Source: Bacillota bacterium (lineage in GTDB: Bacteria; Bacillota; Peptococcia; Peptococcales; BICA1-8). From it: 64,000 nt of DNA. The stretch's first letter is position 1, and each line of letters opens with the position of its first letter. This document shows positions 1 to 64,000 of this stretch, piece after piece. Made by a program: the position numbers and the translations under genes. The stretch spans positions 12,985 to 76,984 of the forward strand of contig JBMOKT010000008.1 in the NCBI GenBank assembly GCA_049323895.1, written 5' to 3'. The notes under the pieces were generated by a model. That model ran no database searches. It saw only the letters and a list, made by a program, of their open reading frames with translations, and had not been told where the DNA came from.

Positions 1-195
1 CTCCTTTTCTAAAAATGCCGCTATATTATATATTTCAGCAGCCTTTATTTCTTTTTGTTCATTTATAAATTCTGATTTTATTCTTATAGAAATAATCAGC
101 AGCAACAGTATTATAAAAATACTTGTTAGTAAATACATCCTTTGGATAATGGATAATTTTGATAACTTCTCAATTAGCAAAGTAAGTTCCTCCAT
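1..195 (-). CDS. 5' part of a membrane-anchored protein that runs off the left edge (MEELTLLIEKLSKLSIIQRMYLLTSIFIILLLLIISIRIK...)
   Basis: My own reverse-strand translation. The ATG at 195..193 opens a frame that stays open to position 1 (65 codons). There is an in-frame stop at 207..205 and a hydrophobic TM segment. No clear SD, so the call is weak. Confidence 0.3.
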   Translation of the reverse strand, partial: MEELTLLIEKLSKLSIIQRMYLLTSIFIILLLLIISIRIKSEFINEQKEIKAAEIYNIAAFLEKE

Positions 196-585
196 AACAT
201 TCTGTTAGTAATTTTAATATTTAAAATAATCCTCTTTTTGAATATCGACAATCAACTACCGTCAGTGAAAGTTTTAGGTAATATCACAATTCCAATCCCC
301 CTGATGTTCGACCTAATTACAGAATATTATAAAAGTTTATAGGATGTTAAAGTTTGACATGTTAACTTATTTTTCCTTCTAAATAAAATTTAAATTGGGC
401 TTGAATAGCTAAAATTAAGACAACACAGCAAGGACCAATTTGTGTCCTTGCTGTGCAATATTTGGGGGGATTTAAAAGATGGAATAAATGCAGTACTCAT
501 AGGTACTTTTGGGGATTTTGTAGAAAATATGTTTTCATTATTTTGCTTCTTCAATACCTCAACCTCAGCCTTAAGCCAGCTTTGC

Positions 586-660
586 TGCGCATTTTTTACA
601 GTAAATGCGACAATAAAGATCCCCAGAGGTTCCTCTGGGGGGGTTGTAGGCTTTTATTTT
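586..660 (+). repeat. Family-B two-hairpin repeat, copy 1 (cgcattt/aaatgcg hairpin, then CCCCAGAGgttcCTCTGGGG hairpin, then gttgtaggctttta)
   Basis: Direct reading. It aligns with copies at 1883-1949, 50815-50875 and 54785-54850. Confidence 0.8.
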
Positions 661-673
661 GAAATAGATACTG

Positions 674-1054
674 TTAATCTAATTCCTTAAAACCAATAGG
701 TCCTCCGAAAAAATCAATAAAGCTCACAATTTTAATGGGACGTTCAATGCTTAAATCGTTTAATTTTTTGATTCTATAAAGAACGTCTATGCCAACGTCC
801 TCAGATTTTTCAACAGAAATTATTTGTATTTGTTGCCCACTTTGACCAATTATGATAGCATACGTTTTTAAACCTATTTGTGCAATTCCTTTACTAGTGT
901 TTTCAGTAAAAGGAATGTCTGCTACTTGGCTTTTTATTTCTTGAGGAGCATCCGACAGCGTTAACTCTTTATACGAGACATCTTTTTGTAAATAAAAAGT
1001 AATTGATATAAGTCCTAACAAGATTACAATACCTATTGTGTATTTCTTTTTCAT
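674..1054 (-). CDS. Small exported or membrane-anchored hypothetical protein
   Basis: ORF track, 126 aa. N-terminal signal/anchor KKKYTIGIVILLGLISITFYL. Purine-rich stretch upstream of the ATG. Confidence 0.6.
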   Translation of the reverse strand: MKKKYTIGIVILLGLISITFYLQKDVSYKELTLSDAPQEIKSQVADIPFTENTSKGIAQIGLKTYAIIIGQSGQQIQIISVEKSEDVGIDVLYRIKKLNDLSIERPIKIVSFIDFFGGPIGFKELD

Positions 1055-1284
1055 TTTCTTACCATTCCCCCTGCTTGCATTATATCTCTACTTCGTCAAT
1101 AAAACTTAAAAACCTTTTGTAAATAAATTACTGCACAAAAAACATCTTGTTAAAATGTGTATATGTGACAAAAAAAACTCCTTTATAATTTTAAAGCTTT
1201 TTTAATAACTTTATTAAATAGTAAAATTCAAAGTTTGTAATACTAAAACTACAACATATAGAATTATAAAGGAGGATTCAAGAA

Positions 1285-1851
1285 ATGCCCGTATATTTCT
1301 TTTATCCTATATATACAGCAATTTTCTCACTAATTCTATTAGTGCTTGTACCCGGGAAAGACATTCGACGTCTTTCTATTTATGGAATTATTTTTGGGGG
1401 TTTGATGGATGTATTTATGCTTACAATTGGAAAAGCAACTGGATTATTTGGTTGGATAAATTATGGTCCCTTTGGTTTTATAGGATATTCAATTTTTGCC
1501 TCTGGTTCATGGGCAATATTTTATATTCTATATTTCTACTTTTTACCAAAGTCAAACCTTTTAATTTATATATACGCTGGTGCTGGAATTTTCTTTTCAA
1601 TTTTATATACCAATTTAGTGATTAACCTGGACATTTTTTATTCCTATAATCGAATATTCTTACCATTAGCTGCTTTTATTGTCTGGTTTTCAATTGCCAC
1701 TTGGGGTTACACTAAATTAAGTATTTTTATCCTGAAAAATAACACAAACAGAAAGTTATTTAAGCTAGCCTCTCGACCTGTAAGTAATTTTCTATCCGAA
1801 ATAAACTTTAAGAAACTAACAAAGTTAAAAAAACCAAGTAAATTAAAATAA
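1285..1851 (+). CDS. Polytopic membrane protein, unknown function
   Basis: ORF track, 188 aa. AGGAGG lies 8 nt upstream of the ATG. Multiple hydrophobic segments. Confidence 0.65.
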   Translation: MPVYFFYPIYTAIFSLILLVLVPGKDIRRLSIYGIIFGGLMDVFMLTIGKATGLFGWINYGPFGFIGYSIFASGSWAIFYILYFYFLPKSNLLIYIYAGAGIFFSILYTNLVINLDIFYSYNRIFLPLAAFIVWFSIATWGYTKLSIFILKNNTNRKLFKLASRPVSNFLSEINFKKLTKLKKPSKLK

Positions 1852-1882
1852 TAGTTATTTTAACTTCTTACATTACATTGTT

Positions 1883-1949
1883 TCGCAATTTTTGCAGTAT
1901 AAAAATATCAATCCCCCAGAGATTCCTCAGGGGGATTGTAAGCTTTTAC
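1883..1949 (+). repeat. Family-B two-hairpin repeat, copy 2 (CCCCCAGAGattcCTCaGGGGG, then attgtaagctttta)
   Basis: Direct reading; aligns with the other three copies. Confidence 0.8.
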
Positions 1950-1959
1950 ATCCTTTTCA

Positions 1960-2445
1960 TTACTCCAGGGGGCAGGCTATGCGGCTGATTAAACTGGAAG
2001 GCTCTTGAATTCCTCTAAAATATAGGCACTTTATCTGTTGATCCTTTTGGGCTATAATTTTTAAGGTATTAAGGTTGAAAATCCTTTGGAAGAATGAACT
2101 GTCAACCTCAACATTCTTGATGTTCTTATATTCAAACCGTTCATTGTTGATATAAAAAGCTTCGTCACAGAAATGATAGTCTAAATCCTGATGTGCCTCT
2201 TTGATTTTAGAGTAAAGATAAACGGGTAAAAACAGGATGAAAATTATTAGAGTGCCATATACCCCAACGGCAAAGGAATTAGTAAAGGACAGGTTAAACA
2301 ATGACATGACCAGCATATGTGCAAATACTACTGGTACAAAAAATATACTCCCAAAAATAAAGCTTATAACAACAGCACTAAGTACTCCCAATAACCTATT
2401 AAAATTTGCTCTCTCAATCGTGCAATTCATATTGTTTCCTCTCAT
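1960..2445 (-). CDS. Membrane protein with a bacterial PH (YdbS/YdbT-like, DUF304) domain
   Basis: Two N-terminal TM helices, then the motif FFQRIFNLNTLKI typical of bPH_2 domains. AGGAGG lies 7 nt upstream of the ATG at 2445. Confidence 0.6.
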   Translation of the reverse strand: MRGNNMNCTIERANFNRLLGVLSAVVISFIFGSIFFVPVVFAHMLVMSLFNLSFTNSFAVGVYGTLIIFILFLPVYLYSKIKEAHQDLDYHFCDEAFYINNERFEYKNIKNVEVDSSFFQRIFNLNTLKIIAQKDQQIKCLYFRGIQEPSSLISRIACPLE

Positions 2446-2650
2446 ATTGTTTCCTCCTTTATTTTTTATTTTCTTGTTATTTTATTATAATCTAATTTTT
2501 CAGAATATTTAAATTGCTAATTTTTATCTAGCAATTGGATAGTTACTTATGGTACGAATAAGGGTTTTTTATGTTATATGCCCAACAAAAACGCACCTTT
2601 TTCAGGATTTTCCATATCCTATAGTAGTATTTTGAGAAAGGTGTGATAAG

Positions 2651-3250
2651 ATGAGCTGTAATATTAGAGTTTTAAATGCATGTGTAAATACTGAGTGTCT
2701 AGATATCCATTCCAACAACCAAATCCTTGCAGATCAATGTTCTTACAAATACATTTCCGATTATATCATCTTAGACTCAGGAGACCACATTTTCAAGGTA
2801 AATAAATCCAGCAACAAACACTATCCCATACTAAAGGCTTATACAAAGCTGGTGGATGACTCCTGCCATACCATAGTTGCTTCAGGTATAGGTGATGACA
2901 TTAATCTTTTTGTTGTTCCCGATGCCCACGTCTCCTTCCATACCGACAAGGCATATATTAGATTCGTAAATCTATCTCCTGATGCCGATGCTTTAGATTT
3001 TAGATTTACCAATAATAACTTTATCATGGTTAATGATGTTGAATACAAAGAGGTTACCCAGTACTACCCTGCTTCACCGGGAACCTATACGGTCAGAGGG
3101 TATTTAGCAGGAACAAAGATTGAAGTATTGGAAGTTCCCAACTTTACCATCAGGCGGGGTCGTGGCTATACCATATATATAGTAGGCTCGGTAAAAAATT
3201 TATATACCATGGGATATATTTTCTGTCCTGATGGAAGATATATGGATTAA
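2651..3250 (+). CDS. DUF4397-like domain protein
   Basis: ORF track, 199 aa. Repeated pattern IRFVNLSPDADALDF typical of DUF4397 as I recall it. Confidence 0.5.
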   Translation: MSCNIRVLNACVNTECLDIHSNNQILADQCSYKYISDYIILDSGDHIFKVNKSSNKHYPILKAYTKLVDDSCHTIVASGIGDDINLFVVPDAHVSFHTDKAYIRFVNLSPDADALDFRFTNNNFIMVNDVEYKEVTQYYPASPGTYTVRGYLAGTKIEVLEVPNFTIRRGRGYTIYIVGSVKNLYTMGYIFCPDGRYMD

Positions 3251-3310
3251 TATTGAAATGTACTAAACTATGTGCTAATATGAATTATGTAATTATTAAT
3301 TTCATAAATT

Positions 3311-3397
3311 ACTAGGGGAGCCGGTAGGGCCGGCTGAGAGTTGACCATCTAAGTCTAGACCCTTGACCTGATCTGGGTAATGCCAGCGTAGGGAAGT
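3311..3397 (+). promoter_or_regulatory. TPP (THI-box) riboswitch aptamer
   Basis: actaGGGGagcc...ggCTGAGAg...ACCCTTgaCCTGATCTGGgTAATGCCAGCGTAGGGAAg matches the conserved THI-box core. It sits directly upstream of thiW. Confidence 0.9.
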
Positions 3398-3406
3398 ATG
3401 TTTTTA

Positions 3407-3441
3407 CACCTTTCCCCTGCCTTGGGAAAGGTGTTATTTTA
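3407..3441 (+). terminator. Riboswitch expression-platform terminator
   Basis: cacctttccc / gggaaaggtg 10-bp stem with a 7-nt loop, followed by ttatttta. It lies between the aptamer and the thiW SD. Confidence 0.8.
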
Positions 3442-3463
3442 TTTAAAAGGAGATGATTGTTTA

Positions 3464-3964
3464 ATGGCAACAAAAAAATTAACCTTTTCCGCCTTGCTGG
3501 TGGCTATAGGGACTTTATTGGGTCATCTTATTTACATACCCGCCGGGGTAGCCAAATGTTTTCCTGTGCAGCATACAATAAATGTCCTCTCCGCCGTACT
3601 ATTGGGACCTGGTTATGCTGTAGCAAATGCTTTTGTTATTTCTCTGCTGCGCAATATCCTTGGAACGGGCTCACCCCTTGCCTTCCCAGGAAGTATGCTG
3701 GGCGCATTATTAGCGGGCTTTTTGTATACCAGGTATAAGAAGAATTCTGCTGCAGTAGCCGGTGAAATATTTGGAACTGGAATTTTAGGGGGTATCGCCG
3801 CCTACCCCATTGCCAAATATGTTTTAGGAAGTGAAGCAGCTGTGTTTTTCTTTGTTACACCGTTCTTAGTCAGTACCATCGGAGGAAGCATTATTGGTTT
3901 GTTTATAATTAAACTTCTAGAAAAGAACCAATGGGTACAGCAACAAGGTTTTTTAAGTAAATAA
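3464..3964 (+). CDS. thiW: ECF-transporter S component ThiW (thiazole precursor uptake)
   Basis: The track ORF 3398..3964 is trimmed to the ATG at 3464 (MATKKLTFSALL), which follows AAAAGGAG. The protein is a small polytopic membrane protein with QHTINV..LGPGYA..AFPGSMLGALLAG. It sits under a TPP riboswitch. Confidence 0.8.
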   Translation: MATKKLTFSALLVAIGTLLGHLIYIPAGVAKCFPVQHTINVLSAVLLGPGYAVANAFVISLLRNILGTGSPLAFPGSMLGALLAGFLYTRYKKNSAAVAGEIFGTGILGGIAAYPIAKYVLGSEAAVFFFVTPFLVSTIGGSIIGLFIIKLLEKNQWVQQQGFLSK

Positions 3965-4024
3965 AGGATTTAGGAATCAAAAATGGAATTATTATAAATT
4001 ATTTCTTAAACCTGGAGGTAAAAA

Positions 4025-4345
4025 ATGTTTGTAAAAAAAGGGCAGGGAAATTACATCCCCATGATTGAAGGTGTGAAAAGAAGAACACTTGCCTGCGGCG
4101 AAAAAACCTTGATGATTGAGGTGGAGTTGGCACAAGGAAGCAATATTCCGGGGCACAGTCATCTCCATGAGCAGACAGGTTATTTAGTTTACGGGAAAAT
4201 GATTTTTAATATTGATGGGCAGGAAACCGAAGTTAACCCAGGTGACAGCTGGGCAATACCGGGGAACGCCGTCCATAGCGTAAAAGTATTGGAGGATTCT
4301 TTCGCTGTGGAAGTTTTCTCTCCTGTCCGGGAGGACTATAAATAA
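4025..4345 (+). CDS. Cupin-domain protein
   Basis: 106 aa. GHSHLHEQTGYLVYG ... GDSWAIPGNAVHSV is a two-motif cupin signature. GGAGG upstream. Confidence 0.75.
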   Translation: MFVKKGQGNYIPMIEGVKRRTLACGEKTLMIEVELAQGSNIPGHSHLHEQTGYLVYGKMIFNIDGQETEVNPGDSWAIPGNAVHSVKVLEDSFAVEVFSPVREDYK

Positions 4346-4357
4346 AACGCCTAAATT

Positions 4358-4470
4358 TAGTGGCTAGTATTTAGAAAAAGAGGACTGGCGACTGGTGAAA
4401 TAATGCCGTTGACTATTAGCCGTTGACTCTTAACTATTGACCGTATACTAGTGTAACTTACACTAGTATA
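4358..4470. repeat. Family-A short tandem repeat patch (tagtggctagt; gactggcgactggtga; gttgactattagccgttgactcttaactattgacc) ending in an 11-bp-stem palindrome tatactagtgt/acactagtata
   Basis: Direct reading of the convergent intergenic region. Confidence 0.75.
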
Positions 4471-4471
4471 C

Positions 4472-4506
4472 AAAAAGTCCAGCCCTAGGCTGGACTTAAT
4501 TTTTTA
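4472..4506. terminator. Bidirectional intrinsic terminator between the cupin gene and trpP
   Basis: aaaaAGTCCAGCCctaGGCTGGACTtaatttttt: A-run, 9-bp GC-rich stem, T-run. Confidence 0.8.
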
Positions 4507-5034
4507 TTTAGTTATTTCCTGGGGACGGGACCTTTCCACAACCTGCTTGCTGAAGATAACAATGGGATAAAGAAGGGCGGCACCGATAGTATTGGCAACT
4601 GTTGCCGGTAGAACAACCGTTACGAATAATACTCCAAAGGGTGCTGGTATCCCTGCTAATGCCAAGGCTGACAATAAGAAAACAGTTCCGCTGAATACAG
4701 TCCCTACAGCCCCTATAATACCTGCTGTAATGGCTGAAGGCAATTTATTGTCCAGCATTTTTACCAGACCAAAAACAAACAAACTTGTAATCATTTTATC
4801 AATTAGGTTGGGAATCTGACCTGCGGGGAAAGTGGTGGTTAAAGCACAGATAATCCCGGCGACTCCACCTGCAAGCAGAGTAGATTTTAAATCCTTTTTG
4901 AGCAAAATAACGATAAACAGCATAGCCAAAAGTAAATCCGGCTTCATTCCTGCACCATAGCCGGGGACAATCAACCTCAGGATAAAACCAATAGCTAAAA
5001 GCAAACTAATTTGCGCAATTTCTCTAATACTCAT
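4504..5034 (-). CDS. trpP: Tryptophan transporter TrpP (YhaG family)
   Basis: 176 aa. GMKPDLLLAM, ALTTTFPAGQIPNLIDK and VVLPATVANT match my recollection of B. subtilis TrpP/YhaG almost motif for motif. Confidence 0.8.
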   Translation of the reverse strand: MSIREIAQISLLLAIGFILRLIVPGYGAGMKPDLLLAMLFIVILLKKDLKSTLLAGGVAGIICALTTTFPAGQIPNLIDKMITSLFVFGLVKMLDNKLPSAITAGIIGAVGTVFSGTVFLLSALALAGIPAPFGVLFVTVVLPATVANTIGAALLYPIVIFSKQVVERSRPQEITK

Positions 5035-5197
5035 CTAAACAATTCTCCTCTCAACTTTTCTCAACTAAACTTTTCTAAACTTCTTTGCAAAAACTAAACT
5101 TTACTAATCTCACTGTTCTTTCTCCCCTAAGCACCAGCTCCTTCTCAAATACTTATAAATAACTATAAATGTTTATCGAAGATTTTTCAATAACTTT

Positions 5198-5548
5198 TTA
5201 CTTATTATTTATATCAGGATACCATAAGTCAAAGGTCTCACCAATTATCTTTTGTACGTCGGCTATCATGCGGCCCAATTGGTATTCTGCCTCTAAAAAG
5301 TCCTTTATAACAGGGTGGAAGTTTAATATTTGAGAGGCTTTTTCCAACTCTTGCATTTTGTCTGCCGATACTTCCCTGCCCATCATTTGCAAGCCTTGAA
5401 TTTCCATTTGTTTTTTCCTCAGGCTGGTGAGAATACTTTCTTTCTCCTGATCACCTTTAATTTTACTAAGGGCTGCCTGGTATTTTTCATATTCCTGAGA
5501 GTTTTTCAGACTCCTGGCTAAGTTATGGGCGGAATCATAAACGTTCAT
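5198..5548 (-). CDS. ylbF: YlbF/YmcA-family regulatory protein
   Basis: 116 aa, helical. MNVYDSAHNLARSLKNSQEYEKYQAA...ILNFHPVIKDFLEAEYQ is typical of the UPF0342/YlbF family. Confidence 0.7.
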   Translation of the reverse strand: MNVYDSAHNLARSLKNSQEYEKYQAALSKIKGDQEKESILTSLRKKQMEIQGLQMMGREVSADKMQELEKASQILNFHPVIKDFLEAEYQLGRMIADVQKIIGETFDLWYPDINNK

Positions 5549-5712
5549 TTAAATCCCCCTTTGGTAATTTATTTTAATATATGCCTAAGTATAATAAATG
5601 TTCGAGCATAATCCTTATTCTTCCTTTTTATAATAAAATTTTTTATATATTTATTAGTCTTTTTTTAGTATAATAATTTTTAAAATTATAAAAAAAAGAA
5701 GGTTCTTCTATT

Positions 5713-6657
5713 ATGTCCATCCCACCATACATTCTGCTTATCCTGGCACCATTATTTTGGAGTGTAAATTTTCTTGTCGGGAAGGCTCTTGCAGGAGTCA
5801 TTCCAGCCGGATTTATTACACTTATGCGTTGGTTAATCACATCTATAATTCTTATTCCTATTTATAGAAAGGATCTTCTTAAAAACAGAGAATTATTTAC
5901 CTCAGGTTTGTCTATCTTGATAGCCTTAGGTCTCTCAGGGTATTTCTTTAACAGCGTGAGTACATTTTTGGCTGTACAGCATACTACAGCCATCAATGCC
6001 TCTTTCCTTACTGCCTTAAACCCGGTTGCCATAGTTATTGCAAGCTCCCTTTTATTTAAGGAACGCTCCACATTAATCCAATTGATAGGTATTGTATTTT
6101 CCTTGTTTGGCGTTCTTTGGATAGTATTCAAAGGTCATCTGACTTATATTTTCAGCCTGCAGGTAAATTTAGGTGATGCTTTTATGCTTGTTGCAGTTAT
6201 TAGCTGGGCGCTTTATTCTAATATTTTAAAGAAAAAAGGCAGTATTTTCCCCTGGCCTGCGTTATTTGCCGCCATGACCATAAGTGCTGTTGCAGTAAGT
6301 TTGCCTTATTCCATACTGGAGGTCTATTGGGAAGGCTGGGAATGGATTTTAAATTTACAGGGAAAACATTATCTAAGCATTTTGGCAATAGCAATTTTCC
6401 CTTCCTTACTTGCCTTTTACTGCTGGAATACAGCCATGCAAAAGGTTGACTCCAGCCAGGCTGCTGTTTTCATAAATTTGATTCCGGTTTTTACTACTAT
6501 ATTATCAATAATTTTTTTGGGAGAAAAATTGATGTATCATCACATTATAGGAGGGCTCCTAATTTTTCTTGGCGTTTTTATGGTTACCAACCATAATGTT
6601 TTATCAACTAAAATTAGTAAAATAATAACCACGGGTTCTATAGAACCACGTGGTTAA
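5713..6657 (+). CDS. EamA/DMT-family permease
   Basis: 314 aa, about 10 TM segments in two EamA-like halves. Confidence 0.75.
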   Translation: MSIPPYILLILAPLFWSVNFLVGKALAGVIPAGFITLMRWLITSIILIPIYRKDLLKNRELFTSGLSILIALGLSGYFFNSVSTFLAVQHTTAINASFLTALNPVAIVIASSLLFKERSTLIQLIGIVFSLFGVLWIVFKGHLTYIFSLQVNLGDAFMLVAVISWALYSNILKKKGSIFPWPALFAAMTISAVAVSLPYSILEVYWEGWEWILNLQGKHYLSILAIAIFPSLLAFYCWNTAMQKVDSSQAAVFINLIPVFTTILSIIFLGEKLMYHHIIGGLLIFLGVFMVTNHNVLSTKISKIITTGSIEPRG

Positions 6658-6669
6658 TCTAGAGCCTGG

Positions 6670-8412
6670 TTAGTCTTCAATGGTGGAAAGGTCCCCTGTC
6701 GGCAGATTTAATTCCCAAGCTTTTAATACCCTTCTCATTATTTTCCCGCTGCGTGTTTTTGGCAGTTTATCCTTGAATTCTATTTCCTTGGGTGCAGAAT
6801 GAGCTGATAATCCTTTCTTGACAAATATGATAATTTCCTTCTTTAATTCTTCAGTTGCCTTATATCCTTCTCTTAGAGCGATAAAGGCTTTGATTACCTC
6901 TCCTCTAAGGGGATCAGGCTTGCCAATAACTCCTGCTTCAGCAACCGCCGGGTGTTCCAGCAGCTTATTCTCCACTTCAAAGGGTCCAACACGTTCTCCA
7001 GATGTATTTATTACGTCATCAATACGGCCTCTAAACCAAAAGTACCCTTCCTCATCCCGATATGCCGAATCTCCCGTAATATACCAGCCGGGAATCCGGA
7101 AGTATTCCTGATATTTCTGAGGGTTTTTCCATATTTGCCGCATCATGGAAGGCCATGAGATCTTTACAGCCAGGTTCCCCATTTGGTACGGCGGAAGTTC
7201 ATCTCCTTTATCATCAATAATAGCTGCTTCAATTCCGGGAATAGGTTTTCCCATTGAACCGGGTCTTATTTCCATGCCGGGGTAGTTGCATATCAGTTGT
7301 GCCCCGGTTTCTGTCATCCACCATGTGTCGTGAATACGCTGTTTATACACCTTTAGACCCCAGCGGATAACTTCAGGATTTAACGGTTCCCCCACGCTCA
7401 ACACATGGCGGAGAGAGGACAAATCAAACTTTGACACAGTTGCTTCCCCTGCCCCCATCAGCATACGAAACGCTGTGGGAGCACTATACCAAACGGTTAC
7501 TTTATATTCTTCAATGATAGCATACCAATCATTAGGGCTAAAGCGGCCACCGCGAATGACATTGGTAGCACCATTCAGCCAGGGGGCAAAAATACCGTAT
7601 GAAGTTCCGGTAACCCATCCCGGATCCGCTGTACACCAATAAATATCATCCTCACGCAAATCAAGTACAACTTTGCCGGTATAAAAATGCTGGATCATAG
7701 CATTATGAACATGGTAAACGCCTTTAGGCTTACCGGTAGAACCTGAAGTATAGTGGATGATTAGTCCATCTTCTCTATCAACCCATTCAATTTCCAGTTC
7801 TTCTGAAGACTTTTCCATTTCTTTTTCGAAATTATACTGGTTTGGCTCTAATTGATTTATTTCTCCTACCAAAATAATGTGCTTTAGACAGGGCAGCTCC
7901 CCTACCGGGATTCTGGACAGGAGCAAAGGTGTAGTAATGACGGCCACCGCTTCGCTGTCTTCCAGCCTGTCTTTTACCGCTGTTTCCATAAAGGCTTCAA
8001 ACAAGGGACCAACAATTGCACCAATTTTGACCGCACCTAATAGGGCAAAGTAAAGTTCAGGGGTCCGGGGCATAAAAATAAAAACTCGATCTCCTTTTCC
8101 TATACCTATTTTCTTTAAAACATTCCCTGCCTGATTTGATTTTTTCCTCATTTCCTCATAAGTATATTGCTCTTTCCTGTCACTATCGCTGTAATATAAG
8201 GCAATTTTATCCTTTTTTTCTGATTGGGCATGACGGTCAATTGCTTCATAAGCAATATTAACCTTACCAGTATTGAACCAGGAGAACTCCTGTTCTACTT
8301 CATTCCAAGAAAAGTTTGATCTTGCAGCATTATAATCCCCGAGATTTGATTTTTGTACCGAAACACCAATTGCTTTTTCTTTCAAAGTTTCCACCAGATT
8401 ACCTCCCTGCAT
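6670..8412 (-). CDS. acsA: AMP-forming acetyl-CoA synthetase (AcsA-type)
   Basis: 580 aa. YTSGSTGKPKG AMP-binding motif, WWMTETG, and a C-terminal GKIMRR. Divergent from acuA, as in Bacillus. Confidence 0.85.
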   Translation of the reverse strand: MQGGNLVETLKEKAIGVSVQKSNLGDYNAARSNFSWNEVEQEFSWFNTGKVNIAYEAIDRHAQSEKKDKIALYYSDSDRKEQYTYEEMRKKSNQAGNVLKKIGIGKGDRVFIFMPRTPELYFALLGAVKIGAIVGPLFEAFMETAVKDRLEDSEAVAVITTPLLLSRIPVGELPCLKHIILVGEINQLEPNQYNFEKEMEKSSEELEIEWVDREDGLIIHYTSGSTGKPKGVYHVHNAMIQHFYTGKVVLDLREDDIYWCTADPGWVTGTSYGIFAPWLNGATNVIRGGRFSPNDWYAIIEEYKVTVWYSAPTAFRMLMGAGEATVSKFDLSSLRHVLSVGEPLNPEVIRWGLKVYKQRIHDTWWMTETGAQLICNYPGMEIRPGSMGKPIPGIEAAIIDDKGDELPPYQMGNLAVKISWPSMMRQIWKNPQKYQEYFRIPGWYITGDSAYRDEEGYFWFRGRIDDVINTSGERVGPFEVENKLLEHPAVAEAGVIGKPDPLRGEVIKAFIALREGYKATEELKKEIIIFVKKGLSAHSAPKEIEFKDKLPKTRSGKIMRRVLKAWELNLPTGDLSTIED

Positions 8413-8626
8413 AAAATTCCTCTACAGAATTATACTAATGTGTAATTAAAATTAATCGTCCAGGTAACTTTTAAGACAATTTACAAAATTATGAATATTT
8501 TGTTAATATTATAGCATATTGTAACCTCTAAGCCAATTTTCTTTATCATTGACGTTTTTTATAGCTATCATTTTAAAATTTATTCCTGTAAAATAATTGT
8601 AGTTCCCTGTAAAGGAGTTGTAAGCT

Positions 8627-9259
8627 GTGGAGCACACTAAAATATACCACTGCAAAAAAATCAGCTACAAAAATCGCTCTGTCATAGTTGAAGGACCTGT
8701 TTCGGCAAATTATTTGCTTACCCTTAAAATGAGTACTGAATTAGATGCATTTCGCAAACCGTCAGAACAGCATCAAGCATTGGTTGATATTGCCGAACTT
8801 CCTGAAGGTCGTATTATTATTACCCGGGATAATGAAACCATTGTCGGCTATGTAACCTTCCATTATCCCGATGAGATGGAGCGGTGGTCACAAGGAAATA
8901 TGCAGGATTTAATTGAATTGGGAGCTATAGAAGTTGCAAATGAATACCGTTTACTGGGACTAGGAAAAGAAATGATATGTCTGGCTTTTATTGATTCTCA
9001 AATGGAGAATGTAATAGTATTTACTACAGAATACTATTGGCACTGGGATTTAAAAGGAAGTGGACTTTCCATATGGGACTACAGGAAACTGATGGAGAAA
9101 TTGATGAAGTCCGTAGATATGGTCTGGCATGCTACCGATGACCCTGAAATTTGCTCTCACCCTGCAAACTGCTTGATGGTCAGAATTGGAAAAGAAGTAC
9201 CCCTGGAATCAATTGAACAGTTCGACCGGCTCCGTTTTCAACGACGGTTTATGTATTAA
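8627..9259 (+). CDS. acuA: Acetoin-utilisation protein AcuA (GNAT acetyltransferase acting on AcsA)
   Basis: 210 aa. LDAFRKPSEQHQALVDIAELPEGRIIITRDNETIVGYVTFHYPD closely parallels B. subtilis AcuA. Divergent from acsA. Confidence 0.8.
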   Translation: MEHTKIYHCKKISYKNRSVIVEGPVSANYLLTLKMSTELDAFRKPSEQHQALVDIAELPEGRIIITRDNETIVGYVTFHYPDEMERWSQGNMQDLIELGAIEVANEYRLLGLGKEMICLAFIDSQMENVIVFTTEYYWHWDLKGSGLSIWDYRKLMEKLMKSVDMVWHATDDPEICSHPANCLMVRIGKEVPLESIEQFDRLRFQRRFMY

Positions 9260-9295
9260 AAAACGCCTTACGGCGTTTAGTGGCTAGTAAAACAC
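9258..9295 (+). repeat. Hairpin plus TAGTGGCTAGTAAAACAC module (family A variant)
   Basis: aaAACGCCttacGGCGTTTAGTGGCTAGTAAAACAC. A near-identical module occurs at 48357-48395, and a partial one at 4346-4368. Each directly follows a plus-strand stop codon. Confidence 0.7.
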
Positions 9296-9370
9296 TTTAA
9301 AAAAGCTGAACTGGGCTAGTTATACACAACTAAAAATTTATTTTTTCCTGAAGGATAAAAAAACTTCTTT

Positions 9371-10390
9371 TCACTCTTTTAAAATTTCTTCAAATATCTT
9401 CTCCCCACCATCTTCCATTACATTATAGACATTGACTGTCACACTTTTTTCAATTGCCTTCCGCAGGGCATCTTTATCGACAAAGGCCTCTTCATAATCC
9501 TCACTGTTAAAACGGAATTTTGGATAATAGGGATTTACTGTCACACAAATAATATTTGACCTTTTTTTTACCCTTAAGTTTATACCATTGCTGCTAAGTT
9601 CATTTATTATTTTATGAGTGGTTATTGCATTTCCCATAACTAAGATTTTGATAGGGTCTTGAAAAATTATTTTTTTCTTTTTCAAATCACTTAATTGACT
9701 TATCCTCTTAGACAAATAGCTAAAGCTTTTTTCCCCAATTATACCTTCTATTTCAACCGTGTCTTCATGACGCATTTTGCTTATCAAATCCTCAACAGCA
9801 TGGGTATTTAAAATAGAGCCTATCCTTTCAAACCAGCCTTGTTCCTGTATTAATTCAGTATTAAATATTTCAACAATACAATGAGTCTCATGGGCTAAGT
9901 CTATTATCTTAGACTTCCTAGCCGCCCCTGTTGTAAGTATTAAACCATTAACCTCAACCATAGGGGCTATACGGTTAAGGGCACCATCTACCAATATAAA
10001 ATCTAAATTATAGCGGCGGAGCTTACTCAATACTTTTTTTAGTTCACTGCTTTTGTTTGGACCGGCAACTACCAGTCTCCCCCCCCTAAATACCTTGCCC
10101 AGTATTATTTTTCCTAGGGGAGTAGAAATGTCCGTTACCTCAAATACATCAATTTTTGCATCACTTACTTCCAGGCACTTTTCAGCTGCCGCCACTAAAA
10201 CTCCAGGCCAGACTTCTATCTTTGGCTTAGGCAGACCTGTAACGTTATCTAAATCTTCGCCATCATAGCCGATACTTGTCAGACCTAAATTTAATTTTCT
10301 TCTTTGAATTTGCTCCATAATCACATTAGTTGTTGTTGTCTTACCTGTGTTCTTTGCAGTTCCGGCTATTCCTATTACTTTGGTCTCCAT
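9371..10390 (-). CDS. P-loop NTPase of unknown function, last gene of the cryptic operon
   Basis: The track ORF is trimmed to the ATG at 10390 (METKVIGIAGTAKNTGKTTTT, a Walker A motif), which has GAAGG 6 nt upstream. That start lies 1 nt after the stop of the 600-aa gene. Confidence 0.6.
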   Translation of the reverse strand: METKVIGIAGTAKNTGKTTTTNVIMEQIQRRKLNLGLTSIGYDGEDLDNVTGLPKPKIEVWPGVLVAAAEKCLEVSDAKIDVFEVTDISTPLGKIILGKVFRGGRLVVAGPNKSSELKKVLSKLRRYNLDFILVDGALNRIAPMVEVNGLILTTGAARKSKIIDLAHETHCIVEIFNTELIQEQGWFERIGSILNTHAVEDLISKMRHEDTVEIEGIIGEKSFSYLSKRISQLSDLKKKKIIFQDPIKILVMGNAITTHKIINELSSNGINLRVKKRSNIICVTVNPYYPKFRFNSEDYEEAFVDKDALRKAIEKSVTVNVYNVMEDGGEKIFEEILKE

Positions 10391-10391
10391 T

Positions 10392-12194
10392 TCAGCCTTC
10401 TTGTACTGTATTTTTTCCGGCACGACCTGGGTAAGCACCTTCCTCCCGGGTTCCTAATAGTCCATCATATAAAGCCTGGACAAAGTCACCTTTGGCGGCT
10501 ACTTCTTTTAAAACAGCTGCAATGCCTGAGATAATTTCTTCCTTCCATAATTGGGCTTTTTCAGTTGCTTTAACCCCTGCACTTCCTAAGAACCTAAAGC
10601 TTTCTTGAACACCCCGCAAAGTATCAACCTTAGAAGGGACGCTGATGGGTCCGCCTGAATAAGCTTCATCTGCAGAAGCGATGGAAATTGCGTCTACCCC
10701 AAGTGCACTAGCCAGCATACCATGCAGTGAAGTTGCTAAACTTGATTGCACCCTGTCTTCAGTCTGGGTCAAAAATCCAATGGGTGCACCAGGCCAGATG
10801 GGAGCATTTATAATACTTCTTAAAGCCTCAATTTTCGCTGCATTAAAGTCCAGATAATTATCCTCCATTTGTCCGCCGATCATCATTTCCGGTGAATAAG
10901 CAAATAACGGCTGCAGGATGGGTCTGCCTCCCAGCTTTACCGCCAAATCCGCCATAATCAACATACCGGCAAAGGCTTTATAGGCAGGAACTCCCGTCAA
11001 TTCCTCATTGGTTACAATATCAAAAGGCATATTATATTTTGCAGCATATTTAATGGCATAATAGCCATCAACCGTTAAACGGGCAGGATCTGTACCGGCT
11101 GCCAGGGAGCCATAACATATATTTATTTTAGTCAAGTCTGCCCCTATTTTTCCTGCAAGGACTACTGTTTCAGGTGTATTTAAACCCCTGTGGGCTCTAA
11201 CCTGCCAAAGGGTAGATTTCTCTAAGGAATCGTAAATTCTTTTTAGATTTTCCGGGGTAATGACGGTTCCATCCTCCTGATGGGTTAGGTTCCCCCCCAG
11301 AAAACCTTCGGTGCGGGCGCCCCAGGATGGGTCAAAATGGACAACACCATCTACACCCCAAGCTTCACTTACTTTAATATGACCAATATCCATAAATGGA
11401 CAGCCTGTCCCATACTGATTCCAGACTATTGGGAGTTTTTTTGTATGCTGTAATTTTTTTACCTTCATATTTTTTTTGACTTCATTGATAAAGGAATGAT
11501 AACTGTCTAATTCGTCCCTTGTTAGTTCCCTTGTTTTAGGATGGATCTTACCCTCCAAATAATACTCCCGTGGAACCTGATCGCATAATTGGGGATATTT
11601 TGCAAGAAATTCTGTATTATCACCATTAAAAGTCCAAACTCCATCCCTTAGCTTTGCCCTCTCAACACCTGGAGAAGTCTTGTTTTTAGCCCAACTGATA
11701 ATCTGATTGCTTATTTTGTCAAGCAAATCACCAATATTCGCGTTGTAGTACCTATAATTATAGCCTTGAGTGATGTCGATTTTTTCCTTTCTTACTACTG
11801 CATCCTCAGGATTGTATTCCCGCCCTTCTACAAAGGCTAAGGCTTCTTCTACTGTGGTTCCTGGTCCAAAGCCGGCATCAAAACCTAACTCAGCCGCTAA
11901 TTCGGGGCGAATTGCCATCCCACCGATGCCGATCTTTACTTTTTCCCGCAACCCAGCAGCATCAGCCAGATCAACAAACCTTGCCAGCAATTCTGCTACA
12001 CCGTATCCTAAAGTTCTACTCAACAGCAGAGTATTGAATTGTTCATCCATAGCAATTCTGATTATTTCCTCCGGCGGTGTATCAGGCGGCAACAGCTTAG
12101 TTTCTATTCCCAATTCCTCAAGTGCCCGTTTAATCATTTTTAACCCTATATCATGAACAGGGTCTAAAGGGGACAATAATACCTTTTTGGACAT
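10392..12194 (-). CDS. Fusion protein: N-terminal B12-binding-like Rossmann domain plus a large C-terminal TIM-barrel-like domain (mutase/aminomutase-like)
   Basis: 600 aa. The N-terminal roughly 130 aa read LLSPLDPVHDIGLKMI...LLLSRTLGYG...KIGIGG, like a cobalamin-binding domain (HxxG retained, Asp shifted by one). The remainder is long alpha/beta sequence. Family assignment is not verified. Confidence 0.45.
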   Translation of the reverse strand: MSKKVLLSPLDPVHDIGLKMIKRALEELGIETKLLPPDTPPEEIIRIAMDEQFNTLLLSRTLGYGVAELLARFVDLADAAGLREKVKIGIGGMAIRPELAAELGFDAGFGPGTTVEEALAFVEGREYNPEDAVVRKEKIDITQGYNYRYYNANIGDLLDKISNQIISWAKNKTSPGVERAKLRDGVWTFNGDNTEFLAKYPQLCDQVPREYYLEGKIHPKTRELTRDELDSYHSFINEVKKNMKVKKLQHTKKLPIVWNQYGTGCPFMDIGHIKVSEAWGVDGVVHFDPSWGARTEGFLGGNLTHQEDGTVITPENLKRIYDSLEKSTLWQVRAHRGLNTPETVVLAGKIGADLTKINICYGSLAAGTDPARLTVDGYYAIKYAAKYNMPFDIVTNEELTGVPAYKAFAGMLIMADLAVKLGGRPILQPLFAYSPEMMIGGQMEDNYLDFNAAKIEALRSIINAPIWPGAPIGFLTQTEDRVQSSLATSLHGMLASALGVDAISIASADEAYSGGPISVPSKVDTLRGVQESFRFLGSAGVKATEKAQLWKEEIISGIAAVLKEVAAKGDFVQALYDGLLGTREEGAYPGRAGKNTVQEG

Positions 12195-12433
12195 TATTTA
12201 ACCTCCTCCCCTGAAAATAACCATCCATACCTATCACCAGATCTATGTAAATATGCCCTGGTCCTCACCCTGGCTCCAGGACCGATAAATTCCATAAATA
12301 CAATATCAACATCATCAAAGCCTAAATTCTTCATCATCTGCAGAGCCATTTTCTTCCCCTCTTCTTCGCTGTCACATACTAAAAATGTCTCTACATCCAA
12401 GGCATCCATTACCTTTTCTAAAACCTTAGCCAA
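12194..12433 (-). CDS. Small (79 aa) protein translationally coupled to the B12-domain protein
   Basis: TTG start with GGAGGG 6 nt upstream. Its stop TAA overlaps the downstream ATG (TAATG). Confidence 0.55.
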   Translation of the reverse strand: MAKVLEKVMDALDVETFLVCDSEEEGKKMALQMMKNLGFDDVDIVFMEFIGPGARVRTRAYLHRSGDRYGWLFSGEEVK

Positions 12434-12527
12434 CTAAGACCCTCCTTTACCTCAATATAATCAATCAATAATTTCTCTAGTAAAGTTTTCCCTAATTTTA
12501 AAATAAAAATGTGGATTTTTAAAAAAT

Positions 12528-12668
12528 AGTTACTAGTGACTGGTGACTGGTGACTTGTAAGTCTTAGACTTAACCTTAAAATACCGGAGTCGTATACTAG
12601 TAGGTATTATAGTTGATGGTCAATAGTTGATGGTCAATAGTCAATGGTCAGGTAGTAAATAGTGACCG
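12528..12668. repeat. Family-A tandem repeat patch: (ACTGGTG)x3, then (TTGATGGTCAATAG)x2.5
   Basis: tagttactagtgactggtgactggtgacttg ... atagttgatggtcaatagttgatggtcaatagtcaatggtcagg, read directly. Confidence 0.85.
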
Positions 12669-12853
12669 TTCAAATGTGGTAGATGGCAAGGCACATAAAA
12701 TCCCCGAGGCCGCAGGCGTATATAAATTGGGGACATTCCTCATCCACAAAGCTAAACTTGCAGAGAGGAGTGTCCCCTTTCCTTTTTCCGTTGAGGATTT
12801 TGACCCTTTTTTGGAACGCAGCTATGCGAAGTTTTTCAAAAGCCAATCATAAT

Positions 12854-14242
12854 CTACATGAGGAGGATGGCTACTATTGTCGCCCCCAGCAACCCCGCCA
12901 CCACAGGGATAAAGTTTCTACGGGCTAATTCCATAGGGTCTACCCCACAGATAGCCGCAACAGGTATCAACCCCCAGGGAACTACCGTTCCGCCGCCGAC
13001 CCAAACAGATGCCAGCTGTCCTAAAGCACCTAATGTACCTTTATCAACTGCAATAGCACTGCTGAAAGTTTGAGCTAGTGACCCTACTAAAGGAAGTCCG
13101 GAAAAACCGGAACCATCCAATCCTGTAATCGCCCCAATAATAAGTTGGATGAAGGCCACAGGGACTCTGCTTAAAGGTACTGAGGCGGCTAAAGCATTTC
13201 CTAAGTCTGTAAGAAGTCCGGTAGCCTGCTCTCCCAGGATAACCTTAGCAGTTCCTTCGGAACCAAGGAAGAAAAATCCGCCTATGACAATTACGGGGGC
13301 AAAGATTTTGATTCCAAACATAAAACCGTCTCTTATATAGTCTGTAATCTTCTCTAATGAATCCAATCCAAATTGCAACAGGGCGGCCAAACACATTATA
13401 AATGCTGCTGTCCCACCAATCAGGGCAGTAGCATCACCGCCCCGGATTTGATACAGATAAAGCATAACTACATCTATACCAAAAGCTACAGGTACAAGAA
13501 TGGCTATGAAGTAGGATACCCATGTGAACTTTTGACTAGCCTTAGCTTCTTGCTCTTTAGCCATTTTCTTTTGCTCAGCCTTAAGTGATTCCTGGTTTCT
13601 GCCAATATCCCTTTTCAACATCACAAATGCAGTTACAGAAGCAATAATAGAACAGGTAAGCCAAAGAGGTATACTAGGTCCAATTACCCCCGAGGCATCA
13701 GCAAAACCAGCTGACTTAGCAGTAATGGCAGGCGCTCCCTGTATAAAGTAGTCAGATGATAATCCTATACCATGACCAAAAATATTCATGGCGATAGCTG
13801 CACCCATTACCGGCAGTCCTGCCCGAACAGCAACGGGCAGCACTATGGCGCCTATTAACGCTACAGCAGGAGATGGCCAGACAAACCACGAGACTAACAA
13901 CATCGCAAAACCCAAAACCCAAAAGGCAATATTGGGATTTACCATTGCCCTGGCTGCCGGCTGCATGACCAGATAGTCGGCTCCTACATCGGCAAGTGCC
14001 TTGGACATGGCAACCACTAGAGAGATTATGGCAATAATACCCCAAAATTCATTGCCTGCTGCAATTAAGGCATTATAAACAACCTGAAAGGAACCGATAA
14101 AATTTCCCTTTGCAGCAAATCCGATTATAAATAATCCTAAGAAACAAGGTAGTACCGTGTCTCTTCTAAGTATCATGGTTATTAGAACTACTAAAACCAT
14201 AAATACGTAAACCCAGTGCAGCATAGTTAATTGTACTTCCAC
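12854..14242 (-). CDS. Large polytopic permease (ion-transporter-superfamily-like), substrate unknown
   Basis: 462 aa. GTG start with GGAGGG 6 nt upstream. About 12 hydrophobic segments with a central charged loop (KAEQKKMAKEQEAKASQK). Confidence 0.6.
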   Translation of the reverse strand: MEVQLTMLHWVYVFMVLVVLITMILRRDTVLPCFLGLFIIGFAAKGNFIGSFQVVYNALIAAGNEFWGIIAIISLVVAMSKALADVGADYLVMQPAARAMVNPNIAFWVLGFAMLLVSWFVWPSPAVALIGAIVLPVAVRAGLPVMGAAIAMNIFGHGIGLSSDYFIQGAPAITAKSAGFADASGVIGPSIPLWLTCSIIASVTAFVMLKRDIGRNQESLKAEQKKMAKEQEAKASQKFTWVSYFIAILVPVAFGIDVVMLYLYQIRGGDATALIGGTAAFIMCLAALLQFGLDSLEKITDYIRDGFMFGIKIFAPVIVIGGFFFLGSEGTAKVILGEQATGLLTDLGNALAASVPLSRVPVAFIQLIIGAITGLDGSGFSGLPLVGSLAQTFSSAIAVDKGTLGALGQLASVWVGGGTVVPWGLIPVAAICGVDPMELARRNFIPVVAGLLGATIVAILLM

Positions 14243-14266
14243 AGCTTTCCCTCCTTTTACTGAGGA

Positions 14267-15547
14267 TTATACTACCGATTGATTATAAAAATTAGTCATC
14301 CCAGCTTTTTCTACTTTTTGTTTTATTTGATTAATTTCAGTGGTGTATAGATTTAATTCTTTCATTCTTTGGAAATAGACAGAACCGGAGAATGTATACT
14401 TCTTGGTAATACCTTCTTCCGTACCCATCTGTTCATTGACATGGGCAATGGCATCACCGATAGCTAAACTAGTAGGTATTTCTTTCAGCTCTTTACCTGC
14501 CGCATATCGTACAGCATTGTTACCCGCTAAACTTCCGGTGACAATAGCTTCAGTATGCCCTACTAAAAGCCCTGCCTTTTCCCCGCCGCAGAAAAGGTTA
14601 TCAACACCTTTTGTCTTTAGGTAATTGTCACGGGGGGAAAGTGCTAAATAGCGCATTGAGTTTCCAATACCACCTGCATATGGGTCTTCGAAACGGGCAT
14701 TTTCAAAGCCCGGAATCATACGCAGTGTTTCTAAAGGATAATATGGTGACATCAGCTTAGCATGTCCGGTATCCAGCAAAATAATATTTTCCTGGAATTC
14801 TTTCAGGGCATATTGCTGACATGCCTTAGACTCCAATGCACCTTCCTTTTGCAATTTAGCAGGGATAGGAATTACTGCAACACCTTTAGCATTTAACTCT
14901 TCCACAATGCTTTCGGCAAGGGATTCCTTATGCAACTTACAGGAGCCGCTCATTGCCCCAACCGAACCATCAGCCTTCTTACCTTTAAATTCTTCTACCC
15001 CGCACTTGGTTGCCAACTCAATACGTGGTCCAAAGGTTGGACAGCGGTAAATACACATGGCACAACCATTGCCATATTTCAAACAGTTGCCCTGGGGACC
15101 TGCCGTACCACTGGCTTCTACAAAAACATCGCCTGTATATTCATTGCCATCTTGGTCAATAACCGCTGCTATTTTTTTTCCTTCCATTTTTACATCCTTA
15201 ACCCTTGCCTCCAGCTTATATTCAACACCGGCTTCATCAAGCTTACGGCGAACTGCAGGCTCTATTTTGGCCACATCATATAATGTAGCATGCTTGTGCC
15301 CTGGGAATTCTATATTTTTGTGACGGGCAGTCTCATCAACGGCATCAAATAATTCATTAGCCCCCATCGCAATAGATTCTTCTGTAGCTGTAAAACGTCC
15401 GTTATTGCGCATAATTCCGCCAACCAACCCTGTACCCAAAAACATATCCGTTCTTTCTAAAACTATAACATCTGCACCGGCTTTTTTTGCCGTAAGACCG
15501 GCGGCACAGCCGGCCCAGCCCCCACCGACAACTACAACTCTAACCAT
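14267..15547 (-). CDS. FAD-dependent protein of the GidA/TrmFO-like fold with a CxxCxxxC cysteine motif
   Basis: Trimmed to the ATG at 15547 (MVRVVVVGGGWAGCAAG, a dinucleotide-binding motif) with GGAG 8 nt upstream. The C-terminal LRMIPGFENARF...LFCGGEKAGLLVGHTEAIVTGSLAG resembles TrmFO/GidA. The cysteine motif is GNGCAMCIYRCP. Confidence 0.55.
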   Translation of the reverse strand: MVRVVVVGGGWAGCAAGLTAKKAGADVIVLERTDMFLGTGLVGGIMRNNGRFTATEESIAMGANELFDAVDETARHKNIEFPGHKHATLYDVAKIEPAVRRKLDEAGVEYKLEARVKDVKMEGKKIAAVIDQDGNEYTGDVFVEASGTAGPQGNCLKYGNGCAMCIYRCPTFGPRIELATKCGVEEFKGKKADGSVGAMSGSCKLHKESLAESIVEELNAKGVAVIPIPAKLQKEGALESKACQQYALKEFQENIILLDTGHAKLMSPYYPLETLRMIPGFENARFEDPYAGGIGNSMRYLALSPRDNYLKTKGVDNLFCGGEKAGLLVGHTEAIVTGSLAGNNAVRYAAGKELKEIPTSLAIGDAIAHVNEQMGTEEGITKKYTFSGSVYFQRMKELNLYTTEINQIKQKVEKAGMTNFYNQSVV

Positions 15548-15671
15548 GTAAAATCTCCTTTCAATAAGATAAACTAAGCCTGATAGCCAAATAATCTTTA
15601 GCAATAGTATTCAAACTTCACTTACTATTGACTATTGAGCATTAACAAGGAATATTTCTTCATAAATTGTG

Positions 15672-15731
15672 CTAGTCACTAGCAACTAATAGCTTTTTAC
15701 TAGCCACTAGCGACTAACAACTAGCCACTAA
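15672..15731. repeat. Family-A heptamer patch in inverted orientation (ctagtcactag..., tactagccactagcgactaacaactagccacta)
   Basis: Direct reading. It is the reverse complement of the TAGTGGC-type arrays and abuts the stop of the PLP gene. Confidence 0.8.
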
Positions 15732-17192
15732 TTAAAGCACCCCTGCATGCTTACATACAATCTCAATAAGTTTAACCAAAGCTCTCACGGCAATTCTCAT
15801 TCTGTCAGGGATTAGATTTCCATCGTCATCAGTAGTACCTAAACCGGTAGAAATATAGATGTTGCCATCGTAAGCAATTGTTGGAATTACACCAAATTTA
15901 GTCATCCCGGTTTGTAATATATTTGTTCCGGAATACATATCTTCGATGGAGAAGATAGGAATACCCATTTGTCCATTTTTCCAAGTGCCTTCGTAGTTTA
16001 CTTCCACAGCTGTAGAATTATATACCTTGGTTATCTTAATGCCATCTCTAAACTTAGCTGGGATATTCTTGAATTCTTCAACAACAATATCATACATTTC
16101 ATCAACAGGCTTAGTTAACACTTCAGGTTTATCACGCAGAACTTTTAATGCCTGCAGTTGAGTCAGCAAGGCTTCTTTACCTGGGTCAAAGGTTACATAT
16201 GCTGCTTTACCATAGGAGGATGGAGTTCCCCAACGGTCTCCATGCATACCTAGAGCGCGGCGGATAGGAACCATTACTTCTTCTTTTCCTATAATTAGTC
16301 CACTGGTGGCTGCTCCTGTGGCTTTATCCATACTGTAAGTAATTACGTCGCAATCAATTTTCACGGGGTCAATGCCTACGAAGGGAAGACCCCAGGCATT
16401 GTCAATTACATATGGTACATTATAGGAGTGTGCCAAGTCCGCAATATATTTGCAAAGTAATGGAGTGCCTTCCTCATCTTTAACTCCATAACCGTAACCA
16501 GGTGAAGGATAACCTAAAGAGGTAAAGCCTGTTAAAAATGCTTCGTGGATTTCAGCATGCAGGGCAATTCTTTCAATAGCCGCTTCCGGGTCAACTTCCG
16601 CTAGAAGTGGAACTGGATGGTTCTTAATTCCGTGGACTTCATACTTTGCACCTTCGAGTGGAACGATTACAGTATCAAGATTGTTTTGTCTCTTGCCATA
16701 GAAGCCTAACTCACCTGCAGTTGAACCCCTGTCGGCAAATAAATCCTTATATTTTCCCGGGAAAGGACGTCCATAACTGCCTTGGTGATGTAAATGCTTT
16801 TCATAGGGAGCAATATACCTTGCCCGGTAGTTGTCACCTCTTCCCTGCATGGGAGGTGTAAACAGGGTATCAAAGCAAGTCCAGAGAGTTGCTTCACAGG
16901 TACTGGTGGATGCAGCTTCCCAGCCATCACCATAAACATCTTTTACTACTTCCCTGATTTCATCCATTAATTTTGCCAGGGGAATTACTTCTTTGGCTCC
17001 GACTTCACCAGCTTCCAAAATATCTTTTCTTAAAGGAGCAGGACAACCTGAAATTGCACCGGTCAATCCAAACCTACCCCTAATCTCATGGGGAACACCA
17101 ATTTCATCTGCAGCCTTGGCTGCATCGGCATATATTTCAGGAACTTTGGCATGAAGCTGTTTGTACATTTGATATTTATATTTAGGACTCAT
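15732..17192 (-). CDS. Fold-type-I PLP enzyme of the SelA/DgaE-like group (possible ammonia-lyase or aminotransferase)
   Basis: 486 aa. YSMDKATGAATSGLIIGKEE resembles the PLP-lysine region of SelA-like proteins. AAGGAGG upstream. Confidence 0.5.
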   Translation of the reverse strand: MSPKYKYQMYKQLHAKVPEIYADAAKAADEIGVPHEIRGRFGLTGAISGCPAPLRKDILEAGEVGAKEVIPLAKLMDEIREVVKDVYGDGWEAASTSTCEATLWTCFDTLFTPPMQGRGDNYRARYIAPYEKHLHHQGSYGRPFPGKYKDLFADRGSTAGELGFYGKRQNNLDTVIVPLEGAKYEVHGIKNHPVPLLAEVDPEAAIERIALHAEIHEAFLTGFTSLGYPSPGYGYGVKDEEGTPLLCKYIADLAHSYNVPYVIDNAWGLPFVGIDPVKIDCDVITYSMDKATGAATSGLIIGKEEVMVPIRRALGMHGDRWGTPSSYGKAAYVTFDPGKEALLTQLQALKVLRDKPEVLTKPVDEMYDIVVEEFKNIPAKFRDGIKITKVYNSTAVEVNYEGTWKNGQMGIPIFSIEDMYSGTNILQTGMTKFGVIPTIAYDGNIYISTGLGTTDDDGNLIPDRMRIAVRALVKLIEIVCKHAGVL

Positions 17193-17214
17193 TTAAAATA
17201 AAACCTCCTTAATT

Positions 17215-17278
17215 TAGTGACTAGTGACTAGTCTTTTATTAGTAGTTAGTGGCTAGTGGCTAGTGGCTAGTTGGCTAG
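17215..17278. repeat. Family-A heptamer array: (TAGTGAC)x2, then (TAGTGGC)x3-4
   Basis: tagtgactagtgactagtcttttattagtagttagtggctagtggctagtggctagttggctag. It starts 4 nt upstream of the SD of the PLP gene. Confidence 0.9.
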
Positions 17279-17513
17279 AAAACGCGTTTCGCCATGAATG
17301 ACTAGCTTACTTGACGTGACATCATTAACCGTTGCTTCATTTGAAAAAATATATTCTTGCGTTAGTGATAATATATTTGGTCGGAGATTGCTTCAATCGC
17401 AAGCTCATTCGCAATGACAGGGTTAAAAATGCCGACCTATAATGAAACCTGTTAGACGTCATGCCTTTTTACAGTTAACTCGCCCACTGACATTCTGATT
17501 AACCTTTAAGCTA

Positions 17514-17978
17514 TCAGCTCTTCACTTTTACAATCATTTCTACTTCACAGGTTGAATCTAATGGAAGCTCATTGACTCCTACTGCTGCCCGGGCATGCTG
17601 ACCCTTTTCCCCAAAAATTTCACCAATCAATTCACTTGCACCATTAATTACTTTAGGCTGCAAACTAAAACCATCACTGCTAGCGACAAAACCCGTAACC
17701 TTTACTACTTTTTCCACCTTGTCTAAATCACCAATTACACCTTTGATAACACTTAAACAATTTAAGGCGCAAATTTTTGCTGCCTGGTACGCATCATCTT
17801 CTTTGACATCTTTCCCTACCTTGCCTTTATACTTTAGTTCACCGTTAACAAATGGAATTTGACCTGAAGTATAAACATAGCCATCAACTAGTACGGCAGG
17901 TACATAGGCTGCCACCGGCTTTGGAGCCTCAGGTATTTCCAGACCCATACTTTTTATCTTTTCCTCAATCTTGGACAT
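17514..17978 (-). CDS. RidA/YjgF/RutC-family protein (enamine/imine deaminase-like)
   Basis: 154 aa. YVYTSGQIP...ARAAVGVNELPLDSTCEVEMIV is typical of the family. GGGAGG upstream. Confidence 0.75.
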   Translation of the reverse strand: MSKIEEKIKSMGLEIPEAPKPVAAYVPAVLVDGYVYTSGQIPFVNGELKYKGKVGKDVKEDDAYQAAKICALNCLSVIKGVIGDLDKVEKVVKVTGFVASSDGFSLQPKVINGASELIGEIFGEKGQHARAAVGVNELPLDSTCEVEMIVKVKS

Positions 17979-18052
17979 AAATAAATCCTCCCTTCTAATT
18001 TTTTCTTCTTAGCAATCCTCTATTATTTTTCTTATGTGGCTGAACAATTATT

Positions 18053-18490
18053 CTAATGCTTATTTACAATAACTTCCATTCCAATTTCTGCATTAAGCTC
18101 TACCCCGGTAAGCCTTTGGTTGGATTTAATTACAATGTTTAAATGATTTGGCATATGGGTTTCATCAAAGCCGGCAATACTTCCAATTAATTGATTACCC
18201 AGGTACAGTTTATCTCCTGAAAGCATGACACTTCCCTGTTCCACCTCAAAAAAACCTAAATATGATATGGTATCTACCTTTTTGCCTGGTCCTGCTTCCG
18301 GTTCATCGGTAATTATCAATTCATGAATTTCATTTTTATTAAGTGCCCTGGAAATAGGTGTTATTAACTTTAAATTTCGCCCCTCCAGCTTGCCATCTAA
18401 GACAACAACCAAAGTACCCTTGATTTCCCTTTTTTTTGCATAAGGATTTGTTTTAAACAGCCCAGCCAGATATGGATCAATTCCTGGCAA
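18053..18490 (-). CDS. Hypothetical protein, first gene of the cryptic operon
   Basis: The track ORF 18053..18514 is trimmed to the TTG at 18490, because the sequence AAGGAGGTG lying inside the track N-terminus is a far better SD for it. No family recognised. Confidence 0.5.
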   Translation of the reverse strand: MPGIDPYLAGLFKTNPYAKKREIKGTLVVVLDGKLEGRNLKLITPISRALNKNEIHELIITDEPEAGPGKKVDTISYLGFFEVEQGSVMLSGDKLYLGNQLIGSIAGFDETHMPNHLNIVIKSNQRLTGVELNAEIGMEVIVNKH

Positions 18491-18583
18491 GAAACCACCT
18501 CCTTTTTTACACAAGTTAATTAATTAAATGTTATTATCCGCCATTTTTTTTGTTTTATGTAAAGAGAGTCTCAGTTTTTACTA

Positions 18584-18616
18584 AGAAAAAGAAGGGGCAG
18601 ACCTCAGGTCCGCCCC
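18584..18616 (-). terminator. Intrinsic terminator after the SDH-protease gene
   Basis: Minus sense: GGGGCGGACctgaGGTCTGCCCC followed by ttctttttc. Confidence 0.7.
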
Positions 18617-18689
18617 CTATAAATACATATTAAATTTTTAAATTGAATCATTATTGTATAAATACAGCAATACTTTAGATTTTAATTTA

Positions 18690-19511
18690 CTAGGAATTAT
18701 CTCGATTATAGGGTATAGGTATATACTGGACTGAAGGGCGGCGGTTATTAGTCTGGGGATAGAGGTCCATTAACTTGTATACTTCATAGGGCATATCAGT
18801 ACTTACAAATAGTCCCAGCTCTTTTAATTCCTCATAACGGATTGGATAATCATGAGTCCAACGTCCTTCACTGAATACCTTAGCAAGCTCACAAGCCTTA
18901 TCCTGTGAAAAATGTTCCGCTAAAATAAAACACAAGGTTTCCTCTACCTGTTTGATGGCCTTCCTTGCTACATCAGCGTAGATTAAGGTCTCGTCATCTA
19001 TTTCATTGATATGTTTATCCTTAACTACACTCAGCAGAGAGACTGCCGGATATTGACCAAGCTGGGGATCCACCGGACCTAAGACTGCATTTTCATCCAT
19101 AACAATCCTATCTGCCGCCAGTGCAATCATTGTCCCGCCAGACATAGCATAGTGGGGAACAAAGACCGTAACATCTGCTTTATGTTTCTTAAGGGCATAA
19201 GCTATTTGTTCCGAAGCCAAAACTAATCCTCCAGGAGTATGCAAAATAATATCTATGGGCATATCAGTGGGTGTAAACCTTATTGCCCGCAGGATTTCTT
19301 CCGAATCCTCTATGTTGATAAATTTCCGAAAAGCAAAGCCTAAAAAACTCATGGATTCCTGCCTGTGTATCAGGGAAATTACCCTTGAGCCTCTCTTTTT
19401 CTCCAAATCCCGCATAATTCTGATACGGCTCATTTCTAAGGAGCGCTGCTTCAAAACAGGGATGAGCATAGATGCAATAAATAATAGCCAAAAAATACTG
19501 CCAAAATCCAT
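18690..19511 (-). CDS. SDH-family Clp-fold serine protease (membrane-anchored)
   Basis: 273 aa. N-terminal TM, then IILHTPGGLVLASEQIA...HYAMSGGTMIALAADRIVM, as in the SppA/ClpP-fold 'serine dehydrogenase proteinase' family. Confidence 0.7.
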   Translation of the reverse strand: MDFGSIFWLLFIASMLIPVLKQRSLEMSRIRIMRDLEKKRGSRVISLIHRQESMSFLGFAFRKFINIEDSEEILRAIRFTPTDMPIDIILHTPGGLVLASEQIAYALKKHKADVTVFVPHYAMSGGTMIALAADRIVMDENAVLGPVDPQLGQYPAVSLLSVVKDKHINEIDDETLIYADVARKAIKQVEETLCFILAEHFSQDKACELAKVFSEGRWTHDYPIRYEELKELGLFVSTDMPYEVYKLMDLYPQTNNRRPSVQYIPIPYNRDNS

Positions 19512-19550
19512 ATCATTTCCACCTCCAACACTACATTTGTTATACCCAAA

Positions 19551-20054
19551 TTAGAGAATATTTAAAAATCGGAGTTTTTTACGGCATTCCCGCCAGTTAG
19601 GACACGCCTTCTCAACTAAACGCCAAAATTTTGGTCCATGGTTTGCCTCTTGAAGGTGGCAGAGCTCATGGACAACTACATAACTTATTAAATCCAAAGG
19701 TGCATTCTTTAGTTTATGGGAAATATATATTTTTTTTGATCTTAGGCTGCAGCTACCCCAACGGCTTTGCTGTTTTTTAAAGGTTATGCTTTTGAAGAAG
19801 TAGTTGTAATACTCCTCATTTATTTTTTTGGCTAATTCGAACAGTTGTTTGTCATCGCTAATTTCACCAGCGATTAAGCTGATAGGTTGCTGTTTTATGT
19901 TTTGTGCTTTGTGCAAAAGTCTTTCCTGCAAAATCTTGATGTGTTCCTGCTGATGAGCTAAAGGAACATTGGCTGATATATATAAAACTATACGCCCATT
20001 ACGAATTATACCTGAAGAGTTCTTCTTATTTTTATAAATTATCTCAATTTCCAT
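19551..20054 (-). CDS. YgjP/DUF45-family (SprT/M48-like) metal-dependent hydrolase
   Basis: SRWGSCS and HELCHL motifs. Start moved to the ATG at 20054 (AAGGTGG 9 nt upstream), because the track GTG start lies inside repeat C1. Confidence 0.7.
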   Translation of the reverse strand: MEIEIIYKNKKNSSGIIRNGRIVLYISANVPLAHQQEHIKILQERLLHKAQNIKQQPISLIAGEISDDKQLFELAKKINEEYYNYFFKSITFKKQQSRWGSCSLRSKKIYISHKLKNAPLDLISYVVVHELCHLQEANHGPKFWRLVEKACPNWRECRKKLRFLNIL

Positions 20055-20074
20055 TTGTGAATTCCACCTTTTTC

Positions 20075-20177
20075 TTAGAAACACGGCTTGCGCCGAGCCT
20101 TTGGCGACTGCGGAAGCCGATGTTGCACTTATACTTATTACCTTGTAAAAGTTATACTATCCTGATAAGTATGAAAA
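20075..20177 (+). repeat. Family-C conserved element, copy 1 (about 100 nt)
   Basis: ttagaaacacggcttgcgccgagcctttggcgactgcggaagccgatgttgcacttatacttattaccttgtaaaagttatac... is nearly identical to 59751-59856 and highly similar to 40374-40477. Confidence 0.85.
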
Positions 20178-20215
20178 AGCAACCTCGTAAAGTTTAAAAA
20201 GGTTGCTTTTATTTT
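20174..20215. terminator. Bidirectional hairpin terminator (3' of repeat C1 and of the GGDEF gene)
   Basis: aaaaaGCAACCTcgtaaagtttaaaaAGGTTGCttttatttt. Confidence 0.7.
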
Positions 20216-21855
20216 GCCGTTTGGAGCAATTCTTTTGTATGGGTAATCATACCGCAAAACCCTTTTAACAAAACAGGATCATAATGGATACCGGAAAACT
20301 TTAATAGTTCCTCAATGGCTTGTTCTTTGGACATGGCTTCCTTATAAGGACGGTTGGTAGTGATAGCATCATAGCTGTCAATAATCCTTAAAATCCTTGC
20401 ACCTAAGGGTATCTTCTCCCCTTTAAGCCCAAAAGGATAGCCTGTTCCGTCAAAGTTTTCATGATGGTACAAAACAATATCCAGGGTCCCCTTTAAAGAC
20501 TTGAGGGGTCTGATAATATCGGCGCCCCATTGGGGATGCTGCTTGAATTGCTGCCATTCAGTATTGTTAAGTTTTTTAGGCTTGTTTAAAACTTCCCGGG
20601 ATATTTCTATTTTTCCAATATCGTGGAGTAAGGAGCCGTATAGTAAATCCTTGCCCAACTGGTCGTCCAAACCATACACCTCTGCAAACCTTTTTGATAA
20701 TTCCATAACCCTTTCCGAATGGCCATAGGTATACCTGTCCTTGGCATTAATTACCATACTGAGGGTCCTGATAGAATTAAACAGTTCCTTTTCTTCCTCT
20801 TTTAAAGAAAGGCTTAAATCATCGAAAACTGAATAATAGGTTTCAACTTTATTTTTACTGACAAACTTAGCCTTATATAAGGCTTCATCAGCCTTTTGGA
20901 TTAGTTTTTCTTTATTATCTGCCATGCTGGGAAATTCTGCAATACCTATAGAAATGGTTAATTTTCCTTTAGGCAGAACCTCCATTCCAGGAAAAACTGC
21001 CTGTTCAACCTGGCTGCGGATTTCTTCACCTAAGACCTTTGCCGGCTTTATCCCCACATTGGGCAGAATAATTGCAAACTCCTCACCACCGTAACGAGCA
21101 CAATACCCTAAAGTCCCCGCCATTTTTTTCAATATTTCTGCCACTTTTATTAAAACCTGGTCGCCTTTTTGATGCCCTAATGAGTCATTATAGACCTTAA
21201 AATAATCCAAATCTAAAAGCATAAGGTTTAGCTTTGAGTTGTTTTTCTTAGCTTGAATCAGTTCTTCATCAAGTATAGCTTGGAAGCTTCTGTGATTTAG
21301 TATATCGGTTAAGCTGTCGTGGGTGGCTAAACGTTCCAGTTCTGTTCTAATTTTCGCTTCAGTTTCGGTCATATTTCCTAAAAGCCAGGCAAGAAGAAAC
21401 AATATCCCACTTAGCATTATGTCTGCATCAAATGAAGCCGAGTCACTAATAATGGTAACATAAAATGATGATATGGAAGTTAAAATCGCCGCAGCGAATG
21501 ATAGCATTGTACCATATCTTAAAGCAGTGACCAATACAGGCATCAATAATACAATCTTAAATAAATTATCTTTTTCCGTCATAAATAAATAATTGGTGAG
21601 AAAAATAAAAAAAACAATGATTGCAAAATCTAAAATAACATTGCTTAACTCTGATTTGGTTTTTAATAAATTTAAAAACGGCAAAAAGGCTAAAACAAAA
21701 ATAAATAATAAGACATTGCCACTTTTGTCAATAATATTTTCATAGGAAAAATTAGCTGTTCTTAGCATTAAAATACCAAGTATTAAGAAAAATAATACTT
21801 GTGATACTAATATATAATTGTTCACGTAATTATTTCTTTTATTTTTTAGCTTCAA
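20209..21855 (-). CDS. Membrane-bound GGDEF plus HD-GYP dual-domain c-di-GMP signalling protein
   Basis: 548 aa. About 5-6 N-terminal TM segments, RYGGEEFAIILP (GGEEF), then LLHDIGK and HHENFDGTGYP (HD-GYP). Confidence 0.85.
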   Translation of the reverse strand: MKLKNKRNNYVNNYILVSQVLFFLILGILMLRTANFSYENIIDKSGNVLLFIFVLAFLPFLNLLKTKSELSNVILDFAIIVFFIFLTNYLFMTEKDNLFKIVLLMPVLVTALRYGTMLSFAAAILTSISSFYVTIISDSASFDADIMLSGILFLLAWLLGNMTETEAKIRTELERLATHDSLTDILNHRSFQAILDEELIQAKKNNSKLNLMLLDLDYFKVYNDSLGHQKGDQVLIKVAEILKKMAGTLGYCARYGGEEFAIILPNVGIKPAKVLGEEIRSQVEQAVFPGMEVLPKGKLTISIGIAEFPSMADNKEKLIQKADEALYKAKFVSKNKVETYYSVFDDLSLSLKEEEKELFNSIRTLSMVINAKDRYTYGHSERVMELSKRFAEVYGLDDQLGKDLLYGSLLHDIGKIEISREVLNKPKKLNNTEWQQFKQHPQWGADIIRPLKSLKGTLDIVLYHHENFDGTGYPFGLKGEKIPLGARILRIIDSYDAITTNRPYKEAMSKEQAIEELLKFSGIHYDPVLLKGFCGMITHTKELLQTAK

Positions 21856-21870
21856 CTTAAATTACCTCAC

Positions 21871-21903
21871 AATTAAAGATTGAGGTGGGCTTGTCCACCT
21901 CAA
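21871..21903 (-). terminator. Hairpin after agrD (possible partial terminator before the GGDEF gene)
   Basis: Minus sense: TTGAGGTGGacaagcCCACCTCAA followed by tctttaatt (only a moderate T-run). Confidence 0.45.
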
Positions 21904-21907
21904 TTCT

Positions 21908-22030
21908 TTATTTTTGTAAGCTCTTTGGTGTCTTAGGTTGATAGTTCCACCAAGTACAAGCAAAAGAGGAACTGATTGTTGCAAGCAACATTAATAGAGT
22001 AGAAATACCTACAAATAATGATTTTTTCAT
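21908..22030 (-). CDS. agrD: AgrD-like autoinducing-peptide precursor (40 aa): MKKSLFVGISTLLMLLATISSSFACTWWNYQPKTPKSLQK
   Basis: Not in the ORF track (<60 aa); translated by me. Its ATG overlaps the agrB stop (ATGA). It has an amphipathic leader, a single Cys followed by TWWN, then a Pro-containing charged tail (YQPKTPKSL) like clostridial AgrD. Confidence 0.75.
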   Translation of the reverse strand: MKKSLFVGISTLLMLLATISSSFACTWWNYQPKTPKSLQK

Positions 22031-22611
22031 TCTTGTACACCTCCTTTATTATTTAAGATGGGTATAAGAGTCAATGATTGGTAAAATATACCCAAAACAA
22101 TACTTAATTTCAAAACATTTGAATTTAAAACAAAATAAATAATAGTTGAAACTATCATAATAGATAATGAAGTTATTTTTAATTTTCTTTTAAAAGAAAG
22201 AGAAATTATTGGTTTTGCAGGGCTGTCTTGGGGAGCAAAACAAAAAACCAGAACAAAACTTAAAATAAGGAATAAAAAACTATAATTTACAAAAACAGTG
22301 AATAATAAATATTTATTTATAAATATACCAATTAATGTATATACTGCTGTTCCAAAAAATAAACATTTGAGAGGGGAGTCAAAATGAAAACCTCCGGATA
22401 CCTTTCTCAACAAACCGCCGAATATTGCAGCAACTGAAGCCGGAATTAGAGCTTCAAAAACAAAGGAAACAGCTACAATTAACAAAAATCCTCCCAGTTG
22501 CACAATAATATTTTCTATTGAATAAGCAATGATTTCTTTTTTTTCTTCATCATAGTTAAGTTCTTTTGTAATGAAATCAGTTAAAAATATACTCATTCTA
22601 GAATAAGTCAT
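22027..22611 (-). CDS. agrB: AgrB, accessory gene regulator B (AIP-processing membrane peptidase)
   Basis: 194 aa, polytopic. LLRKVSGGFHFDSPLKCLFFG carries the His-x6-Cys pair, spaced as in S. aureus AgrB H77/C84. Confidence 0.85.
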   Translation of the reverse strand: MTYSRMSIFLTDFITKELNYDEEKKEIIAYSIENIIVQLGGFLLIVAVSFVFEALIPASVAAIFGGLLRKVSGGFHFDSPLKCLFFGTAVYTLIGIFINKYLLFTVFVNYSFLFLILSFVLVFCFAPQDSPAKPIISLSFKRKLKITSLSIMIVSTIIYFVLNSNVLKLSIVLGIFYQSLTLIPILNNKGGVQE

Positions 22612-22615
22612 CTTT

Positions 22616-23059
22616 TCACCTTTTTCTAAAATAGTTTATAGAATATGGAATTAGAAATAATAGTATAACATATGGAAGAGAAATAATAATACGCATTCTA
22701 ATATCATAAGATAGAACTTCAGAAGAAACGTTTAGTATTTTAATCATTGTACTTGTAGATATGGTTTCTACTATAATCAAAATTAATATTGTACTAATAC
22801 TTACGACAATCGCCTTATTAATGCTAACTTCACCATACTTACTTACAATAAAAAATAATAAACCTATCGCAATGATTGTATGAACTCCAAAGGTAACAGG
22901 CATAAGTCTAATTAAATAGGATGATAGTGATAAAATGACACCAAAAGTAATTATTACTTTTATATTTAACTTTGATTTACTTAAAACTAAAGCTAGATAA
23001 ACAAGAAATATATTTTCAGGCACACCTAGAAACAACCATACTATAAAAGGCATCTTCAT
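22616..23059 (-). CDS. Polytopic membrane protein (147 aa), first gene of the agr unit
   Basis: 4-5 TM segments. Its stop is 4 nt from the agrB start. It resembles a stand-alone membrane sensor module; no kinase domain. Confidence 0.55.
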   Translation of the reverse strand: MKMPFIVWLFLGVPENIFLVYLALVLSKSKLNIKVIITFGVILSLSSYLIRLMPVTFGVHTIIAIGLLFFIVSKYGEVSINKAIVVSISTILILIIVETISTSTMIKILNVSSEVLSYDIRMRIIISLPYVILLFLIPYSINYFRKR

Positions 23060-23150
23060 TATGTAATTCCTCCTAGATAAATATCAATTTCCACAAAATA
23101 TTGGATTTTCCTACCAAAAACACAAAAAATTTTACTACATATTTTTATAT

Positions 23151-23178
23151 ATTTCTACATTTTTCCTCATTTTCCTAC
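23151..23178. promoter_or_regulatory. 28-bp module ATTTCTACAT-N7-CATTTTCCTAC, copy 1 (candidate regulator site upstream of the agr unit)
   Basis: Exact half-sites recur at 23372-23399. An extra half-site ATTTTCCTAC lies at 23105-23114. Copy 1 is about 90-120 bp upstream of the 22616..23059 start. Confidence 0.45.
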
Positions 23179-23371
23179 CTCGCTCCTTAATTGCCAGCAA
23201 ATTTCTTTGTATTCACAAGCAATTTTTCTGCAATATGAAAATGTCAACTAAACTATGAAAAATTATAAATGCTTGTGGCAAATCAAGCACAAATCTGTAG
23301 TAAATAATGACAAACAGCACTTCCATCAATTGCAGCAATCCCCTAAAAACATTTTAACTTTAAACTATTTC

Positions 23372-23399
23372 ATTTCTACATAAAGTTACATTTTCCTAC
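23372..23399. promoter_or_regulatory. 28-bp module ATTTCTACAT-N7-CATTTTCCTAC, copy 2
   Basis: Direct reading; same half-sites and the same 7-bp spacer length as copy 1. Confidence 0.45.
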
Positions 23400-23430
23400 A
23401 AATAAAACCATTTTTTGCAATTATTTTTTG

Positions 23431-23464
23431 TTAAAAAAACCGGGTTTACAATACCCGGTTTTTA
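23431..23464 (-). terminator. Intrinsic terminator of the hdr-flx operon
   Basis: Minus sense: AACCGGGTattgtaaACCCGGTT followed by ttttttt. Confidence 0.8.
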
Positions 23465-23486
23465 CAGTTACCTATAAAAGTTTTCT

Positions 23487-24326
23487 TTAGTACTCAGGGG
23501 GCAGGTCTTTTAGCTGCTCCATGGTAAATACCGGTCCATCCAGACAAACATAACATGAACCAATATTGCAGCGCCCACATTTTCCAATACCGCATTTCAT
23601 TCTCATTTCTAAAGTGGTAATAATATCAGTATCAGCAAAATTCATCTTCTTTAGACCTTGCAAAGTAAACTTAATCATGATGGGAGGTCCGCACAAGATG
23701 GTAACCTGGGGCTTGGGAGCAAGCTCCTCAACGTATGAAGGTACAAAACCCACATGCCCATCCCAGCCTTCTTCTTCCCTGTCGATTGTTACACAAACAT
23801 CCATATTGGGAACCTTGGGCCAATTTTCAAATAAGTCTTCTTTGAAACACAGGTCTCCTTTGCTTCTGGCACCATAAACAACTGTTAACTTGCCAAAGTC
23901 ATCCCGGTTTTTTACACAGTGCATAATCAGACTGCGTACAGGTGCCAGCCCTATACCGCCACCGATAAAGAGAATATCCTTCCCTTTACAGTAGTCTATA
24001 GGAAAACCATTGCCGTATGGTCCGCGAATACCCACTTCCTGCCCGACTTCTATTTCATGCAAGGAATTAGTCAATTGACCTACAGCCCTAATTGCCATTT
24101 CTATATGATTTTCACCCTTATTAGTGATAGAAAACATGCCTTCGCCTATAGCAGGCATTGATAGCATCCCCAACTGACCAGGCGCAGGGTCAAAAGGTAT
24201 TTTGCCATCTATGGTGCTGATGTGAAAGGTTTTTACATCATGGGTTTCCTGGACAATATCGATAATTTTCCCTCTTATAGGTACTAGAGGATTAATTCTT
24301 TTCACCTCTTCAGGAGTAATTGCCAA
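23487..24326 (-). CDS. FlxA-like FAD/NAD(P)-binding oxidoreductase with a C-terminal [2Fe-2S] motif (AsrB/HydG-like)
   Basis: 279 aa. TTG start with GGAGGG 6 nt upstream. GGGIGLAP nucleotide-binding motif. C-terminal CGIGKCGRCNIGSCYVC. Confidence 0.7.
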   Translation of the reverse strand: MAITPEEVKRINPLVPIRGKIIDIVQETHDVKTFHISTIDGKIPFDPAPGQLGMLSMPAIGEGMFSITNKGENHIEMAIRAVGQLTNSLHEIEVGQEVGIRGPYGNGFPIDYCKGKDILFIGGGIGLAPVRSLIMHCVKNRDDFGKLTVVYGARSKGDLCFKEDLFENWPKVPNMDVCVTIDREEEGWDGHVGFVPSYVEELAPKPQVTILCGPPIMIKFTLQGLKKMNFADTDIITTLEMRMKCGIGKCGRCNIGSCYVCLDGPVFTMEQLKDLPPEY

Positions 24327-24345
24327 TCTTCTCCCTCCTTTTCAT

Positions 24346-24476
24346 TAGTGGCTAATGTTAGTGGCTAGTTGTTAGTGGCTAGTGGCTAGTAAATAGTTAC
24401 TGGTGACTGGTGACTGGTGACTGGTTACTGGTTACTAGACAACGGTCGATGGCTAATAGTCGATAGCCAATAGCTA
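24346..24476. repeat. Family-A array block: (TAGTGGC)n, then (ACTGGTG/ACTGGTT)n, then cgatggctaatagtcgatagccaatagc
   Basis: ttagtggctaatgttagtggctagttgttagtggctagtggctagtaaatagttactggtgactggtgactggtgactggttactggttactag..., read directly. It starts 6 nt upstream of the flxA-like SD. Confidence 0.9.
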
Positions 24477-24563
24477 TATTTTTAAAAGCTGATTTACCAC
24501 GCTCCTGTTATTAGCTGGTAATAACAAATCCGTTGAATCTCAGTCCGCAAAGCAAAATCTAAT

Positions 24564-24603
24564 CTTTTTCTGTAGCCACTGTAGACACTGTAGCTACTGT
24601 AGG
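24564..24603. repeat. Family-A nonamer array CTTTTTCTGTAGcca CTGTAGaca CTGTAGcta CTGTAG
   Basis: Direct reading; it ends 11 nt from the stop of the flxB-like gene. Confidence 0.9.
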
Positions 24604-24614
24604 TTCTATTAGGT

Positions 24615-25604
24615 CTACGCTTCCTGTATCTTCTTAATAACAGACGTTATATCAAGGTTCACGGGGCATTTGGTTACACAACGTCCGCATCCTGTGCATA
24701 AAAGCATATTATACCTCTCTGGGAAGTAACGAAGCTTGTGCAAGAAACGGTTCCTGACCCGTTCCTTCTTGCCCGGTCTGGGCTGGTGTCCGCCGGCCAT
24801 CATTGTATATTCGTCAAACATACAGCAGTCCCAGCAGCGTATTTTGACTCCATCTTCCCCCCGCACTTCATTGGCAATGTCAAAACAGTGGCAGGTTGGA
24901 CATACATAGGCACAGGCACTGCAGTTCAGACATTTGCGGGAAATATCATCCCAGATGGGGTGGTCAAACATATCTTTCAGCTTCTCAGGAACACCTTCTA
25001 CATCTGCAGCCAGGGTGAACTCTCCCACCGCCGGAATAGCTGCATCTTCCTCTTGCAGAAGTCCGGAAACTTTATTTAGTATCTCTGTTCCCTTGTCAGA
25101 AAGAGGCTCAAACCCTATTTTCTCGCCTAAATCATAAGCTTGGATATCCGCACCTTGTCCTTTTTGAGGGTCTATACCCATAGATGAACAAAAGCAGGAA
25201 GCCATTGGTTTTACACAGCTTAAAGCGATAAAAATACTGCGATCCCTTTTTTCCTGATAATAGGGGTCTACAAAACCTTTAGTTAGAAAAACTTGGTCTA
25301 GGCAATCTATACTCTTCATATCACAGGAACGTACTCCAAATAGAACCTGAGTTTCTTTTTCACCGGGTATTTCTTCAATTTCCAGTGACTGATCCTTAGT
25401 CTTAAACTTATACATTTTCTCCGTTTGAGGGAAGAAAATATCCTTGGGAGGCATAACTACATTTTCCTCCAGGGCCAGTTCAACATCCTGCTGGTAAGGA
25501 GCAAACCTGGTGACTCCTTGGAATTTAGCAGGGACTAAGACCTTATATTCCTTGGCCAGTGATTCTAAAAACTGGGGTAAATTAGCCTTGGCTATAGTTT
25601 TCAT
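24615..25604 (-). CDS. FlxB-like iron-sulfur protein (AsrA/HydB-like 4Fe-4S dicluster protein)
   Basis: 329 aa. CLNCSACAYVCPTCHC and CTGCGRCVTKCP ferredoxin-type motifs. Confidence 0.65.
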   Translation of the reverse strand: MKTIAKANLPQFLESLAKEYKVLVPAKFQGVTRFAPYQQDVELALEENVVMPPKDIFFPQTEKMYKFKTKDQSLEIEEIPGEKETQVLFGVRSCDMKSIDCLDQVFLTKGFVDPYYQEKRDRSIFIALSCVKPMASCFCSSMGIDPQKGQGADIQAYDLGEKIGFEPLSDKGTEILNKVSGLLQEEDAAIPAVGEFTLAADVEGVPEKLKDMFDHPIWDDISRKCLNCSACAYVCPTCHCFDIANEVRGEDGVKIRCWDCCMFDEYTMMAGGHQPRPGKKERVRNRFLHKLRYFPERYNMLLCTGCGRCVTKCPVNLDITSVIKKIQEA

Positions 25605-25616
25605 CCTAACACCTCC

Positions 25617-26516
25617 CTACATAAATTCTTCTGGGTCATCTTTATCAAAGTGACCTAAAGGAAGTTTACCTTGCGGATCAATACCGGCATCATACTCACC
25701 AAACAAATCATTTATATCCTTAATAAGCTTTTTATTTAACAGCATAATGGGTATGTCCATGGGACAAGCCCTTTCACACTCACCACATTCAATACATCTG
25801 CCGGCAACATGCATAGCCCGGGTCAGAGCAAAGAACTGGTTTTCTGACGAGTTGTTAGCCTTGCCTATCCAGCCCACTCTTGTCTGGTCAAAAATACACT
25901 CCCGGCAGCTGCAGGCAGGACATACATTGCGGCAGGCATAACAACGCAAGCACCTTTCATACTGTTTGGTCCAAAATTCATATTTCTCATCAGGTGTCAT
26001 TTCCTCCAAGGCTTTAACATCTGAATAGTCTACTGCCTCTTTGGTAGCTGCTACCTCTTTCAGGGCTTGGGCATCTCCAATAAAATAATCATAAACTACA
26101 GGATTGGGATATTTGCATTCCACACATTTTTGTGCTGCAGGAATATCGCCCCCTGCACCAAGTTCCTTGGCTTTATCCTGGTCTTTTAAACCATGACACG
26201 GTATGCCGATAAGGATTACCTTGTCCCGCTCAATCTGCTTATCCTGTAACAATCTATTAAAGGCACGGGCGTCACAGCCCTTAACAAAAACTGCTGCTTT
26301 CCCCTCATGGGTGGTATACTCTGTTAAATACTTGCTTAAATTATTGTGGCAATAGTCATCCCAGACAAGCCTTGCCGCGTCTTCGGGTTTATCAATGAAG
26401 GCTGGCGGGGACAAATACCAAAAAGTACCCTTTTCCCAACCAATAACAACCTCAGCTTCACCTTTTTCCAAAATTTCCCGGGCAATGTCTTGCATTTTTT
26501 TGGTTATCTCATTCAT
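25617..26516 (-). CDS. FlxC-like iron-sulfur protein
   Basis: 299 aa. CLRCYACRNVCPACSCRECIF and CIECGECERACP motifs. Overlaps mvhD by 4 nt. Confidence 0.6.
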   Translation of the reverse strand: MNEITKKMQDIAREILEKGEAEVVIGWEKGTFWYLSPPAFIDKPEDAARLVWDDYCHNNLSKYLTEYTTHEGKAAVFVKGCDARAFNRLLQDKQIERDKVILIGIPCHGLKDQDKAKELGAGGDIPAAQKCVECKYPNPVVYDYFIGDAQALKEVAATKEAVDYSDVKALEEMTPDEKYEFWTKQYERCLRCYACRNVCPACSCRECIFDQTRVGWIGKANNSSENQFFALTRAMHVAGRCIECGECERACPMDIPIMLLNKKLIKDINDLFGEYDAGIDPQGKLPLGHFDKDDPEEFM

Positions 26517-26950
26517 TGGGCATCCCTCAACTTCCTGTTAGGCCCCATAGCCCTAATTTCATCAGTAATTTGAGTAACAACCTGCTGGAATTTTGGACCC
26601 TCGGAGCCGGAAATCCATCTGGCTTGGAAACGTTCCGGGTCAACACCTACATATTGCAATAAACGCTGCATCAACATATAACGTCTGCGAGTGAAATAGT
26701 TGCCTGATACATAGTGACAATCCCCTGGATGGCAGCCGGCAACCAGCACACCATCTACACCCCTCTGAAACGCCCTGATTACAAACTGGGGATTTACCCG
26801 TCCCGAGCATGGCACCCGGAGAATTCTTATATTAGGCGGGTACTGCAGACGGCTTAAGCCAGCCAGGTCAGCACCGGCATAGGTACACCAGTTACAGGCA
26901 AAGACCAGGATTTTAGGTTCCCAGTTTTGTTGGTTCTCCTTTACAGACAC
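26513..26950 (-). CDS. mvhD: MvhD/FlxD-type hydrogenase delta-subunit-like iron-sulfur protein
   Basis: 145 aa. ILVFACNWCTYAGADLAG...RVPCSGRV is typical of MvhD. Overlaps the hdrA 3' end. Confidence 0.8.
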   Translation of the reverse strand: MSVKENQQNWEPKILVFACNWCTYAGADLAGLSRLQYPPNIRILRVPCSGRVNPQFVIRAFQRGVDGVLVAGCHPGDCHYVSGNYFTRRRYMLMQRLLQYVGVDPERFQARWISGSEGPKFQQVVTQITDEIRAMGPNRKLRDAQ

Positions 26951-28923
26951 AGTGCATCCACCTCCGCCAAAATTTGTTCGTTAGTAAAGTGTTTCAGGTT
27001 CAATGCTGCGGAACGACAGGCAACAGTACAAGCTCCGCAGCCTTGGCATAAGCCGCTGTTTACTGCAGCAACACTTCGGGAAACTGTTTTGCCGTGTGCC
27101 CTCTCTTGAATGGTCTTCATATCAATTGCCTTATAGGGACATACAGGCACACACATACCACATCCTGCACAAATAGCCTCATTGACTTCAGAGATAATAG
27201 GTTCTGTAGCCATTTGATCCTTGGACAGAAGTCCGCAAGCCTTAACTGCAGCTGCACTGGCCTGGGCAACCGAATCAGGTATATCCTTGGGTCCCTGGCA
27301 AGCCCCAGCCAGAAAAACACCAGCAGTATGGGTTTCTACAGGAGCCAGCTTGGGATGGGCCTCTGTATAGAAGTGGTTCTGGTCATAGGAGAAACCTACC
27401 ATTTGCGCTAATTTTGCCGCATCGGTCTTAGCAATCATAGCCGTAGCCAGAACTACCATATCTGCTTCTACTTCTACGGGTCTGCCCAAAAGGGTGTCCT
27501 CACCGCGAACCATCAGCTTGCCACCTTTTTCATATATCTTGGAAACCCTGCCTCTGATATACTTGGCACCATATTGGTCAGTTGTTCGGGTGTAGAACTC
27601 ATCATAACCCTTACCAGGAGTGCGGACATCCATGTAAAACACGTAGACATTAGAGTCCTTAATCTTTTCTCTGACCAAAGTGGCATGTTTTGCCGTATAC
27701 ATACAGCAGGTTTTGGAACAATAAGCCTTGCCTTTTGCCTCATCCCGCGAGCCAACACACTTAATGAACACCACATTCTTCGGTATTTGCCCGTCGGAAG
27801 GTCTTTTGATTTTTCCCATGGTAGGACCGGAAGCATTAATTAACCTTTCGAAGTGCAGTCCGGTAATAACATCCTTATACTTGCCATAGCCGTACTCACC
27901 ATAGACTTTTTCGTCGAAGAGGTCAAAGCCGGTAGCTACGACGATAGCACCATATCTTTCCTTGACAAGTTCATCCTCTTGGGTAAAATCAACGGCATTG
28001 GTAGGACATACCTTTTGACATACTCCGCATTTGCCAGTTTTAAAGTAACGGCAGTTTGCCCTGTCAATGACAGGCTTATTGGGAATAGCCTGAGGGAAAG
28101 GAGTATAGATGGCTTTACGGTCCATCATTTCCATTTCAAATTCACTGGGTACTTTGGACGGGCATTTCTGATAACAGGTGCCGCATCCCGTACAAGCCTT
28201 CAGGTCAACTGAACGGGCTTTCTTTCTAATTGTTATATCAAAGTTGCCTACATAGCCTTCTACCTTTTCAATTTCCGAAAAAGTTATCAGGTTTACATTA
28301 GGATGATTGGCGACCTCAACCATTTTGGGTGTTAAAATACAAGCTGAACAGTCCAAGGTTGGAAAGGTTTTATCAATCTGGGCCATACGCCCGCCAATGG
28401 ATGGTTCTTTTTCTACCACATCTACAATATGACCGGCATTGGCAATATCTAAGGCAGCCTGGATACCGGCAATACCTCCACCAATTACCAAGGCACGCTT
28501 AGTGATGGGAATAGTAGACCTCTGCAGTGATTCATTTTTCAGAACCTTAGCCACAGCCATCCTTACTAATTCAGTAGATTTAAAGGTAGCACGTTCCTTA
28601 TCATCGGGGTGCACCCAAGAACAATGCTCCCGTATATTGGCCATTTCCAATAAATAAGGATTTAAGCCCCCGCTTTCAATACACCTGCGGAAAGTAGGCT
28701 CATGCATCCGGGGTGAACAGGATGCTACAACAATCCTATCCAGCTTATGGTCCTTAATGGCTTTTTTGATTAGTTCCTGTCCAGGCTCAGCACACATATA
28801 CTTGTAGTCAGTACTGTATGCAACCCCTGGAAAGCTTTTGGCATTTTCTGCAACCTTTTCACAATCAACACTTGCGGCGATATTGGTACCGCAGTGACAA
28901 ATAAATACACCTACACGCTTCAT
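26941..28923 (-). CDS. hdrA: Heterodisulfide reductase subunit A-like flavoprotein
   Basis: 660 aa. VIGGGIAGIQAALD FAD motif, several CxxCxxCxxxCP ferredoxin motifs, N-terminal VFICHCG. Confidence 0.85.
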   Translation of the reverse strand: MKRVGVFICHCGTNIAASVDCEKVAENAKSFPGVAYSTDYKYMCAEPGQELIKKAIKDHKLDRIVVASCSPRMHEPTFRRCIESGGLNPYLLEMANIREHCSWVHPDDKERATFKSTELVRMAVAKVLKNESLQRSTIPITKRALVIGGGIAGIQAALDIANAGHIVDVVEKEPSIGGRMAQIDKTFPTLDCSACILTPKMVEVANHPNVNLITFSEIEKVEGYVGNFDITIRKKARSVDLKACTGCGTCYQKCPSKVPSEFEMEMMDRKAIYTPFPQAIPNKPVIDRANCRYFKTGKCGVCQKVCPTNAVDFTQEDELVKERYGAIVVATGFDLFDEKVYGEYGYGKYKDVITGLHFERLINASGPTMGKIKRPSDGQIPKNVVFIKCVGSRDEAKGKAYCSKTCCMYTAKHATLVREKIKDSNVYVFYMDVRTPGKGYDEFYTRTTDQYGAKYIRGRVSKIYEKGGKLMVRGEDTLLGRPVEVEADMVVLATAMIAKTDAAKLAQMVGFSYDQNHFYTEAHPKLAPVETHTAGVFLAGACQGPKDIPDSVAQASAAAVKACGLLSKDQMATEPIISEVNEAICAGCGMCVPVCPYKAIDMKTIQERAHGKTVSRSVAAVNSGLCQGCGACTVACRSAALNLKHFTNEQILAEVDALCL

Positions 28924-29807
28924 GCAGTATCCCTCCTGCCTTCAGCCTCAACCAGCTTTTTGGCTAAACTCACAGCATCCACAAAATGCTTATTTAAACC
29001 TAATTCTCCCGGATTCATACCAAGGGCTAAACCCATCAATTCAGTAAAATAAAATACAGGCAGCTTGTAATCTTTACCAAACTTAGCCTCTACCTGGGTT
29101 TGACGCATGTCAAGGTTATTCATGCATAAGGGGCAAGCTGTGGCAATGCAGTCTGCTCCGGCATCCTTAGCTGCTGTTAAAATTTTCTCAATCATGGAGA
29201 AACCAACCTCGGATTTGGTAGTAGCATGGGCTGCTCCACAGCACTCGGTCTTAAAGGCCCAGTCTACAGGGGTCCCCCCCATGGCTTTAACTAAATTATC
29301 CATGCTTTGAGGATCTTCCGCGTCATCAAAACCCAATTTGGGCGGGCGTACCAAAAGGCATCCGTAATAACTTGCAACCTTTAAATCCTTTAGAGGATTA
29401 TTAACCAGAGTGTTTACAGCTTCCAGACCTAAGTCATTGACAAACACATCTAATAAGGCCCTGGCTTTGGCTTTTCCGGTATATTCCCGTTCAATTACTT
29501 CATTAATGGTATTTCTCATTTCCATTGACTGGCTGGCTTCCACCTCTGTCGCTTTGCATCTGGCATAACATGCAGCACAAGGAATTGCTACATCCAACCC
29601 TTTTGCCTCGGCAATAGCCAGATTCCTGGCGGGCAAGGCCAATGCCAGCAGATGGTCTGTTAAATGGGCACTGGAGGCGCCGCAGCAGTTCCATTCGGGA
29701 ATTTCCCAAAGCTCAATACCTAAAGCAGCAGCAACTTTTTTGGTGGATATATCATATTCAATTCCGGTGGAACTCAAGGAACATCCTGGGTAATATGCAT
29801 ATTTCAT
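28920..29807 (-). CDS. hdrB: Heterodisulfide reductase subunit B-like (two CCG domains)
   Basis: 295 aa. WNCCGAS and TECCGAAH CCG motifs. Confidence 0.85.
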   Translation of the reverse strand: MKYAYYPGCSLSSTGIEYDISTKKVAAALGIELWEIPEWNCCGASSAHLTDHLLALALPARNLAIAEAKGLDVAIPCAACYARCKATEVEASQSMEMRNTINEVIEREYTGKAKARALLDVFVNDLGLEAVNTLVNNPLKDLKVASYYGCLLVRPPKLGFDDAEDPQSMDNLVKAMGGTPVDWAFKTECCGAAHATTKSEVGFSMIEKILTAAKDAGADCIATACPLCMNNLDMRQTQVEAKFGKDYKLPVFYFTELMGLALGMNPGELGLNKHFVDAVSLAKKLVEAEGRRDTA

Positions 29808-30373
29808 ACCTTTCCACCCCGCTTCCGGACATTAGCAAATATCTTCTTTACTTCCCCGTTATCTTTGATTGTATGGGGCAGTGGAGATAATTTTCCTTTT
29901 AACAGCATACTGGGACCAAAGTGGGCATCTTTAAGAGGCTGCATGCTGAAAATATTAAAGCCCAGTATTAAACCCATTTCGTGTACACGTCCATGATTTT
30001 CTACAGATTTTAAGAAGAGATTATGGAAGATGTCCATTTTCTTTTCAGTGATATAGCCTTTTTTCTTAGCTATAATCCTTAAAGTCTCCATTACCCGGGC
30101 TATGTCAACTTCTCTGGGACACCTGGTTGAACAGGTATCGCAGCTAGCACAGAGCCAGATAGTATGAGAATGCAAAGCATCATCCATAAGCCCCAGCTGT
30201 ACTAACCGCATTATTTCCCGGGGAGTTTTATCCATCGCAAAAGCAACAGGACACCCGGCTGAACATTTACCACACTGATAGCATTTTGAAGCCCTAACGC
30301 CGCTTTCTTGTGTCACCTCGGCTAAAACCTCTTGCCCTTTGGCTAAAGCAGCAGTTAGTTCAATCCTTTCCAT
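29804..30373 (-). CDS. hdrC: Heterodisulfide reductase subunit C-like (4Fe-4S dicluster)
   Basis: 189 aa. CYQCGKCSAGCP and CASCDTCSTRCP motifs. GGAGG upstream. Confidence 0.85.
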   Translation of the reverse strand: MERIELTAALAKGQEVLAEVTQESGVRASKCYQCGKCSAGCPVAFAMDKTPREIMRLVQLGLMDDALHSHTIWLCASCDTCSTRCPREVDIARVMETLRIIAKKKGYITEKKMDIFHNLFLKSVENHGRVHEMGLILGFNIFSMQPLKDAHFGPSMLLKGKLSPLPHTIKDNGEVKKIFANVRKRGGKV

Positions 30374-30626
30374 ACTGTTCCTCCTTCCACTTATTAAAAC
30401 AATTGTGTCTCTGGGAAAACGTTGATAAAATTGGTAATTATAAAATTGTACACAATTTCACTAAGTTCACATAAAGTGACTTATTCGAGATTTTAAATTA
30501 AAATCCTTCTCTTAATAGTTAAACAATTCTATTTATTAAAAAACCTTAGTAATATTATACATGAAAAAAATTTATAAATGAATGTCAATATAGATTTAAA
30601 AACACAGCAGTGTTCACCCGCCGACA

Positions 30627-30650
30627 GAAAAAAACGGCTGGCGCCGTTTT
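30627..30650 (-). terminator. Intrinsic terminator after the DUF2294 gene
   Basis: Minus sense: AAAACGGCgccaGCCGTTTTTTT. Confidence 0.75.
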
Positions 30651-30662
30651 GGTATGTTTAAA

Positions 30663-31016
30663 TTATCTTATATGACTTTCCTTTAAATCTCTAATTATTA
30701 AAGTCACTGATATCTCAGTTTCAGGATCGTAATCCTTAAAAATTGTAATAAAATTCAAACCTAATTCCTGGAGCAAAGCATTTTTAAAACGTTTCTTGTA
30801 TTCGTCCAACAGGGCTAAATCCATTAATCTGGTTGTGTGTCTGTCAATGGCATCAAGGGCTTTAAGGGCTGGAACACGTTTGTTTCTTGTAATTAATAAA
30901 ATTGCATTATCCAATACCTCTACCTTCTGCCACAAAAGACCAACCTGAAATAACTCAATATTAATTTTATTATTTATGGCTTGAATCTGTTGTTTAAATT
31001 GACCTAGACCATTCAT
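30663..31016 (-). CDS. DUF2294 (MpsC-like) protein
   Basis: The track ORF is trimmed to the ATG at 31016 (MNGLGQFKQQ) with AAGGAG 6 nt upstream. The pattern resembles DUF2294. Confidence 0.55.
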   Translation of the reverse strand: MNGLGQFKQQIQAINNKINIELFQVGLLWQKVEVLDNAILLITRNKRVPALKALDAIDRHTTRLMDLALLDEYKKRFKNALLQELGLNFITIFKDYDPETEISVTLIIRDLKESHIR

Positions 31017-31180
31017 AGAGGTCTCCTTAATTTTTTTCAATATATAAAATCCTTCGACAAATCCATAAAAAAACCTGCTTGAGAAAAGATAATTTGCTAA
31101 ATTAGATAAATCAGCGTTCTGAAATATAAATAAACCCATATAAATTTCAATAAATTATAACTCTTATAGGATGGGTTTAT

Positions 31181-32116
31181 ATGTTCAGTATTTTTCTGTT
31201 TTTGGCAGGTTTGCTGATTTTCTTAACAGGCTTATATATCCTTAAAACCGGTCTTAAGTATATGTACAGCATAAACCTAAAAACAGTGATAAATAATTTT
31301 ACCCATACACCACTTAAAGGATGTTTAACCGGGACTGCCTTGACTATGCTCCTCCAATCCTCCAGTGCGGTAACTGTCATCACTATAGGACTTGTCGATA
31401 CAGGGTTGATGGTTTTCACCCAGGCCCTGGGGATTGTCTTGGGCACAAATATCGGTACAACCTTAACGGGTCAAATTTTAGCCTTTAATTTGGAAAAATT
31501 AGGGCTCCCTATTATATATATGGGGTTGCTGCTTATTCTTTTTCCAGGTCTCCTGAGGGGAATTGGTTTTAATCTATGCGGGCTGGGTATGATTTTTTTA
31601 GGAATGGATTTTATGGCAAAAGCCTTTTTATTTATCCAAAGCAACCCACTTTTTTATCACCTTTTAATCATAACCCAAAGAAACAATCTCCTAGCTGTAA
31701 TAGCAGGCATAATCTTTACGGCAATTATCCAATCGAGTAGTGCCATGACAGGAATAGTCCTGGTCCTGGCCAAAAACGGACAGTTAAACCTGGTAACAGC
31801 TACTGCCATAATCCTGGGAAGCAATGTCGGTACTTGCATAACCGCCCTCTTGGCTGCCATAGGTTCCACAACTGCCGGCAAAAGGGTTGCTGCTGCCCAT
31901 GTATTATTAAATATCTTGGGTGTGCTCCTTTTCTATCCCTTCCTTTTACAGTTTACCCAGTTAATGTCCCTTACCAGCACCGATTTGCCGCGGCAAATTG
32001 CCCATACCCATACTGTTTTTAACATTCTAAGTTCTCTTTTAGTATTACCCTTTGCCGGGCTGTTCACCCGGCTGATTTGCTGGATGGTACCGCAGTCAAA
32101 CATTAGTGACCAGTGA
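31181..32116 (+). CDS. Na/Pi-cotransporter-family membrane protein (no PhoU-like tail)
   Basis: 311 aa. Duplicated LGTNIGTT / LGSNVGTC motifs characteristic of the Na_Pi_cotrans family. Confidence 0.75.
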   Translation: MFSIFLFLAGLLIFLTGLYILKTGLKYMYSINLKTVINNFTHTPLKGCLTGTALTMLLQSSSAVTVITIGLVDTGLMVFTQALGIVLGTNIGTTLTGQILAFNLEKLGLPIIYMGLLLILFPGLLRGIGFNLCGLGMIFLGMDFMAKAFLFIQSNPLFYHLLIITQRNNLLAVIAGIIFTAIIQSSSAMTGIVLVLAKNGQLNLVTATAIILGSNVGTCITALLAAIGSTTAGKRVAAAHVLLNILGVLLFYPFLLQFTQLMSLTSTDLPRQIAHTHTVFNILSSLLVLPFAGLFTRLICWMVPQSNISDQ

Positions 32117-32157
32117 CCGGTGCACAATGCCCAGTTGAAAAATATTGTAAAATATTA

Positions 32158-32182
32158 AAACCGCCTTGAAAGAGGGCGGTTT
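32158..32182. terminator. Bidirectional terminator between the Na/Pi gene and mgsA
   Basis: aaAACCGCCttgaaagagGGCGGTTtatttg. Confidence 0.7.
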
Positions 32183-32555
32183 ATTTGTCACAATCAGATA
32201 ATGCTTTTAAAATGAGTTGGGCGGTTCCTATATTAGTTGCAACAGGTATCCTATGGACATCGCAGAGTCTAATTAACGCAGTAACGTCAGGTTCATGGGG
32301 TTGTGGTGTAAGAGGATCTCTAAAGAAAATTACTACGTCCATCTTACCACAGGCGATCTTACTTCCTATCTGCTGATCTCCGCCAAGCGGTCCGGACATA
32401 AAGCAATATATATCAAGTCCGGTGTTTGCTTTTAGTATAGTTCCTGTTGTACCTGTGGCATAAAGCTCTTGCCCTCTAAAAAAATTTAAATTTTCTTTGA
32501 CAAATAGTAATAAGTCATCTTTTTTTTCATTATGGGCAATCAAAGCTATTTTCAT
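32181..32555 (-). CDS. mgsA: Methylglyoxal synthase
   Basis: 124 aa. [11 protein letters not shown]...LYATGTTG...[10 protein letters not shown]...[12 protein letters not shown] matches MgsA motifs. Confidence 0.9.
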
Positions 32556-32558
32556 ATT

Positions 32559-32840
32559 TTACTCCTTTTTTTGAGTATTTATCCCGACTGCAAAATTTTT
32601 TTCAATTAAAATAAGGGTATCATAATCTTGGAGATCTTTACTCTCAACAACAGTATCTGCACCTTGGGGAAGTAAAAAGCCTTCAGTAATCCTCTTTGTC
32701 TCCCAAGAATGAATCCCACTGCACTTATCCGGCAAAATCCTTAAGGCAGCATATCCTTCCTCTTTTAATACCTTTAGTATTTTACTATTTAGTGCAAATC
32801 CACTTCTTAGTGCCAAATATTTTTCCATCATGACCTCCAA
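32559..32840 (-). CDS. Small hypothetical protein upstream of mgsA
   Basis: ORF track, 93 aa. The true start is probably one of the ATGs at 32831/32828, just after GGAGG. No family recognised. Confidence 0.45.
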   Translation of the reverse strand: MEVMMEKYLALRSGFALNSKILKVLKEEGYAALRILPDKCSGIHSWETKRITEGFLLPQGADTVVESKDLQDYDTLILIEKNFAVGINTQKKE

Positions 32841-32975
32841 AAAGCAATATATAGCATATAAATATGTATTTCTTCTATATAATTCTCCTCTTTCCTGCCA
32901 GTATATTTTAAAAAGATTTAAGGAACAATAAGTCTGAATGTAATTAATATATTAATACATTTCAAGGAGGTATTT

Positions 32976-33473
32976 ATGAATAAAAAAGTAATTGGTGTTT
33001 TTTCGTCAAAGGAGCAAGCTGACAGTGCAGCTTCTAAACTGAGAGAATCAGGCTTTAATAAGGAAATTTCTGTTGTGTCCAAAGGGCAGGATAATCAGCA
33101 ACAGCAAGGCAGAAACAATAATCAAGGAACCATGAATATGGGAACAGGCGATTCAGTAGCTGATGGTGCTGCTACAGGTGCAACCTGGGGTGCATTAGGC
33201 GGTTTAGCTTTAGGAGCAGGGGCATTGGCAGTTCCAGGATTTGGTCCCTTATTAGCGGCAGGTCCCATTGCAGCAGCAATAAGCGGAGCAGCCGCTGGCG
33301 GATTGGGTGGAGCATTAATTGATATGGGCATACCAGAAACAGAGAGCAAGAATTATGAAAACGACGTAAGAAAAGGAAAAAGCTTAGTTTCAGTTGAATG
33401 TAATGATGACAAAGCGGCTAAAGCTCAGGAAGTATTGCGTAAATCTGGGGCAGAAAACGTAAAGGTTCACTAG
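32976..33473 (+). CDS. General-stress-type protein with a YflT-like N-domain, a Gly/Ala-rich glycine-zipper core and a C-terminal domain
   Basis: 165 aa. VIGVFSSKEQADSAASKLRESGF, then GAATGATWGALGGLALGAGALAVPGFGPLLAAGPIAAAISGAAAGGLGGALI. AGGAGG upstream. Confidence 0.55.
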   Translation: MNKKVIGVFSSKEQADSAASKLRESGFNKEISVVSKGQDNQQQQGRNNNQGTMNMGTGDSVADGAATGATWGALGGLALGAGALAVPGFGPLLAAGPIAAAISGAAAGGLGGALIDMGIPETESKNYENDVRKGKSLVSVECNDDKAAKAQEVLRKSGAENVKVH

Positions 33474-33488
33474 ATTATTAAAAAAATC

Positions 33489-33524
33489 AAAGGGAGTGCG
33501 GCAAAGTTCATGCTCCCTTTTTTA
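33489..33524 (+). terminator. Intrinsic terminator
   Basis: aAGGGAGtgcggcaaagttcatgCTCCCTTTTTT. Confidence 0.75.
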
Positions 33525-33585
33525 AGTTTAAATCTTTGACTTACTAAAGCAGCGAGCCTGGGAAAGGCTCGCTATCTTTCCTTAT

Positions 33586-34434
33586 TTATGCTTTCCACCA
33601 TGTTACTCTTTTTGTTGATTCGGATACTCCAGTTTCCTGGAATTCTTTGCTTTTTCTTGGGGATTGTTCTCCTTTGTGATTTAAACCAAGAAGAAGATTA
33701 ATGTTTCCACCTAAAATTTTATCCTTCTCCCCTTCAGGTATTTTTAAAAGCAAGATTTTTTTCAATTCTACTACTGGGTGAGAAAGGGGAAACTCAGACC
33801 CAAAAATAATTTTACTAGATCCAACTTTTCCAACAGCTTCTTTGATATGCAAAAAGTTTCCAGTAGAGGTTTCCAGGAAAAAATTATCTATATCTCGAGC
33901 AGCCTCTAAGCCGTCTTGGTCAGCTGGCCCAAAGCCCATATGACCCAAAATAAAATTGGTTTTAGGAAATTGCTTTGCTAAAGCTGCAAACTTGGCAGTG
34001 GAAGCACCTGGACTGTATACTACATGAGTGTAGACTGGATAACCATAATTGCCGCAACATTCTGCCAAATCTGCTATTGCTTTACTAGAAAAGGAAAATT
34101 GATGGGTCATAGGCGATAATTTTAATCCTTTATACCCCACTTTAAAAGCCTGCTCTAATTTATTTGCAGCATTAGCCTCATGAGGATCAACACAGAAATA
34201 CCCTCTAAGGACATCTGGGTTGGATTTAAAAGATTTTTGGACATATTCGTTATTGGGAATTAAATTCTCCGGATTTCTCCGACCGATTATATACTCAGTC
34301 ATTACTCTAACATCCATCATTCCGCCAGGAACTACCACACCCTGGTCAATACCTGCTTCCTTTATTTGCTCTAAATAAAGCTCCGCATTGCCATAATCAG
34401 TTTCAGAAATATGCCCATGTGCATCAATAATCAT
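33586..34434 (-). CDS. Amidohydrolase-2 (TIM-barrel metal hydrolase) family protein
   Basis: MIIDAHGHIS start motif (start chosen at 34434; the track extends to a GTG at 34470). HMGFG and other family features. Unusual roughly 30-aa polar C-terminal tail. Confidence 0.65.
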   Translation of the reverse strand: MIIDAHGHISETDYGNAELYLEQIKEAGIDQGVVVPGGMMDVRVMTEYIIGRRNPENLIPNNEYVQKSFKSNPDVLRGYFCVDPHEANAANKLEQAFKVGYKGLKLSPMTHQFSFSSKAIADLAECCGNYGYPVYTHVVYSPGASTAKFAALAKQFPKTNFILGHMGFGPADQDGLEAARDIDNFFLETSTGNFLHIKEAVGKVGSSKIIFGSEFPLSHPVVELKKILLLKIPEGEKDKILGGNINLLLGLNHKGEQSPRKSKEFQETGVSESTKRVTWWKA

Positions 34435-34521
34435 CTTAACTCTCATCCCTTTCGTTAAACTCAAAGGCACAAAAAATTATAAAACACTTTAATTCCCCAT
34501 TCTCCATTGATAAATAATCTC

Positions 34522-35847
34522 CTATTCTTTTATTACTCGAAGAGTTTTACCTTGAGGTCTGGGGACTTTTCGAACAAGCTCGAATTCACAAGGAATACCA
34601 ACGGCGAATTCCATTTTGCTTGCTAATTTATCAGCCAATTCAGAAGTAGGCTGTACTCCTGCAGCCAATTCTGTACAAATTTTTAATTTATCGTTATTTC
34701 CTTCTTTAATAATAAATTGATACCAATTTCCTACTTCCGGCATGCGCATTAAGAATTCCTCCAGGTAGAAAGGAGAGAAATTAACCCCACGAACTATTAT
34801 TTCATCTACAACTCTGCCTCGCATGTACAGTCGAGGAAAATTAACACCACAACTGCACCGTTCTAAATCAATATAGCCCAAATCCTGAGTGCGGTAACGT
34901 ATCAATGGTGTATCAAGTCTAAGAAGGTTGGTAACTACTATTTCTCCAATTTGCCCTGGCTCTAAAACTTTATTTGTTTTAGGGTCAATTATTTCAACAA
35001 TACAGTGGGCAAGAGGAATATGGTAACCGTCGTGAGCATCACATTCAATACCTATAACACCTGCCTCTAACGATCCATAGTAGAAATTTGCTTTTGTCCC
35101 CCAGATTTTTTCTACCCTATTGCGAAAAGCTGGAGAACACCCTTCCCCGGTTAAATATATTTTCTTTAGAGGAAGACTTGAAAGTTTAAAATTTTCTTGG
35201 ACAGCAGCTTCATAAAGAGTCATAGCATATGAAGGTGTGGTAATAATTATGTTGGGCTGTAGATCATGTAATAATTTTATGGATTTTTCAGGAGTTGAAT
35301 ATGCCCCGCCTTTACCCGCAGGAATAACAGTAGCCTGGCAGCCATCCATAAATACCTTATGGAAGGATAGTCCGGCTGAACTCATTTCATAAGGCAAAGC
35401 ATTAAAACATATATCTCCAGTATTAATATCAAACAAACCGGGATATGCAGGTGCCAAGTCATGTAAGTATAAATCTCGCCACGAGTACATGATGTAAATC
35501 TGTTCACCGCCGGTAGTTCCGGTAGACACATGAATAAGACTAATATCTTTTTTATCACAGGCTACCAGAGCCCAAGGATTACCCCTTAGTTCATCTTTAG
35601 TAGTAAATGGCAGTTTTACTAAATCCTTTATGTTTTTTATATCCTGTGTTCTAACTCCAGCATCAGATATTTTTTTTTGATAAAAGTCTGTACCCCTGTA
35701 TGCGCTATTGACTATTTCCTTAAAGGCAGCACTTTGGAATTCTTGAATTCTTGCCAAAGGTAAGCTGTCTGCCGGAACGTTAAGGTAACGGGTCATAAAA
35801 TGAGCCACTCTTGTATTCTTTATTTTTTTGTCATATTTTGAAAACAT
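34522..35847 (-). CDS. PaaK/F390-synthetase-like adenylate-forming ligase, copy 1
   Basis: 441 aa. LPFTTKDELR and HVSTGTTGG motifs of the phenylacetate-CoA ligase family. Confidence 0.7.
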   Translation of the reverse strand: MFSKYDKKIKNTRVAHFMTRYLNVPADSLPLARIQEFQSAAFKEIVNSAYRGTDFYQKKISDAGVRTQDIKNIKDLVKLPFTTKDELRGNPWALVACDKKDISLIHVSTGTTGGEQIYIMYSWRDLYLHDLAPAYPGLFDINTGDICFNALPYEMSSAGLSFHKVFMDGCQATVIPAGKGGAYSTPEKSIKLLHDLQPNIIITTPSYAMTLYEAAVQENFKLSSLPLKKIYLTGEGCSPAFRNRVEKIWGTKANFYYGSLEAGVIGIECDAHDGYHIPLAHCIVEIIDPKTNKVLEPGQIGEIVVTNLLRLDTPLIRYRTQDLGYIDLERCSCGVNFPRLYMRGRVVDEIIVRGVNFSPFYLEEFLMRMPEVGNWYQFIIKEGNNDKLKICTELAAGVQPTSELADKLASKMEFAVGIPCEFELVRKVPRPQGKTLRVIKE

Positions 35848-35853
35848 ATTTTC

Positions 35854-37875
35854 TCACTCCTCAATATCAATGTCCACCAGTTTTTTATAAGGAGAATCAC
35901 TATTTATCGCTAACAACTTTTTCCACGTTTTCTGGCATTTCTTTACGCCGCCCGTATTTTGGTATAGATTTCCTAAATCATAGAGTACTCGGCAGTAAAG
36001 CTCTTCAGATATCTCACTTTTTCCCTGCTCGTATGCGTTTTTGACAAAGCGCAAGTCTTTGATTGCCTTCTCTGAAAGCGGGAAGAATGCATCTGGTAAA
36101 GATGCTAACAAATACCCCCGCAGTAAACGCAGCTGAACATTTGTATTGTCCTTACTAATTGCTTGTTTTAGCATGTTCATGCCTTTTATAGCGTTGCTAA
36201 ACATAAGGTTGGAGTCATTGGAATCACGGCCTAAAAGGGCTATGGAGCTTGCATAATAACCCAAAACTACAGGATCTTCAGGATAAATTTTGTTAAGTCT
36301 TTCAAAAATATCATGGGCTTTTTTAGTAGCTTTTTTATTCCCGGCCACCCCAATATCATGGAGGTGTATACCCTCTTGCAGCAATTTTTCTTTAGTATTT
36401 AGAGAAGCTATTCTACTATCTATATCCCTGAAGTCAATTTGCTGCTGTTTTTCAATTAAATCATGATATTTATCATATGGTGTCTGGGATAACAGTTTAT
36501 CCCAGATAATTGCTGCTTCTTCTTCCATATCTAAACGTCTGTAGCAAATTCCCAAATCATATAAAATGCGCCAATATGTATCTCTGGGTAGTATCTGATC
36601 ATTTTCTTCATATTGCTGTACCATATATTCAAAGTCAGCGATTGCTGTTGCCGTACGCCTAAAGAATCCTTCCGGAAGCCTATAGCTGTGATAGGCTCTT
36701 ATTTTTCTGATTTCTATATTATCCGGACTATAATTAACTGCTTGATCTAAGAGTTTCATTGCTTTTATTGCATTTTCAAACATGATCATAGGAACCTTAC
36801 TATCTCTTCCAGACATGGACAGGCAGTCAGCATAATAAGCAGTAATAAGTTCATTATGGGGATTAAGTCTATGGGCATTTTCAAAGTACTCCAAGGACTT
36901 GACAACTGCTTCTTTATCTCCGCTAAGAGCAGCAGTATACATCTTTATACCTTCTTCCAAACCAAAAACAGCTTCATCATTTTCACCAGCAATACCTATT
37001 AAATTATCTTTGGCGACATCATCTGTCTCATAAACATTATTATCTGGCAGCTTTTGGACAGTCTCTTGCAGCAAGATATTTTTCTCTTCTAAAATCTCCC
37101 CTAGTCCCTCATTCTTTAACATTTTCATATAGTTAATATCACTAGTAACATCTATGAGCTTTAGCCATGTTTTTCTTGCTTCTTCAACTTTGTTTATATT
37201 TTTATAGGCAATACCTAAATCATAAAGTAAATTCCAGTAGAAATTTTGGGAAAAACTACTTGGGTTTTCCTCATAGCGGGAAATAAGATAGTTAAAATCT
37301 TCTATAGCTGTTTTAGTACGATGAAAATACATTTCCGGCAGGTTATAACATACATGTGCCCTCAAGCTGCGATTCTGAATATTATCGGGTTGAGAATTAA
37401 TAACTTGGTCAAGTATTTTTAATCCTTCCAGCGTCTTGTTCATTCGTTCTGTAGGATTTATTGCATCTCTGCCTAGCATGGTAGTAATGGAGCCAAGATA
37501 CCCCCAGGCTTCAATATTTTCCGGTTCATGTTCAACAAAGTCGCTTAGTAGTTTATAAGCCTGGATTACCGCCTCTTTATCACCTTGAATTCCAAGCTCG
37601 TGAAGCTTTATAGCTTCTTCTAACATATCTGGTCTGTTTTTTTCTTCGTTAACTGAATATTCTTCTACGATCTGCCCTCCGTCCTCAACCTTAGGGGGAG
37701 CTTGGGTAATATCATCCGTTACACTTAAAGATTGCTCTGAAAAATCCTCAGTTACAGTTTGCCTACTATCTACCCAATCCTGAAATTCTATTTTTTCATC
37801 AGATTGTTTTTCTGCATTAATAAATCCAATAGGCCATAAAAAAACCTTTTGTAATCCCTGAAGATTATTCTCCAT
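35854..37875 (-). CDS. Helical (TPR-like) repeat protein built from three roughly 190-aa paralogous modules
   Basis: Start moved to the ATG at 37875 (GGAGGG 8 nt upstream). Three modules are each recognisable by ...GDKEAV...LGRD...NAIKxMxxLDQAV...YDLGxxY...W.KLL. Confidence 0.6.
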   Translation of the reverse strand: MENNLQGLQKVFLWPIGFINAEKQSDEKIEFQDWVDSRQTVTEDFSEQSLSVTDDITQAPPKVEDGGQIVEEYSVNEEKNRPDMLEEAIKLHELGIQGDKEAVIQAYKLLSDFVEHEPENIEAWGYLGSITTMLGRDAINPTERMNKTLEGLKILDQVINSQPDNIQNRSLRAHVCYNLPEMYFHRTKTAIEDFNYLISRYEENPSSFSQNFYWNLLYDLGIAYKNINKVEEARKTWLKLIDVTSDINYMKMLKNEGLGEILEEKNILLQETVQKLPDNNVYETDDVAKDNLIGIAGENDEAVFGLEEGIKMYTAALSGDKEAVVKSLEYFENAHRLNPHNELITAYYADCLSMSGRDSKVPMIMFENAIKAMKLLDQAVNYSPDNIEIRKIRAYHSYRLPEGFFRRTATAIADFEYMVQQYEENDQILPRDTYWRILYDLGICYRRLDMEEEAAIIWDKLLSQTPYDKYHDLIEKQQQIDFRDIDSRIASLNTKEKLLQEGIHLHDIGVAGNKKATKKAHDIFERLNKIYPEDPVVLGYYASSIALLGRDSNDSNLMFSNAIKGMNMLKQAISKDNTNVQLRLLRGYLLASLPDAFFPLSEKAIKDLRFVKNAYEQGKSEISEELYCRVLYDLGNLYQNTGGVKKCQKTWKKLLAINSDSPYKKLVDIDIEE

Positions 37876-38136
37876 AAACAAATCCCTCCTTGTATTTTTG
37901 TTATTATTAAAAATTACCAAATCTTCTATTACAAAATATTCTTTAGTAATTTTTTTGTGATAAAAAAGAGTTAAATATATATTCTAATCAGCAATTTTAT
38001 ATTCTTATAATTCATTTTCTTAAAATTAGATAAGATTGATGAACTTATTCACCTTTCTTTATTACAGCCGCAGAATATAATAAGCTATTATAGATAAAAT
38101 ACCCAATGCTACCAACCGCTGGTAAAATTATACGTA

Positions 38137-38164
38137 AAATGGGAGTTATAAAAACTCCCATTTT
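38137..38164 (-). terminator. Intrinsic terminator after aroA'
   Basis: AAAATGGGAGTtataaaaACTCCCATTTT (bidirectional form). Confidence 0.7.
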
Positions 38165-38193
38165 ACTTTACCTCAGCATATCTTAAATACTAT

Positions 38194-38988
38194 TTAAATT
38201 ACGGCTATTTCTTGCAGCCTTTCTTTTGGCATATCTTCATCTATAACTTGGCGAATAAGGCTGGCAAGGTGTGTGGGATTGTAATGCTGAAATACATTTC
38301 TGCCTATGGAAACCCCTTTTGCGCCAGCTTTAATTGCATCAGAAATCATTTCCAAAAGACTATAGGTTGAATTTACTTTCTGCCCCCCTGCAATTATTAC
38401 CGGGACCTTAACAGCTTGAGTAACCTCTTGGAAGGTTTCAAGAGAGCCTGTATAATGGACTTTGATTAGGTCGGCCCCAACTTCTTCTGCAACACGGGCG
38501 GCATGTTTAATTTTTACAGGATCAAATTCATTTTCTTTGATGCCATCTCTAACATACATCATTGCTAAAAGAGGCATTCCCCATTGGTCACAATACTCGG
38601 CTATTTTACCCATGTCTTTAAGCATTGAACCTTCAGAAATTCCTCCGAGGTTAACGTGTACTGAAACTCCAGTTGCTCCAAGCTTAATTGCATGCTCTAC
38701 CGATGAGACCAGTTCCTTACTATTTGGTACAGGGTCTAGAGCAGTAGAAGCAGATAAATGTACAATCAGTTCACATTTCCCGGCTTTTAACTCCCCGACA
38801 ATCTGCTTAACCAGACCTTTATGAACTATGACTGCATCAGCTCCACCTTCTGCAACCATTTTAACCATTCCCGGCATATCCGTTAAGCCGGCAATAGGAC
38901 CTACCGTAATACCATGGTCCATAGGTACGGTAAATAACCGCTGAGAATGTTTAAACAATTTATTCAGCCGCATCTCTTTTCCAGTCAC
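38194..38988 (-). CDS. aroA': 2-amino-3,7-dideoxy-D-threo-hept-6-ulosonate (ADH) synthase, class-I aldolase family (archaeal-type AroA')
   Basis: 264 aa. [12 protein letters not shown]...[11 protein letters not shown]...GADLIKV.YTG...GRNVFQH closely parallels my recollection of M. jannaschii MJ0400. Adjacent to DHQ synthase II. Confidence 0.75.
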
Positions 38989-39068
38989 TTGTATTTACCC
39001 CCATTTAATTTTCATTTTCTAAGGACTATTGATTACTAGCACTGACTTATATTTCTCCACTCGCCTAT

Positions 39069-40193
39069 TTATTTTTCAATTATAGTTTCTTTGATTTTAA
39101 TACCCACATGTCTGCCTGCCTCACAGCTATAAGCTAATAGTTTTGTTCCAGGCTTAATTTCAGTTGCATTTAAAGGTTTCCCTTCCGCACCCATAATTCT
39201 AATATGCCAATCATCCTGAACCACTACGCTAATTTCCTTATTTTCCACTTCACCTTTGATTAGGAGTAACGGTCTGACTTCTATCTTAACCCTTCCCACA
39301 CTTAACTCCCTAGTTTCACCTTGAGTATTTATACAAAGAACTTTACTGCCCGCTTTTAAATCGGTAAGGTATTCTGCCTTATCCTCGGGCATCCAGACAT
39401 ATGAATGAACAGCCCCTGCATTTACCCTGAAAGGACGTAGGTTCATATAAGGCAGATAGTGGGTTTCCGAACAAACAAAAATCCCCCCGTTAGATGTAGA
39501 TCCAATTAGCATACCTTCATCCTGAGTCATTAAGCCTGTAGTATCTATACAAGCTCTTGCACCCATACCTATATGTTTTACCTCGGTAACTACAAGATGT
39601 TGTAAATCAATATGGTGAATTGCCTGACCTGCAAGATAATCACTTGTTTTTATAATTTCTGATAATTGAGAAGTAGCTAACAGTACCCCATCACTTCCCT
39701 GCTCCATTACTCCTAATGCCACCTGTAAACCTTCGAAAATAGTTTCCCGCTTTAACAAAACTGTCCTATCTTTTTGCAGCCTAGCAATAATCAATTCCAA
39801 AGGGATATTTGTCGGCAGATCAAAATCTACCACTGCATAATCATATTTTTCCGCTTCTTGCCAAGCAGCTTCTAAAGCATCGCGATTAGAAATAAAAAGA
39901 GAAAGACATGTTTTGTATCCCCGCTCCTTTGCCAAGTCTAAAAGTTGTTGATTTGTGGACATTACTATTTCCTCTTTGGGGATACCTTCCAACTCCGCCT
40001 TGTCTTCTATAAATATCATAAATTCTGTTTTTAGTGGGAAGTGTCCGTCCTTGAGTTGAATTGGAGTTATTAAAACTTTATCAATATTAGAGTTATTAAT
40101 AAGCCCCCAAATATCTTGCCGTTCCAGAGATATTTCTCGTCCATCAAACCAGATATTATTTAACTGGTATCCCTTTTTCTTAAAACTTGTCAT
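39069..40193 (-). CDS. aroB': 3-dehydroquinate synthase II (archaeal-type AroB')
   Basis: 374 aa. RPFRVNAGAVHSYV, GRVKIEVRPLLLI and a C-terminal GIKIKETIIEK parallel MJ1249-type DHQ synthase II. Confidence 0.8.
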   Translation of the reverse strand: MTSFKKKGYQLNNIWFDGREISLERQDIWGLINNSNIDKVLITPIQLKDGHFPLKTEFMIFIEDKAELEGIPKEEIVMSTNQQLLDLAKERGYKTCLSLFISNRDALEAAWQEAEKYDYAVVDFDLPTNIPLELIIARLQKDRTVLLKRETIFEGLQVALGVMEQGSDGVLLATSQLSEIIKTSDYLAGQAIHHIDLQHLVVTEVKHIGMGARACIDTTGLMTQDEGMLIGSTSNGGIFVCSETHYLPYMNLRPFRVNAGAVHSYVWMPEDKAEYLTDLKAGSKVLCINTQGETRELSVGRVKIEVRPLLLIKGEVENKEISVVVQDDWHIRIMGAEGKPLNATEIKPGTKLLAYSCEAGRHVGIKIKETIIEK

Positions 40194-40373
40194 ATTTTCA
40201 TCCTTTCTAACAATTAAATAGCCTTATAACAATAGTTTATTTCCAAACCTATATTGTGGTTCTTAAACAAATTAAATTAGGATATTATTTTGCCAAACTT
40301 TAAACGAAAAAAGCTACCAACTAAAGTAATTTTCTCTAATAGCAAATACCATATTTTGGAGGTAACATTTTAC

Positions 40374-40477
40374 TTAGAAAACACAGTTTACACCGAGCCT
40401 TTAGCGACTGCGGAAGCCGATGTTGCTCTTATACTTATTACCTTGTTAAAGTTATACTTTTTGGATAAGTACAAAAA
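40374..40477 (+). repeat. Family-C conserved element, copy 2 (most diverged)
   Basis: ttagaaaacacagtttacaccgagcctttagcgactgcggaagccgatgttgctcttatacttattaccttgttaaagttatac... Confidence 0.85.
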
Positions 40478-40518
40478 AATCCCTTACCACTTTAATAGTG
40501 ATGCGGGATATTGCTTTA

Positions 40519-41775
40519 CTAAAGTTTTATGGGATTAAGATAAGTTTTCTTTTTCATTTCATCTAACGTGTAAATATAGCGAGGTTTACCAACTTCGGCT
40601 ACTTGAAAAAGCTCATTTCGGTTATAAATAGTTCCTTTAGGAACTATTTCTATTTCTAATTTAACCTTATATTTTTCTTCCAAACTATTGATTAAGTCAA
40701 TATCTACAGTATCTCCCCTTTTTTCTTCTTCCACTACGAATTTTAATCCTTCAGGGTTTGGTCCGACTATCCAAAATCGTTGGCAGGGGAAGTGGGAAAC
40801 GATTTCTGTCAAATCCCAGCAATCCAAAGTCCGGCTACCAAATTTAATTATGTCACTGCAACGTCCGTGATGTTCAAAAGAATATTCCTGACCGCAAGGA
40901 CATTGCTCGGGTATTATTCTAGCCCTATCTCCGGTCAGATACCTAATAATCGGTGCCGCCTGTTTCTTCAGAGTTGTAATTACAAGATTACCGGTTTTAC
41001 CAGGTTCCAATTCAGTAATTAAATCATCATCTAAAATTTCAAAAATACACTCATCCTCTGAAATATGATGCCTTCCTAATTGACAGCTAGTTGATGCAGA
41101 ACCTATTTCTGTCATTCCAAAATTATCGGTAATAGGTACTCCCCAGATACTTTCCAGTAATTTTCGTTTCCCAGCAGTAAGTGGTTCTCCCGCTGTAAAA
41201 ACAACTCGCAGGTCAGGAAAATCTTTAGCAGGTTCTAGTCCCATAATTTCTGCAGTTTCAGCTAAGAGAAGAGCCTGTTGTGGTAAACCGGCTAAAACCG
41301 TAACCCTTAGTTTTTGCATTAAATCAATTACTCTTGTAAAGGGGGTGATGGTAGTCCTAGAGCTTGCAGGAATAACACATGCACCTTTTGCTTGAGCAGC
41401 AAAATGCAAGTTGTGTGCAATGGAAGATATTGCATAGGGAAATCTTATTAAAACAGTATCATTTTTTGTAAATTCAAGTCCACCAGAATTAATATTTTTA
41501 GCATGTAGACGAATATCTTCTTTTGTTAACCAGGTAGAAATAGGTCTGCCTGTAGTCCCAAAGGATTCATGATACTGATAAAGCCTTTTATGTGGAACAC
41601 ATACTAAGCCAAAAGGTGAGCTTTTCCTGAGGTCTTCTTTGGTAGTTAAAGGAATTTTCTTAAATTGCTCGATGGAATTTAACGGTTTATCAGGAAGACG
41701 TTCACCATAAAAGGGTGCTTTTCGGCAGTGTTCAATAAGCTGATTTATGACCGTTAATGTATTTTTATGTACCAT
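40519..41775 (-). CDS. PaaK/F390-synthetase-like adenylate-forming ligase, copy 2
   Basis: 418 aa. IPLTTKEDLRK, HESFGTTGRP and related family motifs. Confidence 0.7.
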   Translation of the reverse strand: MVHKNTLTVINQLIEHCRKAPFYGERLPDKPLNSIEQFKKIPLTTKEDLRKSSPFGLVCVPHKRLYQYHESFGTTGRPISTWLTKEDIRLHAKNINSGGLEFTKNDTVLIRFPYAISSIAHNLHFAAQAKGACVIPASSRTTITPFTRVIDLMQKLRVTVLAGLPQQALLLAETAEIMGLEPAKDFPDLRVVFTAGEPLTAGKRKLLESIWGVPITDNFGMTEIGSASTSCQLGRHHISEDECIFEILDDDLITELEPGKTGNLVITTLKKQAAPIIRYLTGDRARIIPEQCPCGQEYSFEHHGRCSDIIKFGSRTLDCWDLTEIVSHFPCQRFWIVGPNPEGLKFVVEEEKRGDTVDIDLINSLEEKYKVKLEIEIVPKGTIYNRNELFQVAEVGKPRYIYTLDEMKKKTYLNPIKL

Positions 41776-42079
41776 ATTTACCTCCTTAAAAAATCATCTC
41801 CCCTATAACGTGTGGGGAATACTGCTTTTTTCTCTTTTTTAGATAATATTCCTAACCTAACTAATTGATGATATTATCTATAAACATATCTTCGTCTTGT
41901 TTTTAGTAAACCTGCCAATTTTTAAGATAAGCAAAGTAATATTCACAATATGAAATAATTAAAGCAAATTTTAAGTACTTAACATAATTTATATTAGAAG
42001 AATTGTTCCTTACTATTTAAGAAAGGAGTAATAGAGCATTAATGACCAAAGAGGACAAAAAAGAAACGAGGTGAATAAA

Positions 42080-42361
42080 ATGAGCAAATCTAAGATAATA
42101 CCCAAAGAAGGCATAAAAAAAGTCCTCCAAGAGTTGGAGACAGCAGGAGCCTTAGAGAAATTGAAGGGAAACAATATTAAATCATCTGCCTCTAGGAACG
42201 GAAAACCAAAAATAGATTTAACCCTTGTCCGTGAGTTTGTTCAAACAATTGAACAAATTGCCGCTTCAGAGACACGGGAGCTAACAAAGGATGAGTTTTT
42301 AAAAGCAATGGAAGCTATAAAAGAATCCCTTTTCAGCCAGCTTGACAATCAAAAAAAATAG
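42080..42361 (+). CDS. Small hypothetical helical protein
   Basis: Track ORF 42071..42361. The ATG at 42080 is preferred (GAGGTG 6 nt upstream). Confidence 0.45.
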   Translation: MSKSKIIPKEGIKKVLQELETAGALEKLKGNNIKSSASRNGKPKIDLTLVREFVQTIEQIAASETRELTKDEFLKAMEAIKESLFSQLDNQKK

Positions 42362-42518
42362 ATTGTTAAAAACCAACACTGTAGATATTAATGTAAGGAA
42401 ACCAGGAGACGAAAATCCAGTTGCTGTGGATACTGCTTAAGCTGGATATTAGTTGACTGGTATTTTCTTTTTTGCAACACATACTCTAAATTAATAAAAA
42501 CTTCAGTCTTGATATATT

Positions 42519-42549
42519 AAAGAAAATAAGCGAGCCCTAGAGGGCTCGC
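42519..42549 (-). terminator. Intrinsic terminator downstream of the 51-aa ORF
   Basis: Minus sense: GCGAGCCCtctaGGGCTCGC followed by ttattttcttt. Confidence 0.7.
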
Positions 42550-42579
42550 AAGTGAAAATCTCTTAGAATAATATTAGAT

Positions 42580-42735
42580 TTAATTATTTTTGGCTTTAAA
42601 TGCCTCAGGATTTAACTGCTTAAACATTTCCCAAACTGCATTGGTTACTTCCTGCCCTGGCTTCTCCCCTTGTGAAGATTTTAAAACTGTATCGGTAAAA
42701 TTACCTATAATAGATTTGAATTGTTGTTTATCCAC
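42580..42735 (-). CDS. Untracked small protein (51 aa): VDKQQFKSIIGNFTDTVLKSSQGEKPGQEVTNAVWEMFKQLNPEAFKAKNN
   Basis: My own translation. GTG start with GGGAGG 7 nt upstream. Followed by a good terminator. Confidence 0.45.
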   Translation of the reverse strand: MDKQQFKSIIGNFTDTVLKSSQGEKPGQEVTNAVWEMFKQLNPEAFKAKNN

Positions 42736-42921
42736 TTCTTTTCCTCCCTTCTTTGCAACTTTCGAGTAATATTATTTACTGTTTTCTTAGATTTTTAAAT
42801 GATCTATATCTCTAATATAATAATATTCCAAATCAATGTCATGAGTGATTATAGTTTATAAAATCTATTATTTGAAGGCTAAATTTAAATAAAAGCTAAT
42901 GTACCATGAATCAGCACTAAT

Positions 42922-43971
42922 TTATTTTGCACCAATCTTAGAAGTCATTTGAACCAGACCTTCAGTCCACTTAATAGTTGTCTGAACAGGTCGGCTGACA
43001 GCCCATCCTGGTTTAGTGGGTAGTAGCAAATATTTAATTCTATCAAACTCAGAAAAAACTCTGACAGTCCCGGAAACTAAATCTTTATGCAGGTCAATGG
43101 AAATGCTGAAATCCACTTCATTATCATTATCAATTAATATTGGGAGCGATGGATTAAACTTAAGAGAAAAACGTCCGGTCTTGCTGTAATCTCTAATGGA
43201 GGTAAGAAGTATTTCTTTTACATGCAGACGACCATTAACTTCCTCAGCATAAATCCTCTCATTATTTTGCTCAATAATTAAATTATTTCCTTCTCTTTCT
43301 ATTATTTTATAAATCTTCACCAAAGGTCCATAATGATATTTCCAGACTTCACCTATAGAAAAGCCATTGGGTCGCTTAACCAGGTTGAGATTTTGGGATA
43401 CTGTCCTAAACACACCTAGGCTGAACTCCTCAGAATAGTAGCCTTCCATACCTGTAAAAAAAATTGGAATCCAAATTTTTCTAGGAATTTTATATTCACA
43501 ATTGTTAAAAAAAACGCTACTGCGCGGACTAGCCAGAGTACTTCTTTCTCTGTACATAATAGGTAAAGAAGTTTTTTTTGAATGTTCCCTAGGATTTATT
43601 AAACCATTATATTTAGTAGAGGGTTTTCCGGCACTATAAAAATTTAAATTTATATTTTCATTATTTATTGCTCTGAATTGCAAATTAATATAAGGCTTAC
43701 CCTTATCTGTTAATTTAACATATTTAATCTCTGAAAATATGGTTTCCCTCATAGCCTTTGTATCTGACATTTGCTCATTATTAATATAGTCAATCTGACT
43801 TTGGTCATGTCTGGTTAAAATCACTCTAATTAAGGAACTATTATTTCCATCCTGAATCATAGCCTCGATCGCTTCATATTCAGGATGATTTTCAAGATAT
43901 AACATAATATGAATATCATTGCGGTTAAAAATTATTGAAAAAGGCTGGATGAAAAAATTATCTGCTTTCAT
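42922..43971 (-). CDS. Hypothetical protein (349 aa), no family recognised
   Basis: ORF track. AGGAGG-like sequence upstream. Lies downstream of the DUF401-like membrane protein on the same strand. Confidence 0.55.
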   Translation of the reverse strand: MKADNFFIQPFSIIFNRNDIHIMLYLENHPEYEAIEAMIQDGNNSSLIRVILTRHDQSQIDYINNEQMSDTKAMRETIFSEIKYVKLTDKGKPYINLQFRAINNENINLNFYSAGKPSTKYNGLINPREHSKKTSLPIMYRERSTLASPRSSVFFNNCEYKIPRKIWIPIFFTGMEGYYSEEFSLGVFRTVSQNLNLVKRPNGFSIGEVWKYHYGPLVKIYKIIEREGNNLIIEQNNERIYAEEVNGRLHVKEILLTSIRDYSKTGRFSLKFNPSLPILIDNDNEVDFSISIDLHKDLVSGTVRVFSEFDRIKYLLLPTKPGWAVSRPVQTTIKWTEGLVQMTSKIGAK

Positions 43972-44030
43972 TATATTCCTCCTCTACTTATGCTTTCTGT
44001 TGGAAATGTCATTGGAATTTTCTTCTTGCT

Positions 44031-45239
44031 TTATAAATTCACTAAGACAATATATGTAATTACTCCCGTAAAAAACATTACAGGCAGGGTTATTTTGTAT
44101 TCAGGGTAGAGTTCCTTAAGAGGGACACGGAAATATTCTACCGTAAGAGCTTGGCACATATGGATAGGTGAAATTAAATAGGCAGAATAAGCCGCAGTAT
44201 AAATCAACATAGCTAGTGCAACCCTGTGTTCTAACTCAATGAGGGGCAGCACTAAGGGATACATCATACTTACTACTACGGAAACGTTAGCAGCGATATA
44301 GGAAAGCAAAAGGGTTATTAATACCACAATAATTTCCAAAGGAATACCTAAGGTCAACAGTTTATCAATAAGGATGCTTAAGTCAGGAATACTTTTTATT
44401 ATTTCCTTAAAGACCATTACACCTGCAGCTGCATAAATAACGGGAAAATTTATGCCTTTAACAACTGTTTCTATTAAAGGTTTTTCTTCCTTACGAATGA
44501 AATATGTAAAAAGACATCCAACAAGTAATGCAATATAGAAAGGCATCCAGAAAACTAAAAAAAGGGAAATAAGAATGGGTGAAGTATAAAGCAGGGTTGA
44601 TAGCAGATATCTAAATCTTTGCTGGTGGTTTACCTTCTTATTTAATTGTTCTTCCTTCAAGGGTTTTATATATACTAAATAAGCTGCCAGGAAACTCATG
44701 AGGGCGATGGGTATCTGGATAACAATAAATTTACCAATCGGTATTTCCGATATAAAAGAAGCATTTATTAAATGGACTGCTATGGGTAAAACAAAATACC
44801 AGGCATGACGAATATAAATATTAACTGCTGCCTTACGGGCATTAGAGAGTCCGACCCGGTCCCCTAGAGTGTCTAAAATTGGAGCAGCCACTATAGCACT
44901 GCCGGTAGCATTAAAGGTTGAAAGCAAAGAAGGAATAAAAAATACCAGCGCCTTGGTACTGTTAAACAGTTGCTCCAAGGATTCTACCATCCTGTCCAGT
45001 ATCCCATAGGACTGCATCATGGTGCTCAAAAATCCAATAAATACTACCGCCAAAACAAGTTCTATAGTATTACTTTCCATTAAACCTCGGAGGATTATCA
45101 TACTAATTTCCTTAACACCCAGACCTGCAAATAAGGCTAGTACCACACCTCCCGAAATGACGGAAATTCCAATTGGGATTTTACGGTTTACCAGGATAAT
45201 TATTAATGAGAAGGATATAAATAAACCAAATACCAACAA
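44031..45239 (-). CDS. Polytopic membrane protein (DUF401-like)
   Basis: 402 aa, about 10-12 TM segments. The family call is from memory and not verified. Confidence 0.5.
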   Translation of the reverse strand: MLVFGLFISFSLIIILVNRKIPIGISVISGGVVLALFAGLGVKEISMIILRGLMESNTIELVLAVVFIGFLSTMMQSYGILDRMVESLEQLFNSTKALVFFIPSLLSTFNATGSAIVAAPILDTLGDRVGLSNARKAAVNIYIRHAWYFVLPIAVHLINASFISEIPIGKFIVIQIPIALMSFLAAYLVYIKPLKEEQLNKKVNHQQRFRYLLSTLLYTSPILISLFLVFWMPFYIALLVGCLFTYFIRKEEKPLIETVVKGINFPVIYAAAGVMVFKEIIKSIPDLSILIDKLLTLGIPLEIIVVLITLLLSYIAANVSVVVSMMYPLVLPLIELEHRVALAMLIYTAAYSAYLISPIHMCQALTVEYFRVPLKELYPEYKITLPVMFFTGVITYIVLVNL

Positions 45240-45380
45240 GACGAAACACCTTCTTAAAATGACTCAATAGACTAGATATTCTAATCAAACTCGGTAACTC
45301 CTTCTTTAGTCTATAAATTGAAACCACGGGGTCCTGCGGATAAACGCGGATATAGCTGGTTTATGAAATACAACAGTATT

Positions 45381-45408
45381 TAAAAGGGCGGACACACATG
45401 TCCGCCCC
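45381..45408 (-). terminator. Intrinsic terminator after copZ
   Basis: Minus sense: GGGCGGACatgtgtGTCCGCCC followed by ttttaaa. Confidence 0.7.
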
Positions 45409-45421
45409 TACAAGATATTTG

Positions 45422-45462
45422 CTTTTTCTGTAGTACTGTAGTTACTGTAGCACTGTAGTCAC
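45422..45462. repeat. Family-A nonamer array CTTTTTCTGTAGta CTGTAGtta CTGTAGca CTGTAGtca
   Basis: Direct reading; it ends 16 nt from the copZ stop. Confidence 0.9.
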
Positions 45463-45478
45463 TTACCACAAAGAATTA

Positions 45479-45715
45479 CTATAAAACCGTATAGCCCGCT
45501 TCCTCAATAGCCGCCTTTATAGCATCTACTGTTACCAAATCTGGATTATACTCAAATCTTACCTCTTTTTCTTCTAAACTTACCACGGCATTTGTTACAC
45601 CATTCAGCTCATCGACAGCCTTCTCTACTGAACCTTTGCAATGACCGCAGGTCATTCCTTCCACCTTTAAAACACCGGTATGAACATGGGATCCGCAGTT
45701 GCAGCACTCACACAT
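45479..45715 (-). CDS. copZ: Copper chaperone CopZ-like HMA-domain protein with a Cys-rich N-terminal extension
   Basis: 78 aa. GMTCGHC metal-binding loop and ferredoxin-like HMA pattern. The N-terminus is MCECCNCGSHVH. Confidence 0.85.
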   Translation of the reverse strand: MCECCNCGSHVHTGVLKVEGMTCGHCKGSVEKAVDELNGVTNAVVSLEEKEVRFEYNPDLVTVDAIKAAIEEAGYTVL

Positions 45716-45749
45716 AAGCCTCCAACCTCCTGTTTTATAATATAATTTA

Positions 45750-45778
45750 ATTTTAAACTACCCTGGGGTATAGGTCAA
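45750..45778 (-). promoter_or_regulatory. copZ promoter (-35 TTGACC, 17-nt spacer, -10 TAAAAT) with a CsoR-type operator TACCCcaGGGTA in the spacer
   Basis: Minus sense: TTGACCtaTACCCCAGGGTAgttTAAAAT. The inverted repeat TACCC/GGGTA (45759-45770) resembles the B. subtilis copZA CsoR operator. Confidence 0.6.
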
Positions 45779-45838
45779 CTTATATAAATAGTATAAAATA
45801 TATAAAAGCAATTCACGGACATAATCAGTAGAAATGGA

Positions 45839-46540
45839 GTGAAAAAGATGCTAGTAATTGGTCATCGTGGAGCAGGTGCATATTCACCCCATAATTCCAG
45901 GCAGTCTTTTGCACAGGCAATTGCCATGGGTGCTCAAATGATTGAGACAGACCTCAGGGTAACCCTGGATAATATTCCTGTAATCCATCATGACCCAGAC
46001 ACCTTGTGGGGACCAATTGACCAATTAAAATGGGATGAGCTTAGGAAATACCCTCTGGAAAATGGTGAACATCTCCTTTCTCTGGAGGAAATGCTCCAGC
46101 TCTTTGGTCAAAAAGTTAGATTTAATCTGGAAATAAAACCAATCAGTGTTGCCGGCATTGACCCAATATTTTTCATTATAAATAGATATGCATTGCCTCA
46201 ACCATTGATTTCCTCCTTTGCTCACAATATTATTAAATATTTACCCCGTTTAGAAAACTATGAAACTGCCCTGCTCGTTGAAGAAAGCCTTCCCATAGAA
46301 AATCTGCTGGCAACCCTTGAACAACTAAAAGTTTCCTGTCTTAATCTTTACTATCCGCTGCTAGATAAAGACTTAGCAGCTACAATTCATCATAATAATT
46401 ACAAAGTAATAGTGTGGTCTGACTTCTTTTCGGAAATATGGAATCCTGTTGAAATGTACCGAAAAGCACATGGTCTGAAATGTGAAGGCTATATAACAGG
46501 TAAACCCAATCTTTTAACCAACTTTCTAAAGTTTAGCTAG
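45839..46540 (+). CDS. Glycerophosphodiester phosphodiesterase family protein
   Basis: 233 aa. VIGHRGAGAYSPHNS...ETDLRVT...PVIHHD are GDPD motifs. The start could be the GTG at 45839 or the ATG at 45848. Confidence 0.8.
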   Translation: MKKMLVIGHRGAGAYSPHNSRQSFAQAIAMGAQMIETDLRVTLDNIPVIHHDPDTLWGPIDQLKWDELRKYPLENGEHLLSLEEMLQLFGQKVRFNLEIKPISVAGIDPIFFIINRYALPQPLISSFAHNIIKYLPRLENYETALLVEESLPIENLLATLEQLKVSCLNLYYPLLDKDLAATIHHNNYKVIVWSDFFSEIWNPVEMYRKAHGLKCEGYITGKPNLLTNFLKFS

Positions 46541-46587
46541 TCCAGGTTTTGGGTATATTATTTACGGTCTTAAGGAGGTCGTAAATC

Positions 46588-48066
46588 TTGAAGATTTTGC
46601 AATTAAGCACTCTTTTACCTGTAAGTCCGGCTTTAGAAATAGTGACCTTTATTTTTACATTAACTATTATATTTATTGGAATTGTTATATTTTTTGAAAA
46701 TGATGACCCCTCCAAAACTTTGGCCTGGCTGCTGGTCCTGGTGTTTTTCCCTGTGTTAGGATTTTTGTTGTATATATTTTTGGGACGTAAATTCCGCAAA
46801 ATAAAAAGATATAAGAAAAAGGGGATTGAAAACCTGGCTGAGCTCTCTAAAATTATTACTAATGAATCCAGGCTTATCACTAAAGGGCAGGGATTTATTG
46901 ATAAATACATCCCCCATAAAAAAAAGCTGATAAATCTTATTACTACTTCTGCCAGTGCCCCCTTTACCATCAACAACAAAACTACCATCTTTAACAACGG
47001 AACCGACACCTTTCAAAGCTTTTTAGAGGAGATTGAAAAAGCGCAGCACCATATCCATTTGGAGTTCTACATATTTAGGGACGATAAAATTGGAACCGAA
47101 ATAAAAGACCTGTTAATAAGTAAAGCTCGCCAGGGGGTTAAGGTGCGATTTATTTATGATGGTTATGGAAGCATTCAATTAAGCAAAAGTTTTATTGAGG
47201 AAATGAAAAAAAACGGTATCCGAACAGTCTGTTTTGCCCCCGTGATCCTGCCCATTATTAACAACAGGATTAATTACCGCAATCATAGGAAGATATTAGT
47301 GGTGGACGGATCGGTGGGTTTTGTGGGAGGGATTAATGTCGGTGATGAATACCTGGGAAAAAGTGAGGATTTTTTTTATTGGCGTGATACCCATCTGCGT
47401 ATAGAAGGCGATGCAGTCAAATTTTTGCAGCATATCTTCATCCAGGATTGGTATTTTGCTGCCAAAGAACGAATTAACGCAAAACAATATTATCCTGATT
47501 CCAGGGAAAACATAGGCGAAGAATTGGTTCAAATTGCTGCAAGCGGTCCAGATTCACCCTGGGAATCAATTATGCAAATGTATTTTTCCATGATTTCCAC
47601 GGCGGATGAGTCCATCTACTTGACTACTCCCTATTTTATTCCCAACGGAAGTATATTAATGGCTTTAAAAAATGCTGCCTTAAGCGGTCTGGACGTACGG
47701 ATTCTCATTCCCGGTAAGCCTGACAGCAGATTTGTCTTATGGGCGTCAATGTCTTACATTAATGAATTATTAGAAGCCGGTGTACGGGTTTATCAATATC
47801 AAAAAGGATTTATTCACTCTAAAACCTTAATAGTTGATAGTCTTGTTTCATCAGTGGGGACTGCTAATATGGATTTGCGAAGCTTTAAACTTAATTTTGA
47901 AGTAAATGCATTTATTTATAATGAAGAATCAGCAAAACAGCTGGTATCAGACTTTTTCAATGATCTTAAAGACAGTAAAGAAATAGACTACTACATGTAT
48001 CAGCAGAGATCCTTAGGCTTTAGATTCCTGGAATCTACCGCCCGTTTATTTTCACCACTGCTATAA
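46588..48066 (+). CDS. cls: Cardiolipin synthase
   Basis: 492 aa. Two N-terminal TM segments and two HKD motifs (NHRKILVVDG; IHSKTLIVDS). TTG start after AGGAGG. Confidence 0.9.
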   Translation: MKILQLSTLLPVSPALEIVTFIFTLTIIFIGIVIFFENDDPSKTLAWLLVLVFFPVLGFLLYIFLGRKFRKIKRYKKKGIENLAELSKIITNESRLITKGQGFIDKYIPHKKKLINLITTSASAPFTINNKTTIFNNGTDTFQSFLEEIEKAQHHIHLEFYIFRDDKIGTEIKDLLISKARQGVKVRFIYDGYGSIQLSKSFIEEMKKNGIRTVCFAPVILPIINNRINYRNHRKILVVDGSVGFVGGINVGDEYLGKSEDFFYWRDTHLRIEGDAVKFLQHIFIQDWYFAAKERINAKQYYPDSRENIGEELVQIAASGPDSPWESIMQMYFSMISTADESIYLTTPYFIPNGSILMALKNAALSGLDVRILIPGKPDSRFVLWASMSYINELLEAGVRVYQYQKGFIHSKTLIVDSLVSSVGTANMDLRSFKLNFEVNAFIYNEESAKQLVSDFFNDLKDSKEIDYYMYQQRSLGFRFLESTARLFSPLL

Positions 48067-48201
48067 TTATGGAGAATTGAGAATTGAGAATAAATAACCG
48101 GAGTTCTATTGAAAAAATCAAAAAGAGGATTTTACATATTAATATCGAAGTAATTATTATTCAATTTCTAACATCTAACTTCTAAAAAGGAGGTCATAAC
48201 A

Positions 48202-48357
48202 ATGGGGATTAATGTTATTGCGTGGTTAACCCTGATTGTATTCAGTGGTATTCTTTTTTATCAAATGTTCGGGCTGGATGACGCATTTGACCCGATGCTG
48301 GCAGAACATGTTGATTTCGATATGAAAAAACCTGAAAACGGAGATCATCATCACTAA
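48202..48357 (+). CDS. Untracked small membrane protein (51 aa): MGINVIAWLTLIVFSGILFYQMFGLDDAFDPMLAEHVDFDMKKPENGDHHH
   Basis: My own translation. AGGAGG 8 nt upstream. One TM helix plus an acidic, His-ended tail. Followed by a hairpin-TAGTGGC module. Confidence 0.55.
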   Translation: MGINVIAWLTLIVFSGILFYQMFGLDDAFDPMLAEHVDFDMKKPENGDHHH

Positions 48358-48449
48358 AAAACGTCTGCGGCGTTTAGTGGCAAGTAAAACACATAAAAAC
48401 CTTTCTACTATAACAAAATCCCAAAGAACTTAATGGGGCTTTCCGCCAA

Positions 48450-50675
48450 TTAAGATACCATGGGATTTTTATATTTATCATTTATCGGGAATACCAATGT
48501 AAAAGTAGTACCATGTTCTTTACTGCTTTCTATTTCAATTCGCCCACTATGACTTTGAATTATTTGATAGGAGATACTCATCCCTAATCCAGTACCTTTC
48601 TCCTTAGTAGTATAGAAAGGTGTGGCTAACTTCATCTTTTCTTCTTCAGACATAATTTTTCCATTGTTATAAATTGAGAGATAGCATTCGGAGGTAATAT
48701 TATCAAATCCAGTTTGAATAATAAGCTTGGGTTTAGGGGTTTCCTCCATAGCATCAATAGCATTCTTTATAATATTCAAAATCACCTGTTTAATCTGGTT
48801 TTCATCAAGCATTATTTTTTCATTAGTATTAGCTAAATTATATTCTACCTTTATTCCCTTTTTAAAGGTATTGGTTTCAATCAAAAGTCTCATTGAGTCA
48901 ATAATATCAACAAGTGATGACTCTTCCAATTTGGGAGGTCTAGGTTTAGCAAAATTTAAGAAATCACTAACAATTTTGTCTAAGCCCTTACTTTCTCTTT
49001 CTATTGCTTGGGCATATTCTTTTATTGCTTCATCATTGGATTTAAAATTAATTAGCTGGCTATAACCTAGAATTGCTGTCAAAGGGTTTTTTACCTCATG
49101 GACAATTCCTGCTGCCATTTGTCCCAATAAGGCTAGCTTTTCTTGCTGTTGTATTATTTCTTGGTCCTGCTTCATTTTTGTTATATCAGATGCTATTGCA
49201 ATTGCTCCAATAATATCACTATCAATATCAAGTATGGGACCTGTATGTAATAGAAACTCTTTAACATGACCCGTAGGAGTAATAATTCTCGCTTGGATAT
49301 TTTCCTTTACTATTTGCCCGGATAATACTTTGTTAGCAAGTCCCCTTTCACTAATTTTAATTAAATCAGCAATTTCATCTATATTCTTACCAACAATATC
49401 CTTAGAATTAAGTTCTGAAGCTTCTTCGAATTCTTTATTGCAAATAATAACCTTTTTTGATTTATCGAAGACTAATACGGCATTATTAACAGCATCTAAT
49501 ATTGTCCGTGTTTGTAGTTGCATATTCTCTATTGCCTGAATTTTCTTAGCTTCATCAAATAGATATAAAAATTTACCACTATTAAGTTTGTATGCATCTA
49601 TAACCAATTTAATCTTTTCTCCAGATGCTTTTGTAAAAATCCGCAGTTGATTCTGTAATATCTGAGGATGTCCATCTTTAAAGCATCTAATCAAAGGAGT
49701 TAAAGAGCCTTCACTTGCAAAGATTTTTTTTGTAATTTCTGTATCTTTTAAACCAGCAAAATCCTTAAAATTATAACCTAATAGTTCTTCTGCTTTTCTA
49801 TTGGCAAAGGTTAATTTATAATCACTATCATATGTTGTAATGGCTAATGGCATTTCATTTAAAATTTCATTTGTATATTTAATGTTTTCCTCCAACTTTT
49901 TGTAGGGAAAGGTTATAACACTAACGATAATTCCTCGAAATAGAAAATAGTAATAAGTAACTCTTAATAAATGCGCTAATATCTGGAAGTAGGCTGAATA
50001 TACATTATTTAAGATTAAGCATATATTTGAAATAGCAGCTACTATAAATGCTAAATATATCCAATAATATATTATTAGTTCTTTAGTAAGTATCTTATCT
50101 CTTAACCTGTATAAGCCTATTAAGAATAATCCTATTAAAAACAATTCGAATAGATTGTAGGCACTACCTATTCCATTTTCATTTAATAAAATATTTTGGG
50201 AAATACGCAATACTTGCAGCGAATAAAAAACACATACTATAATAAGTGAAGAACAGAACAAGCCAAACCATTTGTTCAATCGAAATTTTAATGTTCGCGT
50301 GGATATTATGAACAAAACCATTCCTTCGACTAACCTTAGAACTATGGAATATTCTAACGAAAAATCTTCAAAACCCACAAAGCCATAAAATATGTGGAAT
50401 ATTTCTAAAATTGCAACAATAAAGAAGCCAAATCCTAGTAATTTAACTGCTGGTTTATTATTTTCATAGGTATACCATACAATTAGAAATATTATAAAGG
50501 ATACTAGAAAGGATAAGAATTCAAAAATCTCGTAAAGAAATATTGAATAATTGTGCCAAAAAGGAGAATGCAAAATTAATTTAGCAACAATTATATTTAT
50601 AATTAGAGCTATAACTGCATAAAGATTGATTAACTTTAATTCTTTTTTAATGCCTATTTGCTCCAAATGGCACAC
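48450..50675 (-). CDS. Orphan sensor histidine kinase: large polytopic N-domain, PAS repeats, HisKA and HATPase
   Basis: 741 aa. About 8 TM segments in the first 260 aa. HEVKNPLTAI H-box, and GTGLGMSISYQIIQSHSGRIE G-box. No response regulator adjacent. Confidence 0.85.
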   Translation of the reverse strand: MCHLEQIGIKKELKLINLYAVIALIINIIVAKLILHSPFWHNYSIFLYEIFEFLSFLVSFIIFLIVWYTYENNKPAVKLLGFGFFIVAILEIFHIFYGFVGFEDFSLEYSIVLRLVEGMVLFIISTRTLKFRLNKWFGLFCSSLIIVCVFYSLQVLRISQNILLNENGIGSAYNLFELFLIGLFLIGLYRLRDKILTKELIIYYWIYLAFIVAAISNICLILNNVYSAYFQILAHLLRVTYYYFLFRGIIVSVITFPYKKLEENIKYTNEILNEMPLAITTYDSDYKLTFANRKAEELLGYNFKDFAGLKDTEITKKIFASEGSLTPLIRCFKDGHPQILQNQLRIFTKASGEKIKLVIDAYKLNSGKFLYLFDEAKKIQAIENMQLQTRTILDAVNNAVLVFDKSKKVIICNKEFEEASELNSKDIVGKNIDEIADLIKISERGLANKVLSGQIVKENIQARIITPTGHVKEFLLHTGPILDIDSDIIGAIAIASDITKMKQDQEIIQQQEKLALLGQMAAGIVHEVKNPLTAILGYSQLINFKSNDEAIKEYAQAIERESKGLDKIVSDFLNFAKPRPPKLEESSLVDIIDSMRLLIETNTFKKGIKVEYNLANTNEKIMLDENQIKQVILNIIKNAIDAMEETPKPKLIIQTGFDNITSECYLSIYNNGKIMSEEEKMKLATPFYTTKEKGTGLGMSISYQIIQSHSGRIEIESSKEHGTTFTLVFPINDKYKNPMVS

Positions 50676-50814
50676 CTCTTAAAAACATAGTAATTGAAAT
50701 ATTTTATCATAATATGGTAATGGAAGTATTTTATCATAATAGGTATTGAATATCTTGTCGAAATTAGTAATTATGTAAAGAAGAAATTGTTTATCATATA
50801 AAAATGTTGCCGTA

Positions 50815-50875
50815 TTGCGCAACATTTACAAAGTGTAAAGCACCCCCAGAGGTATTCCTCTGGGGGTGGTGTCTT
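50815..50875 (+). repeat. Family-B two-hairpin repeat, copy 3
   Basis: ttgcgcaacatttacaaagtgtaaagcaCCCCCAGAGgtattCCTCTGGGGGtggtgtcttg. Confidence 0.75.
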
Positions 50876-51068
50876 GATGGACTATTTCGTTGTACTACGA
50901 CATATGAAGTAAATCTTCTAAAGGTTTCCTAATTCCCTCTTATAAGCTAAAATTATGCCATAGAGTGATGCAGGGCTGTACTCCCCATCAATTTTAATGT
51001 GGTTATTAGTTTATCCTTTTATTGTTAATCTTATTTTAGATTAATGAAATTGAAAGAAATCTACCTTT

Positions 51069-51998
51069 TTATATAACCTTTAAGAAAATAATCATAATTG
51101 GAATTGTGATTATTGATAATAAATGGCTAATTAAAGCACATTTAGATGCAAAAACACTGTCACCACCATATTGTTGTGACAGAATTACAACAGTTGTTGC
51201 GGCAGGAAGGACTTCAACTGCAACACAAACATTAATAATAAGAGGATTAACATTAAAAATTCTTAAAAAAACAAAGGTCATAATAGGAACAATAATTAAT
51301 CTTACAAAAGAGCCGTAGTAAACATCCTTATCCGAGAATATATCTTTAAGCCTAACTTTTGCTATTTTCTCTCCTACGATCATCATAGCCAATGGTAGAG
51401 TAATACCTCCCAAAATGGTTAAAGTTTTATCTATTGTATATGGTAATTTAATAGAGAGTATAAAAATAATTAACCCGATAGCTACCCCCAAAATTGCCGG
51501 ATTTTTGAGTTTTGTCAGAAATGGTTTTAGTTTTAATTGTTCTCCCGCTTCTTTTAAAAACATCCCTTGTCCATAAGTCCACATTAATACTTGATTAGGA
51601 ACTAAAAAAATTGAAGCATAAAAAACACCAGTTTGCCCATAGATAGCGAAAATAAATGGCAATCCCATAAAAGCCGCATTAGGGAATACAGCAAAGTAAT
51701 TAAGAACATTTCTCTTATTAAAAGCATAATTTTTAAAGGCTAATCTACTTAAAAGAATAACGATGGTATGTATGAATAATGAAAATATAATAACAATTCC
51801 GGCATTCTCTAACATATCTTTGGAAAATTTAAAAGTAAAGGAAGAAATAATTAAAGCCGGGAGTGCTATATTAATTAATATATCTGATAATCCCTTGCTT
51901 AGTTCATAGTTTATTATATCCTTCTTTTCTGCATAGAATCCTACTGCCATAAGCATAAATAAAATAACTACTTGATTAATTACTGTAAAATTATCCAT
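51069..51998 (-). CDS. AEC (auxin-efflux-carrier) family permease
   Basis: 309 aa, 10 TM segments in two halves, typical AEC/malate-permease-like pattern. Confidence 0.7.
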   Translation of the reverse strand: MDNFTVINQVVILFMLMAVGFYAEKKDIINYELSKGLSDILINIALPALIISSFTFKFSKDMLENAGIVIIFSLFIHTIVILLSRLAFKNYAFNKRNVLNYFAVFPNAAFMGLPFIFAIYGQTGVFYASIFLVPNQVLMWTYGQGMFLKEAGEQLKLKPFLTKLKNPAILGVAIGLIIFILSIKLPYTIDKTLTILGGITLPLAMMIVGEKIAKVRLKDIFSDKDVYYGSFVRLIIVPIMTFVFLRIFNVNPLIINVCVAVEVLPAATTVVILSQQYGGDSVFASKCALISHLLSIITIPIMIIFLKVI

Positions 51999-52209
51999 AT
52001 GTTTGCCTCACCTTGTAAATTTCAAAATATTTTGTATCACTCTAAAGCCTATCTAATACTATATCATCTCCAAGCATATTTATGAACAAATGGAACGCTA
52101 AAAGGTTTGCACAGATAATGGCTTTAATTTGCATGAAAACTCCCGTTCTCAACGTGCCAAATTAATTATTCTTAAATAATTTTACAATACATTTTGCTAT
52201 ATGCACTTT

Positions 52210-53067
52210 TCAACAAAACTTACCTCGTACTTCTCCAAAAGCAGCACCTCCTATAATCAGCACAGCCCCGACGATCTGTAGGAGGTTCAGGTTTTCCCCC
52301 AAAAGTGTTGCCGAGAAAAGCAGAGCCGAAAGCGGCTCCAAATATCCGCAGATTGCCACAGTTTGTACGGACAGACCCCCGATGGAAGAAAAATAAAAAT
52401 AACAGCCGATTCCGGTGTTTACAATACCTAATATTAGTATAGGCATCAGATTTCCCTGCATAATGTTGATTGAAAATCCTTGTTTCAAGCCTAAGAATAT
52501 CGCAACTGTTATAAAGCTCGCAATTAACTGCCACATAGAATTTTCAAGTCCTGTTATGCCCACAGCTTTTTTATTAAAAACCACCATAAAGGCATACATA
52601 ATTGCCGATAATATTCCGAAAATCAATCCCCACGAAGCACTTCCCTGTGACAAAGCTTGCAAGTTTACACAAAGCATTCCAATTATCACAGCAACAAATC
52701 CAAGTAGTTTGGCATTTGTCATCTTTTCCCTGAATATAAGCAGGGAAAGGGTCATGACAATTATAGGACCGCAATAATAAGCAAGTGTTGCAATGCTGAC
52801 GCCGATTTGTGCATATGCCTCATACAGGAACATCCAGCTTGTACCCATTGCCACCCCTGAAATTAACAAATAAAGAAGGTGTGATTTATTTTCCCAGAAC
52901 TGCACCTTCTGTTTAGAAAAAACAAATATCAGGATCAGAAACAAGCTTCCTATCAATGTTCTTGTAAATACAATCTCGTAGCTGCTTAATGAAATATGGC
53001 TTGCAACGATTCCGTTTGATCCGAACAAGAGCAGTGCAGCTATATATTTGAAATATGTTTTTGCCAT
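52210..53067 (-). CDS. EamA/DMT-family permease
   Basis: 285 aa, 10 TM segments. Divergent from a LysR regulator. Confidence 0.75.
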   Translation of the reverse strand: MAKTYFKYIAALLLFGSNGIVASHISLSSYEIVFTRTLIGSLFLILIFVFSKQKVQFWENKSHLLYLLISGVAMGTSWMFLYEAYAQIGVSIATLAYYCGPIIVMTLSLLIFREKMTNAKLLGFVAVIIGMLCVNLQALSQGSASWGLIFGILSAIMYAFMVVFNKKAVGITGLENSMWQLIASFITVAIFLGLKQGFSINIMQGNLMPILILGIVNTGIGCYFYFSSIGGLSVQTVAICGYLEPLSALLFSATLLGENLNLLQIVGAVLIIGGAAFGEVRGKFC

Positions 53068-53245
53068 TTTATCACCATTCAGTTAATTAATTTTGAATTT
53101 GAATCACAGTCAAAAAACATCTTTATGTGCCTTTCCTGCCAAACTTGAATTTTTAATAGTAATAATATATCATGTTCCCGTGCATTACAAAATCAAATGT
53201 TTTTCATGTTTTATATGATAAAATCGGATGCAAAGGAGAAGAAAA

Positions 53246-54115
53246 ATGAATATACAAAAATATTTGGCATTTGTTAAAGCAGTAGAATATGGTAGTTTTA
53301 CAAAAGCTGCCGAAGCATTGAACTATACACAGTCTGGCATCAGCCGAATGATTATCGATTTAGAGACAGAATGGGGTGTTTCCCTTCTTGAAAGAGGACG
53401 TGCCGGTGTCAGTTTAACCTCGGATGGTTTTAAGTTGCTACCTCAGTTAAAGCGAATCTGCAATGAGCATGAAATCTTAATGATGCAGATCGAAGACTTA
53501 CACGATATGCAGTCTGGGTTGATTCGCATTGGAACATTTTCTAGCGTGGCAACCCATTGGCTCCCTAATATGATTAAGATTTTTCAGAAAGGCTACCCAA
53601 AAATTGATTTTGAACTTCTGCTTGGTGATTATACAGAAATCGAAAGCTGGATTTTAGAAGGACGTGTTGATTTCGGTTTTTTGCGGCTACCGACAAAAGC
53701 AGAACTCGAAACTATCTTTTTAGAGCAAGACCGTTTGCTGGTAGTGATTCCGCAAGATCATCCGCTTACTAATTGCGATAAGTTTCCAATCAATGAATTA
53801 GTGAACAGTCCTTTTATGCTATTGGAAAAGGGTGCCAAAGCAGAAATCTCTGAAATTTTTGAGAAGCACCATATTTCACCGCAAATTCATTTTACAACAT
53901 GGGATGACTATGCCATTATGTCCATGGTGGAAAACGGGCTTGGAATCAGTATATTACCAGAACTGATTTTACAGCGTATTCCTTACCAAATTATAACAAA
54001 AGAGCTTGAAGATCCTGCTTTTAGATCTATCGGTATTGCTATGAGAGAGCAAAAATCACTTTCTCTTGCGTCCAAGCGATTTTTAGAATATTTACCATAT
54101 AGAAAGAGGGAGTGA
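53246..54115 (+). CDS. LysR-family transcriptional regulator
   Basis: Start moved to the ATG at 53246 (AAAGGAG upstream). wHTH FTKAAEALNYTQSGISRMI plus a LysR substrate-binding domain. Confidence 0.85.
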   Translation: MNIQKYLAFVKAVEYGSFTKAAEALNYTQSGISRMIIDLETEWGVSLLERGRAGVSLTSDGFKLLPQLKRICNEHEILMMQIEDLHDMQSGLIRIGTFSSVATHWLPNMIKIFQKGYPKIDFELLLGDYTEIESWILEGRVDFGFLRLPTKAELETIFLEQDRLLVVIPQDHPLTNCDKFPINELVNSPFMLLEKGAKAEISEIFEKHHISPQIHFTTWDDYAIMSMVENGLGISILPELILQRIPYQIITKELEDPAFRSIGIAMREQKSLSLASKRFLEYLPYRKRE

Positions 54116-54257
54116 AATAGTGAAAGCCCAAGTTTACTTATCCGTAAGCAAACTTAGGCTTCTTTAAGGCGTAACATAGTTGTACAGCGTAATAATGAAT
54201 ATTTATTTTCTTATTAATCAACAATATAATCATCATTAGTATAAAGCTGGTGAATGT

Positions 54258-54764
54258 ATGAAATACACTATGCAATCTAATAGTAAACATAAAAAAAAGT
54301 TCAAAACATGGACTTGTGGATTTTTGGCAGGATTAATTGCTACAACTATATTAACTGCTATCTCTCTAACACTTTACTTTTCTGGGGTAATACCGATAAG
54401 TATAACGGAATACGGAGCAAGATTTATTTTACATGTACCAGATAAACCCATGCACATTGGCAGATGGATAGTTGGATTTATTACAAATTATAGTTTGGGT
54501 GGACTATTCGGAATACTATCGGCATATCTATACAAAATAACAGGTCCAGAGGAGAAACTTATAAAATTAAGTGGAGTTGCATTTTGCATGTGGTTCTTTC
54601 AGTTAGCAATTGTACCTGCTTTAGACCCAACCATGGATAAATTCGGGACTTATGATACAGCCATTGCTTATTATTTGATATACCATGTTTGGTCAATTAT
54701 TGCGACCTCTTTTATTATAAGATACTTACAATTTCCCGATAATGATAATGCAATGACAAAATAA
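54258..54764 (+). CDS. Four-TM membrane protein, unknown function
   Basis: ORF track, 168 aa. Confidence 0.5.
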   Translation: MKYTMQSNSKHKKKFKTWTCGFLAGLIATTILTAISLTLYFSGVIPISITEYGARFILHVPDKPMHIGRWIVGFITNYSLGGLFGILSAYLYKITGPEEKLIKLSGVAFCMWFFQLAIVPALDPTMDKFGTYDTAIAYYLIYHVWSIIATSFIIRYLQFPDNDNAMTK

Positions 54765-54784
54765 ATAATACTACTCTCCTTATA

Positions 54785-54850
54785 TCGCAATATTTACAGG
54801 ATATGCAACATAAACCCCCCAGGGTTTCCTCTGGGGGGTTGAAGCTTTTA
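54785..54850 (+). repeat. Family-B two-hairpin repeat, copy 4
   Basis: tcgcaatatttacaggatatgcaacataaaCCCCCCAGgGtttcCtCTGGGGGGttgaagctttta. Confidence 0.8.
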
Positions 54851-54953
54851 AAAAGTATATGTGAGCGTGTTAAATTAATTTTACTATTTGTTTTTATTCA
54901 GTTTATTTTTATTTTTGTGCCGGATATGCTCTAGTCACTGGGCACGGGACTGA

Positions 54954-56036
54954 TCACTGGACAGGTGTATAAACCTGCAGCTCCTTATCCCCCAACTTCC
55001 CATCATCAATCTTTTCCTTTTCCGTTTCCGGAATACTAATAGTATTTGGATCTCCATCGCTGATATATCTTTTATCGGGGTTGGTCTCAAAATAATTTAA
55101 CCATTTATCAAATTCTTCCTGAAAAACTTGTATCCTGGGGAGCCTAGTAAAATCATACCCTTTAACCACCGGCGATTTTATTGGTCCGGAGCCAACAAGG
55201 AGTATTGCCTTGTTATGGTATTTGACCCCTTGGTACTCCCCTTCTACTGCCCAATTCACATCCTTAGGACTAATCCCATGGGGCAGGGCCAATGTATCTA
55301 ATTCGTAGCCAGGAACCACTTCCTGAACCATTTTTGCCATTTTACCCAGTTCCTCTTCGACCTTTTCCTTGGGTAAGGTACTAAGCTTGGGGTGATTTAC
55401 GGTATGATTACCTAAATCCATACCCATTTCTACCACAGCCCGCATTTTATCCTGCCAGGAATCCTTCTGTTTAAAAGGGGTGTAGTAGTTGATATAAAAG
55501 GTGGCTTCCAAACCAAAATCAGGGTGTTCCTCGGCAAAGTCCTTTAAAATACCTACGGCACTATTAGGGTCAATAATTCTTTTGCCATCCTGTTCAAGGT
55601 AACGGAAATGACCCTCTGTCCCGTCATCAAAAGTTAAAACAACAGGTGTAAAACCTGCCTCGATGTTAATATTGTTAGTTACTACATCACGCAAACTTAC
55701 TAAACGGTAACCCTTGGCATAAAGGGTTTCCAAATCCTTACGGAAATTAGTATATGTACGAGCCCATCTGTCTTCCTTTTCACCTATAACATGCCACTCT
55801 AAAATCATAATTTGCCCTGCTTCATTTGCTTTAACCTGGACGGGGTCAATTTTCTCCTCTTTTGGTTCCTGGATTTCAGGTGAGATAACCGGTTCCGGAG
55901 TTGATTGACTAGTGTCTTCAGATTTACCAGAATCAAGGGGAGGGTTTTTAGAAACCTCTGTTCCACAGCCGCTAATAAAAAGTGCAAAAATTAAGAAGAA
56001 TACTGCAGCAACCTTTATGATTTTTCCTAGATACAA
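54954..56036 (-). CDS. Polysaccharide deacetylase (NodB-domain) lipoprotein
   Basis: 360 aa. Lipobox LFISGCG. VVLTFDDGTEGHF and GNHTVNHP are NodB motifs. Confidence 0.8.
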   Translation of the reverse strand: MYLGKIIKVAAVFFLIFALFISGCGTEVSKNPPLDSGKSEDTSQSTPEPVISPEIQEPKEEKIDPVQVKANEAGQIMILEWHVIGEKEDRWARTYTNFRKDLETLYAKGYRLVSLRDVVTNNINIEAGFTPVVLTFDDGTEGHFRYLEQDGKRIIDPNSAVGILKDFAEEHPDFGLEATFYINYYTPFKQKDSWQDKMRAVVEMGMDLGNHTVNHPKLSTLPKEKVEEELGKMAKMVQEVVPGYELDTLALPHGISPKDVNWAVEGEYQGVKYHNKAILLVGSGPIKSPVVKGYDFTRLPRIQVFQEEFDKWLNYFETNPDKRYISDGDPNTISIPETEKEKIDDGKLGDKELQVYTPVQ

Positions 56037-56151
56037 TTATTTCTCCTCCTAGCTCGATGGCTTTATGGTTCAATAATATTCTACACTCCCGGGGACAAGT
56101 GTTCCAGAATTATTTCACTGCTAAATTTTCCCTCAGTTTTTCATGAACCAG

Positions 56152-56712
56152 TCAATTATTCACCCGTTCTTTACTTAGGGTACTTAACACAGCCGCTAAA
56201 ACCCTATACATTTCGTCTCTCTCCCTAATGGTATCCCATTGGTTGTTGATTTGGCATTCCCTGTAGATTATTTCCCCATGGGCAACAGCCAGATTAACAC
56301 TAGTCACATTCTGCAGGCAGCTTAATATACTTCCGTCGGTAAATAACAAGCTGCAGCCTGAAACTTCATTTGCATAAGCCTTTTTGAGTTTGTTCCTAAT
56401 AATGTAAGCCCTGGCCCCTTCATCCTTGGCATATGGCTCCCTTACCTTAAGGGGGATTAATATTAAATCTGGATGAAGCGGCAAGGGTGAGGATGCTTTA
56501 CGACCAACCAGAACTCCATACTTCTTCTTCAATTGGGATAAATCAACGGCAAAAACCTTGGCGAGGTTTTTCAGGACAGTATTGGTTTTGTTTGGTATTA
56601 TAACTTTCTCCCCGCCATTTAACCAAATCTCGGTAAAATTACCCCCCTGTTGGTCATAAACAGGGACTAAGCAGTTTATATTTCTCCATTCCTCTTCATA
56701 ATTAAAAGACAT
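56152..56712 (-). CDS. ComK-family protein (competence-type transcription factor family)
   Basis: 186 aa. PLPLHPDLILIPLKVREP and the overall pattern resemble ComK (PF06338) as I recall it. Confidence 0.5.
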   Translation of the reverse strand: MSFNYEEEWRNINCLVPVYDQQGGNFTEIWLNGGEKVIIPNKTNTVLKNLAKVFAVDLSQLKKKYGVLVGRKASSPLPLHPDLILIPLKVREPYAKDEGARAYIIRNKLKKAYANEVSGCSLLFTDGSILSCLQNVTSVNLAVAHGEIIYRECQINNQWDTIRERDEMYRVLAAVLSTLSKERVNN

Positions 56713-56809
56713 TTTTAACCTCCTCTCGGATATGGAATATCTTTAAACCTTGGCGAAGGCTAATATAGTGTAATTTTAACCGAACGTATGTTTGGTTGTC
56801 AACCTGACT

Positions 56810-57259
56810 TTAACCCGAGTTTAGATATTTATTTAAAACTTCACGTGGGAAGAATCTGCCTGGACACTGGGTATTGCTGCCTGGAATTTCTTTGTGTGTT
56901 TCAATTTTTTCCACAGGAATGTTATAAACCCTTTGCAGCTTTTTAATTAAATTCACCAAACCCTTTAACTGCTCCGGTCCAACGCTGTCATACTCAAAAT
57001 TTCCTATCAAACAAATCCCTATTGCCGTAAAATTCCTATTGCCGGCCCGGGTATGAGCTCCAATTTTATCTAGGGGTCTCCCTACCTCCACTTTCCCATC
57101 GGGAAGTACTACATAGTGGTAGCCAATATCACTCCAGCCTCGTTCATTAACATGCCACCCCCTGATCATTTCCCCATCTACACTTACCCATTTTTCACCC
57201 CGCCAAAAACCTCGAGGGCTGGCGGAATGATGGATTACTATTTCCCGCCATTTAACCAT
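56810..57259 (-). CDS. N-acetylmuramoyl-L-alanine amidase (amidase_2/PGRP fold)
   Basis: 149 aa. IVIHHSASP, GWSDIGYHYVV, GAHTRAGNRNFTAIGICLIGNF. Confidence 0.85.
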   Translation of the reverse strand: MVKWREIVIHHSASPRGFWRGEKWVSVDGEMIRGWHVNERGWSDIGYHYVVLPDGKVEVGRPLDKIGAHTRAGNRNFTAIGICLIGNFEYDSVGPEQLKGLVNLIKKLQRVYNIPVEKIETHKEIPGSNTQCPGRFFPREVLNKYLNSG

Positions 57260-57413
57260 TCATTCTTACCTCCTTGAGTGCTTCGATTACCTTGGCCAGT
57301 TCAATTATTGACATGGAAAGGCTCTCCAATTTCCCTTCTATCCGAACCAGCAAATAGATGCTTATTACCATAGGAAAACCATAGTTGCCAATCTGCTGCA
57401 ATAAAGTTTCCAA
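57252..57413 (-). CDS. YvrJ-family small membrane protein
   Basis: The track ORF is trimmed to the TTG at 57413 (GGAGGTG 6 nt upstream), giving METLLQQIGNYGFPMVISIYLLVRIEGKLESL, typical of YvrJ. Overlaps the amidase start by 8 nt. Confidence 0.65.
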   Translation of the reverse strand: METLLQQIGNYGFPMVISIYLLVRIEGKLESLSMSIIELAKVIEALKEVRMNG

Positions 57414-57414
57414 T

Positions 57415-57633
57415 TTAATCACCTCCAGACAAATCAAATTCTTTTATAACCTGTTCTTCGCCGGAGATAATTTCCTGGATTATTTGCAGGCAGGAATTGC
57501 ACAAAAGCAAGTCTCCTACCACCTGCTTTCTATGCCAAATTACCATTCTTTTTTCAACTATCTCCAGACGATCACACAAGTTGCATTTATATTTCTTGGC
57601 AGCCTGATAAGGCTGGATATCGATTTTGTTCAT
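57415..57633 (-). CDS. Small zinc-ribbon-like protein (CxxC...CxxC)
   Basis: 72 aa. KCNLCDRLE...LLCNSCLQ. AAGGAGGG upstream. Its stop is 1 nt from the YvrJ start. Confidence 0.55.
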   Translation of the reverse strand: MNKIDIQPYQAAKKYKCNLCDRLEIVEKRMVIWHRKQVVGDLLLCNSCLQIIQEIISGEEQVIKEFDLSGGD

Positions 57634-57650
57634 GTAAACCCTCCTTTTAT

Positions 57651-57731
57651 TAGTAGTGGCTAGTTGTTAGTGGCTAGTGGCTAGTGGCTAGTAAGGATTA
57701 GTTACTGATGTCTAGTGCCAGGTGACTGGTA
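57651..57731. repeat. Family-A array block: (TAGTGGC)n, then gttactg/gtgactggt
   Basis: tagtagtggctagttgttagtggctagtggctagtggctagtaaggattagttactgatgtctagtgccaggtgactggt. It starts about 5 nt upstream of the SD of the Zn-ribbon gene. Confidence 0.9.
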
Positions 57732-57825
57732 TATGTATGGAAGTATGAGAGTGGGAAAGTTTAATAGTTTGATATGTAGGGGGAGGTTTCCATGCCGCCC
57801 CCCCACAAATAAAACTTCCTTCTAT

Positions 57826-57870
57826 CTTTTTCTGTAGCTACCGTAGTCACTGTAGATACTGTAGCTACTG
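57826..57870. repeat. Family-A nonamer array CTTTTTCTGTAGcta CcGTAGtca CTGTAGata CTGTAGcta CTG
   Basis: Direct reading; it ends 22 nt from the stop of the DUF2922 gene. Confidence 0.9.
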
Positions 57871-57892
57871 ATTCAGATGCCTTTCAACTACC

Positions 57893-58117
57893 TTACACAC
57901 TAACCAATTCAGTGACCTGACGGTTAATCAACCTTGCTCCCACAATTCCTACCAAATCTCCGCCTGTTGAATCAATAACATTGGCGGCGATTATACTATT
58001 CATTGCGGCTTCCACCTCTGTTGAGGTAAGCTCAGCCCTGGGGTCAAGAATACTAAGGGTGACCCTGCCGTTGGCGGCATTGCTGAAAATCATCTGCAGA
58101 GTTTTAGTCTCATCCAT
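57893..58117 (-). CDS. DUF2922-family small protein
   Basis: 74 aa. TLQMIFSNAANGRVTLSILDPRAELTSTEVEAAMNSII pattern. Paired with DUF1659 as in many Firmicutes. Confidence 0.6.
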   Translation of the reverse strand: MDETKTLQMIFSNAANGRVTLSILDPRAELTSTEVEAAMNSIIAANVIDSTGGDLVGIVGARLINRQVTELVSV

Positions 58118-58154
58118 TTATTTCACCTCCCTACTAAAAATAATTTTGCATTTC

Positions 58155-58379
58155 CTACACCTGTTCTAAGCCCACTTCATTGGTGCGATTGACAGCAAAT
58201 AATGGATGCTGCTGCAATCCAGCGATTTCTGCTGCAAATTGATAGACACTATCATTGGTTGCACCAGATTTAATCCTGTTGTAGCTGCGGTTCTCTAACA
58301 AGGGATTGCCCTCGCTATCAGTACCTGTCTGTACAACTACCTGCAGCCTAGAACCTAAAGCTGTTGTAATTACCGGCAT
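58155..58379 (-). CDS. DUF1659-family small protein
   Basis: 74 aa. LQVVVQTGTDSEGNPLLENRSYNRIK pattern. GGAGGTGAGG upstream. Confidence 0.6.
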   Translation of the reverse strand: MPVITTALGSRLQVVVQTGTDSEGNPLLENRSYNRIKSGATNDSVYQFAAEIAGLQQHPLFAVNRTNEVGLEQV

Positions 58380-58616
58380 TTACCTCACCTCCTTTTTTTA
58401 ACTTATCTTTATTTTAGATGGGATTTTATTAAGAGGAAAAAACCGTTTTGTTAGCAAAACCTGGGTATTTACAGCTAAATTGAAGCAGACTAAAATAAAA
58501 AAATTACTAGTACAGGCTTATCTTTTTAATTAACTGTAAAAAAACCAAATATTTGCAGGTGAACTTAGTCCTAAGGTAGAATCTTATTCTAAAAAAAAAT
58601 TGGAGGGAAGGGAATA

Positions 58617-58790
58617 ATGCAAGCGAAGATAATGTGGCATTTTGAACTAGAGGGAGAAAACTTGGAGCCGGAAAAGGTAAAGAAGGCTGCCCAAATGTCT
58701 ATGGAGAAATACTGTTCGGTTTCCCTTTCGTTAAACGCCAGAATTACATACAGCTATGAAGTAAACGGAATTAAATACACTGTCAATTAG
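58617..58790 (+). pseudogene. C-terminal fragment of an OsmC/Ohr-family protein (57 codons)
   Basis: My own translation: MQAKIMWHFELEGENLEPEKVKKAAQMSMEKYCSVSLSLNARITYSYEVNGIKYTVN. The xxKYCSVS...I.Y pattern is the OsmC C-terminus. The N-terminal two-thirds, including the catalytic Cys region, is absent. Confidence 0.5.
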
Positions 58791-58829
58791 TCTTTAGTTT
58801 AGACACTAAATCATTGGAGGGGTTTTTCA

Positions 58830-59684
58830 ATGGAAGGTTTGGGGTTGATTAATGGAAATCTGGTAGGTCTGGATGAGTATGTTGTACCAATTGAGGATCG
58901 TGGACACCAATTAGGTGACGGAGTTTATGAGGTAACCTTGGTTTATGGAGGGAAGCCTTTTTTGGTGATTGACCATATGGAGCGCATGTTCAGAAGTGCT
59001 TCCTTATTAAGAATCGACATTCCCTATACACTTGAAGAATTAGTGAAGTTTCACCTTTTATTAATTGAAAAGACCGGTTTTAAGGAGGCACTTATTTATT
59101 CACAATTTACAAGGGGTATTGCCCCCCGTACCCATGCTTTCCCCGAGGGAATTAAACCCCGTTTGGCAATGACAATAAGACCCTGGACAAAAATAAATCC
59201 TGCATTAAAAGAAAATGGAGCAGCGGCCATACTGCTGCCTGATGAACGCTGGCTAAAATGCAATATTAAATCCCTCAATCTATTAGGTAACGTACTTGTT
59301 AAACAAACAGCCCTGGAAAATGGCTGTTTTGACGGAATTATGCATAGAGATGGGATTGTAACAGAAGGAGCAAATTCCAACGTGTTTGTGGTAAAAGGAG
59401 GAGAAATATTTACCCATCCTGCCAATAACAAAATTTTGTCCGGAATTACCAGAGCAACAATTATCCAATTTGCTTCTCAATTAAACTTAAAAGTAAATGA
59501 AGAACCCTTTACTACTGAGTTTCTGATGAATGCCGATGAAGTTTTTCTGACGGGAACTACCACAGAAGTAATGCCCATTGTAAAAGTAAGCGACCAGCCT
59601 ATTGGAATAGGAAAAGTTGGAATGATTACTAAAAAATTGCATGATTTATACCAAGAAAAGATTATTAAGGAGTGTCGGAGTTAG
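58830..59684 (+). CDS. dat: D-amino-acid (D-alanine) aminotransferase, fold type IV
   Basis: 284 aa. EDRGHQLGDGVYEV, RWLKCNIKSLNLLGNVL, VTEGANSNVF and THPANNKILSGITR are near-collinear with B. subtilis Dat. Confidence 0.85.
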   Translation: MEGLGLINGNLVGLDEYVVPIEDRGHQLGDGVYEVTLVYGGKPFLVIDHMERMFRSASLLRIDIPYTLEELVKFHLLLIEKTGFKEALIYSQFTRGIAPRTHAFPEGIKPRLAMTIRPWTKINPALKENGAAAILLPDERWLKCNIKSLNLLGNVLVKQTALENGCFDGIMHRDGIVTEGANSNVFVVKGGEIFTHPANNKILSGITRATIIQFASQLNLKVNEEPFTTEFLMNADEVFLTGTTTEVMPIVKVSDQPIGIGKVGMITKKLHDLYQEKIIKECRS

Positions 59685-59713
59685 GAACTTCTCGTCTTTC
59701 AGATTAGGACTAT

Positions 59714-59751
59714 GCCAGTGTATTTCCATTGGAAATATATTGGTTATTTTT
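59714..59751 (+). terminator. Intrinsic terminator after dat
   Basis: CCAGTGTATTTCCAtTGGAAATAtATTGG followed by ttatttttt. Confidence 0.7.
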
Positions 59752-59856
59752 TAGAAAAACACGGCTTGCGCCGAGCCTTTGGCGACTGCGGAAGCCGATG
59801 TTGCACTTATACTTAACACCTTATAAAAGCTATACTTTCTAAACAAATATGTGAAA
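59751..59856 (+). repeat. Family-C conserved element, copy 3
   Basis: ttagaaaaacacggcttgcgccgagcctttggcgactgcggaagccgatgttgcacttatacttaacaccttataaaagctatac... Confidence 0.85.
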
Positions 59857-59890
59857 GAGAACCGAAATTTCCGGTTCTCTTTTGTTATTT
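59856..59890 (+). terminator. Hairpin terminator immediately 3' of repeat C3
   Basis: AGAGAACCGgaaatttCCGGTTCTCT followed by tttgttattt. Confidence 0.7.
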
Positions 59891-59996
59891 ACAAAAAAAT
59901 TTTAACTATTATTAAAAAATTTGAAGGAATTACTTGCATAGTGTAGAATTATTAAGTCAATTAAATAAATTTAATAAAATTACGGAGTGATAAAAG

Positions 59997-60683
59997 GTGT
60001 CTAGAAAAACCGTTGGCATCATCGGGGGGATGGGACCCGAAGCTACTGTTGATTTTATGGCAAAAATAATTAAAAAAACTCCTGCCCAGATTGACCAGAA
60101 TCACCTCCATCTTTTGGTGGATAATAATCCGCAAATCCCTGATAGATTAAACGCTATTCTAAATAATGGGCAAAATCCTGGACCTGTTTTAGCACAGGCA
60201 GCGTTAAATTTAGCTAAGTGGGGTGCGGAAATTTTAGCTATGCCGTGCAATACTGCCCACTACTACTATCCGGAAATCCAACAGGCTGTCCAAGTCCCTG
60301 TCTTAAATATCATCGATGAAACAATAAAAATTCTTAAAAGGGACCACGTAAAAAGTGTTGGCTTATTAGCTACCATAGGTACTTTAAAAACAATGCTTTA
60401 CCATGAAAAATTAAAGGAAGCAAATATTAATGTAATTATTCCCGATGAATTTTTCCAAAAAATGATAACACGGAGTATTCTTACACTAAAAAGAGGTGAT
60501 TATCAAGCGGCAAGAGCAAATAATCAACAAATTATTGACCACATTGTAGCAAAAAATGCTGAGGCTATTATTCTAGGCTGTACTGAACTACCTATTGTTT
60601 TCAACAATAAGGAAGAATACGGGGTAACCCTGTACGACCCCACAGAAATATTAGCAGAAGCTGTTGTACGGGAAGCATACTAA
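59997..60683 (+). CDS. Aspartate/glutamate-racemase-family protein (aspartate racemase-like)
   Basis: 228 aa. GIIGGMGPEAT, MPCNTAHYY and LGCTELP (the two catalytic Cys regions). Confidence 0.8.
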   Translation: MSRKTVGIIGGMGPEATVDFMAKIIKKTPAQIDQNHLHLLVDNNPQIPDRLNAILNNGQNPGPVLAQAALNLAKWGAEILAMPCNTAHYYYPEIQQAVQVPVLNIIDETIKILKRDHVKSVGLLATIGTLKTMLYHEKLKEANINVIIPDEFFQKMITRSILTLKRGDYQAARANNQQIIDHIVAKNAEAIILGCTELPIVFNNKEEYGVTLYDPTEILAEAVVREAY

Positions 60684-60709
60684 CTAAAAAAATTTATTGG
60701 AGGTATAAA

Positions 60710-61717
60710 ATGAATTTAGCTCAATTTCCACGTAGACGTTATACTGAAGGGAAAACGCCCCTGGAAAAACTTTCTCGTTTATCAGAACAGTTGGGTGGTC
60801 CAAATATTTATATGAAAAGGGATGATTTATTAGGGCTTACTTTAGGTGGAAACAAAACAAGGAAATTAGAATTTCTGGTAGCTGACGCCCTGGCAAAAGG
60901 TGCCGATACATTAATTACTTGTGGAGCAGTCCAGTCTAACCACTGCCGTTTAACTTTAGCTGCTGCCGTCAAAGAAGGCTTAAAATGCTGTCTTGTTTTA
61001 GAAGAACGGGTGACGGGCAGTTATAAACCACAGGGCAGCGGAAATAATTTTTTGTATCATTTACTTGGCGTTGAAGCTATCAAAGTAGTGCCCGGCGGTT
61101 CCAATATGATGGCAGAAATGGAGTCTGTTGCCAGGGAATTACAGCAGGCAGGAAGAAAACCATACATTATACCCGGGGGTGGTTCGAACGAAATCGGGGC
61201 AACTGGTTACGTTGCTTGTGCCCAGGAAATAATGGAACAGTCCTTTGACATGGGTTTAAATATCAACTGTGTTGTTACAACCAGCGGAAGTACTGGTACC
61301 CATGCCGGTCTTGTCGTAGGCTTCTATAGTTCAAACAGTAATATTCCTGTAATTGGTTTAAATATTAGCCGCAAGAAGGATGTTCAAGAAGAAATGGTTT
61401 ATCAACTAGTAGAAAAAACAGCTAAGCATGTTGGAATAAGCGGTACTATACCCCGGGAAACAGTATTATGTTTTGATGAATATGTTGGTCCAGGTTATTC
61501 TATTCCAACAGATGAAATGGTAGAAGCTACAAAGTTAGTTGCCCAAACCGAAGCAATTTTAATGGATCCTGTATATTCAGGCAAGGCAATGGCAGGTTTA
61601 ATTAACTTAATACGCAAAGGTTACTTTAAAAAGGAAGATAATATTGTCTTCCTGCATACAGGAGGCTCCCCTGCGCTATTTGCCTATACTACAACCTTTT
61701 GGGAAAGCTTAAAATAA
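60710..61717 (+). CDS. dcyD: D-cysteine desulfhydrase / ACC-deaminase-family PLP enzyme
   Basis: 335 aa. TPLEKL...YMKRDDLLGLTLGGNKTRKLEFLVADAL and HTGGSPALFAY. Confidence 0.75.
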   Translation: MNLAQFPRRRYTEGKTPLEKLSRLSEQLGGPNIYMKRDDLLGLTLGGNKTRKLEFLVADALAKGADTLITCGAVQSNHCRLTLAAAVKEGLKCCLVLEERVTGSYKPQGSGNNFLYHLLGVEAIKVVPGGSNMMAEMESVARELQQAGRKPYIIPGGGSNEIGATGYVACAQEIMEQSFDMGLNINCVVTTSGSTGTHAGLVVGFYSSNSNIPVIGLNISRKKDVQEEMVYQLVEKTAKHVGISGTIPRETVLCFDEYVGPGYSIPTDEMVEATKLVAQTEAILMDPVYSGKAMAGLINLIRKGYFKKEDNIVFLHTGGSPALFAYTTTFWESLK

Positions 61718-61750
61718 ATTATTATTTTATTTGTTATACAAGGAGGATAT

Positions 61751-62131
61751 ATGCGTACTATCATTAATACAGACAAGGCCCCTCAAGCCATTGGACCCTA
61801 TTCCCAGGCAGTTAAAGCCGGACAACTGCTCTTTGTGTCTGGTCAAATACCGATCAACGCCCAAACAGGTGAATTAGTTAAAGATGATATTCAGGCTGAA
61901 ACAAAGCAAGTATTGGAAAATTTAAAGGCAATCATTGAAGCAGCAGGAGCTCAGATGAAGGATGTAATAAAAACCACAATATTTCTTAAGGATATGAATA
62001 ATTTTGCCCTGGTAAATGAAACTTATGCAGGTTATTTTCCGGCTGATTCTCCGGCAAGAGCTTGTGTTGAGGTAAGCAGGCTCCCTAAAGATGTAAATGT
62101 AGAGATTGAAGCTATAATACTAGTCCCCTAG
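61751..62131 (+). CDS. ridA: RidA, 2-iminobutanoate/2-iminopropanoate deaminase
   Basis: 126 aa. [42 protein letters not shown]. Confidence 0.85.
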
Positions 62132-62185
62132 CCCCTTTATTCGCTTACCTGGAATATAAAATCATTTTTATGGGAGGGTTAAAAT

Positions 62186-62842
62186 ATGAATATTAATGAG
62201 GTCCATCCCATATTAGCTGCATTAATACCTGTGGCAGAAGGAATAAGGGATAATTTTGGCAGCAGCTGCGAGGTAGTTATTCATGACCTTAGGACTCCTG
62301 AAAATTCTCTTTTTTATCTAGCCGGAAATCTTACCGGCAGGAAGCCCGGTGCCCCTATAACTAATTTAGTACTGGAAAAAATAAAACAAAAGGGGAATTC
62401 AGCAGCAAACCTAATCGGCTATGAGACTACTACTAAAGGGGGAAAAACTCTTAAGTCATCAACCATCTTCATAAAGGACCAATCAGGGGAAATTATTGGT
62501 TGTATGTGCATAAATTTTGATATGACCAACATCTTAACCTGTATGGAAATTTTAGAATCATTTACAAAACTCAACAAGGCTGAGAATGAGACGAAAGAAG
62601 AATTTTTCCATGATGTTAATGAAGCTATGGAGGAGATCGTACACGGTGTACTACGAGAGTACCATAAGCCTAAAACCCTGCTGGAAAAAGAAGACAAAGT
62701 TAATATTGTAGAGAAACTGGAGGATAAAGGGGTTTTCCTAGTAAAAGGTGCTGTAGACTATGTTGCCAGTATTTTAGGTGTTTCCCGCTATACAATCTAT
62801 AACTATCTAGATGAAGTTAGAGCAAACACAAGTACTAATTAG
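62186..62842 (+). CDS. YheO/DauR-like transcriptional regulator (PAS-like sensor plus C-terminal HTH)
   Basis: 218 aa. CEVVIHDLRTPENS...IGCMCINFD (YheO-type PAS), then a C-terminal VASILGVSRYTIYNYL HTH. Confidence 0.7.
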   Translation: MNINEVHPILAALIPVAEGIRDNFGSSCEVVIHDLRTPENSLFYLAGNLTGRKPGAPITNLVLEKIKQKGNSAANLIGYETTTKGGKTLKSSTIFIKDQSGEIIGCMCINFDMTNILTCMEILESFTKLNKAENETKEEFFHDVNEAMEEIVHGVLREYHKPKTLLEKEDKVNIVEKLEDKGVFLVKGAVDYVASILGVSRYTIYNYLDEVRANTSTN

Positions 62843-62943
62843 AAAAAATTATGATTTCTTATAAGTATAAAATATCCTGATTCCAATCCCATTCTCTGCT
62901 TAGAGCGGAGATAATATAATTAAAATTTAAAGGAGGAAAAGGA

Positions 62944-64000
62944 ATGGGAAAAATGAAGTTATCTACTAAGATTTTGATTGGTTTAGTTTTAGGTATTGCA
63001 GTGGGTCTTTTTGTTTCGCCTGATTTTGCCAATACCTTCCTTAAACCAATCGGTACTTTGTTCCTAAGGCTAATTAAGATGGTTATTGCTCCCCTAGTTT
63101 TTGCATCCATTGTTGTAGGTGCATCAAGTGTTGGAGATGTCAAAAAGCTTGGACGTATAGGTAGTAAAACTATTGCGTATTATCTAGTTACTACCGCTAT
63201 CGCTGTTATTATAGGTCTTGTTTTGGGCAATGTTTTACAACCAGGTGCAGGTCTGCAGCTTCCTGTTGATGCTAAGTATGAGGGCAAACAAGCACCCAGT
63301 ATTATTAATGTTCTTTTAGAAGTTGTTCCTGATAATCCTTTGCAAGCACTGGTTTCAGGCAGCATGCTGCAAATAATCTTCTTTGCGATTTTCATAGGAA
63401 TTGCCATCACCCTTATAGGCAAAAAAGGTGACCCCGTTAGAAACTTCTTTGACGGATTTGCCGAAGTAATGTACAAAATTACAGGTATTGTCATGGAAGT
63501 AGCACCATATGGTGTCTTTGGTCTGATTGCCCCTGTAGTTGCAGCGTATGGTTTAGATGTATTAGCTCCTTTAGCTATGGTTATCTTTGCCGTTTATCTT
63601 GGTGCTATAATTCACGGTGCTGTAGTTTACTCTACTGCTGTGAAAATATTTGCCAAAATGAGTCCTCTTACTTTCTTCAAAGGTATTTTCCCAGCACAGG
63701 TAATAGCTTTTTCCACTTGCTCCAGTGCAGGTACGTTGCCGGCTACTATTAAATGCGTAGAAGATAATCTAGGTGTTTCAAATGATACAGCCAGCTTCGT
63801 ATTACCATTAGGTGCAACAATTAATATGGACGGAACTTCCTTATACCAGGGCGTCTGTGCTCTATTTGTTGCCCAAGTTTACGGTATTGATTTATCCCTA
63901 GGCCAGCAGTTGACAGTAGTCATTACTGGAACATTGGCTTCTATTGGTGCAGCCGGGGTTCCAGGAGCAGGTCTGATAATGCTTACCATGGTTTTAGCTT
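62944..64000 (+). CDS. Dicarboxylate/amino-acid:cation symporter (DAACS, GltP/SstT-like), 3' end outside the window
   Basis: My own translation from the ATG at 62944 (AGGAGG upstream): MGKMKLSTKILIGLVLGIAVG...LRLIKMVIAPLVFASIVVG. The frame is open to the window end. The minus-strand track ORFs here are antisense shadows. Confidence 0.8.
   Translation, partial: MGKMKLSTKILIGLVLGIAVGLFVSPDFANTFLKPIGTLFLRLIKMVIAPLVFASIVVGASSVGDVKKLGRIGSKTIAYYLVTTAIAVIIGLVLGNVLQPGAGLQLPVDAKYEGKQAPSIINVLLEVVPDNPLQALVSGSMLQIIFFAIFIGIAITLIGKKGDPVRNFFDGFAEVMYKITGIVMEVAPYGVFGLIAPVVAAYGLDVLAPLAMVIFAVYLGAIIHGAVVYSTAVKIFAKMSPLTFFKGIFPAQVIAFSTCSSAGTLPATIKCVEDNLGVSNDTASFVLPLGATINMDGTSLYQGVCALFVAQVYGIDLSLGQQLTVVITGTLASIGAAGVPGAGLIMLTMVLA

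Follow-up and report, generated by a model that had tools for sequence, protein, structure and literature searches.

Short tandem arrays recur between the genes of this Peptococcales-like Bacillota MAG, and they raise the question of how such arrays arise and what retains them at gene boundaries. A window of 64 kb (the whole stretch of DNA that was analysed) was screened with TRF, which placed period-7, 9 and 14 arrays at 4405, 12532, 12609, 15624, 15699, 17215, 17247, 24346, 24399, 24445, 24570, 45428, 57654 and 57832; the array sequences were also read directly from the window letters. Tandem heptamers, 9-mers and 14-mers were thus located at intergenic sites, as an earlier note on this DNA had described: seven intergenic regions of the window hold true tandem arrays, ~14 arrays in total. 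All window copies of the dimers TAGTGRCx2 (6/6), ACTGGTKx2 (5/5) and CTGTAGN3CTGTAG (5/5) are intergenic, and the mean for each was 0.0 in 100 dinucleotide-preserving shuffles of the window, so the enrichment anticipated in that note is borne out at the window scale. Among periods 5-12, perfect runs (at least period+5 matches) were found only at period 7 (six runs in the window, five of them intergenic). Logan short-read contigs (SRR32167787), an independent assembly, showed 0 mismatches to the window, and contig ends fall within TAGTGGC-type (A) arrays at 24386 and 57678. Since these contigs match the window and break inside two arrays, the arrays are present in the reads. It is confirmed that they are genuine, more frequent than expected by chance and no assembly artefact.

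The arrays that lie upstream of genes, several of them near Shine-Dalgarno (SD) sequences, are listed below (TRF and direct reading unless indicated otherwise).

24346..24436, - strand: compound A+B heptamer array, ~13 units in one continuous 7-nt register
57654..57692, - strand: A array, TAGTGGC x5.6 on the + strand
57700..57730, - strand: degenerate units of B type next to the A array, sense CCAGTCACCTGGCACTAGACATCAGTAACTAA (direct reading and alignment)
17215..17278, - strand: A' (TAGTGAC x2.6) and A (TAGTGGC x4.4) arrays
12532..12555, - strand: B array, ACTGGTG x3.4 on the + strand, sense CACCAGT
48167..48185, + strand: (TCTAACA)x2.7 abutting the SD AAAGGAGG, sense strand G-free (TRF)

Read in the sense direction (-), the array at 24346..24436 comprises TAACCAG x2, TCACCAG x3 and then CCACTAG/CCACTAA variants, with ~33% C and ~10% G (counted from the sequence), and the SD of gene 23487..24326 (-) lies 7 nt downstream of its end. 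The sense GCCACTA units of 57654..57692 stop ~9 nt before the SD of a 72-aa gene (57415..57633, -), and the GTCACTA/GCCACTA units of 17215..17278 stop 6 nt before that of gene 15732..17192 (-). The sites orthologous to the latter array in relatives L119 and L124 likewise hold these unit types beside the SD, and the distance from A/B array to SD is 6-9 nt for three window genes and three sites in these relatives. The B array at 12532..12555 is located ~100 nt upstream of a 79-aa gene (12194..12433, -), and the TCTAACA array precedes a small + strand ORF starting at 48204. In every leader array the G-poor strand is the sense strand, this + strand gene included. The A and B units, which had been treated as separate families, are one-substitution neighbours (CACCAGT, CACTAGT, CACTAGC) sharing a common 7-nt register; the separation holds only in part, and some of these sites are one array with drifting unit variants.

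A further group of arrays lies at or close to the 3' ends of genes.

24562..24607, - strand: C module, sense (CTACAGTNN)x4 then AAAAAGAT (TRF and direct reading)
57824..57870, - strand: C module, sense (CTACAGTNN)x4 then AAAAAGAT (TRF and direct reading)
45428..45463, - strand: C array of 8-9-nt units, sense CTACAGT..., then AAAAAG (TRF and direct reading)
15672..15731, - strand: inverted A array abutting the stop of gene 15732..17192 (-), sense RNA being the G-rich reading TAGTGGC... (TRF and direct reading)
48072..48091, + strand: (GAGAATT)x2.9 directly 3' of the stop of gene 46588..48066 (+), sense purine-rich and C-free (TRF)
32103..32123, + strand: degenerate TAGTGAC CAGTGAC CGGTGCA, a weak member (direct reading)

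The CTACAGT (C) arrays begin 12-22 nt past three stop codons in the window: 12 nt past that of gene 24615..25604 (-), 22 nt past that of the DUF2922 gene 57893..58117 (-) and 15 nt past that of the copZ-like HMA gene 45479..45715 (-), the last array being followed downstream by a terminator hairpin (45386-45407). The C module at 24562..24607 folds into a small GUAGCUAC hairpin and is 87% identical to 57824-57869 over 46 nt, flank ATCTTTTT included. The sense strand of these 3'-end C arrays is mildly C-rich, so "G-rich at 3' ends" is no general rule. The inverted array at 15672..15731, 97% complementary to 57654-57685 and 85% to 17233-17271, is the single 3' A array, and there the G-rich strand is sense. 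Every site lies outside confident coding sequences, as had been claimed, except the weak member at 32103..32123, which overlaps the last codons and TGA stop of ORF 31181..32116 (+).

The remaining modules have no assigned strand.

15621..15646: D-like units, ACTATTG x2 (TRF and direct reading)
24445..24473: D module, 14-mer x2 of the GTCGATAGCCAATA type, between B array and spacer (TRF and direct reading)
12609..12663: D array, 14-mer TTGATGGTCAATAG x3; contains the inverted repeat TTGA..TCAA internally, and decayed heptamers (GTCAATA) (TRF and direct reading)
4357..4445: composite of A (TAGTGGC TAGTATT), B (ACTGGCG ACTGGTG) and D (GCCGTTGACTATTA x2) units (TRF and direct reading)
9261..9302: dispersed 40-nt element, hairpin AAAACGCCTTACGGCGTTT, then a single TAGTGGC unit, then TAGTAAAACAC (sequence alignment)
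48357..48400: second copy of the 40-nt hairpin/single-unit element, 91% identical to 9261..9302

The D-like units are 85% complementary to 12626-12651, and the D module at 24445..24473 is 75% complementary to 4411-4442. A promoter-like TTGACC-N18-TAGTAT at 12623..12594 (-), at the D array of 12609, is a consensus match only. The composite occupies a convergent intergenic region, flanked by the stop of a cupin gene (4345) and, on the other side, by a bidirectional terminator (4470-4495). Its identity to 24372-24413 is 76% and, read on the - strand, it ends in ...ACTAGCCACTAAATTTAGG, like the SD-proximal junctions at other sites. The element at 9261..9302 sits in a convergent region as well, where the - strand reads ACTAGCCACTAA, with a terminator hairpin and T6 after it. 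The supposed TAGTGGC arrays at 9278 and 48373 turned out to be single units within this dispersed element, and the supposed ACTGGTG/ACTGGTT array at 57721 is one degenerate unit; two heptamer arrays, (GAGAATT)2.9 at 48072 and (TCTAACA)2.7 at 48167, had been overlooked.

Folding distinguishes the two strands of the leader arrays. The complements form long predicted G·U hairpins (z -3.7 to -7.3) and the sense RNAs are predicted to be unstructured: -46.1 kcal/mol (z -7.3) against -13.5 kcal/mol (z -1.6) at 24346..24436, z -3.9 against -0.1 at 57654..57692, and z -3.7 against -0.9 at 17215..17278. The sense RNA of 15672..15731 folds into a 21-bp hairpin (-30.2 kcal/mol, z -5.6; antisense z -1.4). 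The strand asymmetry is far weaker when the arrays are folded as DNA, and RNA folding of both strands revealed none at the composite 4357-4445. Array orientation at gene starts and ends thus appears to follow the predicted fold of the would-be transcribed RNA. Because transcription and replication directions coincide within the small window (64 kb, ~14 arrays), this orientation rule has few independent cases behind it.

The order TAGTGGC-TAGTTGT-TAGTGGC-TAGTGGC-TAGT is found at 24359, at 57654 and, inverted, at 15699, with 92-97% identity (92% between 57654..57692 and 24359-24390). This shared variant order at three loci shows that array segments have been copied between intergenic regions. 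Intergenic regions 24327-24614 and 57634-57892 have both end modules in common, in the same order, and differ in their middles. In relatives at ~87-89% amino-acid identity, arrays are kept in the same orthologous intergenic regions; the DNA outside the arrays is unalignable there, and the units turn over.

Beyond the window, the genome stretches that contain (TAGTGRC)3 number more than 118 and represent roughly a dozen phyla. On viral contigs it occurs in 23 stretches, and three composition-matched control heptamers occur in 2, 34 and 31; as the controls are about as common, the TAGTGRC unit is not special, and any heptamer recurs widely. A search of other Firmicutes, as the earlier note had advised, recovered the same units in Dialister, Megasphaera, Acidaminococcus, Fusicatenibacter and Clostridia MAGs, and graded compound arrays likewise occur in Dialister, Fusicatenibacter and Megasphaera. 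The cross-phylum TAGTGRC arrays are intergenic in 128/130 cases, with 36 in convergent, 30 in co-directional and 8 in divergent regions (n=74). Their orientation, as far as crude ORF calls allow, is unrelated to GC skew (36:37) and opposed to the majority coding strand more often than not (41:22, p=0.02); a second orientation analysis (58:23) partly differs in direction from 41:22, and the co-directional subset (13:4 vs 6:7) is not significant.

A role at the RNA level, one of those proposed in the earlier note, fits the array anatomy best. The explanation that we favour, and to which we give an even chance of being correct, is that these are lineage-specific heptanucleotide simple-sequence arrays that originate by slippage, spread by copying and pass a filter of selection on RNA. 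Replication slippage in 7-nt steps would create and resize the arrays, and point mutations would yield unit variants that are then amplified as blocks; such block amplification would produce the graded series CACCAGT, CACTAGT, CACTAGC in one register. Recombination, gene conversion or template switching is the likely route of spread, and no transposase-type ends were seen at the array segments. Judging from anatomy and folding, the arrays would be transcribed in UTRs or intercistronic RNA, on which selection would act. The G-poor strand, lacking self-pairing, would be tolerated as an unstructured tract (leader or standby) next to the SD, and may be of use there; the complementary G/U-rich strand, with its long G·U hairpins, is sense only at gene 3' ends, where such a hairpin would be harmless or stabilising. 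The arrays would thereby be passive UTR modules, neither specific operator arrays nor phase-variation switches. Their persistence in position across relatives and the fixed SD distance might equally reflect a specific function, for which the passive model has no need.

Several of these features could also be read as multivalent platforms for a single-stranded nucleic acid-binding protein with a ~7 nt footprint, one protein per unit beside the SD, setting the translation efficiency of a regulon of genes with arrays. Cold-shock domains bind ~6-7 nt per monomer, and a cold-shock-domain protein or ribosomal protein S1 would be a candidate binder; the strict 7-nt register (up to 13 units), the predicted single-stranded sense strand, the constant 6-9 nt to the SD and the persistence at orthologous sites amid unalignable DNA agree with this. 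There are precedents in the cold-shock-domain/S1 binding proposed for the Beggiatoaceae TAACTGA repeats (PMC4679880) and in the role argued for heptamers beside start codons at Nostoc recF/recO (bioRxiv 10.1101/2022.06.06.494920). However, a single array can mix several units (CACCAGT, AACCAGT, CACTAGC, TCTAACA), and those of relatives are different again (GTCTATA, GTCCATA, AAGGTT), which is hard to square with a single sequence-specific binder; the flanking genes, too, are functionally unrelated. We therefore consider such platforms unlikely. Neutral slippage debris, intergenic only because 7-nt indels break frames, with position and orientation rules as sampling noise or replication by-products, would accord with the commonness of heptamer arrays of arbitrary units, their fast turnover between relatives, the weak cross-phylum orientation trends and the 7-nt slippage preference proposed for the whole class (Mrazek 2007, as summarised in PMC4679880). 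It is nevertheless quite unlikely, given that every leader array here and in relatives has a G-poor sense strand, that divergent regions are avoided (8/74), that orientation tracks the coding strand and not GC skew, that arrays stay in the same orthologous regions at ~87% amino-acid identity, and that shared variant order shows copying beyond local slippage.

The end modules shared in order around differing middles, the recurrence of modules in both orientations and varied combinations, and an A end that faces the gene boundary every time might suggest mobility: the composite C...D-B-A block would then be a non-autonomous element (MITE-like or a BOX/BIME-like mosaic) inserting at gene boundaries, with the tandem units internal to it. 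This is very unlikely: the aligned regions show neither terminal inverted repeats nor recognisable target-site duplications, overall secondary structure is lacking (z 0.02 and -1.96), module lengths differ by whole units, the orthologous regions in relatives include no clean empty site, and no transposase is linked. It seems very improbable, too, that the 90-nt C-rich, G-poor tracts are Rho-loading (rut-like) sites, imposing polarity or conditional termination on transcription that passes from the upstream gene into the array gene. The composition and predicted lack of structure of 24346-24436 would suit Rho, as would its 288-nt untranslated intercistronic gap, in which no recognisable promoter or intrinsic terminator was found; but several arrays are too short (2-3 units), and the class as a whole would be left unexplained, since cyanobacteria, with the richest heptamer arrays, to our knowledge lack Rho. 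The omega/ribbon-helix-helix heptads have the consensus WATCACW, from which the rotation AGTCACT differs by one mismatch, and heptad repeats do act in transcription control elsewhere, for example at Vibrio cholerae ctxAB (TTTTGAT) and with SARP regulators; the arrays might accordingly be heptad operators for a DNA-binding repressor, or contingency (phase-variation) tracts, with copy number tuning transcription. Contingency tracts, also suggested in the earlier note, are unlikely because the arrays lie upstream of the SD (between it and any plausible promoter) or after stops, outside promoter spacers and reading frames, and the neighbours are metabolic or housekeeping genes (hdr/flx-like, ornithine aminomutase-like, copZ-like). 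The host is moreover an environmental anaerobe and many differing units are in use, which makes the operator or contingency reading as a whole extremely improbable.

Heptamer families appear undescribed for Clostridia-type genomes: the literature searched contained no such description, and the earlier note was aware of none. The class itself is not new, and the arrays of this MAG belong to the known heptanucleotide LSSR/STRR class; that heptanucleotides are in excess among the long SSRs of prokaryotes is established (Mrazek 2007, summarised in PMC4679880 and PMC4692102). The likeness to cyanobacterial STRRs noted earlier stands at the level of the class (several heptamer unit families, in tandem, intergenic, at many loci), but the near-identity of units is no evidence of relatedness: with control heptamers about as common, and heptamers of any kind recurring widely, it does not amount to homology. 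Heptamers beside start codons are reported from Beggiatoaceae (PMC4679880), and the positional and orientation rule of the window arrays is like that outlined in PMC4692102 for the G-rich heptamers of Xanthomonas and Nostoc. With these arrays, a repeat class found in many bacteria has a representative among the Firmicutes.

Tandem Repeats Finder and direct reading of the sequence located arrays of period 7, 9 and 14 at essentially all of the sites listed in the earlier note. On the + strand their units are TAGTGGC or TAGTGAC (A and A′), ACTGGTG or ACTGGTT (B), a 9-mer CTGTAG-N3 (C) and a 14-mer (D). Tandem dimers of TAGTGRC, ACTGGTK and CTGTAG-N3-CTGTAG occur 6, 5 and 5 times in the window, respectively, and all are intergenic; their mean number in 100 dinucleotide-preserving shuffles of the window was 0.0. 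Single units are only mildly enriched in the window, and it is the tandem arrangement that carries the signal. When periods of 5-12 nt were compared in the window, perfect runs were found only for period 7 (6 runs, five of them intergenic), and the longest array comprises ~13 units.

Some of the listed sites have to be amended. TAGTGGC is indeed present at 9278 and 48373, but as single units inside a ~40-nt dispersed hairpin element with two copies, and only one degenerate unit, rather than an array, could be distinguished at 57721. The statement that no repeat lies in a confident CDS is true of every tandem dimer, but the site at 32103 shares the final codons and the stop with ORF 31181..32116. 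Two further arrays, (GAGAATT)2.9 at 48072 and (TCTAACA)2.7 at 48167, had not been recorded.

The arrays do not result from an assembly artefact: two Logan contigs, i.e. contigs of an independent short-read assembly of run SRR32167787, show 0 mismatches to the window. Both stop within A arrays, one at 24386 and one at 57678, where a repeated k-mer would be expected to break the de Bruijn graph. Heptamer arrays thus break short-read assemblies; they are also likely to mislead UTR annotation, and could be used as strain markers. Logan contig L198 also ends at an intergenic 10-nt tandem repeat (ATTTTTCTAC x5, 23129-23178), which precedes gene 22616..23059.

One common layout is found in two long co-directional intergenic regions of the window, which are alignable at their two ends only. 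Read on the sense strand (that of the flanking gene), it consists of:

24327-24614 and 57634-57892, - strand: stop codon, 12-22 nt, then (CTACAGTNN)x4 followed by AAAAAGAT (C module)
both regions, - strand: an unrelated spacer of ~100 nt, then the 14-mer D module
both regions, - strand: (A/C)ACCAGT units, G(C/T)CACTA units, 6-9 A/T-rich nt, then GGAGG and the start codon

Elsewhere, an A/A′ array precedes the Shine-Dalgarno (SD) sequence of gene 15732..17192, a B array lies ~100 nt upstream of gene 12194..12433, and a C array is placed between the stop codon of a copZ-like gene and the terminator of that gene. A and B, presented in the earlier note as separate families, occupy a single continuous 7-nt register, in which TAACCAG, TCACCAG, CCACTAG and CCACTAA form a series of one-substitution neighbours sharing one 7-nt phase over ~13 units. 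The A/B module always ends with ...G(C/T)CACTAA and is followed by an SD sequence, a stop codon (inverted module) or a terminator hairpin. Arrays are positioned upstream of SD sequences or after stop codons, and predicted promoter hexamers enclose none of them, apart from a possible overlap of a D array at 12594-12623. A coding role of the 9-mer C arrays was rejected: they follow stop codons, units of 8 and of 9 nt alternate in kind within the copy at 45428, and stops are present in the other frames.

The proteins of the window exactly match those of a MAG labelled Bacillota bacterium, where they are encoded on a contig of 345 kb, and the nearest cluster mate is labelled Peptococcales. The genes flanking the arrays have ordinary metabolic or housekeeping functions:

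hdr/flx-like Fe-S proteins and flavoproteins
a cluster of PLP-enzyme, RidA and B12-binding aminomutase-like genes
a copZ-like HMA protein
DUF2922, DUF1659 and YvrJ small proteins; amidase

Most genes of the window are carried by the - strand, and GC skew is negative up to ~57 kb. At ~57000-58800 the sign of the skew flips and the main gene strand changes from - to +, the cumulative skew being lowest near 58 kb; this switch may reflect an origin, a terminus or a rearrangement. DnaA boxes do not form a cluster there, the number of TTATCCACA matches (<=1 mismatch) being at chance level.

A search of the window against Rfam gave only one match above the gathering threshold, a TPP riboswitch at 3304-3411 (+ strand; RF00059, 74 bits) upstream of ORF 3398..3964, and none at the arrays. 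Several other non-coding elements were distinguished in the window. A ~111-nt element with the core ...AAACACGGCTTGCGCCGAGCCTTTGGCGACTGCGGAAGCCGATGTTGCACTTATACTTATTACC... is present in three + strand copies (20069-20179, 40369-40479 and 59747-59857; 82-86% identical), two of which are followed by terminator-like hairpins. It belongs to no Rfam family (best score 23.8 bits for the SpF25 sRNA, whose gathering score is 48), its consensus fold contains three stems with little covariation among only three sequences, and it may represent a small RNA or a leader that is still unclassified. The - strand leader of trpP (4504..5034), a gene for a tryptophan transporter, contains at 5030-5160 a 15-nt tandem repeat (sense AAAAGTTTAGTTGAG x3.5), which together with its surroundings is dense in UAG/GAG triplets up to the start codon; this candidate resembles a (G/U)AG binding site of the TRAP type. 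Four near-identical intergenic G/C hairpins (CCCCAGAGGTTCCTCTGGGGGG; 621-642, 1914-1935, 50844-50865 and 54817-54838) probably represent a shared terminator motif. ORF 22027..22611 (- strand) encodes an AgrB homologue (Pfam E 9e-35), and a short ORF downstream of it, ending with ...CTWWNYQPKTPKSLQK, has the appearance of an AgrD-type peptide precursor. Upstream of this agr locus (22637-22688) and at 50690-50745 there are similar direct repeats of 27 nt (x2), which could be binding sites of a response regulator of the quorum-sensing system.

A metagenome scan with a 486-aa protein of the window yielded 79 loci. No genome closer than ~89% amino-acid identity was found, and look-ups of exact proteins gave only short contigs of run SRR32167787. 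The two nearest relatives are L119, at 89% amino-acid identity, and L124, at 87% and with synteny over 21 kb; both carry arrays at orthologous intergenic regions and are devoid of them where the window is. Their SD-adjacent units are of the same types as in the window (CACCAGT, CACTAGT, TAACTAA), and CTACAG units followed by GAAAAAG are also found again; the remainder of their array-bearing regions is unalignable to the window. The relatives also use GTCTATA, GTCCATA and hairpin-forming arrays of the hexamers AAGGTT/AACCTT. Since the other homologous loci (~870 of the 913 kb scanned) are nearly devoid of heptamer arrays, the trait is, as judged from sequence comparison, lineage-specific, persistent in position and fast-evolving in sequence. 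Further short motifs are dispersed between genes in the relatives (L124 3590-3760 and 15340-15440; window 17470-17500): GATGCATC-type palindromes every 30-40 nt in the relatives' region orthologous to 24327-24614, and a GAATGTCAGTG motif that is repeated in L124 and present in a single copy in the window.

The order of variant units indicates how arrays may have spread. The succession TAGTGGC-TAGTTGT-TAGTGGC-TAGTGGC-TAGT is found at 24359-24390 and 57654-57685 and, inverted, at 15699-15730 (92-97% identity), while the C modules are 87% identical over 46 nt that include a non-repeat flank. As independent slippage would not give identical variant orders, these identities show, at the level of sequence, that array segments have been copied among intergenic regions, presumably by recombination, gene conversion or template switching. 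D modules occur in both orientations relative to B.

Orientation is constant at gene starts. A G-poor sense strand is found in all SD-abutting arrays: three A/B arrays in the window, three from the relatives and the (TCTAACA)n array that precedes a + strand gene. The sense RNAs of the leaders are predicted to be essentially unstructured (-13.5, -9.3 and -10.4 kcal/mol; z -1.6, -0.1 and -0.9, respectively), and their complements to form long hairpins (-46.1, -34.9 and -27.0 kcal/mol; z -7.3, -3.9 and -3.7) that rely on G·U pairing of A-type with B-type units. The asymmetry is much weaker for single-stranded DNA. The sole A array located after a stop codon (15672-15731) has a G-rich sense strand with a predicted 21-bp hairpin (-30.2 kcal/mol, z -5.6; antisense z -1.4). 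Between the 3′ array (15699-15737) and the 5′ array (17233-17271) of this gene there is 85% complementarity. The composite intergenic RNAs have unexceptional overall folds (z 0.02 and -1.96), and a role of their global structure was rejected.

Heptamer arrays are not confined to this lineage. (TAGTGRC)3 was detected in more than 118 reference-genome stretches, a lower bound, from about a dozen phyla, with other Bacillota among them (Dialister, Megasphaera, Acidaminococcus, Fusicatenibacter and Clostridia MAGs). Among the matches listed, 128 of 130 TAGTGRC arrays are intergenic, and period 7 accounts for 200 of the 222 perfect arrays of >=3 copies in these loci, or for 81 of 101 after removal of the searched units; a second figure, for non-searched arrays in other-genome hit loci, is 107/154. 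Several loci contain graded compound arrays, e.g. CCACGAG, CCACTAA, CCCCTAA, CCCCTAG and CCACTAG in Megasphaera. One Megasphaera sp. locus (L032, ~5100-5230 and 7600-7760) has very long graded heptamer arrays whose variants shift one base stepwise. Inverted arrays are present in L086, where (GCTGGTG)n includes the E. coli Chi octamer GCTGGTGG, probably by coincidence.

This spread might suggest a universal sequence-specific element, an idea that was rejected after a comparison with controls. In viral contigs (TAGTGRC)3 occurs in 23 stretches and (ACTGGTK)3 in 36, and three composition-matched control heptamers in 2, 34 and 31. Because control heptamers give similar counts, nothing sets this unit apart: arrays of many different heptamers are common, and there are few heptamer classes to choose from. 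For repeats of this class, chance alone should thus yield identical units in distant phyla, which are not evidence of horizontal transfer. A "CAGT/CTAG core" of the units (z 5-8 in loci found with the A and B patterns) was likewise dismissed as largely an effect of ascertainment, since adjacent units are mutational derivatives of one another. In loci found with control patterns CAGT was counted 5 times (2.1 expected) and TCAG 8 times (2.2 expected); the possible enrichment of CAG-containing cores is a weak lead.

The orientation of the cross-phylum arrays was examined among the matches listed. With crude gene calls, it tends to oppose the majority coding strand (41:22, p=0.02) and has no relation to local GC skew (36:37); on the latter count, replication was rejected as the factor setting orientation, which inside the window is inseparable from transcription. 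A first, crude count by nearest gene (58:23) was discarded, as it partly conflicts with the 41:22 result. Improved ORF calls placed the listed arrays in 36 convergent, 30 co-directional and 8 divergent regions, the orientation of the co-directional subset not being significant. Given the crude gene calls and partly conflicting counts, we weight this weak evidence lightly. According to PMC4692102, the G-rich strand of the Xanthomonas and Nostoc heptamers is the antisense strand immediately before ORFs and the sense strand immediately behind stops, and divergent regions are avoided; the orientation rule reported there is the same as in the window.

The account that we favour, and to which we give roughly an even chance, combines slippage, copying between loci and filtering at the RNA level. 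Slippage with a 7-nt step would create and resize arrays, and is presumably their source, while mutation followed by block amplification would diversify the units, as the shared register and the one-step unit series show. Segments have been copied among intergenic regions. Position, orientation and predicted folding suggest that the arrays are transcribed in UTRs or intercistronic RNA and retained through RNA-level selection: beside an SD sequence the G-poor, unstructured strand would be tolerable, perhaps even helpful as a standby leader, and the hairpin-forming strand would be acceptable at 3′ ends only. An extended reading, which is improbable, makes the arrays a directional "RNA-structure code" that marks gene boundaries and has been actively copied there. 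The transcript in the gene direction would be an open, G-poor landing pad for ribosomes and the opposite one a very stable G·U hairpin (predicted, -27 to -46 kcal/mol), so that the boundary would be marked and insulated from antisense and read-through transcripts; within one mRNA, the 5′ array (17233-17271) would pair with the 3′ array (15699-15737). If true, such a code would account for the orientation rule that the window has in common with the Xanthomonas and cyanobacterial heptamers.

Other explanations can be set beside slippage, copying and RNA-level filtering. We regard it as unlikely that the arrays serve as multivalent platforms to which Csp, S1 or another protein with a footprint of ~7 nt binds, an idea proposed in PMC4679880. 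Purely neutral arrays seem quite unlikely. The modular composites could be read as a mosaic mobile element, which is highly improbable: neither terminal inverted repeats nor target-site duplications were found at 24327-24614 and 57634-57892, and their A and C ends are not inverted copies of one another. The chance that the arrays act as rut-like Rho loading sites is very remote. Contingency tracts, one of the roles suggested in the earlier note, or operator arrays are hardly credible and fit worst, because the arrays lie outside reading frames and promoter -35/-10 spacers (apart from the possible D overlap at 12594-12623) and the flanking genes are metabolic. The rotated unit AGTCACT does resemble the omega/RHH heptad consensus WATCACW, but arrays are also located at the 3′ ends of genes.

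Among known intergenic repeats, pneumococcal BOX (boxA-boxB(n)-boxC) and enterobacterial BIME/REP elements are modular mosaics with longer units and strong palindromes or secondary structure. The composites resemble them in their fixed-order modules, the tandemly reiterated internal module, the intergenic location and, probably, transcription with neighbouring genes, but have units of 7-14 nt and unexceptional whole-region folds.

The STRR heptamers of heterocystous cyanobacteria, with the units CCCCAGT, TTGGTCA and CAACAGT, were reportedly described by Mazel et al. in 1990. As in that case, several heptamer families per genome are tandem, intergenic, dispersed at many loci and placed near gene starts and stops; the host here is a member of Bacillota, however, and only here do composites with 9-mer and 14-mer modules occur in order. 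The earlier note had judged the units strikingly close to STRRs, and three are each one mismatch away (CACCAGT, the 14-mer with TGGTCAA, and CTACAGT(NN)), but none is identical; exact (CCCCAGT)2 is absent from the window's relatives and was found in one unrelated locus only. With control heptamers equally widespread, this is a resemblance of class and no evidence of common descent, and as units and host differ, the arrays fall outside the STRR family when this is strictly defined. The GGGGA(C/T)T repeat of Nostoc, as given in PMC4692102, is the CCCCAGT unit rotated on the other strand.

The TAACTGA direct repeats of marine Beggiatoaceae, some Cyanobacteria and Bacteroidetes (MacGregor 2015, PMC4679880) are also heptamer arrays, whose 2-6 copies precede start codons by a few nucleotides; the downstream genes have no function in common, and the phylogenetic spread is patchy. 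They consist of essentially one unit that replaces or overlaps the ribosome-binding site, whereas here a canonical GGAGG is retained, the array ends 6-9 nt before it, and several units are used. The heptamers GGGAATC of Xanthomonas and GGGGAYT of Nostoc (Rehm et al. 2015, PMC4692102) are similarly over-represented in non-coding DNA and are described there as mostly transcribed. They differ in having G-tracts that form G-quadruplexes in vitro, with four units preferred; our units lack G-tracts, and their predicted asymmetry comes from G·U-containing hairpins. Long-SSRs (LSSR) with a heptanucleotide excess in prokaryotes (Mrazek et al. 2007, via PMC4679880 and PMC4692102; see also PMC6749651) are characterized in these texts by 5-11 nt units, lengths beyond chance, scattered phylogenetic occurrence, a proposed slippage origin and a preference for non-coding DNA where unit length is no multiple of three. 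In the window, tandem units of this size likewise exceed the expectation from composition, the heptamer period dominates neighbouring periods and units not multiple of three are non-coding. The class, as defined there, is statistical and silent on position, order and orientation, and the Firmicute examples treated in these papers are not heptamer families. No account of such families in Clostridia-type Firmicutes was found in the searchable literature, as the earlier note had supposed, but the same units do exist in other Bacillota genomes.

Intergenic heptamer arrays have been on record since the STRRs (1990) and their excess in prokaryotes since 2007, and their 7-nt step and function are an old question. 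Canonical SD sites in this Firmicute make the geometry legible (a gap of 6-9 nt, a G-poor sense strand and a complement predicted to fold strongly), and geometry and folding asymmetry together give a simple testable hypothesis. The value added is descriptive: ordered composites, evidence of copying, a constant distance to a canonical SD and strand-asymmetric predicted folding, which lead to a testable explanation of why several phyla show one orientation rule. The arrays have the defining features of the heptanucleotide long-SSR class and, by analogy, behave like cyanobacterial STRRs, the TAACTGA repeats of Beggiatoaceae and the G-rich heptamers of Xanthomonas and Nostoc.

Follow-up and report, generated by a model that had tools for sequence, protein, structure and literature searches.

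Between positions 9371 and 18514 of the window (the whole 64,000-nucleotide stretch of DNA that was analysed), the minus strand is filled by a run of eight co-oriented ORFs. An earlier note on this DNA placed all the genes on this strand, as we find, and counted nine of them. Its own list comes to eight, and a search of the gaps within the cluster gave no credible additional ORF. Identical MAG proteins were found at NCBI with accessions within the run MFZ5942859-865, and there is therefore no space for an extra gene between those proteins. Strong Shine-Dalgarno sequences had been described for every gene; they are of GGAGG type ahead of seven of the eight starts, and weak (AAGAAGG) at the ATG of the last, KamB-like, gene.

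Both borders of the cluster agree with the earlier description. On its upstream side a hairpin (18592-18618, minus strand), with a 12-pair stem containing 8 G-C pairs and then a T-rich tail, lies directly past the gene for an SDH-type protease. The hairpin is strong and looks like an intrinsic terminator, which would end the protease gene and set the 5′ border of the cluster. The 3′ end is convergent with a gene for a 210-aa GNAT acetyltransferase (8627-9259, plus strand), which fits AcuA, given that a gene for acetate-CoA ligase adjoins it.

Three gaps interrupt the cluster. The first (17193-17513, 321 bp) holds heptanucleotide tandem repeats, with TRF arrays at 17215-17232 and 17247-17278, and contains neither a credible ORF nor an Rfam match. 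The second (15548-15731, 184 bp) separates the genes for the PLP enzyme and the flavoprotein, and the third (12434-12853, 420 bp) again has tandem repeats, with TRF arrays at 12532-12555 and 12609-12663. Repeats of this type recur elsewhere, spread over the whole window. At the position of the third gap, close relatives (loci L006, L007 and L010) carry an opposite-strand gene for a Cys-rich protein of 208-226 aa, which in L005 is present as fragments only; a tblastn search of the window found no remnant of it. The three gaps make co-transcription, and with it the single operon proposed earlier, no more than putative.

The first gene (18053-18490, minus strand) has the Shine-Dalgarno sequence AAGGAGGTGG ahead of TTG 18490 and encodes a 145-aa DUF6917 protein (Pfam PF21891, 1e-48), the mechanical ORF extending to 18514. 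A sequence search of the PDB found no relative. It is followed by a Rid-family (YjgF/RidA-type) protein of 154 aa (17514-17978, minus strand; PF14588 4e-26, PF01042 4e-17), as the earlier note had recognized. This is predicted to be an imine/enamine deaminase. A comparison of 49 orthologues shows conservation of the Arg in its HARAAVGV motif and of a C-terminal Glu. According to PMC4433059, the Arg is the defining residue of those Rid groups that hydrolyse imines, and Rid genes are known to lie in clusters with genes for PLP enzymes and for FAD amine oxidases.

The third gene (15732-17192, minus strand) encodes a protein of 486 aa from an unnamed family, and shows the strongest linkage to the gene for the B12 enzyme. 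It was previously described as SelA/DgaE-like, a comparison that we cannot sustain, since the profile matches are marginal (Aminotran_5 1e-4; DgaE 20.7 bits, cut-off 385) and do not tie it specifically to either. The sequence YSMDK290 aligns to the YSMTK motif of an O-acetylhomoserine sulfhydrylase, which we take to contain the PLP lysine, and K290 is invariant. The AF2 model (pLDDT 81) matches generic fold-type-I proteins in Foldseek at 10-15% identity. It is concluded that the protein is a very divergent fold-type-I PLP enzyme, which retains its lysine and belongs to no Pfam family.

Next is a GidA/TrmFO-like FAD protein of 426 aa from ATG 15547 (14267-15547, minus strand; ORF to 15604). The match to PF01134 GIDA (5e-35) and the conserved four-Cys motif bear out the original assignment: C174-x6-C181-x2-C184-x3-C188, together with C222, is conserved in 76 sequences. 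The protein scores far under the equivalog cut-offs for TrmFO and MnmG. Its role here is guesswork, because the known enzymes of the GidA family modify tRNA. The fifth gene (12854-14242, minus strand) encodes a polytopic membrane permease of 462 aa, which matches no Pfam or NCBIfam family; one orthologue has a sub-threshold match to CitMHS (1.6e-5).

The remaining three genes relate the cluster to lysine 5,6-aminomutase. The small subunit (79 aa; 12194-12433, minus strand) matches Pfam OAM_dimer below the cut-off (5e-4) and aligns to residues 40-75 of KamE in hhalign (E 4e-4, probability 35%). The resemblance is weak, and we tentatively regard it as a counterpart of the N-terminal ‘dimerisation’ domain of KamE/OraE. 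Its stop codon overlaps the start of the next gene by one base (TAATG). This gene (10392-12194, minus strand) encodes the 600-aa cobalamin enzyme, which begins with a KamE-type Rossmann B12 domain (approximately residues 1-125) and ends with a KamD-type TIM barrel (approximately 250-600), the two being joined by a helical linker. The B12-binding domain noted earlier is confirmed by profile (PF02310, residues 5-119, 2e-14), the cobalt-ligand motif is conserved at H14 and G17, and comparison with KamE (hhalign 98.6%, E 1e-15) makes the N-terminal domain, as judged from its sequence, a clear KamE homologue.

For the C-terminal 470 residues, sequence comparison gives no relatives beyond their own family. 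The AlphaFold and Foldseek check suggested in the earlier note was informative: the AF2 model (pLDDT 83) matches first the barrel of KamD (1xrs_A, E 3e-17), then OraE (5e-11) and GlmE (1e-10). Alignment to KamD by hhalign (E 3.7e-5, 298 columns) has a probability of just 71%, so that the residue mapping may err at loop level. It pairs WGARTEGF with YGATTEGF and RGLNTPE with SGLCMPE, and Y361, R372 and D376 with KamD Y263, R274 and D278 respectively. The residues that contact PLP in KamD and KamE are known (PMC3958899), and most of them are missing here. An eight-residue gap stands where KamE has its loop MKGFAGHY with the PLP lysine, Lys144; KamD R184, S238 and R268 are replaced by D288, R336 and A366 respectively; and both the G187-Q188-S189 loop and N299 are deleted. 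The 600-aa enzyme is therefore not a canonical aminomutase. The earlier note had invoked aminomutase logic, and the homology it implies is present in both the Rossmann domain and the barrel, but the logic in its simple form may not apply, given the loss of the PLP-lysine loop and most of the PLP contacts.

The last gene (9371-10390, minus strand) encodes a KamB-like P-loop NTPase of 339 aa from ATG 10390, a start that is better supported than GTG 10438 (355 aa); here and for DUF6917, the better-supported start gives the length reported earlier. It scores 222 bits on NCBIfam NF052386 (cut-off 210), compared to 425-429 bits for true KamB proteins, and shares 30% identity with one true KamB over the full length (E 3e-41). 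It is thus a homologue of the KamB-type reactivase, and a putative chaperone/reactivase for the B12 enzyme. There is no KamC partner near the cluster.

Of 185,579 species genomes, 279 carry a relative, one of them from Desulfobacterota, and this patchy spread suggests transfer. Gene content was counted at 83 loci drawn from the approximately 280 anaerobic, mostly Bacillota, species, and this gene-neighbourhood survey, also proposed in the earlier note, found the set to be strongly conserved. The B12 gene is accompanied by the small subunit at 80 loci, the PLP enzyme at 79, DUF6917 at 71, the FAD protein at 70, the KamB-like protein at 66 and the Rid protein at 63. Given that these genes adjoin it in 63-80 of the loci and in many genera, the grouping is beyond chance. 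Gene order differs among taxa (Clostridia, Negativicutes and others) while content is kept, sequence conservation across classes is very high (64-84%), and some genomes have two copies. The permease type seen here is present at 33 of the 83 loci; other transporter types occur near the cluster elsewhere, varying by locus, and several loci show none. A regulator of the HTH_12+FCD type is present at 48 loci, although none lies within 64 kb of the window copy, and at just two loci (L038 and L041) PFOR or PorCAB is directly behind the cluster. With the exception of one mislabel, the public protein names that were seen are unspecific, giving a domain, a family or simply ‘hypothetical’. No paper on the cluster was found in a literature search, and neither this search nor the profile libraries nor the source annotation placed it in a characterised pathway, in agreement with the earlier note.

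The reading towards which we lean is that these genes specify a pathway not yet characterised, which is most likely catabolic and has at its centre a new subfamily of adenosylcobalamin-dependent radical isomerases from the lysine/ornithine aminomutase lineage. Catabolism is suggested by the FCD regulators, the changing transporters, the duplicate copies and the PFOR/PorCAB neighbours, and we infer the following order of steps. A variable transporter would import an amino compound bearing a carboxylate. The B12 enzyme would carry out a 1,2-rearrangement set off by the 5′-deoxyadenosyl radical, with the KamB-like NTPase loading or exchanging the cofactor; the loss of the PLP site favours a rearrangement without PLP inside the mutase active site. 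The amino group of the product of this step would next be handled by the PLP enzyme, in an elimination, a transamination or a decarboxylation. The GidA-like protein, as an Fe-S flavoprotein and possibly together with DUF6917, would oxidize an amine to an imine. Hydrolysis of the imine or enamine by the Rid protein would release ammonia and a 2-oxoacid, which would pass to a pyruvate/2-oxoacid:ferredoxin oxidoreductase.

A rather unlikely alternative is that the enzyme is a true PLP and adenosylcobalamin aminomutase with a new substrate, such as beta-alanine, 2,4-diaminobutyrate, 3-aminobutyrate or another omega- or beta-amino acid, in a pathway that runs as in the ornithine or lysine fermentations. 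By fold and profile its nearest relatives are the two known B12/PLP aminomutases, and the KamB-type helper is otherwise known solely from lysine aminomutase clusters. Y361, equivalent to the PLP-stacking Y263, is retained; K356 and R336 are close to it, and these two and N358, all three invariant, lie on the same barrel strands. A rebuilt pocket in the barrel might thus still accommodate PLP, as a Schiff base with K356 and with R336 on the pyridine nitrogen (compare alanine racemase). Against this, the defining lysine loop of the Rossmann domain is deleted, phosphate-binding R184, G187-S189 and R268 are absent, as is N299, and the NCBIfam aminomutase equivalogs are missed by far (for the beta subunit 43.8 bits where 280 are needed; the alpha-subunit model is not matched at all). 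The family has also had a long separate evolution, with only one other 50% cluster and no intermediates.

Loss of the PLP contacts, together with invariant R294, R333, R336, R372 and R481 at the ends of the barrel strands, also speaks for a carbon-skeleton mutase that works, in the style of glutamate mutase (glutamate to 3-methylaspartate), on an amino acid of acidic type, followed by PLP decarboxylation or transamination and deamination to 2-oxobutyrate or pyruvate. Among fold matches GlmE ranks near the top, the accompanying transporters and FCD regulator are carboxylate-sensing types, and two loci have 2-oxoacid oxidoreductase neighbours. There is also a precedent: for vicenistatin, 3-aminoisobutyrate is formed by a B12 mutase acting first and a PLP decarboxylase second. 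We nevertheless regard this as unlikely: the likeness to KamD/KamE clearly exceeds that to GlmE/GlmS both in fold (Foldseek E-values seven orders of magnitude apart) and in profile (GlmS 17.8 bits, cut-off 110), and methylaspartase, mesaconase and citramalate lyase were not noticed among the inspected neighbours.

Since the permease is confined to a minority of loci and many have no transporter beside the cluster, the substrate may be internal, and the cluster could serve biosynthesis or salvage, for example by turning a metabolite of the cell into a beta-amino acid, an osmolyte or a building block of a cofactor. The window copy without a nearby regulator and the high conservation across classes, as housekeeping genes more often show, point the same way. 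The patchy spread, the duplicates within genomes and the FCD-type regulators argue against this, as do the Rid and flavoprotein genes, which suggest nitrogen loss, and the PFOR neighbours, and we consider it improbable. Finally, the gaps and the opposite-strand gene that splits the cluster in relatives might mean that three unrelated small transcription units are neighbours with no shared function, which is hardly credible in view of co-occurrence that withstands shuffling of the gene order, and of gap repeats that are of the type found throughout the window.

The set recurs in approximately 280 anaerobic bacterial species and matches no characterised pathway, and the cluster is therefore probably the signature of a B12-dependent breakdown pathway that has yet to be described. 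At its core, the 79-aa and 600-aa pair is equivalent to KamE and KamD taken together, in a rearranged form: the N-terminal domain of KamE would be a separate small protein here, and its Rossmann domain is fused ahead of the KamD-type barrel. On the basis of the altered active-site residues, we favour a reaction that differs from those of KamDE and OraSE.

The cluster on the minus strand (9371–18514) contains eight open reading frames. In transcription order, these encode a DUF6917 protein (18490–18053, 145 aa), which has a TTG start with AAGGAGGTGG in front; a Rid-family protein (17978–17514, 154 aa); a PLP-type protein (17192–15732, 486 aa); a GidA-like flavoprotein (15547–14267, 426 aa) with an ATG start; a membrane permease (14242–12854, 462 aa); a small subunit (12433–12194, 79 aa); a cobalamin-domain protein (12194–10392, 600 aa), the start of which overlaps the stop of the small subunit gene (TAATG); and a P-loop protein (10390–9371, 339 aa, or 355 aa from an alternative start at 10438). 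The nine genes counted in the earlier note are therefore reduced to eight: no plausible reading frame for a ninth was found in the gaps of the cluster, and the accession range of the identical Bacillota MAG proteins, MFZ5942859–865, leaves no space for an additional gene between them. Strong Shine–Dalgarno sequences had been described for all genes, and a GGAGG-type site does precede seven of the eight, the exception being the ATG of the P-loop gene, where it is weak.

The genes are co-oriented and may form the operon proposed; there are three internal gaps of 321, 184, and 420 bp. These gaps consist mostly of heptanucleotide tandem repeats. The upstream boundary is marked by a strong terminator-like hairpin (18618–18592) lying 3′ of the gene for an SDH-type ClpP-like protease, in agreement with the terminator described previously. 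At its other end the cluster is convergent with a GNAT acetyltransferase gene adjoining an acetate–CoA ligase gene, which fits the identification as acuA/acsA. The acsA/acuA pair lies at 6670–9259, between the gene for the P-loop protein and an EamA-type transporter. In the related loci L005 and L007, the same downstream flank (the EamA transporter and the protein families c45, c56, and c81) follows directly after the cluster, giving the pair the appearance of an insertion into, or a loss from, a synteny that is otherwise conserved.

An Rfam search at E ≤ 1 returned three chance-level matches and no cobalamin riboswitch. Repeats of the AGTCACTAGT type were considered as operators shared upstream of two genes, and this was rejected because the same heptamer arrays occur at 24.3 kb and 57.7 kb, which makes them a window-wide type of repeat and not operators of the cluster. 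Short arrays of 7-nt units (TAGTGGC, ACTGGTG, TAGTGAC) are situated in several gaps between reading frames across the window (12532–12555, 12609–12663, 15699–15730, 17215–17278, 24346–24436, and 57654–57692), and arrays of 9-nt units (CTGTAGCCA) at 24570–24602, 45428–45463, and 57832–57870. The pattern AGTCACTAGTMACTA, allowing up to two mismatches, was observed 15 times in the window compared to 0.16 expected. Both kinds of array resemble the short tandemly repeated repetitive sequences of cyanobacteria.

The central protein of the cluster is the 600-aa cobalamin-domain protein. Its N-terminal domain had been described as B12-binding-like, and this is borne out by a match to Pfam PF02310 at 2e-14 over residues 5–119, the only part of the chain that is recognised. 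The best PDB and NCBIfam matches of this domain are KamE of lysine 5,6-aminomutase and OraE. Reference profiles were made from canonical kamA-B-C-D-E clusters fetched from metagenomes, and were used for profile–profile alignment against KamD and KamE. The alignment to KamE has an hhalign probability of 98.6% and an E value of 1e-15, and the domain is 34% identical to the C-terminal half of KamE. In the cobalt-ligand motif DxHxxG, which here has the form D11-P-V-H14-D-I-G17, conservation of H14 and G17 in the family is 90% or more, with the Asp one residue farther away than in the canonical motif. The sequence thus points to a Rossmann-type B12-binding domain with a base-off/His-on ligand motif.

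For the C-terminal 470 residues, no sequence relatives outside the family were found; when 1.84 billion representatives were searched with phmmer, the matches were fragments and one further full-length cluster, at 52% identity. The AlphaFold model (pLDDT 83, built on 26 homologues) bears out the barrel-like domain seen in the first reading. Foldseek places KamD first (1xrs_A, E 2.8e-17; also 8t0v_A and 9q1a_C), followed by OraE (3kow_B, 5e-11), GlmE (1.4e-10), and then IcmF and methylmalonyl-CoA mutase. The hhalign comparison of the family with KamD covers 298 columns at E 3.7e-5 and 71% probability, and several motifs are common to both (family/KamD: WGARTEGF/YGATTEGF, RGLNTPE/SGLCMPE, Y361/Y263, R372/R274, D376/D278, TNEE/TGED). 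Fold comparison and profile alignment together indicate that the predicted structure is a TIM barrel homologous to KamD or to the N-terminal domain of OraE. The 79-aa protein has a weak likeness to the "dimerisation" domain of KamE/OraE (Pfam 5e-4, hhalign E 4e-4). From these domain matches, the enzyme is KamE and KamD re-cut: the N-terminal domain of KamE is a free small subunit, and its Rossmann domain is fused ahead of a KamD-type barrel. Weak matches to MtgC/MtbC had raised the possibility of a corrinoid methyltransferase, which was rejected on account of the barrel type (KamD/OraE/MCM) and the accompanying KamB-like helper.

The main departure from the aminomutases is in the PLP site. The hallmark of these enzymes is that PLP forms a Schiff base with Lys144 of KamE or Lys629 of OraE, 11 residues past the cobalt-ligand His, with PLP held in the KamD barrel by R184, G187-Q188-S189, S238, Y263, R268, and N299 (PMC3958899). 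These residues are invariant in the 12 KamD and 6 KamE reference sequences. In the family, the KamE loop MKGFAGHY containing Lys144 is replaced by an 8-residue gap, and there is no conservation of K22, the residue aligned with the lysine of OraE, so that the Rossmann domain of the 600-aa protein lacks the PLP lysine of the B12/PLP aminomutases. The barrel contacts have also been lost: R184 corresponds to D288, S238 to R336, and R268 to A366, while the G187-Q188-S189 loop and N299 are deleted. The stacking tyrosine Y263 is the only PLP-holding barrel residue retained, as Y361. Because the KamD alignment is only of moderate confidence, the loss of the barrel contacts is a strong but not final result. 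The 600-aa protein also falls well short of the NCBIfam equivalogs, at 43.8 bits against 280 for Lys_5_6_beta and 34.9 against 800 for OraE, and it has no match to the alpha-subunit model, on which true KamD scores 920 bits.

Polar residues at the barrel strand ends are invariant in the family, namely Q260, Y261, C265, H272, H286, D288, R294, R333, H335, R336, K356, N358, N396, E397, E398, K406, and R481. Two of these, K356 and R336, lie near Y361, and together with the moderate confidence of the KamD alignment they leave some room for a real aminomutase whose PLP site has been rebuilt. Set against the missing Rossmann lysine and the altered barrel contacts, we regard such an enzyme as rather unlikely, if the strongest of the alternatives. 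Very probably, the 600-aa enzyme belongs to those cobalamin radical isomerases that use a KamD/OraE/GlmE-type barrel, and it probably does not hold PLP as the aminomutases do. It represents a new branch, rearranged and apparently devoid of the PLP-binding hallmarks, within the lineage of the B12 aminomutases.

Some segments are invariant or nearly so in the family and yet have AlphaFold pLDDT below 50, namely residues 243–251, 473–478, and 509–511 of the 600-aa protein, and residues 144–169 of the 486-aa protein. In terms of the models, they may be lids or protein–protein interfaces; if interfaces, they would fit a physical complex of the B12 enzyme with its partners.

The P-loop protein matches the full length of NF052386, the NCBIfam model for KamB, the reactivase subunit of lysine 5,6-aminomutase (residues 22–339, profile 1–325 of 326) at 221.9 bits compared to a cut-off of 210. 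The margin is small, true KamB scoring 425–429 bits, and full-length identity to true KamB is 30%. No KamC homologue was found in the window or in 82 of the 83 family loci. Among six canonical clusters inspected, KamC stands beside KamB in four and is absent from two, its identity being confirmed for two. The order in L085, L131, L139, and L158 is kamA, kamB (P-loop, about 350 aa), kamC (MutS-like ATPase, 450–550 aa), kamD, kamE; in the canonical clusters L097 and L109, kamB and kamC are missing beside kamD/kamE. The new family stands in contrast to these, having retained the KamB-type partner alone.

The 486-aa protein had been called a SelA/DgaE-like PLP enzyme, a name that does not hold: it scores 20.7 bits against 385 for TIGR01437 and 17 against 268 for TIGR00474, and the profile match is limited to about 60 residues around the PLP lysine. 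Its model (pLDDT 81, pTM 0.86) has more than 1000 PDB fold matches of the fold-type-I class. Matches of about 1e-12 with 10–15% identity were obtained alike for SepCysS, aminotransferases, SelA, SufS, and SHMT, and SelA is no closer than the aminotransferases, SepCysS, or SufS. D264 and K290 do not vary in the family, and K290 lines up with the PLP lysine of the O-acetylhomoserine sulfhydrylase 8sf5, which lies in its YSMTK motif. It is concluded that this is a fold-type-I PLP enzyme, with the Schiff-base lysine after an Asp-bearing strand.

The flavoprotein was described as a TrmFO/GidA-like FAD protein. The family assignment stands, since PF01134 (GIDA) matches at 5e-35 over most of the 426 aa and structures of MnmG and TrmFO align with its C-terminal region. 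The protein is not a TrmFO/MnmG equivalog, given its low scores (35 bits against 262, 32.7 against 525, and 29.6 against 429) and its metabolic context, which is not one of tRNA modification. A conserved C-x6-C-x2-C-x3-C motif suggests an Fe–S cluster. The 154-aa protein is a Rid protein, as the earlier note proposed (PF14588 92 bits, PF01042 63 bits). It has the Rid fold and the Arg and Glu, which are conserved in 49 orthologues; a carboxylate-binding Arg and a conserved Glu define the imine-hydrolysing Rid groups (PMC4433059). At 52 bits against 106 for TIGR00004, it does not belong to the RidA subfamily proper. For DUF6917 there were no informative relatives, and a PDB search gave only spurious matches; for the permease, no informative relative was found.

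In a pattern scan with one genome per species, 279 genomes proved to encode a relative of the B12 protein. They occur in Peptococcaceae and other Desulfotomaculia; in Sporomusa, Pelosinus, and other Negativicutes; in Tepidanaerobacter, Thermovenabulum, Thermovorax, heliobacteria, and Halothermothrix; and in some Oscillospiraceae MAGs and one Candidatus Adiutrix genome. The last is a MAG from the Desulfobacterota, which suggests horizontal transfer. Co-occurrence was counted by tblastn of the eight window proteins against the 83 family loci. The small subunit is present in 80 and the PLP protein in 79, followed by DUF6917 (71), the flavoprotein (70), the KamB-like protein (66), Rid (63), and the permease (33). 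The survey of gene neighbourhoods thus shows a content that is kept across taxa and a gene order that differs between them. That the genes are merely adjacent is, with this conservation, most improbable.

Five loci have no more than the B12 protein with its small subunit, the PLP protein, and a regulator; one of these is a second copy, in a genome that contains a full cluster as well. Two copies of the cluster or core were seen in single genomes for the locus pairs L038 and L053, L005 and L077, L006 and L009, and L015 and L051; in Desulfosporosinus sp. OT (L038 and L053, on one contig) the two B12 genes are about 17 kb apart. An HTH_12+FCD regulator is found near the cluster in 48 loci, a Cys-rich protein with no Pfam match in 21, and a P5C-reductase-like NAD(P) protein in 13. 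The type of transporter varies by locus (AEC, DMT, MFS of the lactate/oxalate type, Dpp-type ABC, and Na/Ca-exchanger type). In two loci, pyruvate:ferredoxin oxidoreductase (PFOR) or PorCAB follows immediately after the cluster.

The window carries a trimmed copy: three genes of its closest relatives (83% identity) are missing, those for a PHP-domain protein, a Cys-rich protein, and the regulator. In those relatives (L005, L006, L007, and L010) a PHP-domain gene lies upstream of DUF6917, and most have, between the genes for permease and small subunit, a Pfam-less Cys-rich gene of 208–226 aa that runs on the opposite strand and of which L005 has only fragments. Comparison of 12434–12853 and 18515–18690 with these four loci detected no remnant of either gene, and the HTH_12+FCD regulator is absent from all 64 kb of the window. 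Elsewhere on the minus strand, at 23487–30373, is a run of genes that by the look of their sequences resembles an electron-transfer module of the heterodisulfide-reductase/Flx type: a PyrK-like FAD/NAD protein (279 aa), two Cys-rich Fe–S proteins, and HdrA-like (660 aa), HdrB-like (295 aa), and HdrC-like (189 aa) proteins. In several relatives, a gene homologous to the PyrK-like one is located immediately upstream of the B12 cluster.

We consider it fairly probable that the cluster encodes a catabolic route built around an AdoCbl isomerase. In such a route, a carboxylate-bearing amino compound would be taken up, and a deoxyadenosyl radical would begin a 1,2-rearrangement, with the KamB-like NTPase loading or replacing the cofactor. 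The PLP enzyme would then work on the amino group of the product, and the flavoprotein, perhaps together with DUF6917, would oxidise the amine to an imine. The Rid protein would hydrolyse this imine or enamine to a 2-oxoacid and ammonia, and the 2-oxoacid would be handed to PFOR. Several observations, no single one decisive, hint at a carboxylate substrate and a 2-oxoacid product: the families to which the transporters belong, the regulator with its FCD domain, the large number of invariant arginines, and the occurrence of PFOR next to the cluster. Within this general picture, the chances that the mutase step proceeds without PLP are about even. The fuller proposal is that the 79-aa and 600-aa proteins catalyse an AdoCbl rearrangement outside the known B12 isomerase reactions, with no PLP in the active site, and that along with the unnamed PLP enzyme, the Fe–S GidA-like flavoprotein, and DUF6917 they make up a new anaerobic route for the breakdown of an amino compound; this is put forward tentatively. 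One possibility is a B12-dependent rearrangement of a beta-amino acid, for example that of leucine 2,3-aminomutase. This activity was reported biochemically decades ago, and to our knowledge no gene has been identified for it.

A carbon-skeleton reaction like that of glutamate mutase overlaps with the AdoCbl-isomerase route preferred here. Glutamate mutase is an AdoCbl enzyme that acts on a free amino acid without PLP. The barrel of GlmE is among the top fold matches (E 1.4e-10), but the similarity to GlmS/GlmE is at the level of fold only and is weaker than that to KamD and KamE. The 600-aa protein scores 17.8 bits against 110 on the GlmS model NF002612 and gives no sequence match to GlmE, and neither a GlmL/MutL-type chaperone nor downstream genes of the methylaspartate pathway were noticed near the family loci inspected. 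We hold such a reaction to be unlikely. A biosynthetic or salvage role seems quite improbable.

In public sources the cluster proteins go by generic names ("cobalamin B12-binding domain-containing protein", "RidA family protein", "hypothetical protein"), apart from one that is wrongly called "L-beta-lysine 5,6-aminomutase beta subunit". The earlier note could match the genes to no characterised pathway, and we likewise found no paper on the gene set (full text and one Formimonas metaproteome supplement; most subscription journals lie outside this coverage). Its main thrust, of an undescribed cluster of B12 enzyme chemistry, is upheld and can be sharpened to a rearranged branch of the aminomutase lineage in a conserved cluster. 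There is a fair chance that the chemistry itself is new. We know of only about a dozen AdoCbl-dependent isomerase reactions, and new ones are seldom found. The branch is compact, strongly conserved, and unnamed, and comes with its own KamB-type helper and four partners from families with no assigned metabolic function. Its hosts are acetogens, sulfate reducers, syntrophic acetate oxidisers, and heliobacteria, and because several can be cultured (Sporomusa ovata, Tepidanaerobacter acetatoxydans, Heliomicrobium modesticaldum) the question is directly testable. Solving the cluster would add a reaction to B12 enzymology and assign functions to two proteins, DUF6917 and a GidA-like flavoprotein of metabolism. 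It would also reveal how a radical enzyme assisted by PLP came to be rebuilt for different chemistry, and close a gap in how the turnover of nitrogen and amino acids is modelled for anoxic sediments and digesters.

Among known systems, KamD/KamE shares with the window enzyme the Rossmann domain, the barrel, the cobalt-ligand His and motif Gly, and a homologous P-loop partner in KamB. It differs in domain order and in the way that the subunits are cut (262 aa and 518 aa, compared to 79 aa and 600 aa here), and in the window enzyme the PLP-lysine loop is deleted and the contacts to the PLP phosphate and pyridine are missing. Compared to the lysine cluster kamA-B-C-D-E, KamA and KamC are absent and the neighbours are wholly different. 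Like the window enzyme, OraS/OraE has a small subunit and a large subunit in which barrel and Rossmann domain form a single chain, with a Rossmann sequence match of E 3e-9 (single protein) or 1e-11 (profile) and a barrel fold match of 5e-11; the Rossmann domain is C-terminal in OraE and N-terminal in the 600-aa protein, and Lys629 has no conserved counterpart, K22 being variable. The oxidative ornithine pathway (Ord, OrtA/OrtB) follows the same logic of rearrangement, deamination, and PLP enzyme. An NAD-dependent diamino-acid dehydrogenase or an OrtAB-type thiolase was not noticed among the neighbours inspected, and the family loci have instead the fold-type-I PLP protein, the GidA-like flavoprotein, and the Rid protein. 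As in DadA/DadY and DauA/Rid2, the flavoprotein adjoins an Arg-bearing Rid protein; Rid proteins accelerate the hydrolysis of imino acids made by flavoenzymes (PMC4433059; see also PMC5619798 and PMC9714295). Unlike DadA and DauA, the flavoprotein here belongs not to the DAO family but to the GidA/TrmFO family, and has a four-Cys motif. With TrmFO/MnmG it shares the GIDA domain and the C-terminal structural alignment, and it differs from them in the conserved extra C-x6-C-x2-C-x3-C motif and in its place within a metabolic gene cluster rather than in tRNA modification.

Follow-up and report, generated by a model that had tools for sequence, protein, structure and literature searches.

Three tightly coupled genes at the end of an operon in a Bacillota bacterium (GenBank assembly GCA_049323895.1, contig JBMOKT010000008.1) raise the question of whether they encode a cobalamin enzyme of a new kind together with its own chaperone. 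The window, that is the whole stretch of DNA analysed, comprises 64,000 nucleotides (positions 12,985 to 76,984 of the forward strand). To our knowledge, only two aminomutases that use both B12 and PLP are known, both from early clostridial work, among about a dozen families of adenosylcobalamin (AdoCbl) isomerases in total. On balance, we favour the reading that the trio is an undescribed AdoCbl isomerase from the lineage of the lysine and ornithine aminomutases, accompanied by a KamB-type P-loop chaperone of its own; its mechanism is inferred. We found no paper on this family in the literature, and there are no experimental data. The three genes are:

12194..12433, minus strand: s79, a 79-aa open reading frame with a TTG start and AAGGAGG 7 nt upstream
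10392..12194, minus strand: B12_600, the 600-aa open reading frame of the putative mutase
9371..10390, minus strand: the P-loop gene, 339 aa from an ATG or 355 aa from an upstream GTG

The stop codon of s79 overlaps the mutase start in a TAATG at 12194, and a single base (10391) lies between the mutase TGA and the ATG of the P-loop gene. Both junctions, on which an earlier note on this DNA had based its claim of translational coupling, are present in the open reading frames. Among 56 related loci, the distance from s79 to the mutase is at most 0 nt in 37 and at most 23 nt in 55, and the distance from the mutase to the P-loop gene is -4 nt in 23. Tight coupling of the trio is preserved in most of these loci. 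The mutase family yielded 237 genomic hits, with the gene cluster maintained in 79 loci, and s79 adjoins the mutase in 76 of the 79.

B12_600 is built of the following modules and N-terminal features:

aa 1-125, aa ~130-250 and aa ~220-540: Rossmann domain, helical linker and KamD-like TIM barrel, respectively
11838..12182, minus strand: B12-binding domain, aa 5-119 (PF02310, 54 bits against a gathering threshold of 32.1)
12144..12164, minus strand: D-P-V-H-D-I-G, aa 11-17, with His14 as the predicted lower axial cobalt ligand

The N-terminal Rossmann domain is a genuine domain for B12 binding, closest to those of KamE and OraE. The same domain occupies positions 610-721 of 730 in the NCBIfam model of OraE and 148-233 of 241 in that of KamE, so the N-terminal placement does differ from that in OraE and KamDE (C-terminal or on a separate subunit), as had been claimed. 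In the motif, the aspartate had been described as displaced by one residue; it is found at His-3, and His-2, the canonical Asp position of DxHxxG, is an invariant proline. KamE reads T-D-A-H-T-V-G at this position. Among 180 distinct homologues, D11, P12, V13, H14, D15, G17 and K19 reach at least 98% identity (I16 does not), and the conservation of the histidine, which the earlier note had proposed as a check, is complete: H14 is present in all 180, as is K19 just outside the motif. The glycines G17, G91 and G92 do not vary either, and S59 hardly does (at least 90% in a 30-sequence alignment); the S-R-T segment corresponds to S-Q-T in KamE. The nearest PDB relatives by phmmer are KamE (5.5e-12) and OraE (3e-9), and a profile search against PDB sequences gave 4.9e-18 for KamE, 1.5e-12 for OraE and only 1.7e-3 for GlmS. 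The structural comparison that had also been proposed agrees with this, given that the Rossmann domain of KamE superposes on the predicted model with an rmsd of 2.1 Å and 34% identity. The replacement of the canonical aspartate by proline could suggest a non-cobalamin Rossmann domain, and hence a protein that is not a B12 enzyme, as the earlier note had allowed. We attach hardly any weight to this, because PF02310 scores well above gathering, across 180 sequences there is no variation in the His, the Gly or the GG motif and little in the Ser of S-x-T, the nearest relatives are all cobalamin-binding domains, and the partner protein is of a B12-enzyme chaperone type.

That partner is the P-loop protein, which matches the NCBIfam model NF052386 (KamB, the P-loop subunit of the lysine 5,6-aminomutase reactivase) with 222 bits against a cut-off of 210 and in full length (model positions 1-325 of 326). 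This model is also matched by 12 of 12 homologues. The score is barely above the equivalog cut-off, so the protein is more likely a paralogue that serves a different mutase.

10334..10372, minus strand: Walker A motif GIAGTAKNTGKTT, aa 7-19 of the 339-aa form

The KamB-like gene is present in 62 of the 79 loci, and of 55 partner proteins from related loci that carry the motif, 52 read G[IV]AGTAKNTGKTT and the remaining three differ at one residue each. The Walker A motif is as the earlier note had given it, and its view that the protein is no G3E GTPase holds, with no match to the G3E models (ArgK/MeaB, CobW) in Pfam or NCBIfam and, besides KamB, only weak matches to DUF1611 (Pfam) and MobB (NCBIfam). 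Nor is the protein an orphan, given its place in the KamB family. We regard the protein as a putative cofactor-exchange or reactivation chaperone. Lysine 5,6-aminomutase (LAM) relies on the ATP-dependent activating protein E2, in whose absence it undergoes suicide inactivation (PMC3958899). No KamC/MutL-like partner occurs among the conserved neighbour clusters, and a tblastn search with a fragment of the MutL domain gave no match in the window or the 79 loci, a weak test that does not exclude a gene elsewhere in the genome.

The barrel of B12_600 is without sequence relatives among 1.84 billion representatives. Pfam returned no match to PF09043, the KamD/OraE-type barrel, for which whole-profile hhalign gave a probability of 2%, nor to PF06368 (Met_asp_mut_E), the GlmE-type barrel. 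The AF2 model (pLDDT 81, pTM 0.75), built from a shallow 30-sequence alignment, has its best PDB fold matches in KamD (1xrs_A 1.6e-17, 8t0v_A 3.3e-16, 9q1a_C 1.9e-14), followed by OraE (3.3e-11) and GlmE (6h9e_B, 1.1e-10); IcmF chains are much weaker than KamD (about 1e-9), and pterin-binding DHPS barrels match weakly at 1e-5. The predicted fold of the barrel is hence closest to KamD/OraE. Given that there is no significant sequence similarity to PF09043, homology rests on the predicted structure and on a motif recognised post hoc:

11313..11414, minus strand: barrel motif Y261-G-T263-G...H286-F-D288-P-S-W291-G-A-R294, in register with OraE Y160, S162, H182, Y187 and R192

The register is identical in a HMMER and an alternative hhalign alignment, both of them weak. 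T263, W291 and R294 are invariant and align with KamD S238, Y263 and R268 and with OraE S162, Y187 and R192, without a residue-level three-dimensional superposition. The composite motif Y-x-[ST]-G...H-x-D-P-x-[YW]...R, defined after the fact, occurs in 75 of 75 family members and 65 OraE-like fragments and is absent from 1412 other open reading frames (0/1412) and 29,740 shuffles (0/29,740). The counterpart residues in OraE and KamD contact the PLP ring nitrogen, stack on PLP, or contact the PLP phosphate or the substrate carboxylate (PMC3958899, section 4.1).

The pairing of a corrinoid-type Rossmann domain with a TIM barrel also permits a different reading, a corrinoid methyltransferase fusion that uses methyl-cobalamin rather than AdoCbl. 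Such a fusion would be typical of acetogens and Wood-Ljungdahl anaerobes, and most hosts are acetogens, sulfate reducers or syntrophs; the Rossmann domain also matches the corrinoid proteins MtgC (1.7e-7, NCBIfam) and 1y80 (1.4e-8, profile against PDB), its H-D-I-G core resembles methyltransferase-type motifs, and the weak DHPS matches of the barrel are of the pterin-binding kind. We nevertheless consider it highly unlikely. KamE and OraE score far above the corrinoid proteins, AdoCbl mutases are the best matches of the barrel by more than ten orders of magnitude, the partner is KamB-type and not a RamA-type reductive activase, and the RidA, PLP-enzyme and flavoprotein context is that of amino-acid deamination. 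The B12-binding_2 helical cap is also missing: PF02310 is the only Pfam domain found in B12_600, and with just 10 residues ahead of the motif, the protein could not accommodate such a cap at its N-terminus.

The third element of the aminomutases, the dimerisation domain, is probably supplied by s79, for which the earlier note offered no interpretation, as a detached domain of KamE/OraE on its own polypeptide, on evidence that is weak but consistent. Pfam OAM_dimer (PF16554) matches s79 below gathering (E 5e-4) and is the sole recurrent family, found for 9 of 20 homologues. The AF2 model of s79 (pLDDT 85) has its top PDB fold matches in the N-terminal part of KamE and in OraE (9q1a_B 3.5e-3, 8t0v_C 8e-3), with Foldseek E values for the leading KamE and OraE matches of 3.5e-3 to 1.5e-2, weak in absolute terms, and an rmsd of 1.7 Å over 53 columns to 3kp1_A. 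A profile of s79 against PDB sequences found nothing, and no OraS chain was among the fold matches.

With s79 as dimerisation domain and B12_600 as Rossmann–barrel, the arrangement amounts to a circular permutation of OraE (barrel–dimerisation–Rossmann). D-ornithine 4,5-aminomutase (OAM), OraSE (EC 5.4.3.5; 3KOW-3KP1), shares the three modules, the barrel residues in register and the division into two polypeptides with the small-subunit gene just upstream, but s79 resembles the internal dimerisation domain of OraE and not OraS, and the cluster has a flavoprotein, a type-I PLP enzyme, RidA and DUF6917 where OraSE has Ord and OrtAB. D-lysine / L-beta-lysine 5,6-aminomutase, KamDE (EC 5.4.3.3; 1XRS, 8T0V, 9Q1A; activating protein E2), is the nearest system for the Rossmann domain by sequence and fold, for the predicted barrel fold (with motif counterparts KamD Y236, S238, Y263 and R268) and, through the N-terminal domain of KamE, for the small protein, and its KamB family is represented directly downstream of B12_600. 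In KamDE, however, the barrel forms the alpha subunit by itself, and dimerisation and Rossmann domains are combined in the beta subunit, whereas in B12_600 the Rossmann domain is fused before a barrel that PF09043 does not recognise, and the dimerisation domain is free-standing; no KamC-like partner is seen in the B12_600 cluster, and its neighbours are not kamA, kdd, kce or kal. In IcmF, the fused isobutyryl-CoA mutase (4XC6 and others), a B12 Rossmann domain precedes the substrate barrel within a single polypeptide, and the enzyme has a P-loop chaperone of its own. This provides a precedent for the order of domains and for the chaperone, but the IcmF chaperone is a G3E GTPase fused in the chain, the substrates are acyl-CoAs and there is no PLP. 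Hence, an N-terminal Rossmann domain before the barrel is new for the aminomutase lineage and is not unique among AdoCbl mutases. With a KamE/OraE-type Rossmann domain, an invariant histidine and a KamD/OraE-like predicted barrel, the earlier suggestion of a new cobalamin-enzyme architecture is borne out as one related to aminomutases.

One feature of the known aminomutases is not retained. The position of the PLP-anchoring lysine (K144 of the KamE beta subunit, K629 of OraE; His+11) is not conserved in the B12_600 family, in which the segment after the His is shorter and the aligned K22 is variable (A 59, K 57, R 44, N 7; n = 180); the invariant K19 sits at His+5, not at the K144/K629 position. 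An AdoCbl mutase that rearranges the carbon skeleton, as glutamate mutase does, or an eliminase would need no PLP, leaving the 486-aa PLP enzyme of the operon to act on its product. GlmE is indeed also a strong structural match, and OraE-like barrels give no significant score when whole profiles are compared. GlmES with MutL/GlmL likewise is an AdoCbl enzyme acting on an amino acid, with a TIM barrel, a small B12-binding module and a dedicated reactivase, but its B12 domain is a separate subunit where that of B12_600 is fused, it uses no PLP, its reactivase is ASKHA-type MutL and not a P-loop protein, and the sequence relations are much weaker. We consider this alternative unlikely, given that KamD outranks GlmE by seven orders of magnitude (OraE by about half), the Rossmann domain is much nearer KamE/OraE than GlmS, the small subunit resembles a LAM/OAM-specific domain, the NTPase is KamB-type, the PLP-contacting residues of OraE/KamD are conserved in register, and Met_asp_mut_E is not matched.

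The operon, which is conserved, runs in the order DUF6917, RidA, PLP enzyme, GidA-like flavoprotein, (transporter), s79, mutase and KamB-like gene, with the trio last. Upstream of the trio are:

18053..18514, minus strand: DUF6917 protein of about 150 aa, the first gene of the operon (PF21891, E 1e-48), in 68 of 79 loci
17514..17978, minus strand: RidA/YjgF-family protein, 154 aa, a predicted imine/enamine deaminase (PF14588, E 4e-26), in 59 of 79 loci
15732..17192, minus strand: fold-type-I PLP enzyme, 486 aa, with weak Aminotran_5, SufS and DgaE-family matches, in 76 of 79 loci
14267..15547, minus strand: GidA/MnmG-like FAD-dependent oxidoreductase, 426 aa (PF01134, E 5e-35; NCBI start at M20), in 67 of 79 loci
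12854..14242, minus strand: polytopic membrane protein, 462 aa, a presumed substrate transporter, in 30 of 79 loci

The 486-aa PLP enzyme is the most constant partner and, in five minimal loci, the sole enzyme beside s79 and the mutase; its K290 (the Lys of SMDK) aligns with the PLP lysine of O-acetylhomoserine sulfhydrylase. The membrane protein belongs to an orphan family without Pfam, NCBIfam or PDB relatives, and some loci have a family-5 SBP ABC transporter instead. The eight-gene operon is found in about 240 anaerobic species.

We read B12_600 as a new adenosylcobalamin aminomutase, probably PLP-assisted, at the head of an unknown amino-acid pathway; the amino shift and the need for AdoCbl and PLP are inferred. 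Substrate binding would move the Rossmann domain over the barrel, and homolysis of the Co–C bond of AdoCbl would yield a 5'-deoxyadenosyl radical that takes a hydrogen from the substrate. The substrate may be a small carboxylate with an amine group, bound to PLP inside the barrel as an external aldimine, as inferred from the five PLP- or carboxylate-contacting residues of OraE/KamD that are conserved in register, and a 1,2-amino shift would follow. Unlike in LAM and OAM, PLP would not be tethered to a lysine of the Rossmann domain, so the lock of the resting state must differ if this scheme is correct, with the invariant K19, K356 and K454 as candidates. After suicide inactivation, the KamB-like NTPase may replace damaged cobalamin with intact cofactor. 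In the steps that follow, deamination of the rearranged product could fall to the flavoprotein, the PLP enzyme or both, and RidA could hydrolyse the resulting imine or enamine to an oxo-acid.

More tentatively, and with slightly less than even confidence, we propose a third kind of AdoCbl/PLP aminomutase, which would act on a different amino acid and bind PLP without a Rossmann lysine lock. In Wood-Ljungdahl-type anaerobes, it would stand at the head of an undescribed degradation pathway made up of the mutase, the flavoprotein, the PLP enzyme with DUF6917, and RidA. A B12-dependent aminomutase activity that still lacks a gene, for example leucine 2,3-aminomutase (EC 5.4.3.7), might be assigned to it; a mutase of the 2,4-diaminobutyrate type or one for another omega-amino acid is just as possible. 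The family would represent a distinct and ancient branch, very strongly conserved (168 of 600 columns, 28%, are at least 98% identical among 180 sequences, with Clostridia, Negativicutes, heliobacteria and a Desulfobacterota MAG among the hosts), with a permuted domain order and a catalytic domain that is invisible to sequence searches. Without the lysine lock, it is a naturally occurring case on which to test the locking model of LAM and OAM, which explains how radical enzymes keep from damaging themselves. None of the surrounding genes of the operon has an assigned role (DUF6917, the orphan PLP enzyme, the GidA-like flavoprotein and the orphan transporter), and once the substrate is identified, a new anaerobic pathway of amino-acid metabolism would probably come to light, together with functions for several protein families. 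Aminomutases are also wanted as biocatalysts for the synthesis of beta- and other non-alpha amino acids.

On its upstream side, the operon is bounded by a hairpin that lies just before the DUF6917 gene:

18592..18618, minus strand: strong intrinsic-terminator-like hairpin with a 12-bp stem, 8 GC pairs and a T-run

The three coupled genes on the minus strand at 9371-12433 probably encode an AdoCbl mutase of the aminomutase lineage that is new in its permuted architecture, its variant cobalt-ligand loop and its lack of a Rossmann-domain PLP lysine, and that is set in an uncharacterised pathway. The domain identities, architecture, conservation and operon all rest on computation, with weaker evidence for the barrel and the 79-aa protein than for the B12 domain. 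They sustain the proposal of an earlier note, made from the sequence alone, of a new cobalamin-enzyme architecture, here a KamE/OraE-type N-terminal domain joined to a predicted KamD-like barrel.

Features of the window
12433..12194, minus strand: s79 ORF, 79 aa, TTG start with AAGGAGG seven bases upstream
12194..10392, minus strand: B12_600 (mutase) ORF, 600 aa
10390 (ATG) to 9371, minus strand: KamB-like P-loop ORF, 339 aa
18618..18592: strong terminator, preceding the DUF6917 gene
3304-3411, plus strand: TPP riboswitch RF00059, 74 bits, far from and unrelated to the operon

The translational coupling described in the earlier note is present, with one base common to the s79 stop and the B12_600 start (TAATG) and a single base between the B12_600 TGA and the P-loop ATG. 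Close spacing recurs in 56 related loci: s79 and the mutase are ≤0 nt apart in 37 of them and ≤23 nt apart in 55, and mutase and P-loop genes overlap by 4 nt in 23. Given that these intergenic distances are kept, the coupling is a conserved property of the system and no local accident. NCBI starts the KamB-like gene at GTG 10438, which gives 355 aa and a 47-nt overlap with the mutase; the ATG at 10390 agrees with the start of the NCBIfam model, the N-termini of homologues and an AAGAAGG ribosome-binding site.

Residues 5-119 of B12_600 match the Pfam B12-binding family at 54 bits (gathering threshold 32.1), and their nearest relatives are the Rossmann domains of two B12/PLP aminomutases, lysine 5,6-aminomutase (LAM, KamDE) and ornithine 4,5-aminomutase (OAM, OraSE). 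Searched against the PDB as a single sequence, the domain finds KamE at 5.5e-12 and OraE at 3.1e-9; with the family profile these become 4.9e-18 and 1.5e-12, and a corrinoid protein is found at 1.4e-8 and GlmS at 1.7e-3. A corrinoid methyltransferase fusion is poorly supported and we regard it as very unlikely, while the non-cobalamin Rossmann domain that the earlier note had kept as an alternative is hardly credible with a 54-bit B12-binding match and KamE and OraE as nearest relatives. In KamE and OraE the B12 domain is C-terminal (148-233 of 241 and 610-721 of 730 residues in the NCBIfam models), whereas in B12_600 it occupies the extreme N-terminus, as the first reading had it. That reading of the ligand motif, D11-P12-V13-H14-D15-I16-G17 with its Asp displaced by one, was also correct: at His-2, where Asp is canonical, the family has an invariant Pro, and its Asp lies one residue earlier (KamE has T-D-A-H-T-V-G). 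D11, P12, V13, H14, D15, G17 and K19 are at least 98% identical in 180 distinct homologues and are kept in the most divergent member found (P0121, 52% identity). H14, the His whose conservation was proposed as a check, is present in 180/180, as is K19. S59-R-T corresponds to S-Q-T of KamE, and G91-G92 is also conserved. Judged by its sequence, the N-terminal domain is of the cobalamin-binding kind, and its ligand loop is a variant that is unusual yet fixed in the family.

The C-terminal 470 residues match no Pfam or NCBIfam model. A phmmer search with aa 131-600 against 1.84 billion representatives (about 15 billion proteins clustered at 50% identity, with one taken from each cluster) gave 60 matches at E≤0.001, all of the same family or fragments thereof, and no barrel relatives outside it. 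An AlphaFold2 model of B12_600 from 30 homologues (pLDDT 81, pTM 0.75) consists of a Rossmann domain, a helical region and a beta/alpha barrel. Foldseek against the PDB places KamD chains on top (1xrs_A 1.6e-17, 8t0v_A 3.3e-16, 9q1a_C 1.9e-14), above OraE (3.3e-11), GlmE (1.1e-10) and then IcmF, MCM and HCM, and the KamE Rossmann domain superposes on the model with an rmsd of 2.1 Å and 34% identity. Hence, as far as the predicted structure can tell, the catalytic domain is a very divergent KamD/OraE-type barrel. The family collapses almost entirely at 50% identity, to only one further full-length cluster plus fragments. Among 180 distinct sequences from several Bacillota classes and one Desulfobacterota MAG, 168 of the 600 columns are at least 98% identical, an extreme conservation that reflects either very strong selection or recent horizontal spread.

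The only Pfam match of s79 is to OAM_dimer (E 5e-4, below gathering); this weak match recurs in 9/20 homologues and no other family is recurrent. Its AF2 model from database homologues (pLDDT 85) has a beta-alpha-beta-beta fold with KamE and OraE as best PDB fold matches (9q1a_B 3.5e-3, 8t0v_C 8.3e-3, 1xrs_B 4.6e-2; 3kp1_A 1.2e-2, rmsd 1.7 Å over 53 columns). The s79 sequence profile found nothing among PDB sequences beyond chance CheY-like matches. An identity with OraS was rejected because OraS chains are absent from the fold matches. The most economical reading of the weak sequence match and the model is that s79 is the KamE/OraE dimerisation domain as a separate chain, which would put the modules in the order dimerisation, then Rossmann–barrel on the second chain. 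OraE has the order barrel–dimerisation–Rossmann, and the trio would be its circular permutation with a break between the first two modules.

In LAM and OAM, PLP sits on the barrel and is tethered to a Rossmann-domain lysine, KamE K144 or OraE K629, eleven residues past the cobalt-ligating His (PMC3958899). In B12_600 the segment after the His is shorter than in KamE and OraE, and K22, the HMMER-aligned counterpart of K629, is variable (A 59, K 57, R 44 and N 7 of 180). The anchoring lysine is not conserved in the 180 family sequences, in which K19, K356 and K454 are the invariant lysines. Its absence favours the main alternative, a PLP-independent carbon-skeleton mutase, which we nevertheless consider unlikely given that every similarity is nearer to LAM/OAM than to glutamate mutase.

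Signs of PLP use come from the barrel, where QYGTGCP...VVHFDPSWGAR of B12_600 is in register with SYVSGVAGP...GAHQDPQYNVLYR of OraE in two independent weak alignments (A1, the family profile, against OraE, and the second of the alignments given by hhalign). These pair Y261, T263, H286, W291 and R294 with OraE Y160, S162, H182, Y187 and R192, respectively. In OAM, a hydrogen bond links Ser162 to the ring nitrogen of PLP, and the carboxylate of the substrate is bound by Tyr160 and His182; for the LAM equivalents Y263 and R268 the roles are stacking on PLP and binding of its phosphate (PMC3958899). A composite barrel pattern, Y.[ST]G.{15,30}H.DP.[YW].{2,4}R, is found in 75/75 family members from the loci and in 65 OraE-like fragments, in 0/1412 other ORFs of the same loci and in 0/29,740 shuffled sequences; its one match among 236 ORF segments of the window is the B12_600 gene itself. 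The OraE-like alignment consists only of fragments of ≤222 aa retrieved with a 128-aa OraE segment, and against it A1 reaches an hhalign probability of 2%, so that the whole is not significant and only the local register was used. Since the pattern was also defined after seeing both families, we rate PLP use by the enzyme as likely but unproven. No claim is made on an equivalent of OraE His225, for which the literature and PDB numbering could not be reconciled.

With NCBIfam NF052386 ("lysine 5,6-aminomutase reactivase subunit KamB"; cut-off 210) the P-loop protein scores 222 bits in a full-length match, and 12/12 KamB-like homologues from other loci match this model too. A MeaB/G3E identity was rejected for want of any G3E/MeaB match in Pfam or NCBIfam, in agreement with the earlier impression that this partner is unlike a G3E GTPase. 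Other similarities are weak (DUF1611 and MobB P-loops), and neither single sequence nor profile found a PDB relative. The Walker A motif G[IV]AGTAKNTGKTT is near-invariant in KamB-like proteins of related loci. Native LAM relies on E2, an ATP-dependent activator of about 80 kDa, in whose absence recombinant KamDE undergoes suicide inactivation (PMC3958899). The conserved neighbours of the cluster include no MutL/KamC-like protein as a second reactivase subunit, and we found no literature on KamB as a reactivase, including the primary work behind the NCBIfam name.

With the terminator ahead of the DUF6917 gene, the operon in the window comprises eight genes: DUF6917, RidA, PLP486 (a 486-aa PLP enzyme), a GidA-like flavoprotein, memb462 (a 462-aa polytopic membrane protein), s79, B12_600 and the KamB-like gene. 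Among 185,579 species, each represented by one genome, 237 stretches that encode a relative were found, and in the 79 loci kept for neighbour counts the neighbours are strikingly constant.

Genes beside the mutase gene in 79 loci
PLP enzyme: 76
s79: 76
DUF6917: 68
GidA-like flavoprotein: 67
KamB-like: 62
RidA: 59
462-aa membrane protein: 30

In 47 loci there is a wHTH+FCD regulator, a family-5 SBP ABC transporter replaces the membrane protein in some, and five loci have a minimal form of regulator, s79, mutase and PLP enzyme only. The hosts comprise Peptococcaceae, Sporomusaceae and other Negativicutes, heliobacteria, Tepidanaerobacter, Desulfosporosinus, Desulfotomaculum and one Candidatus Adiutrix MAG. 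In Sporomusa ovata DSM 2662 the cluster lies at about 2.776-2.785 Mb of the chromosome (NZ_CP146301). The source MAG annotates 6/8 operon genes as "hypothetical" and the remaining two by generic names only (FAD-dependent oxidoreductase, RidA family protein). No literature was found on the B12_600 family, and neither a paper nor a PDB entry on DUF6917; for the catalytic domain, s79, PLP486 and the membrane protein there is no paper, PDB entry, or Pfam or NCBIfam model. PLP486 belongs to fold type I; its K290, within S-M-D-K, is aligned to the lysine that holds PLP in O-acetylhomoserine sulfhydrylase, and its relatives are distant only (SufS, DgaE and Cys/Met-metabolism enzymes). The orphan memb462, without a Pfam or NCBIfam model like the catalytic domain, gives no substrate clue, nor does the family-5 SBP ABC system of other loci, and Rfam offers no riboswitch or ligand clue for the operon, the TPP riboswitch being its sole match.

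We infer that the enzyme would move an amino group by an AdoCbl radical 1,2-shift, its substrate being a small amine with a carboxylate, held by barrel PLP, with a resting-state control that must differ from the Lys-PLP lock of LAM/OAM. The KamB-like NTPase may serve in cofactor exchange or reactivation. The rearranged product would be deaminated by the flavoprotein and/or the PLP enzyme, and RidA would hydrolyse the imine or enamine. The ornithine pathway runs from mutase to dehydrogenase to PLP-dependent cleavage, and the proposed pathway parallels this logic, but its proteins are unrelated. The data do not allow the substrate to be named.

Two complete copies of the cluster occur in several genomes. 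Many genomes have two copies, in some cases adjacent, with 65-84% identity to the window protein (locus pairs L034/L049, about 17 kb apart on one contig of Desulfosporosinus sp. OT, L001/L073, L002/L005, L003/L004, L024/L025, L013/L029, L018/L031 and L011/L047), and one of two copies may be the minimal form. Tepidanaerobacter/Thermovorax-type loci (L045, L059, L064-L066 and L074) have, at about 12.9-16 kb, three extra genes downstream of KamB-like, encoding a 230-aa NAD(P)-binding protein (F420_oxidored/P5C-reductase-like), a Cys-rich PyrK-like FAD/NAD and 2Fe-2S protein and a second GidA-like flavoprotein paralogue (56-59% identical), which together look like an electron-transfer module.

In the window, a 420-nt gap (12434-12853) separates the memb462 gene from s79. 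It contains short tandem repeats on the plus strand (ACTGGTG three times and AATAGTTGATGGTC twice, with periods of 7 and 14 nt). Its minus strand carries a promoter-like TTGACC-N18-TAGTAT, and a 13-bp inverted repeat lies at 12729-12777; the gap may serve the trio as an internal promoter/operator. Many other loci have the wHTH+FCD regulator gene in the equivalent place, and it is missing here. Downstream of the operon, 6670-9259 holds a divergent GNAT acetyltransferase (plus strand) and an acetate--CoA ligase (NF003313, 998 bits), neither of which is conserved beside the cluster in other loci (ligase 1/79). Directly upstream, 18690-22611 (minus strand) encodes a YgjP-like metallopeptidase, an AgrB-like protein, a GGDEF and HD-GYP-type protein and a serine proteinase of the Clp-fold 'SDH family' (NF047768, 432 bits). 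Some 5 kb upstream of the operon, a redox run at 23487-30373 (minus strand) with AsrB-like and AsrA-like proteins (below equivalog cut-offs), an Fe-S protein and an HdrA2-like 660-aa protein (862 bits) forms an Hdr/flavin-based electron-bifurcation-type cluster.
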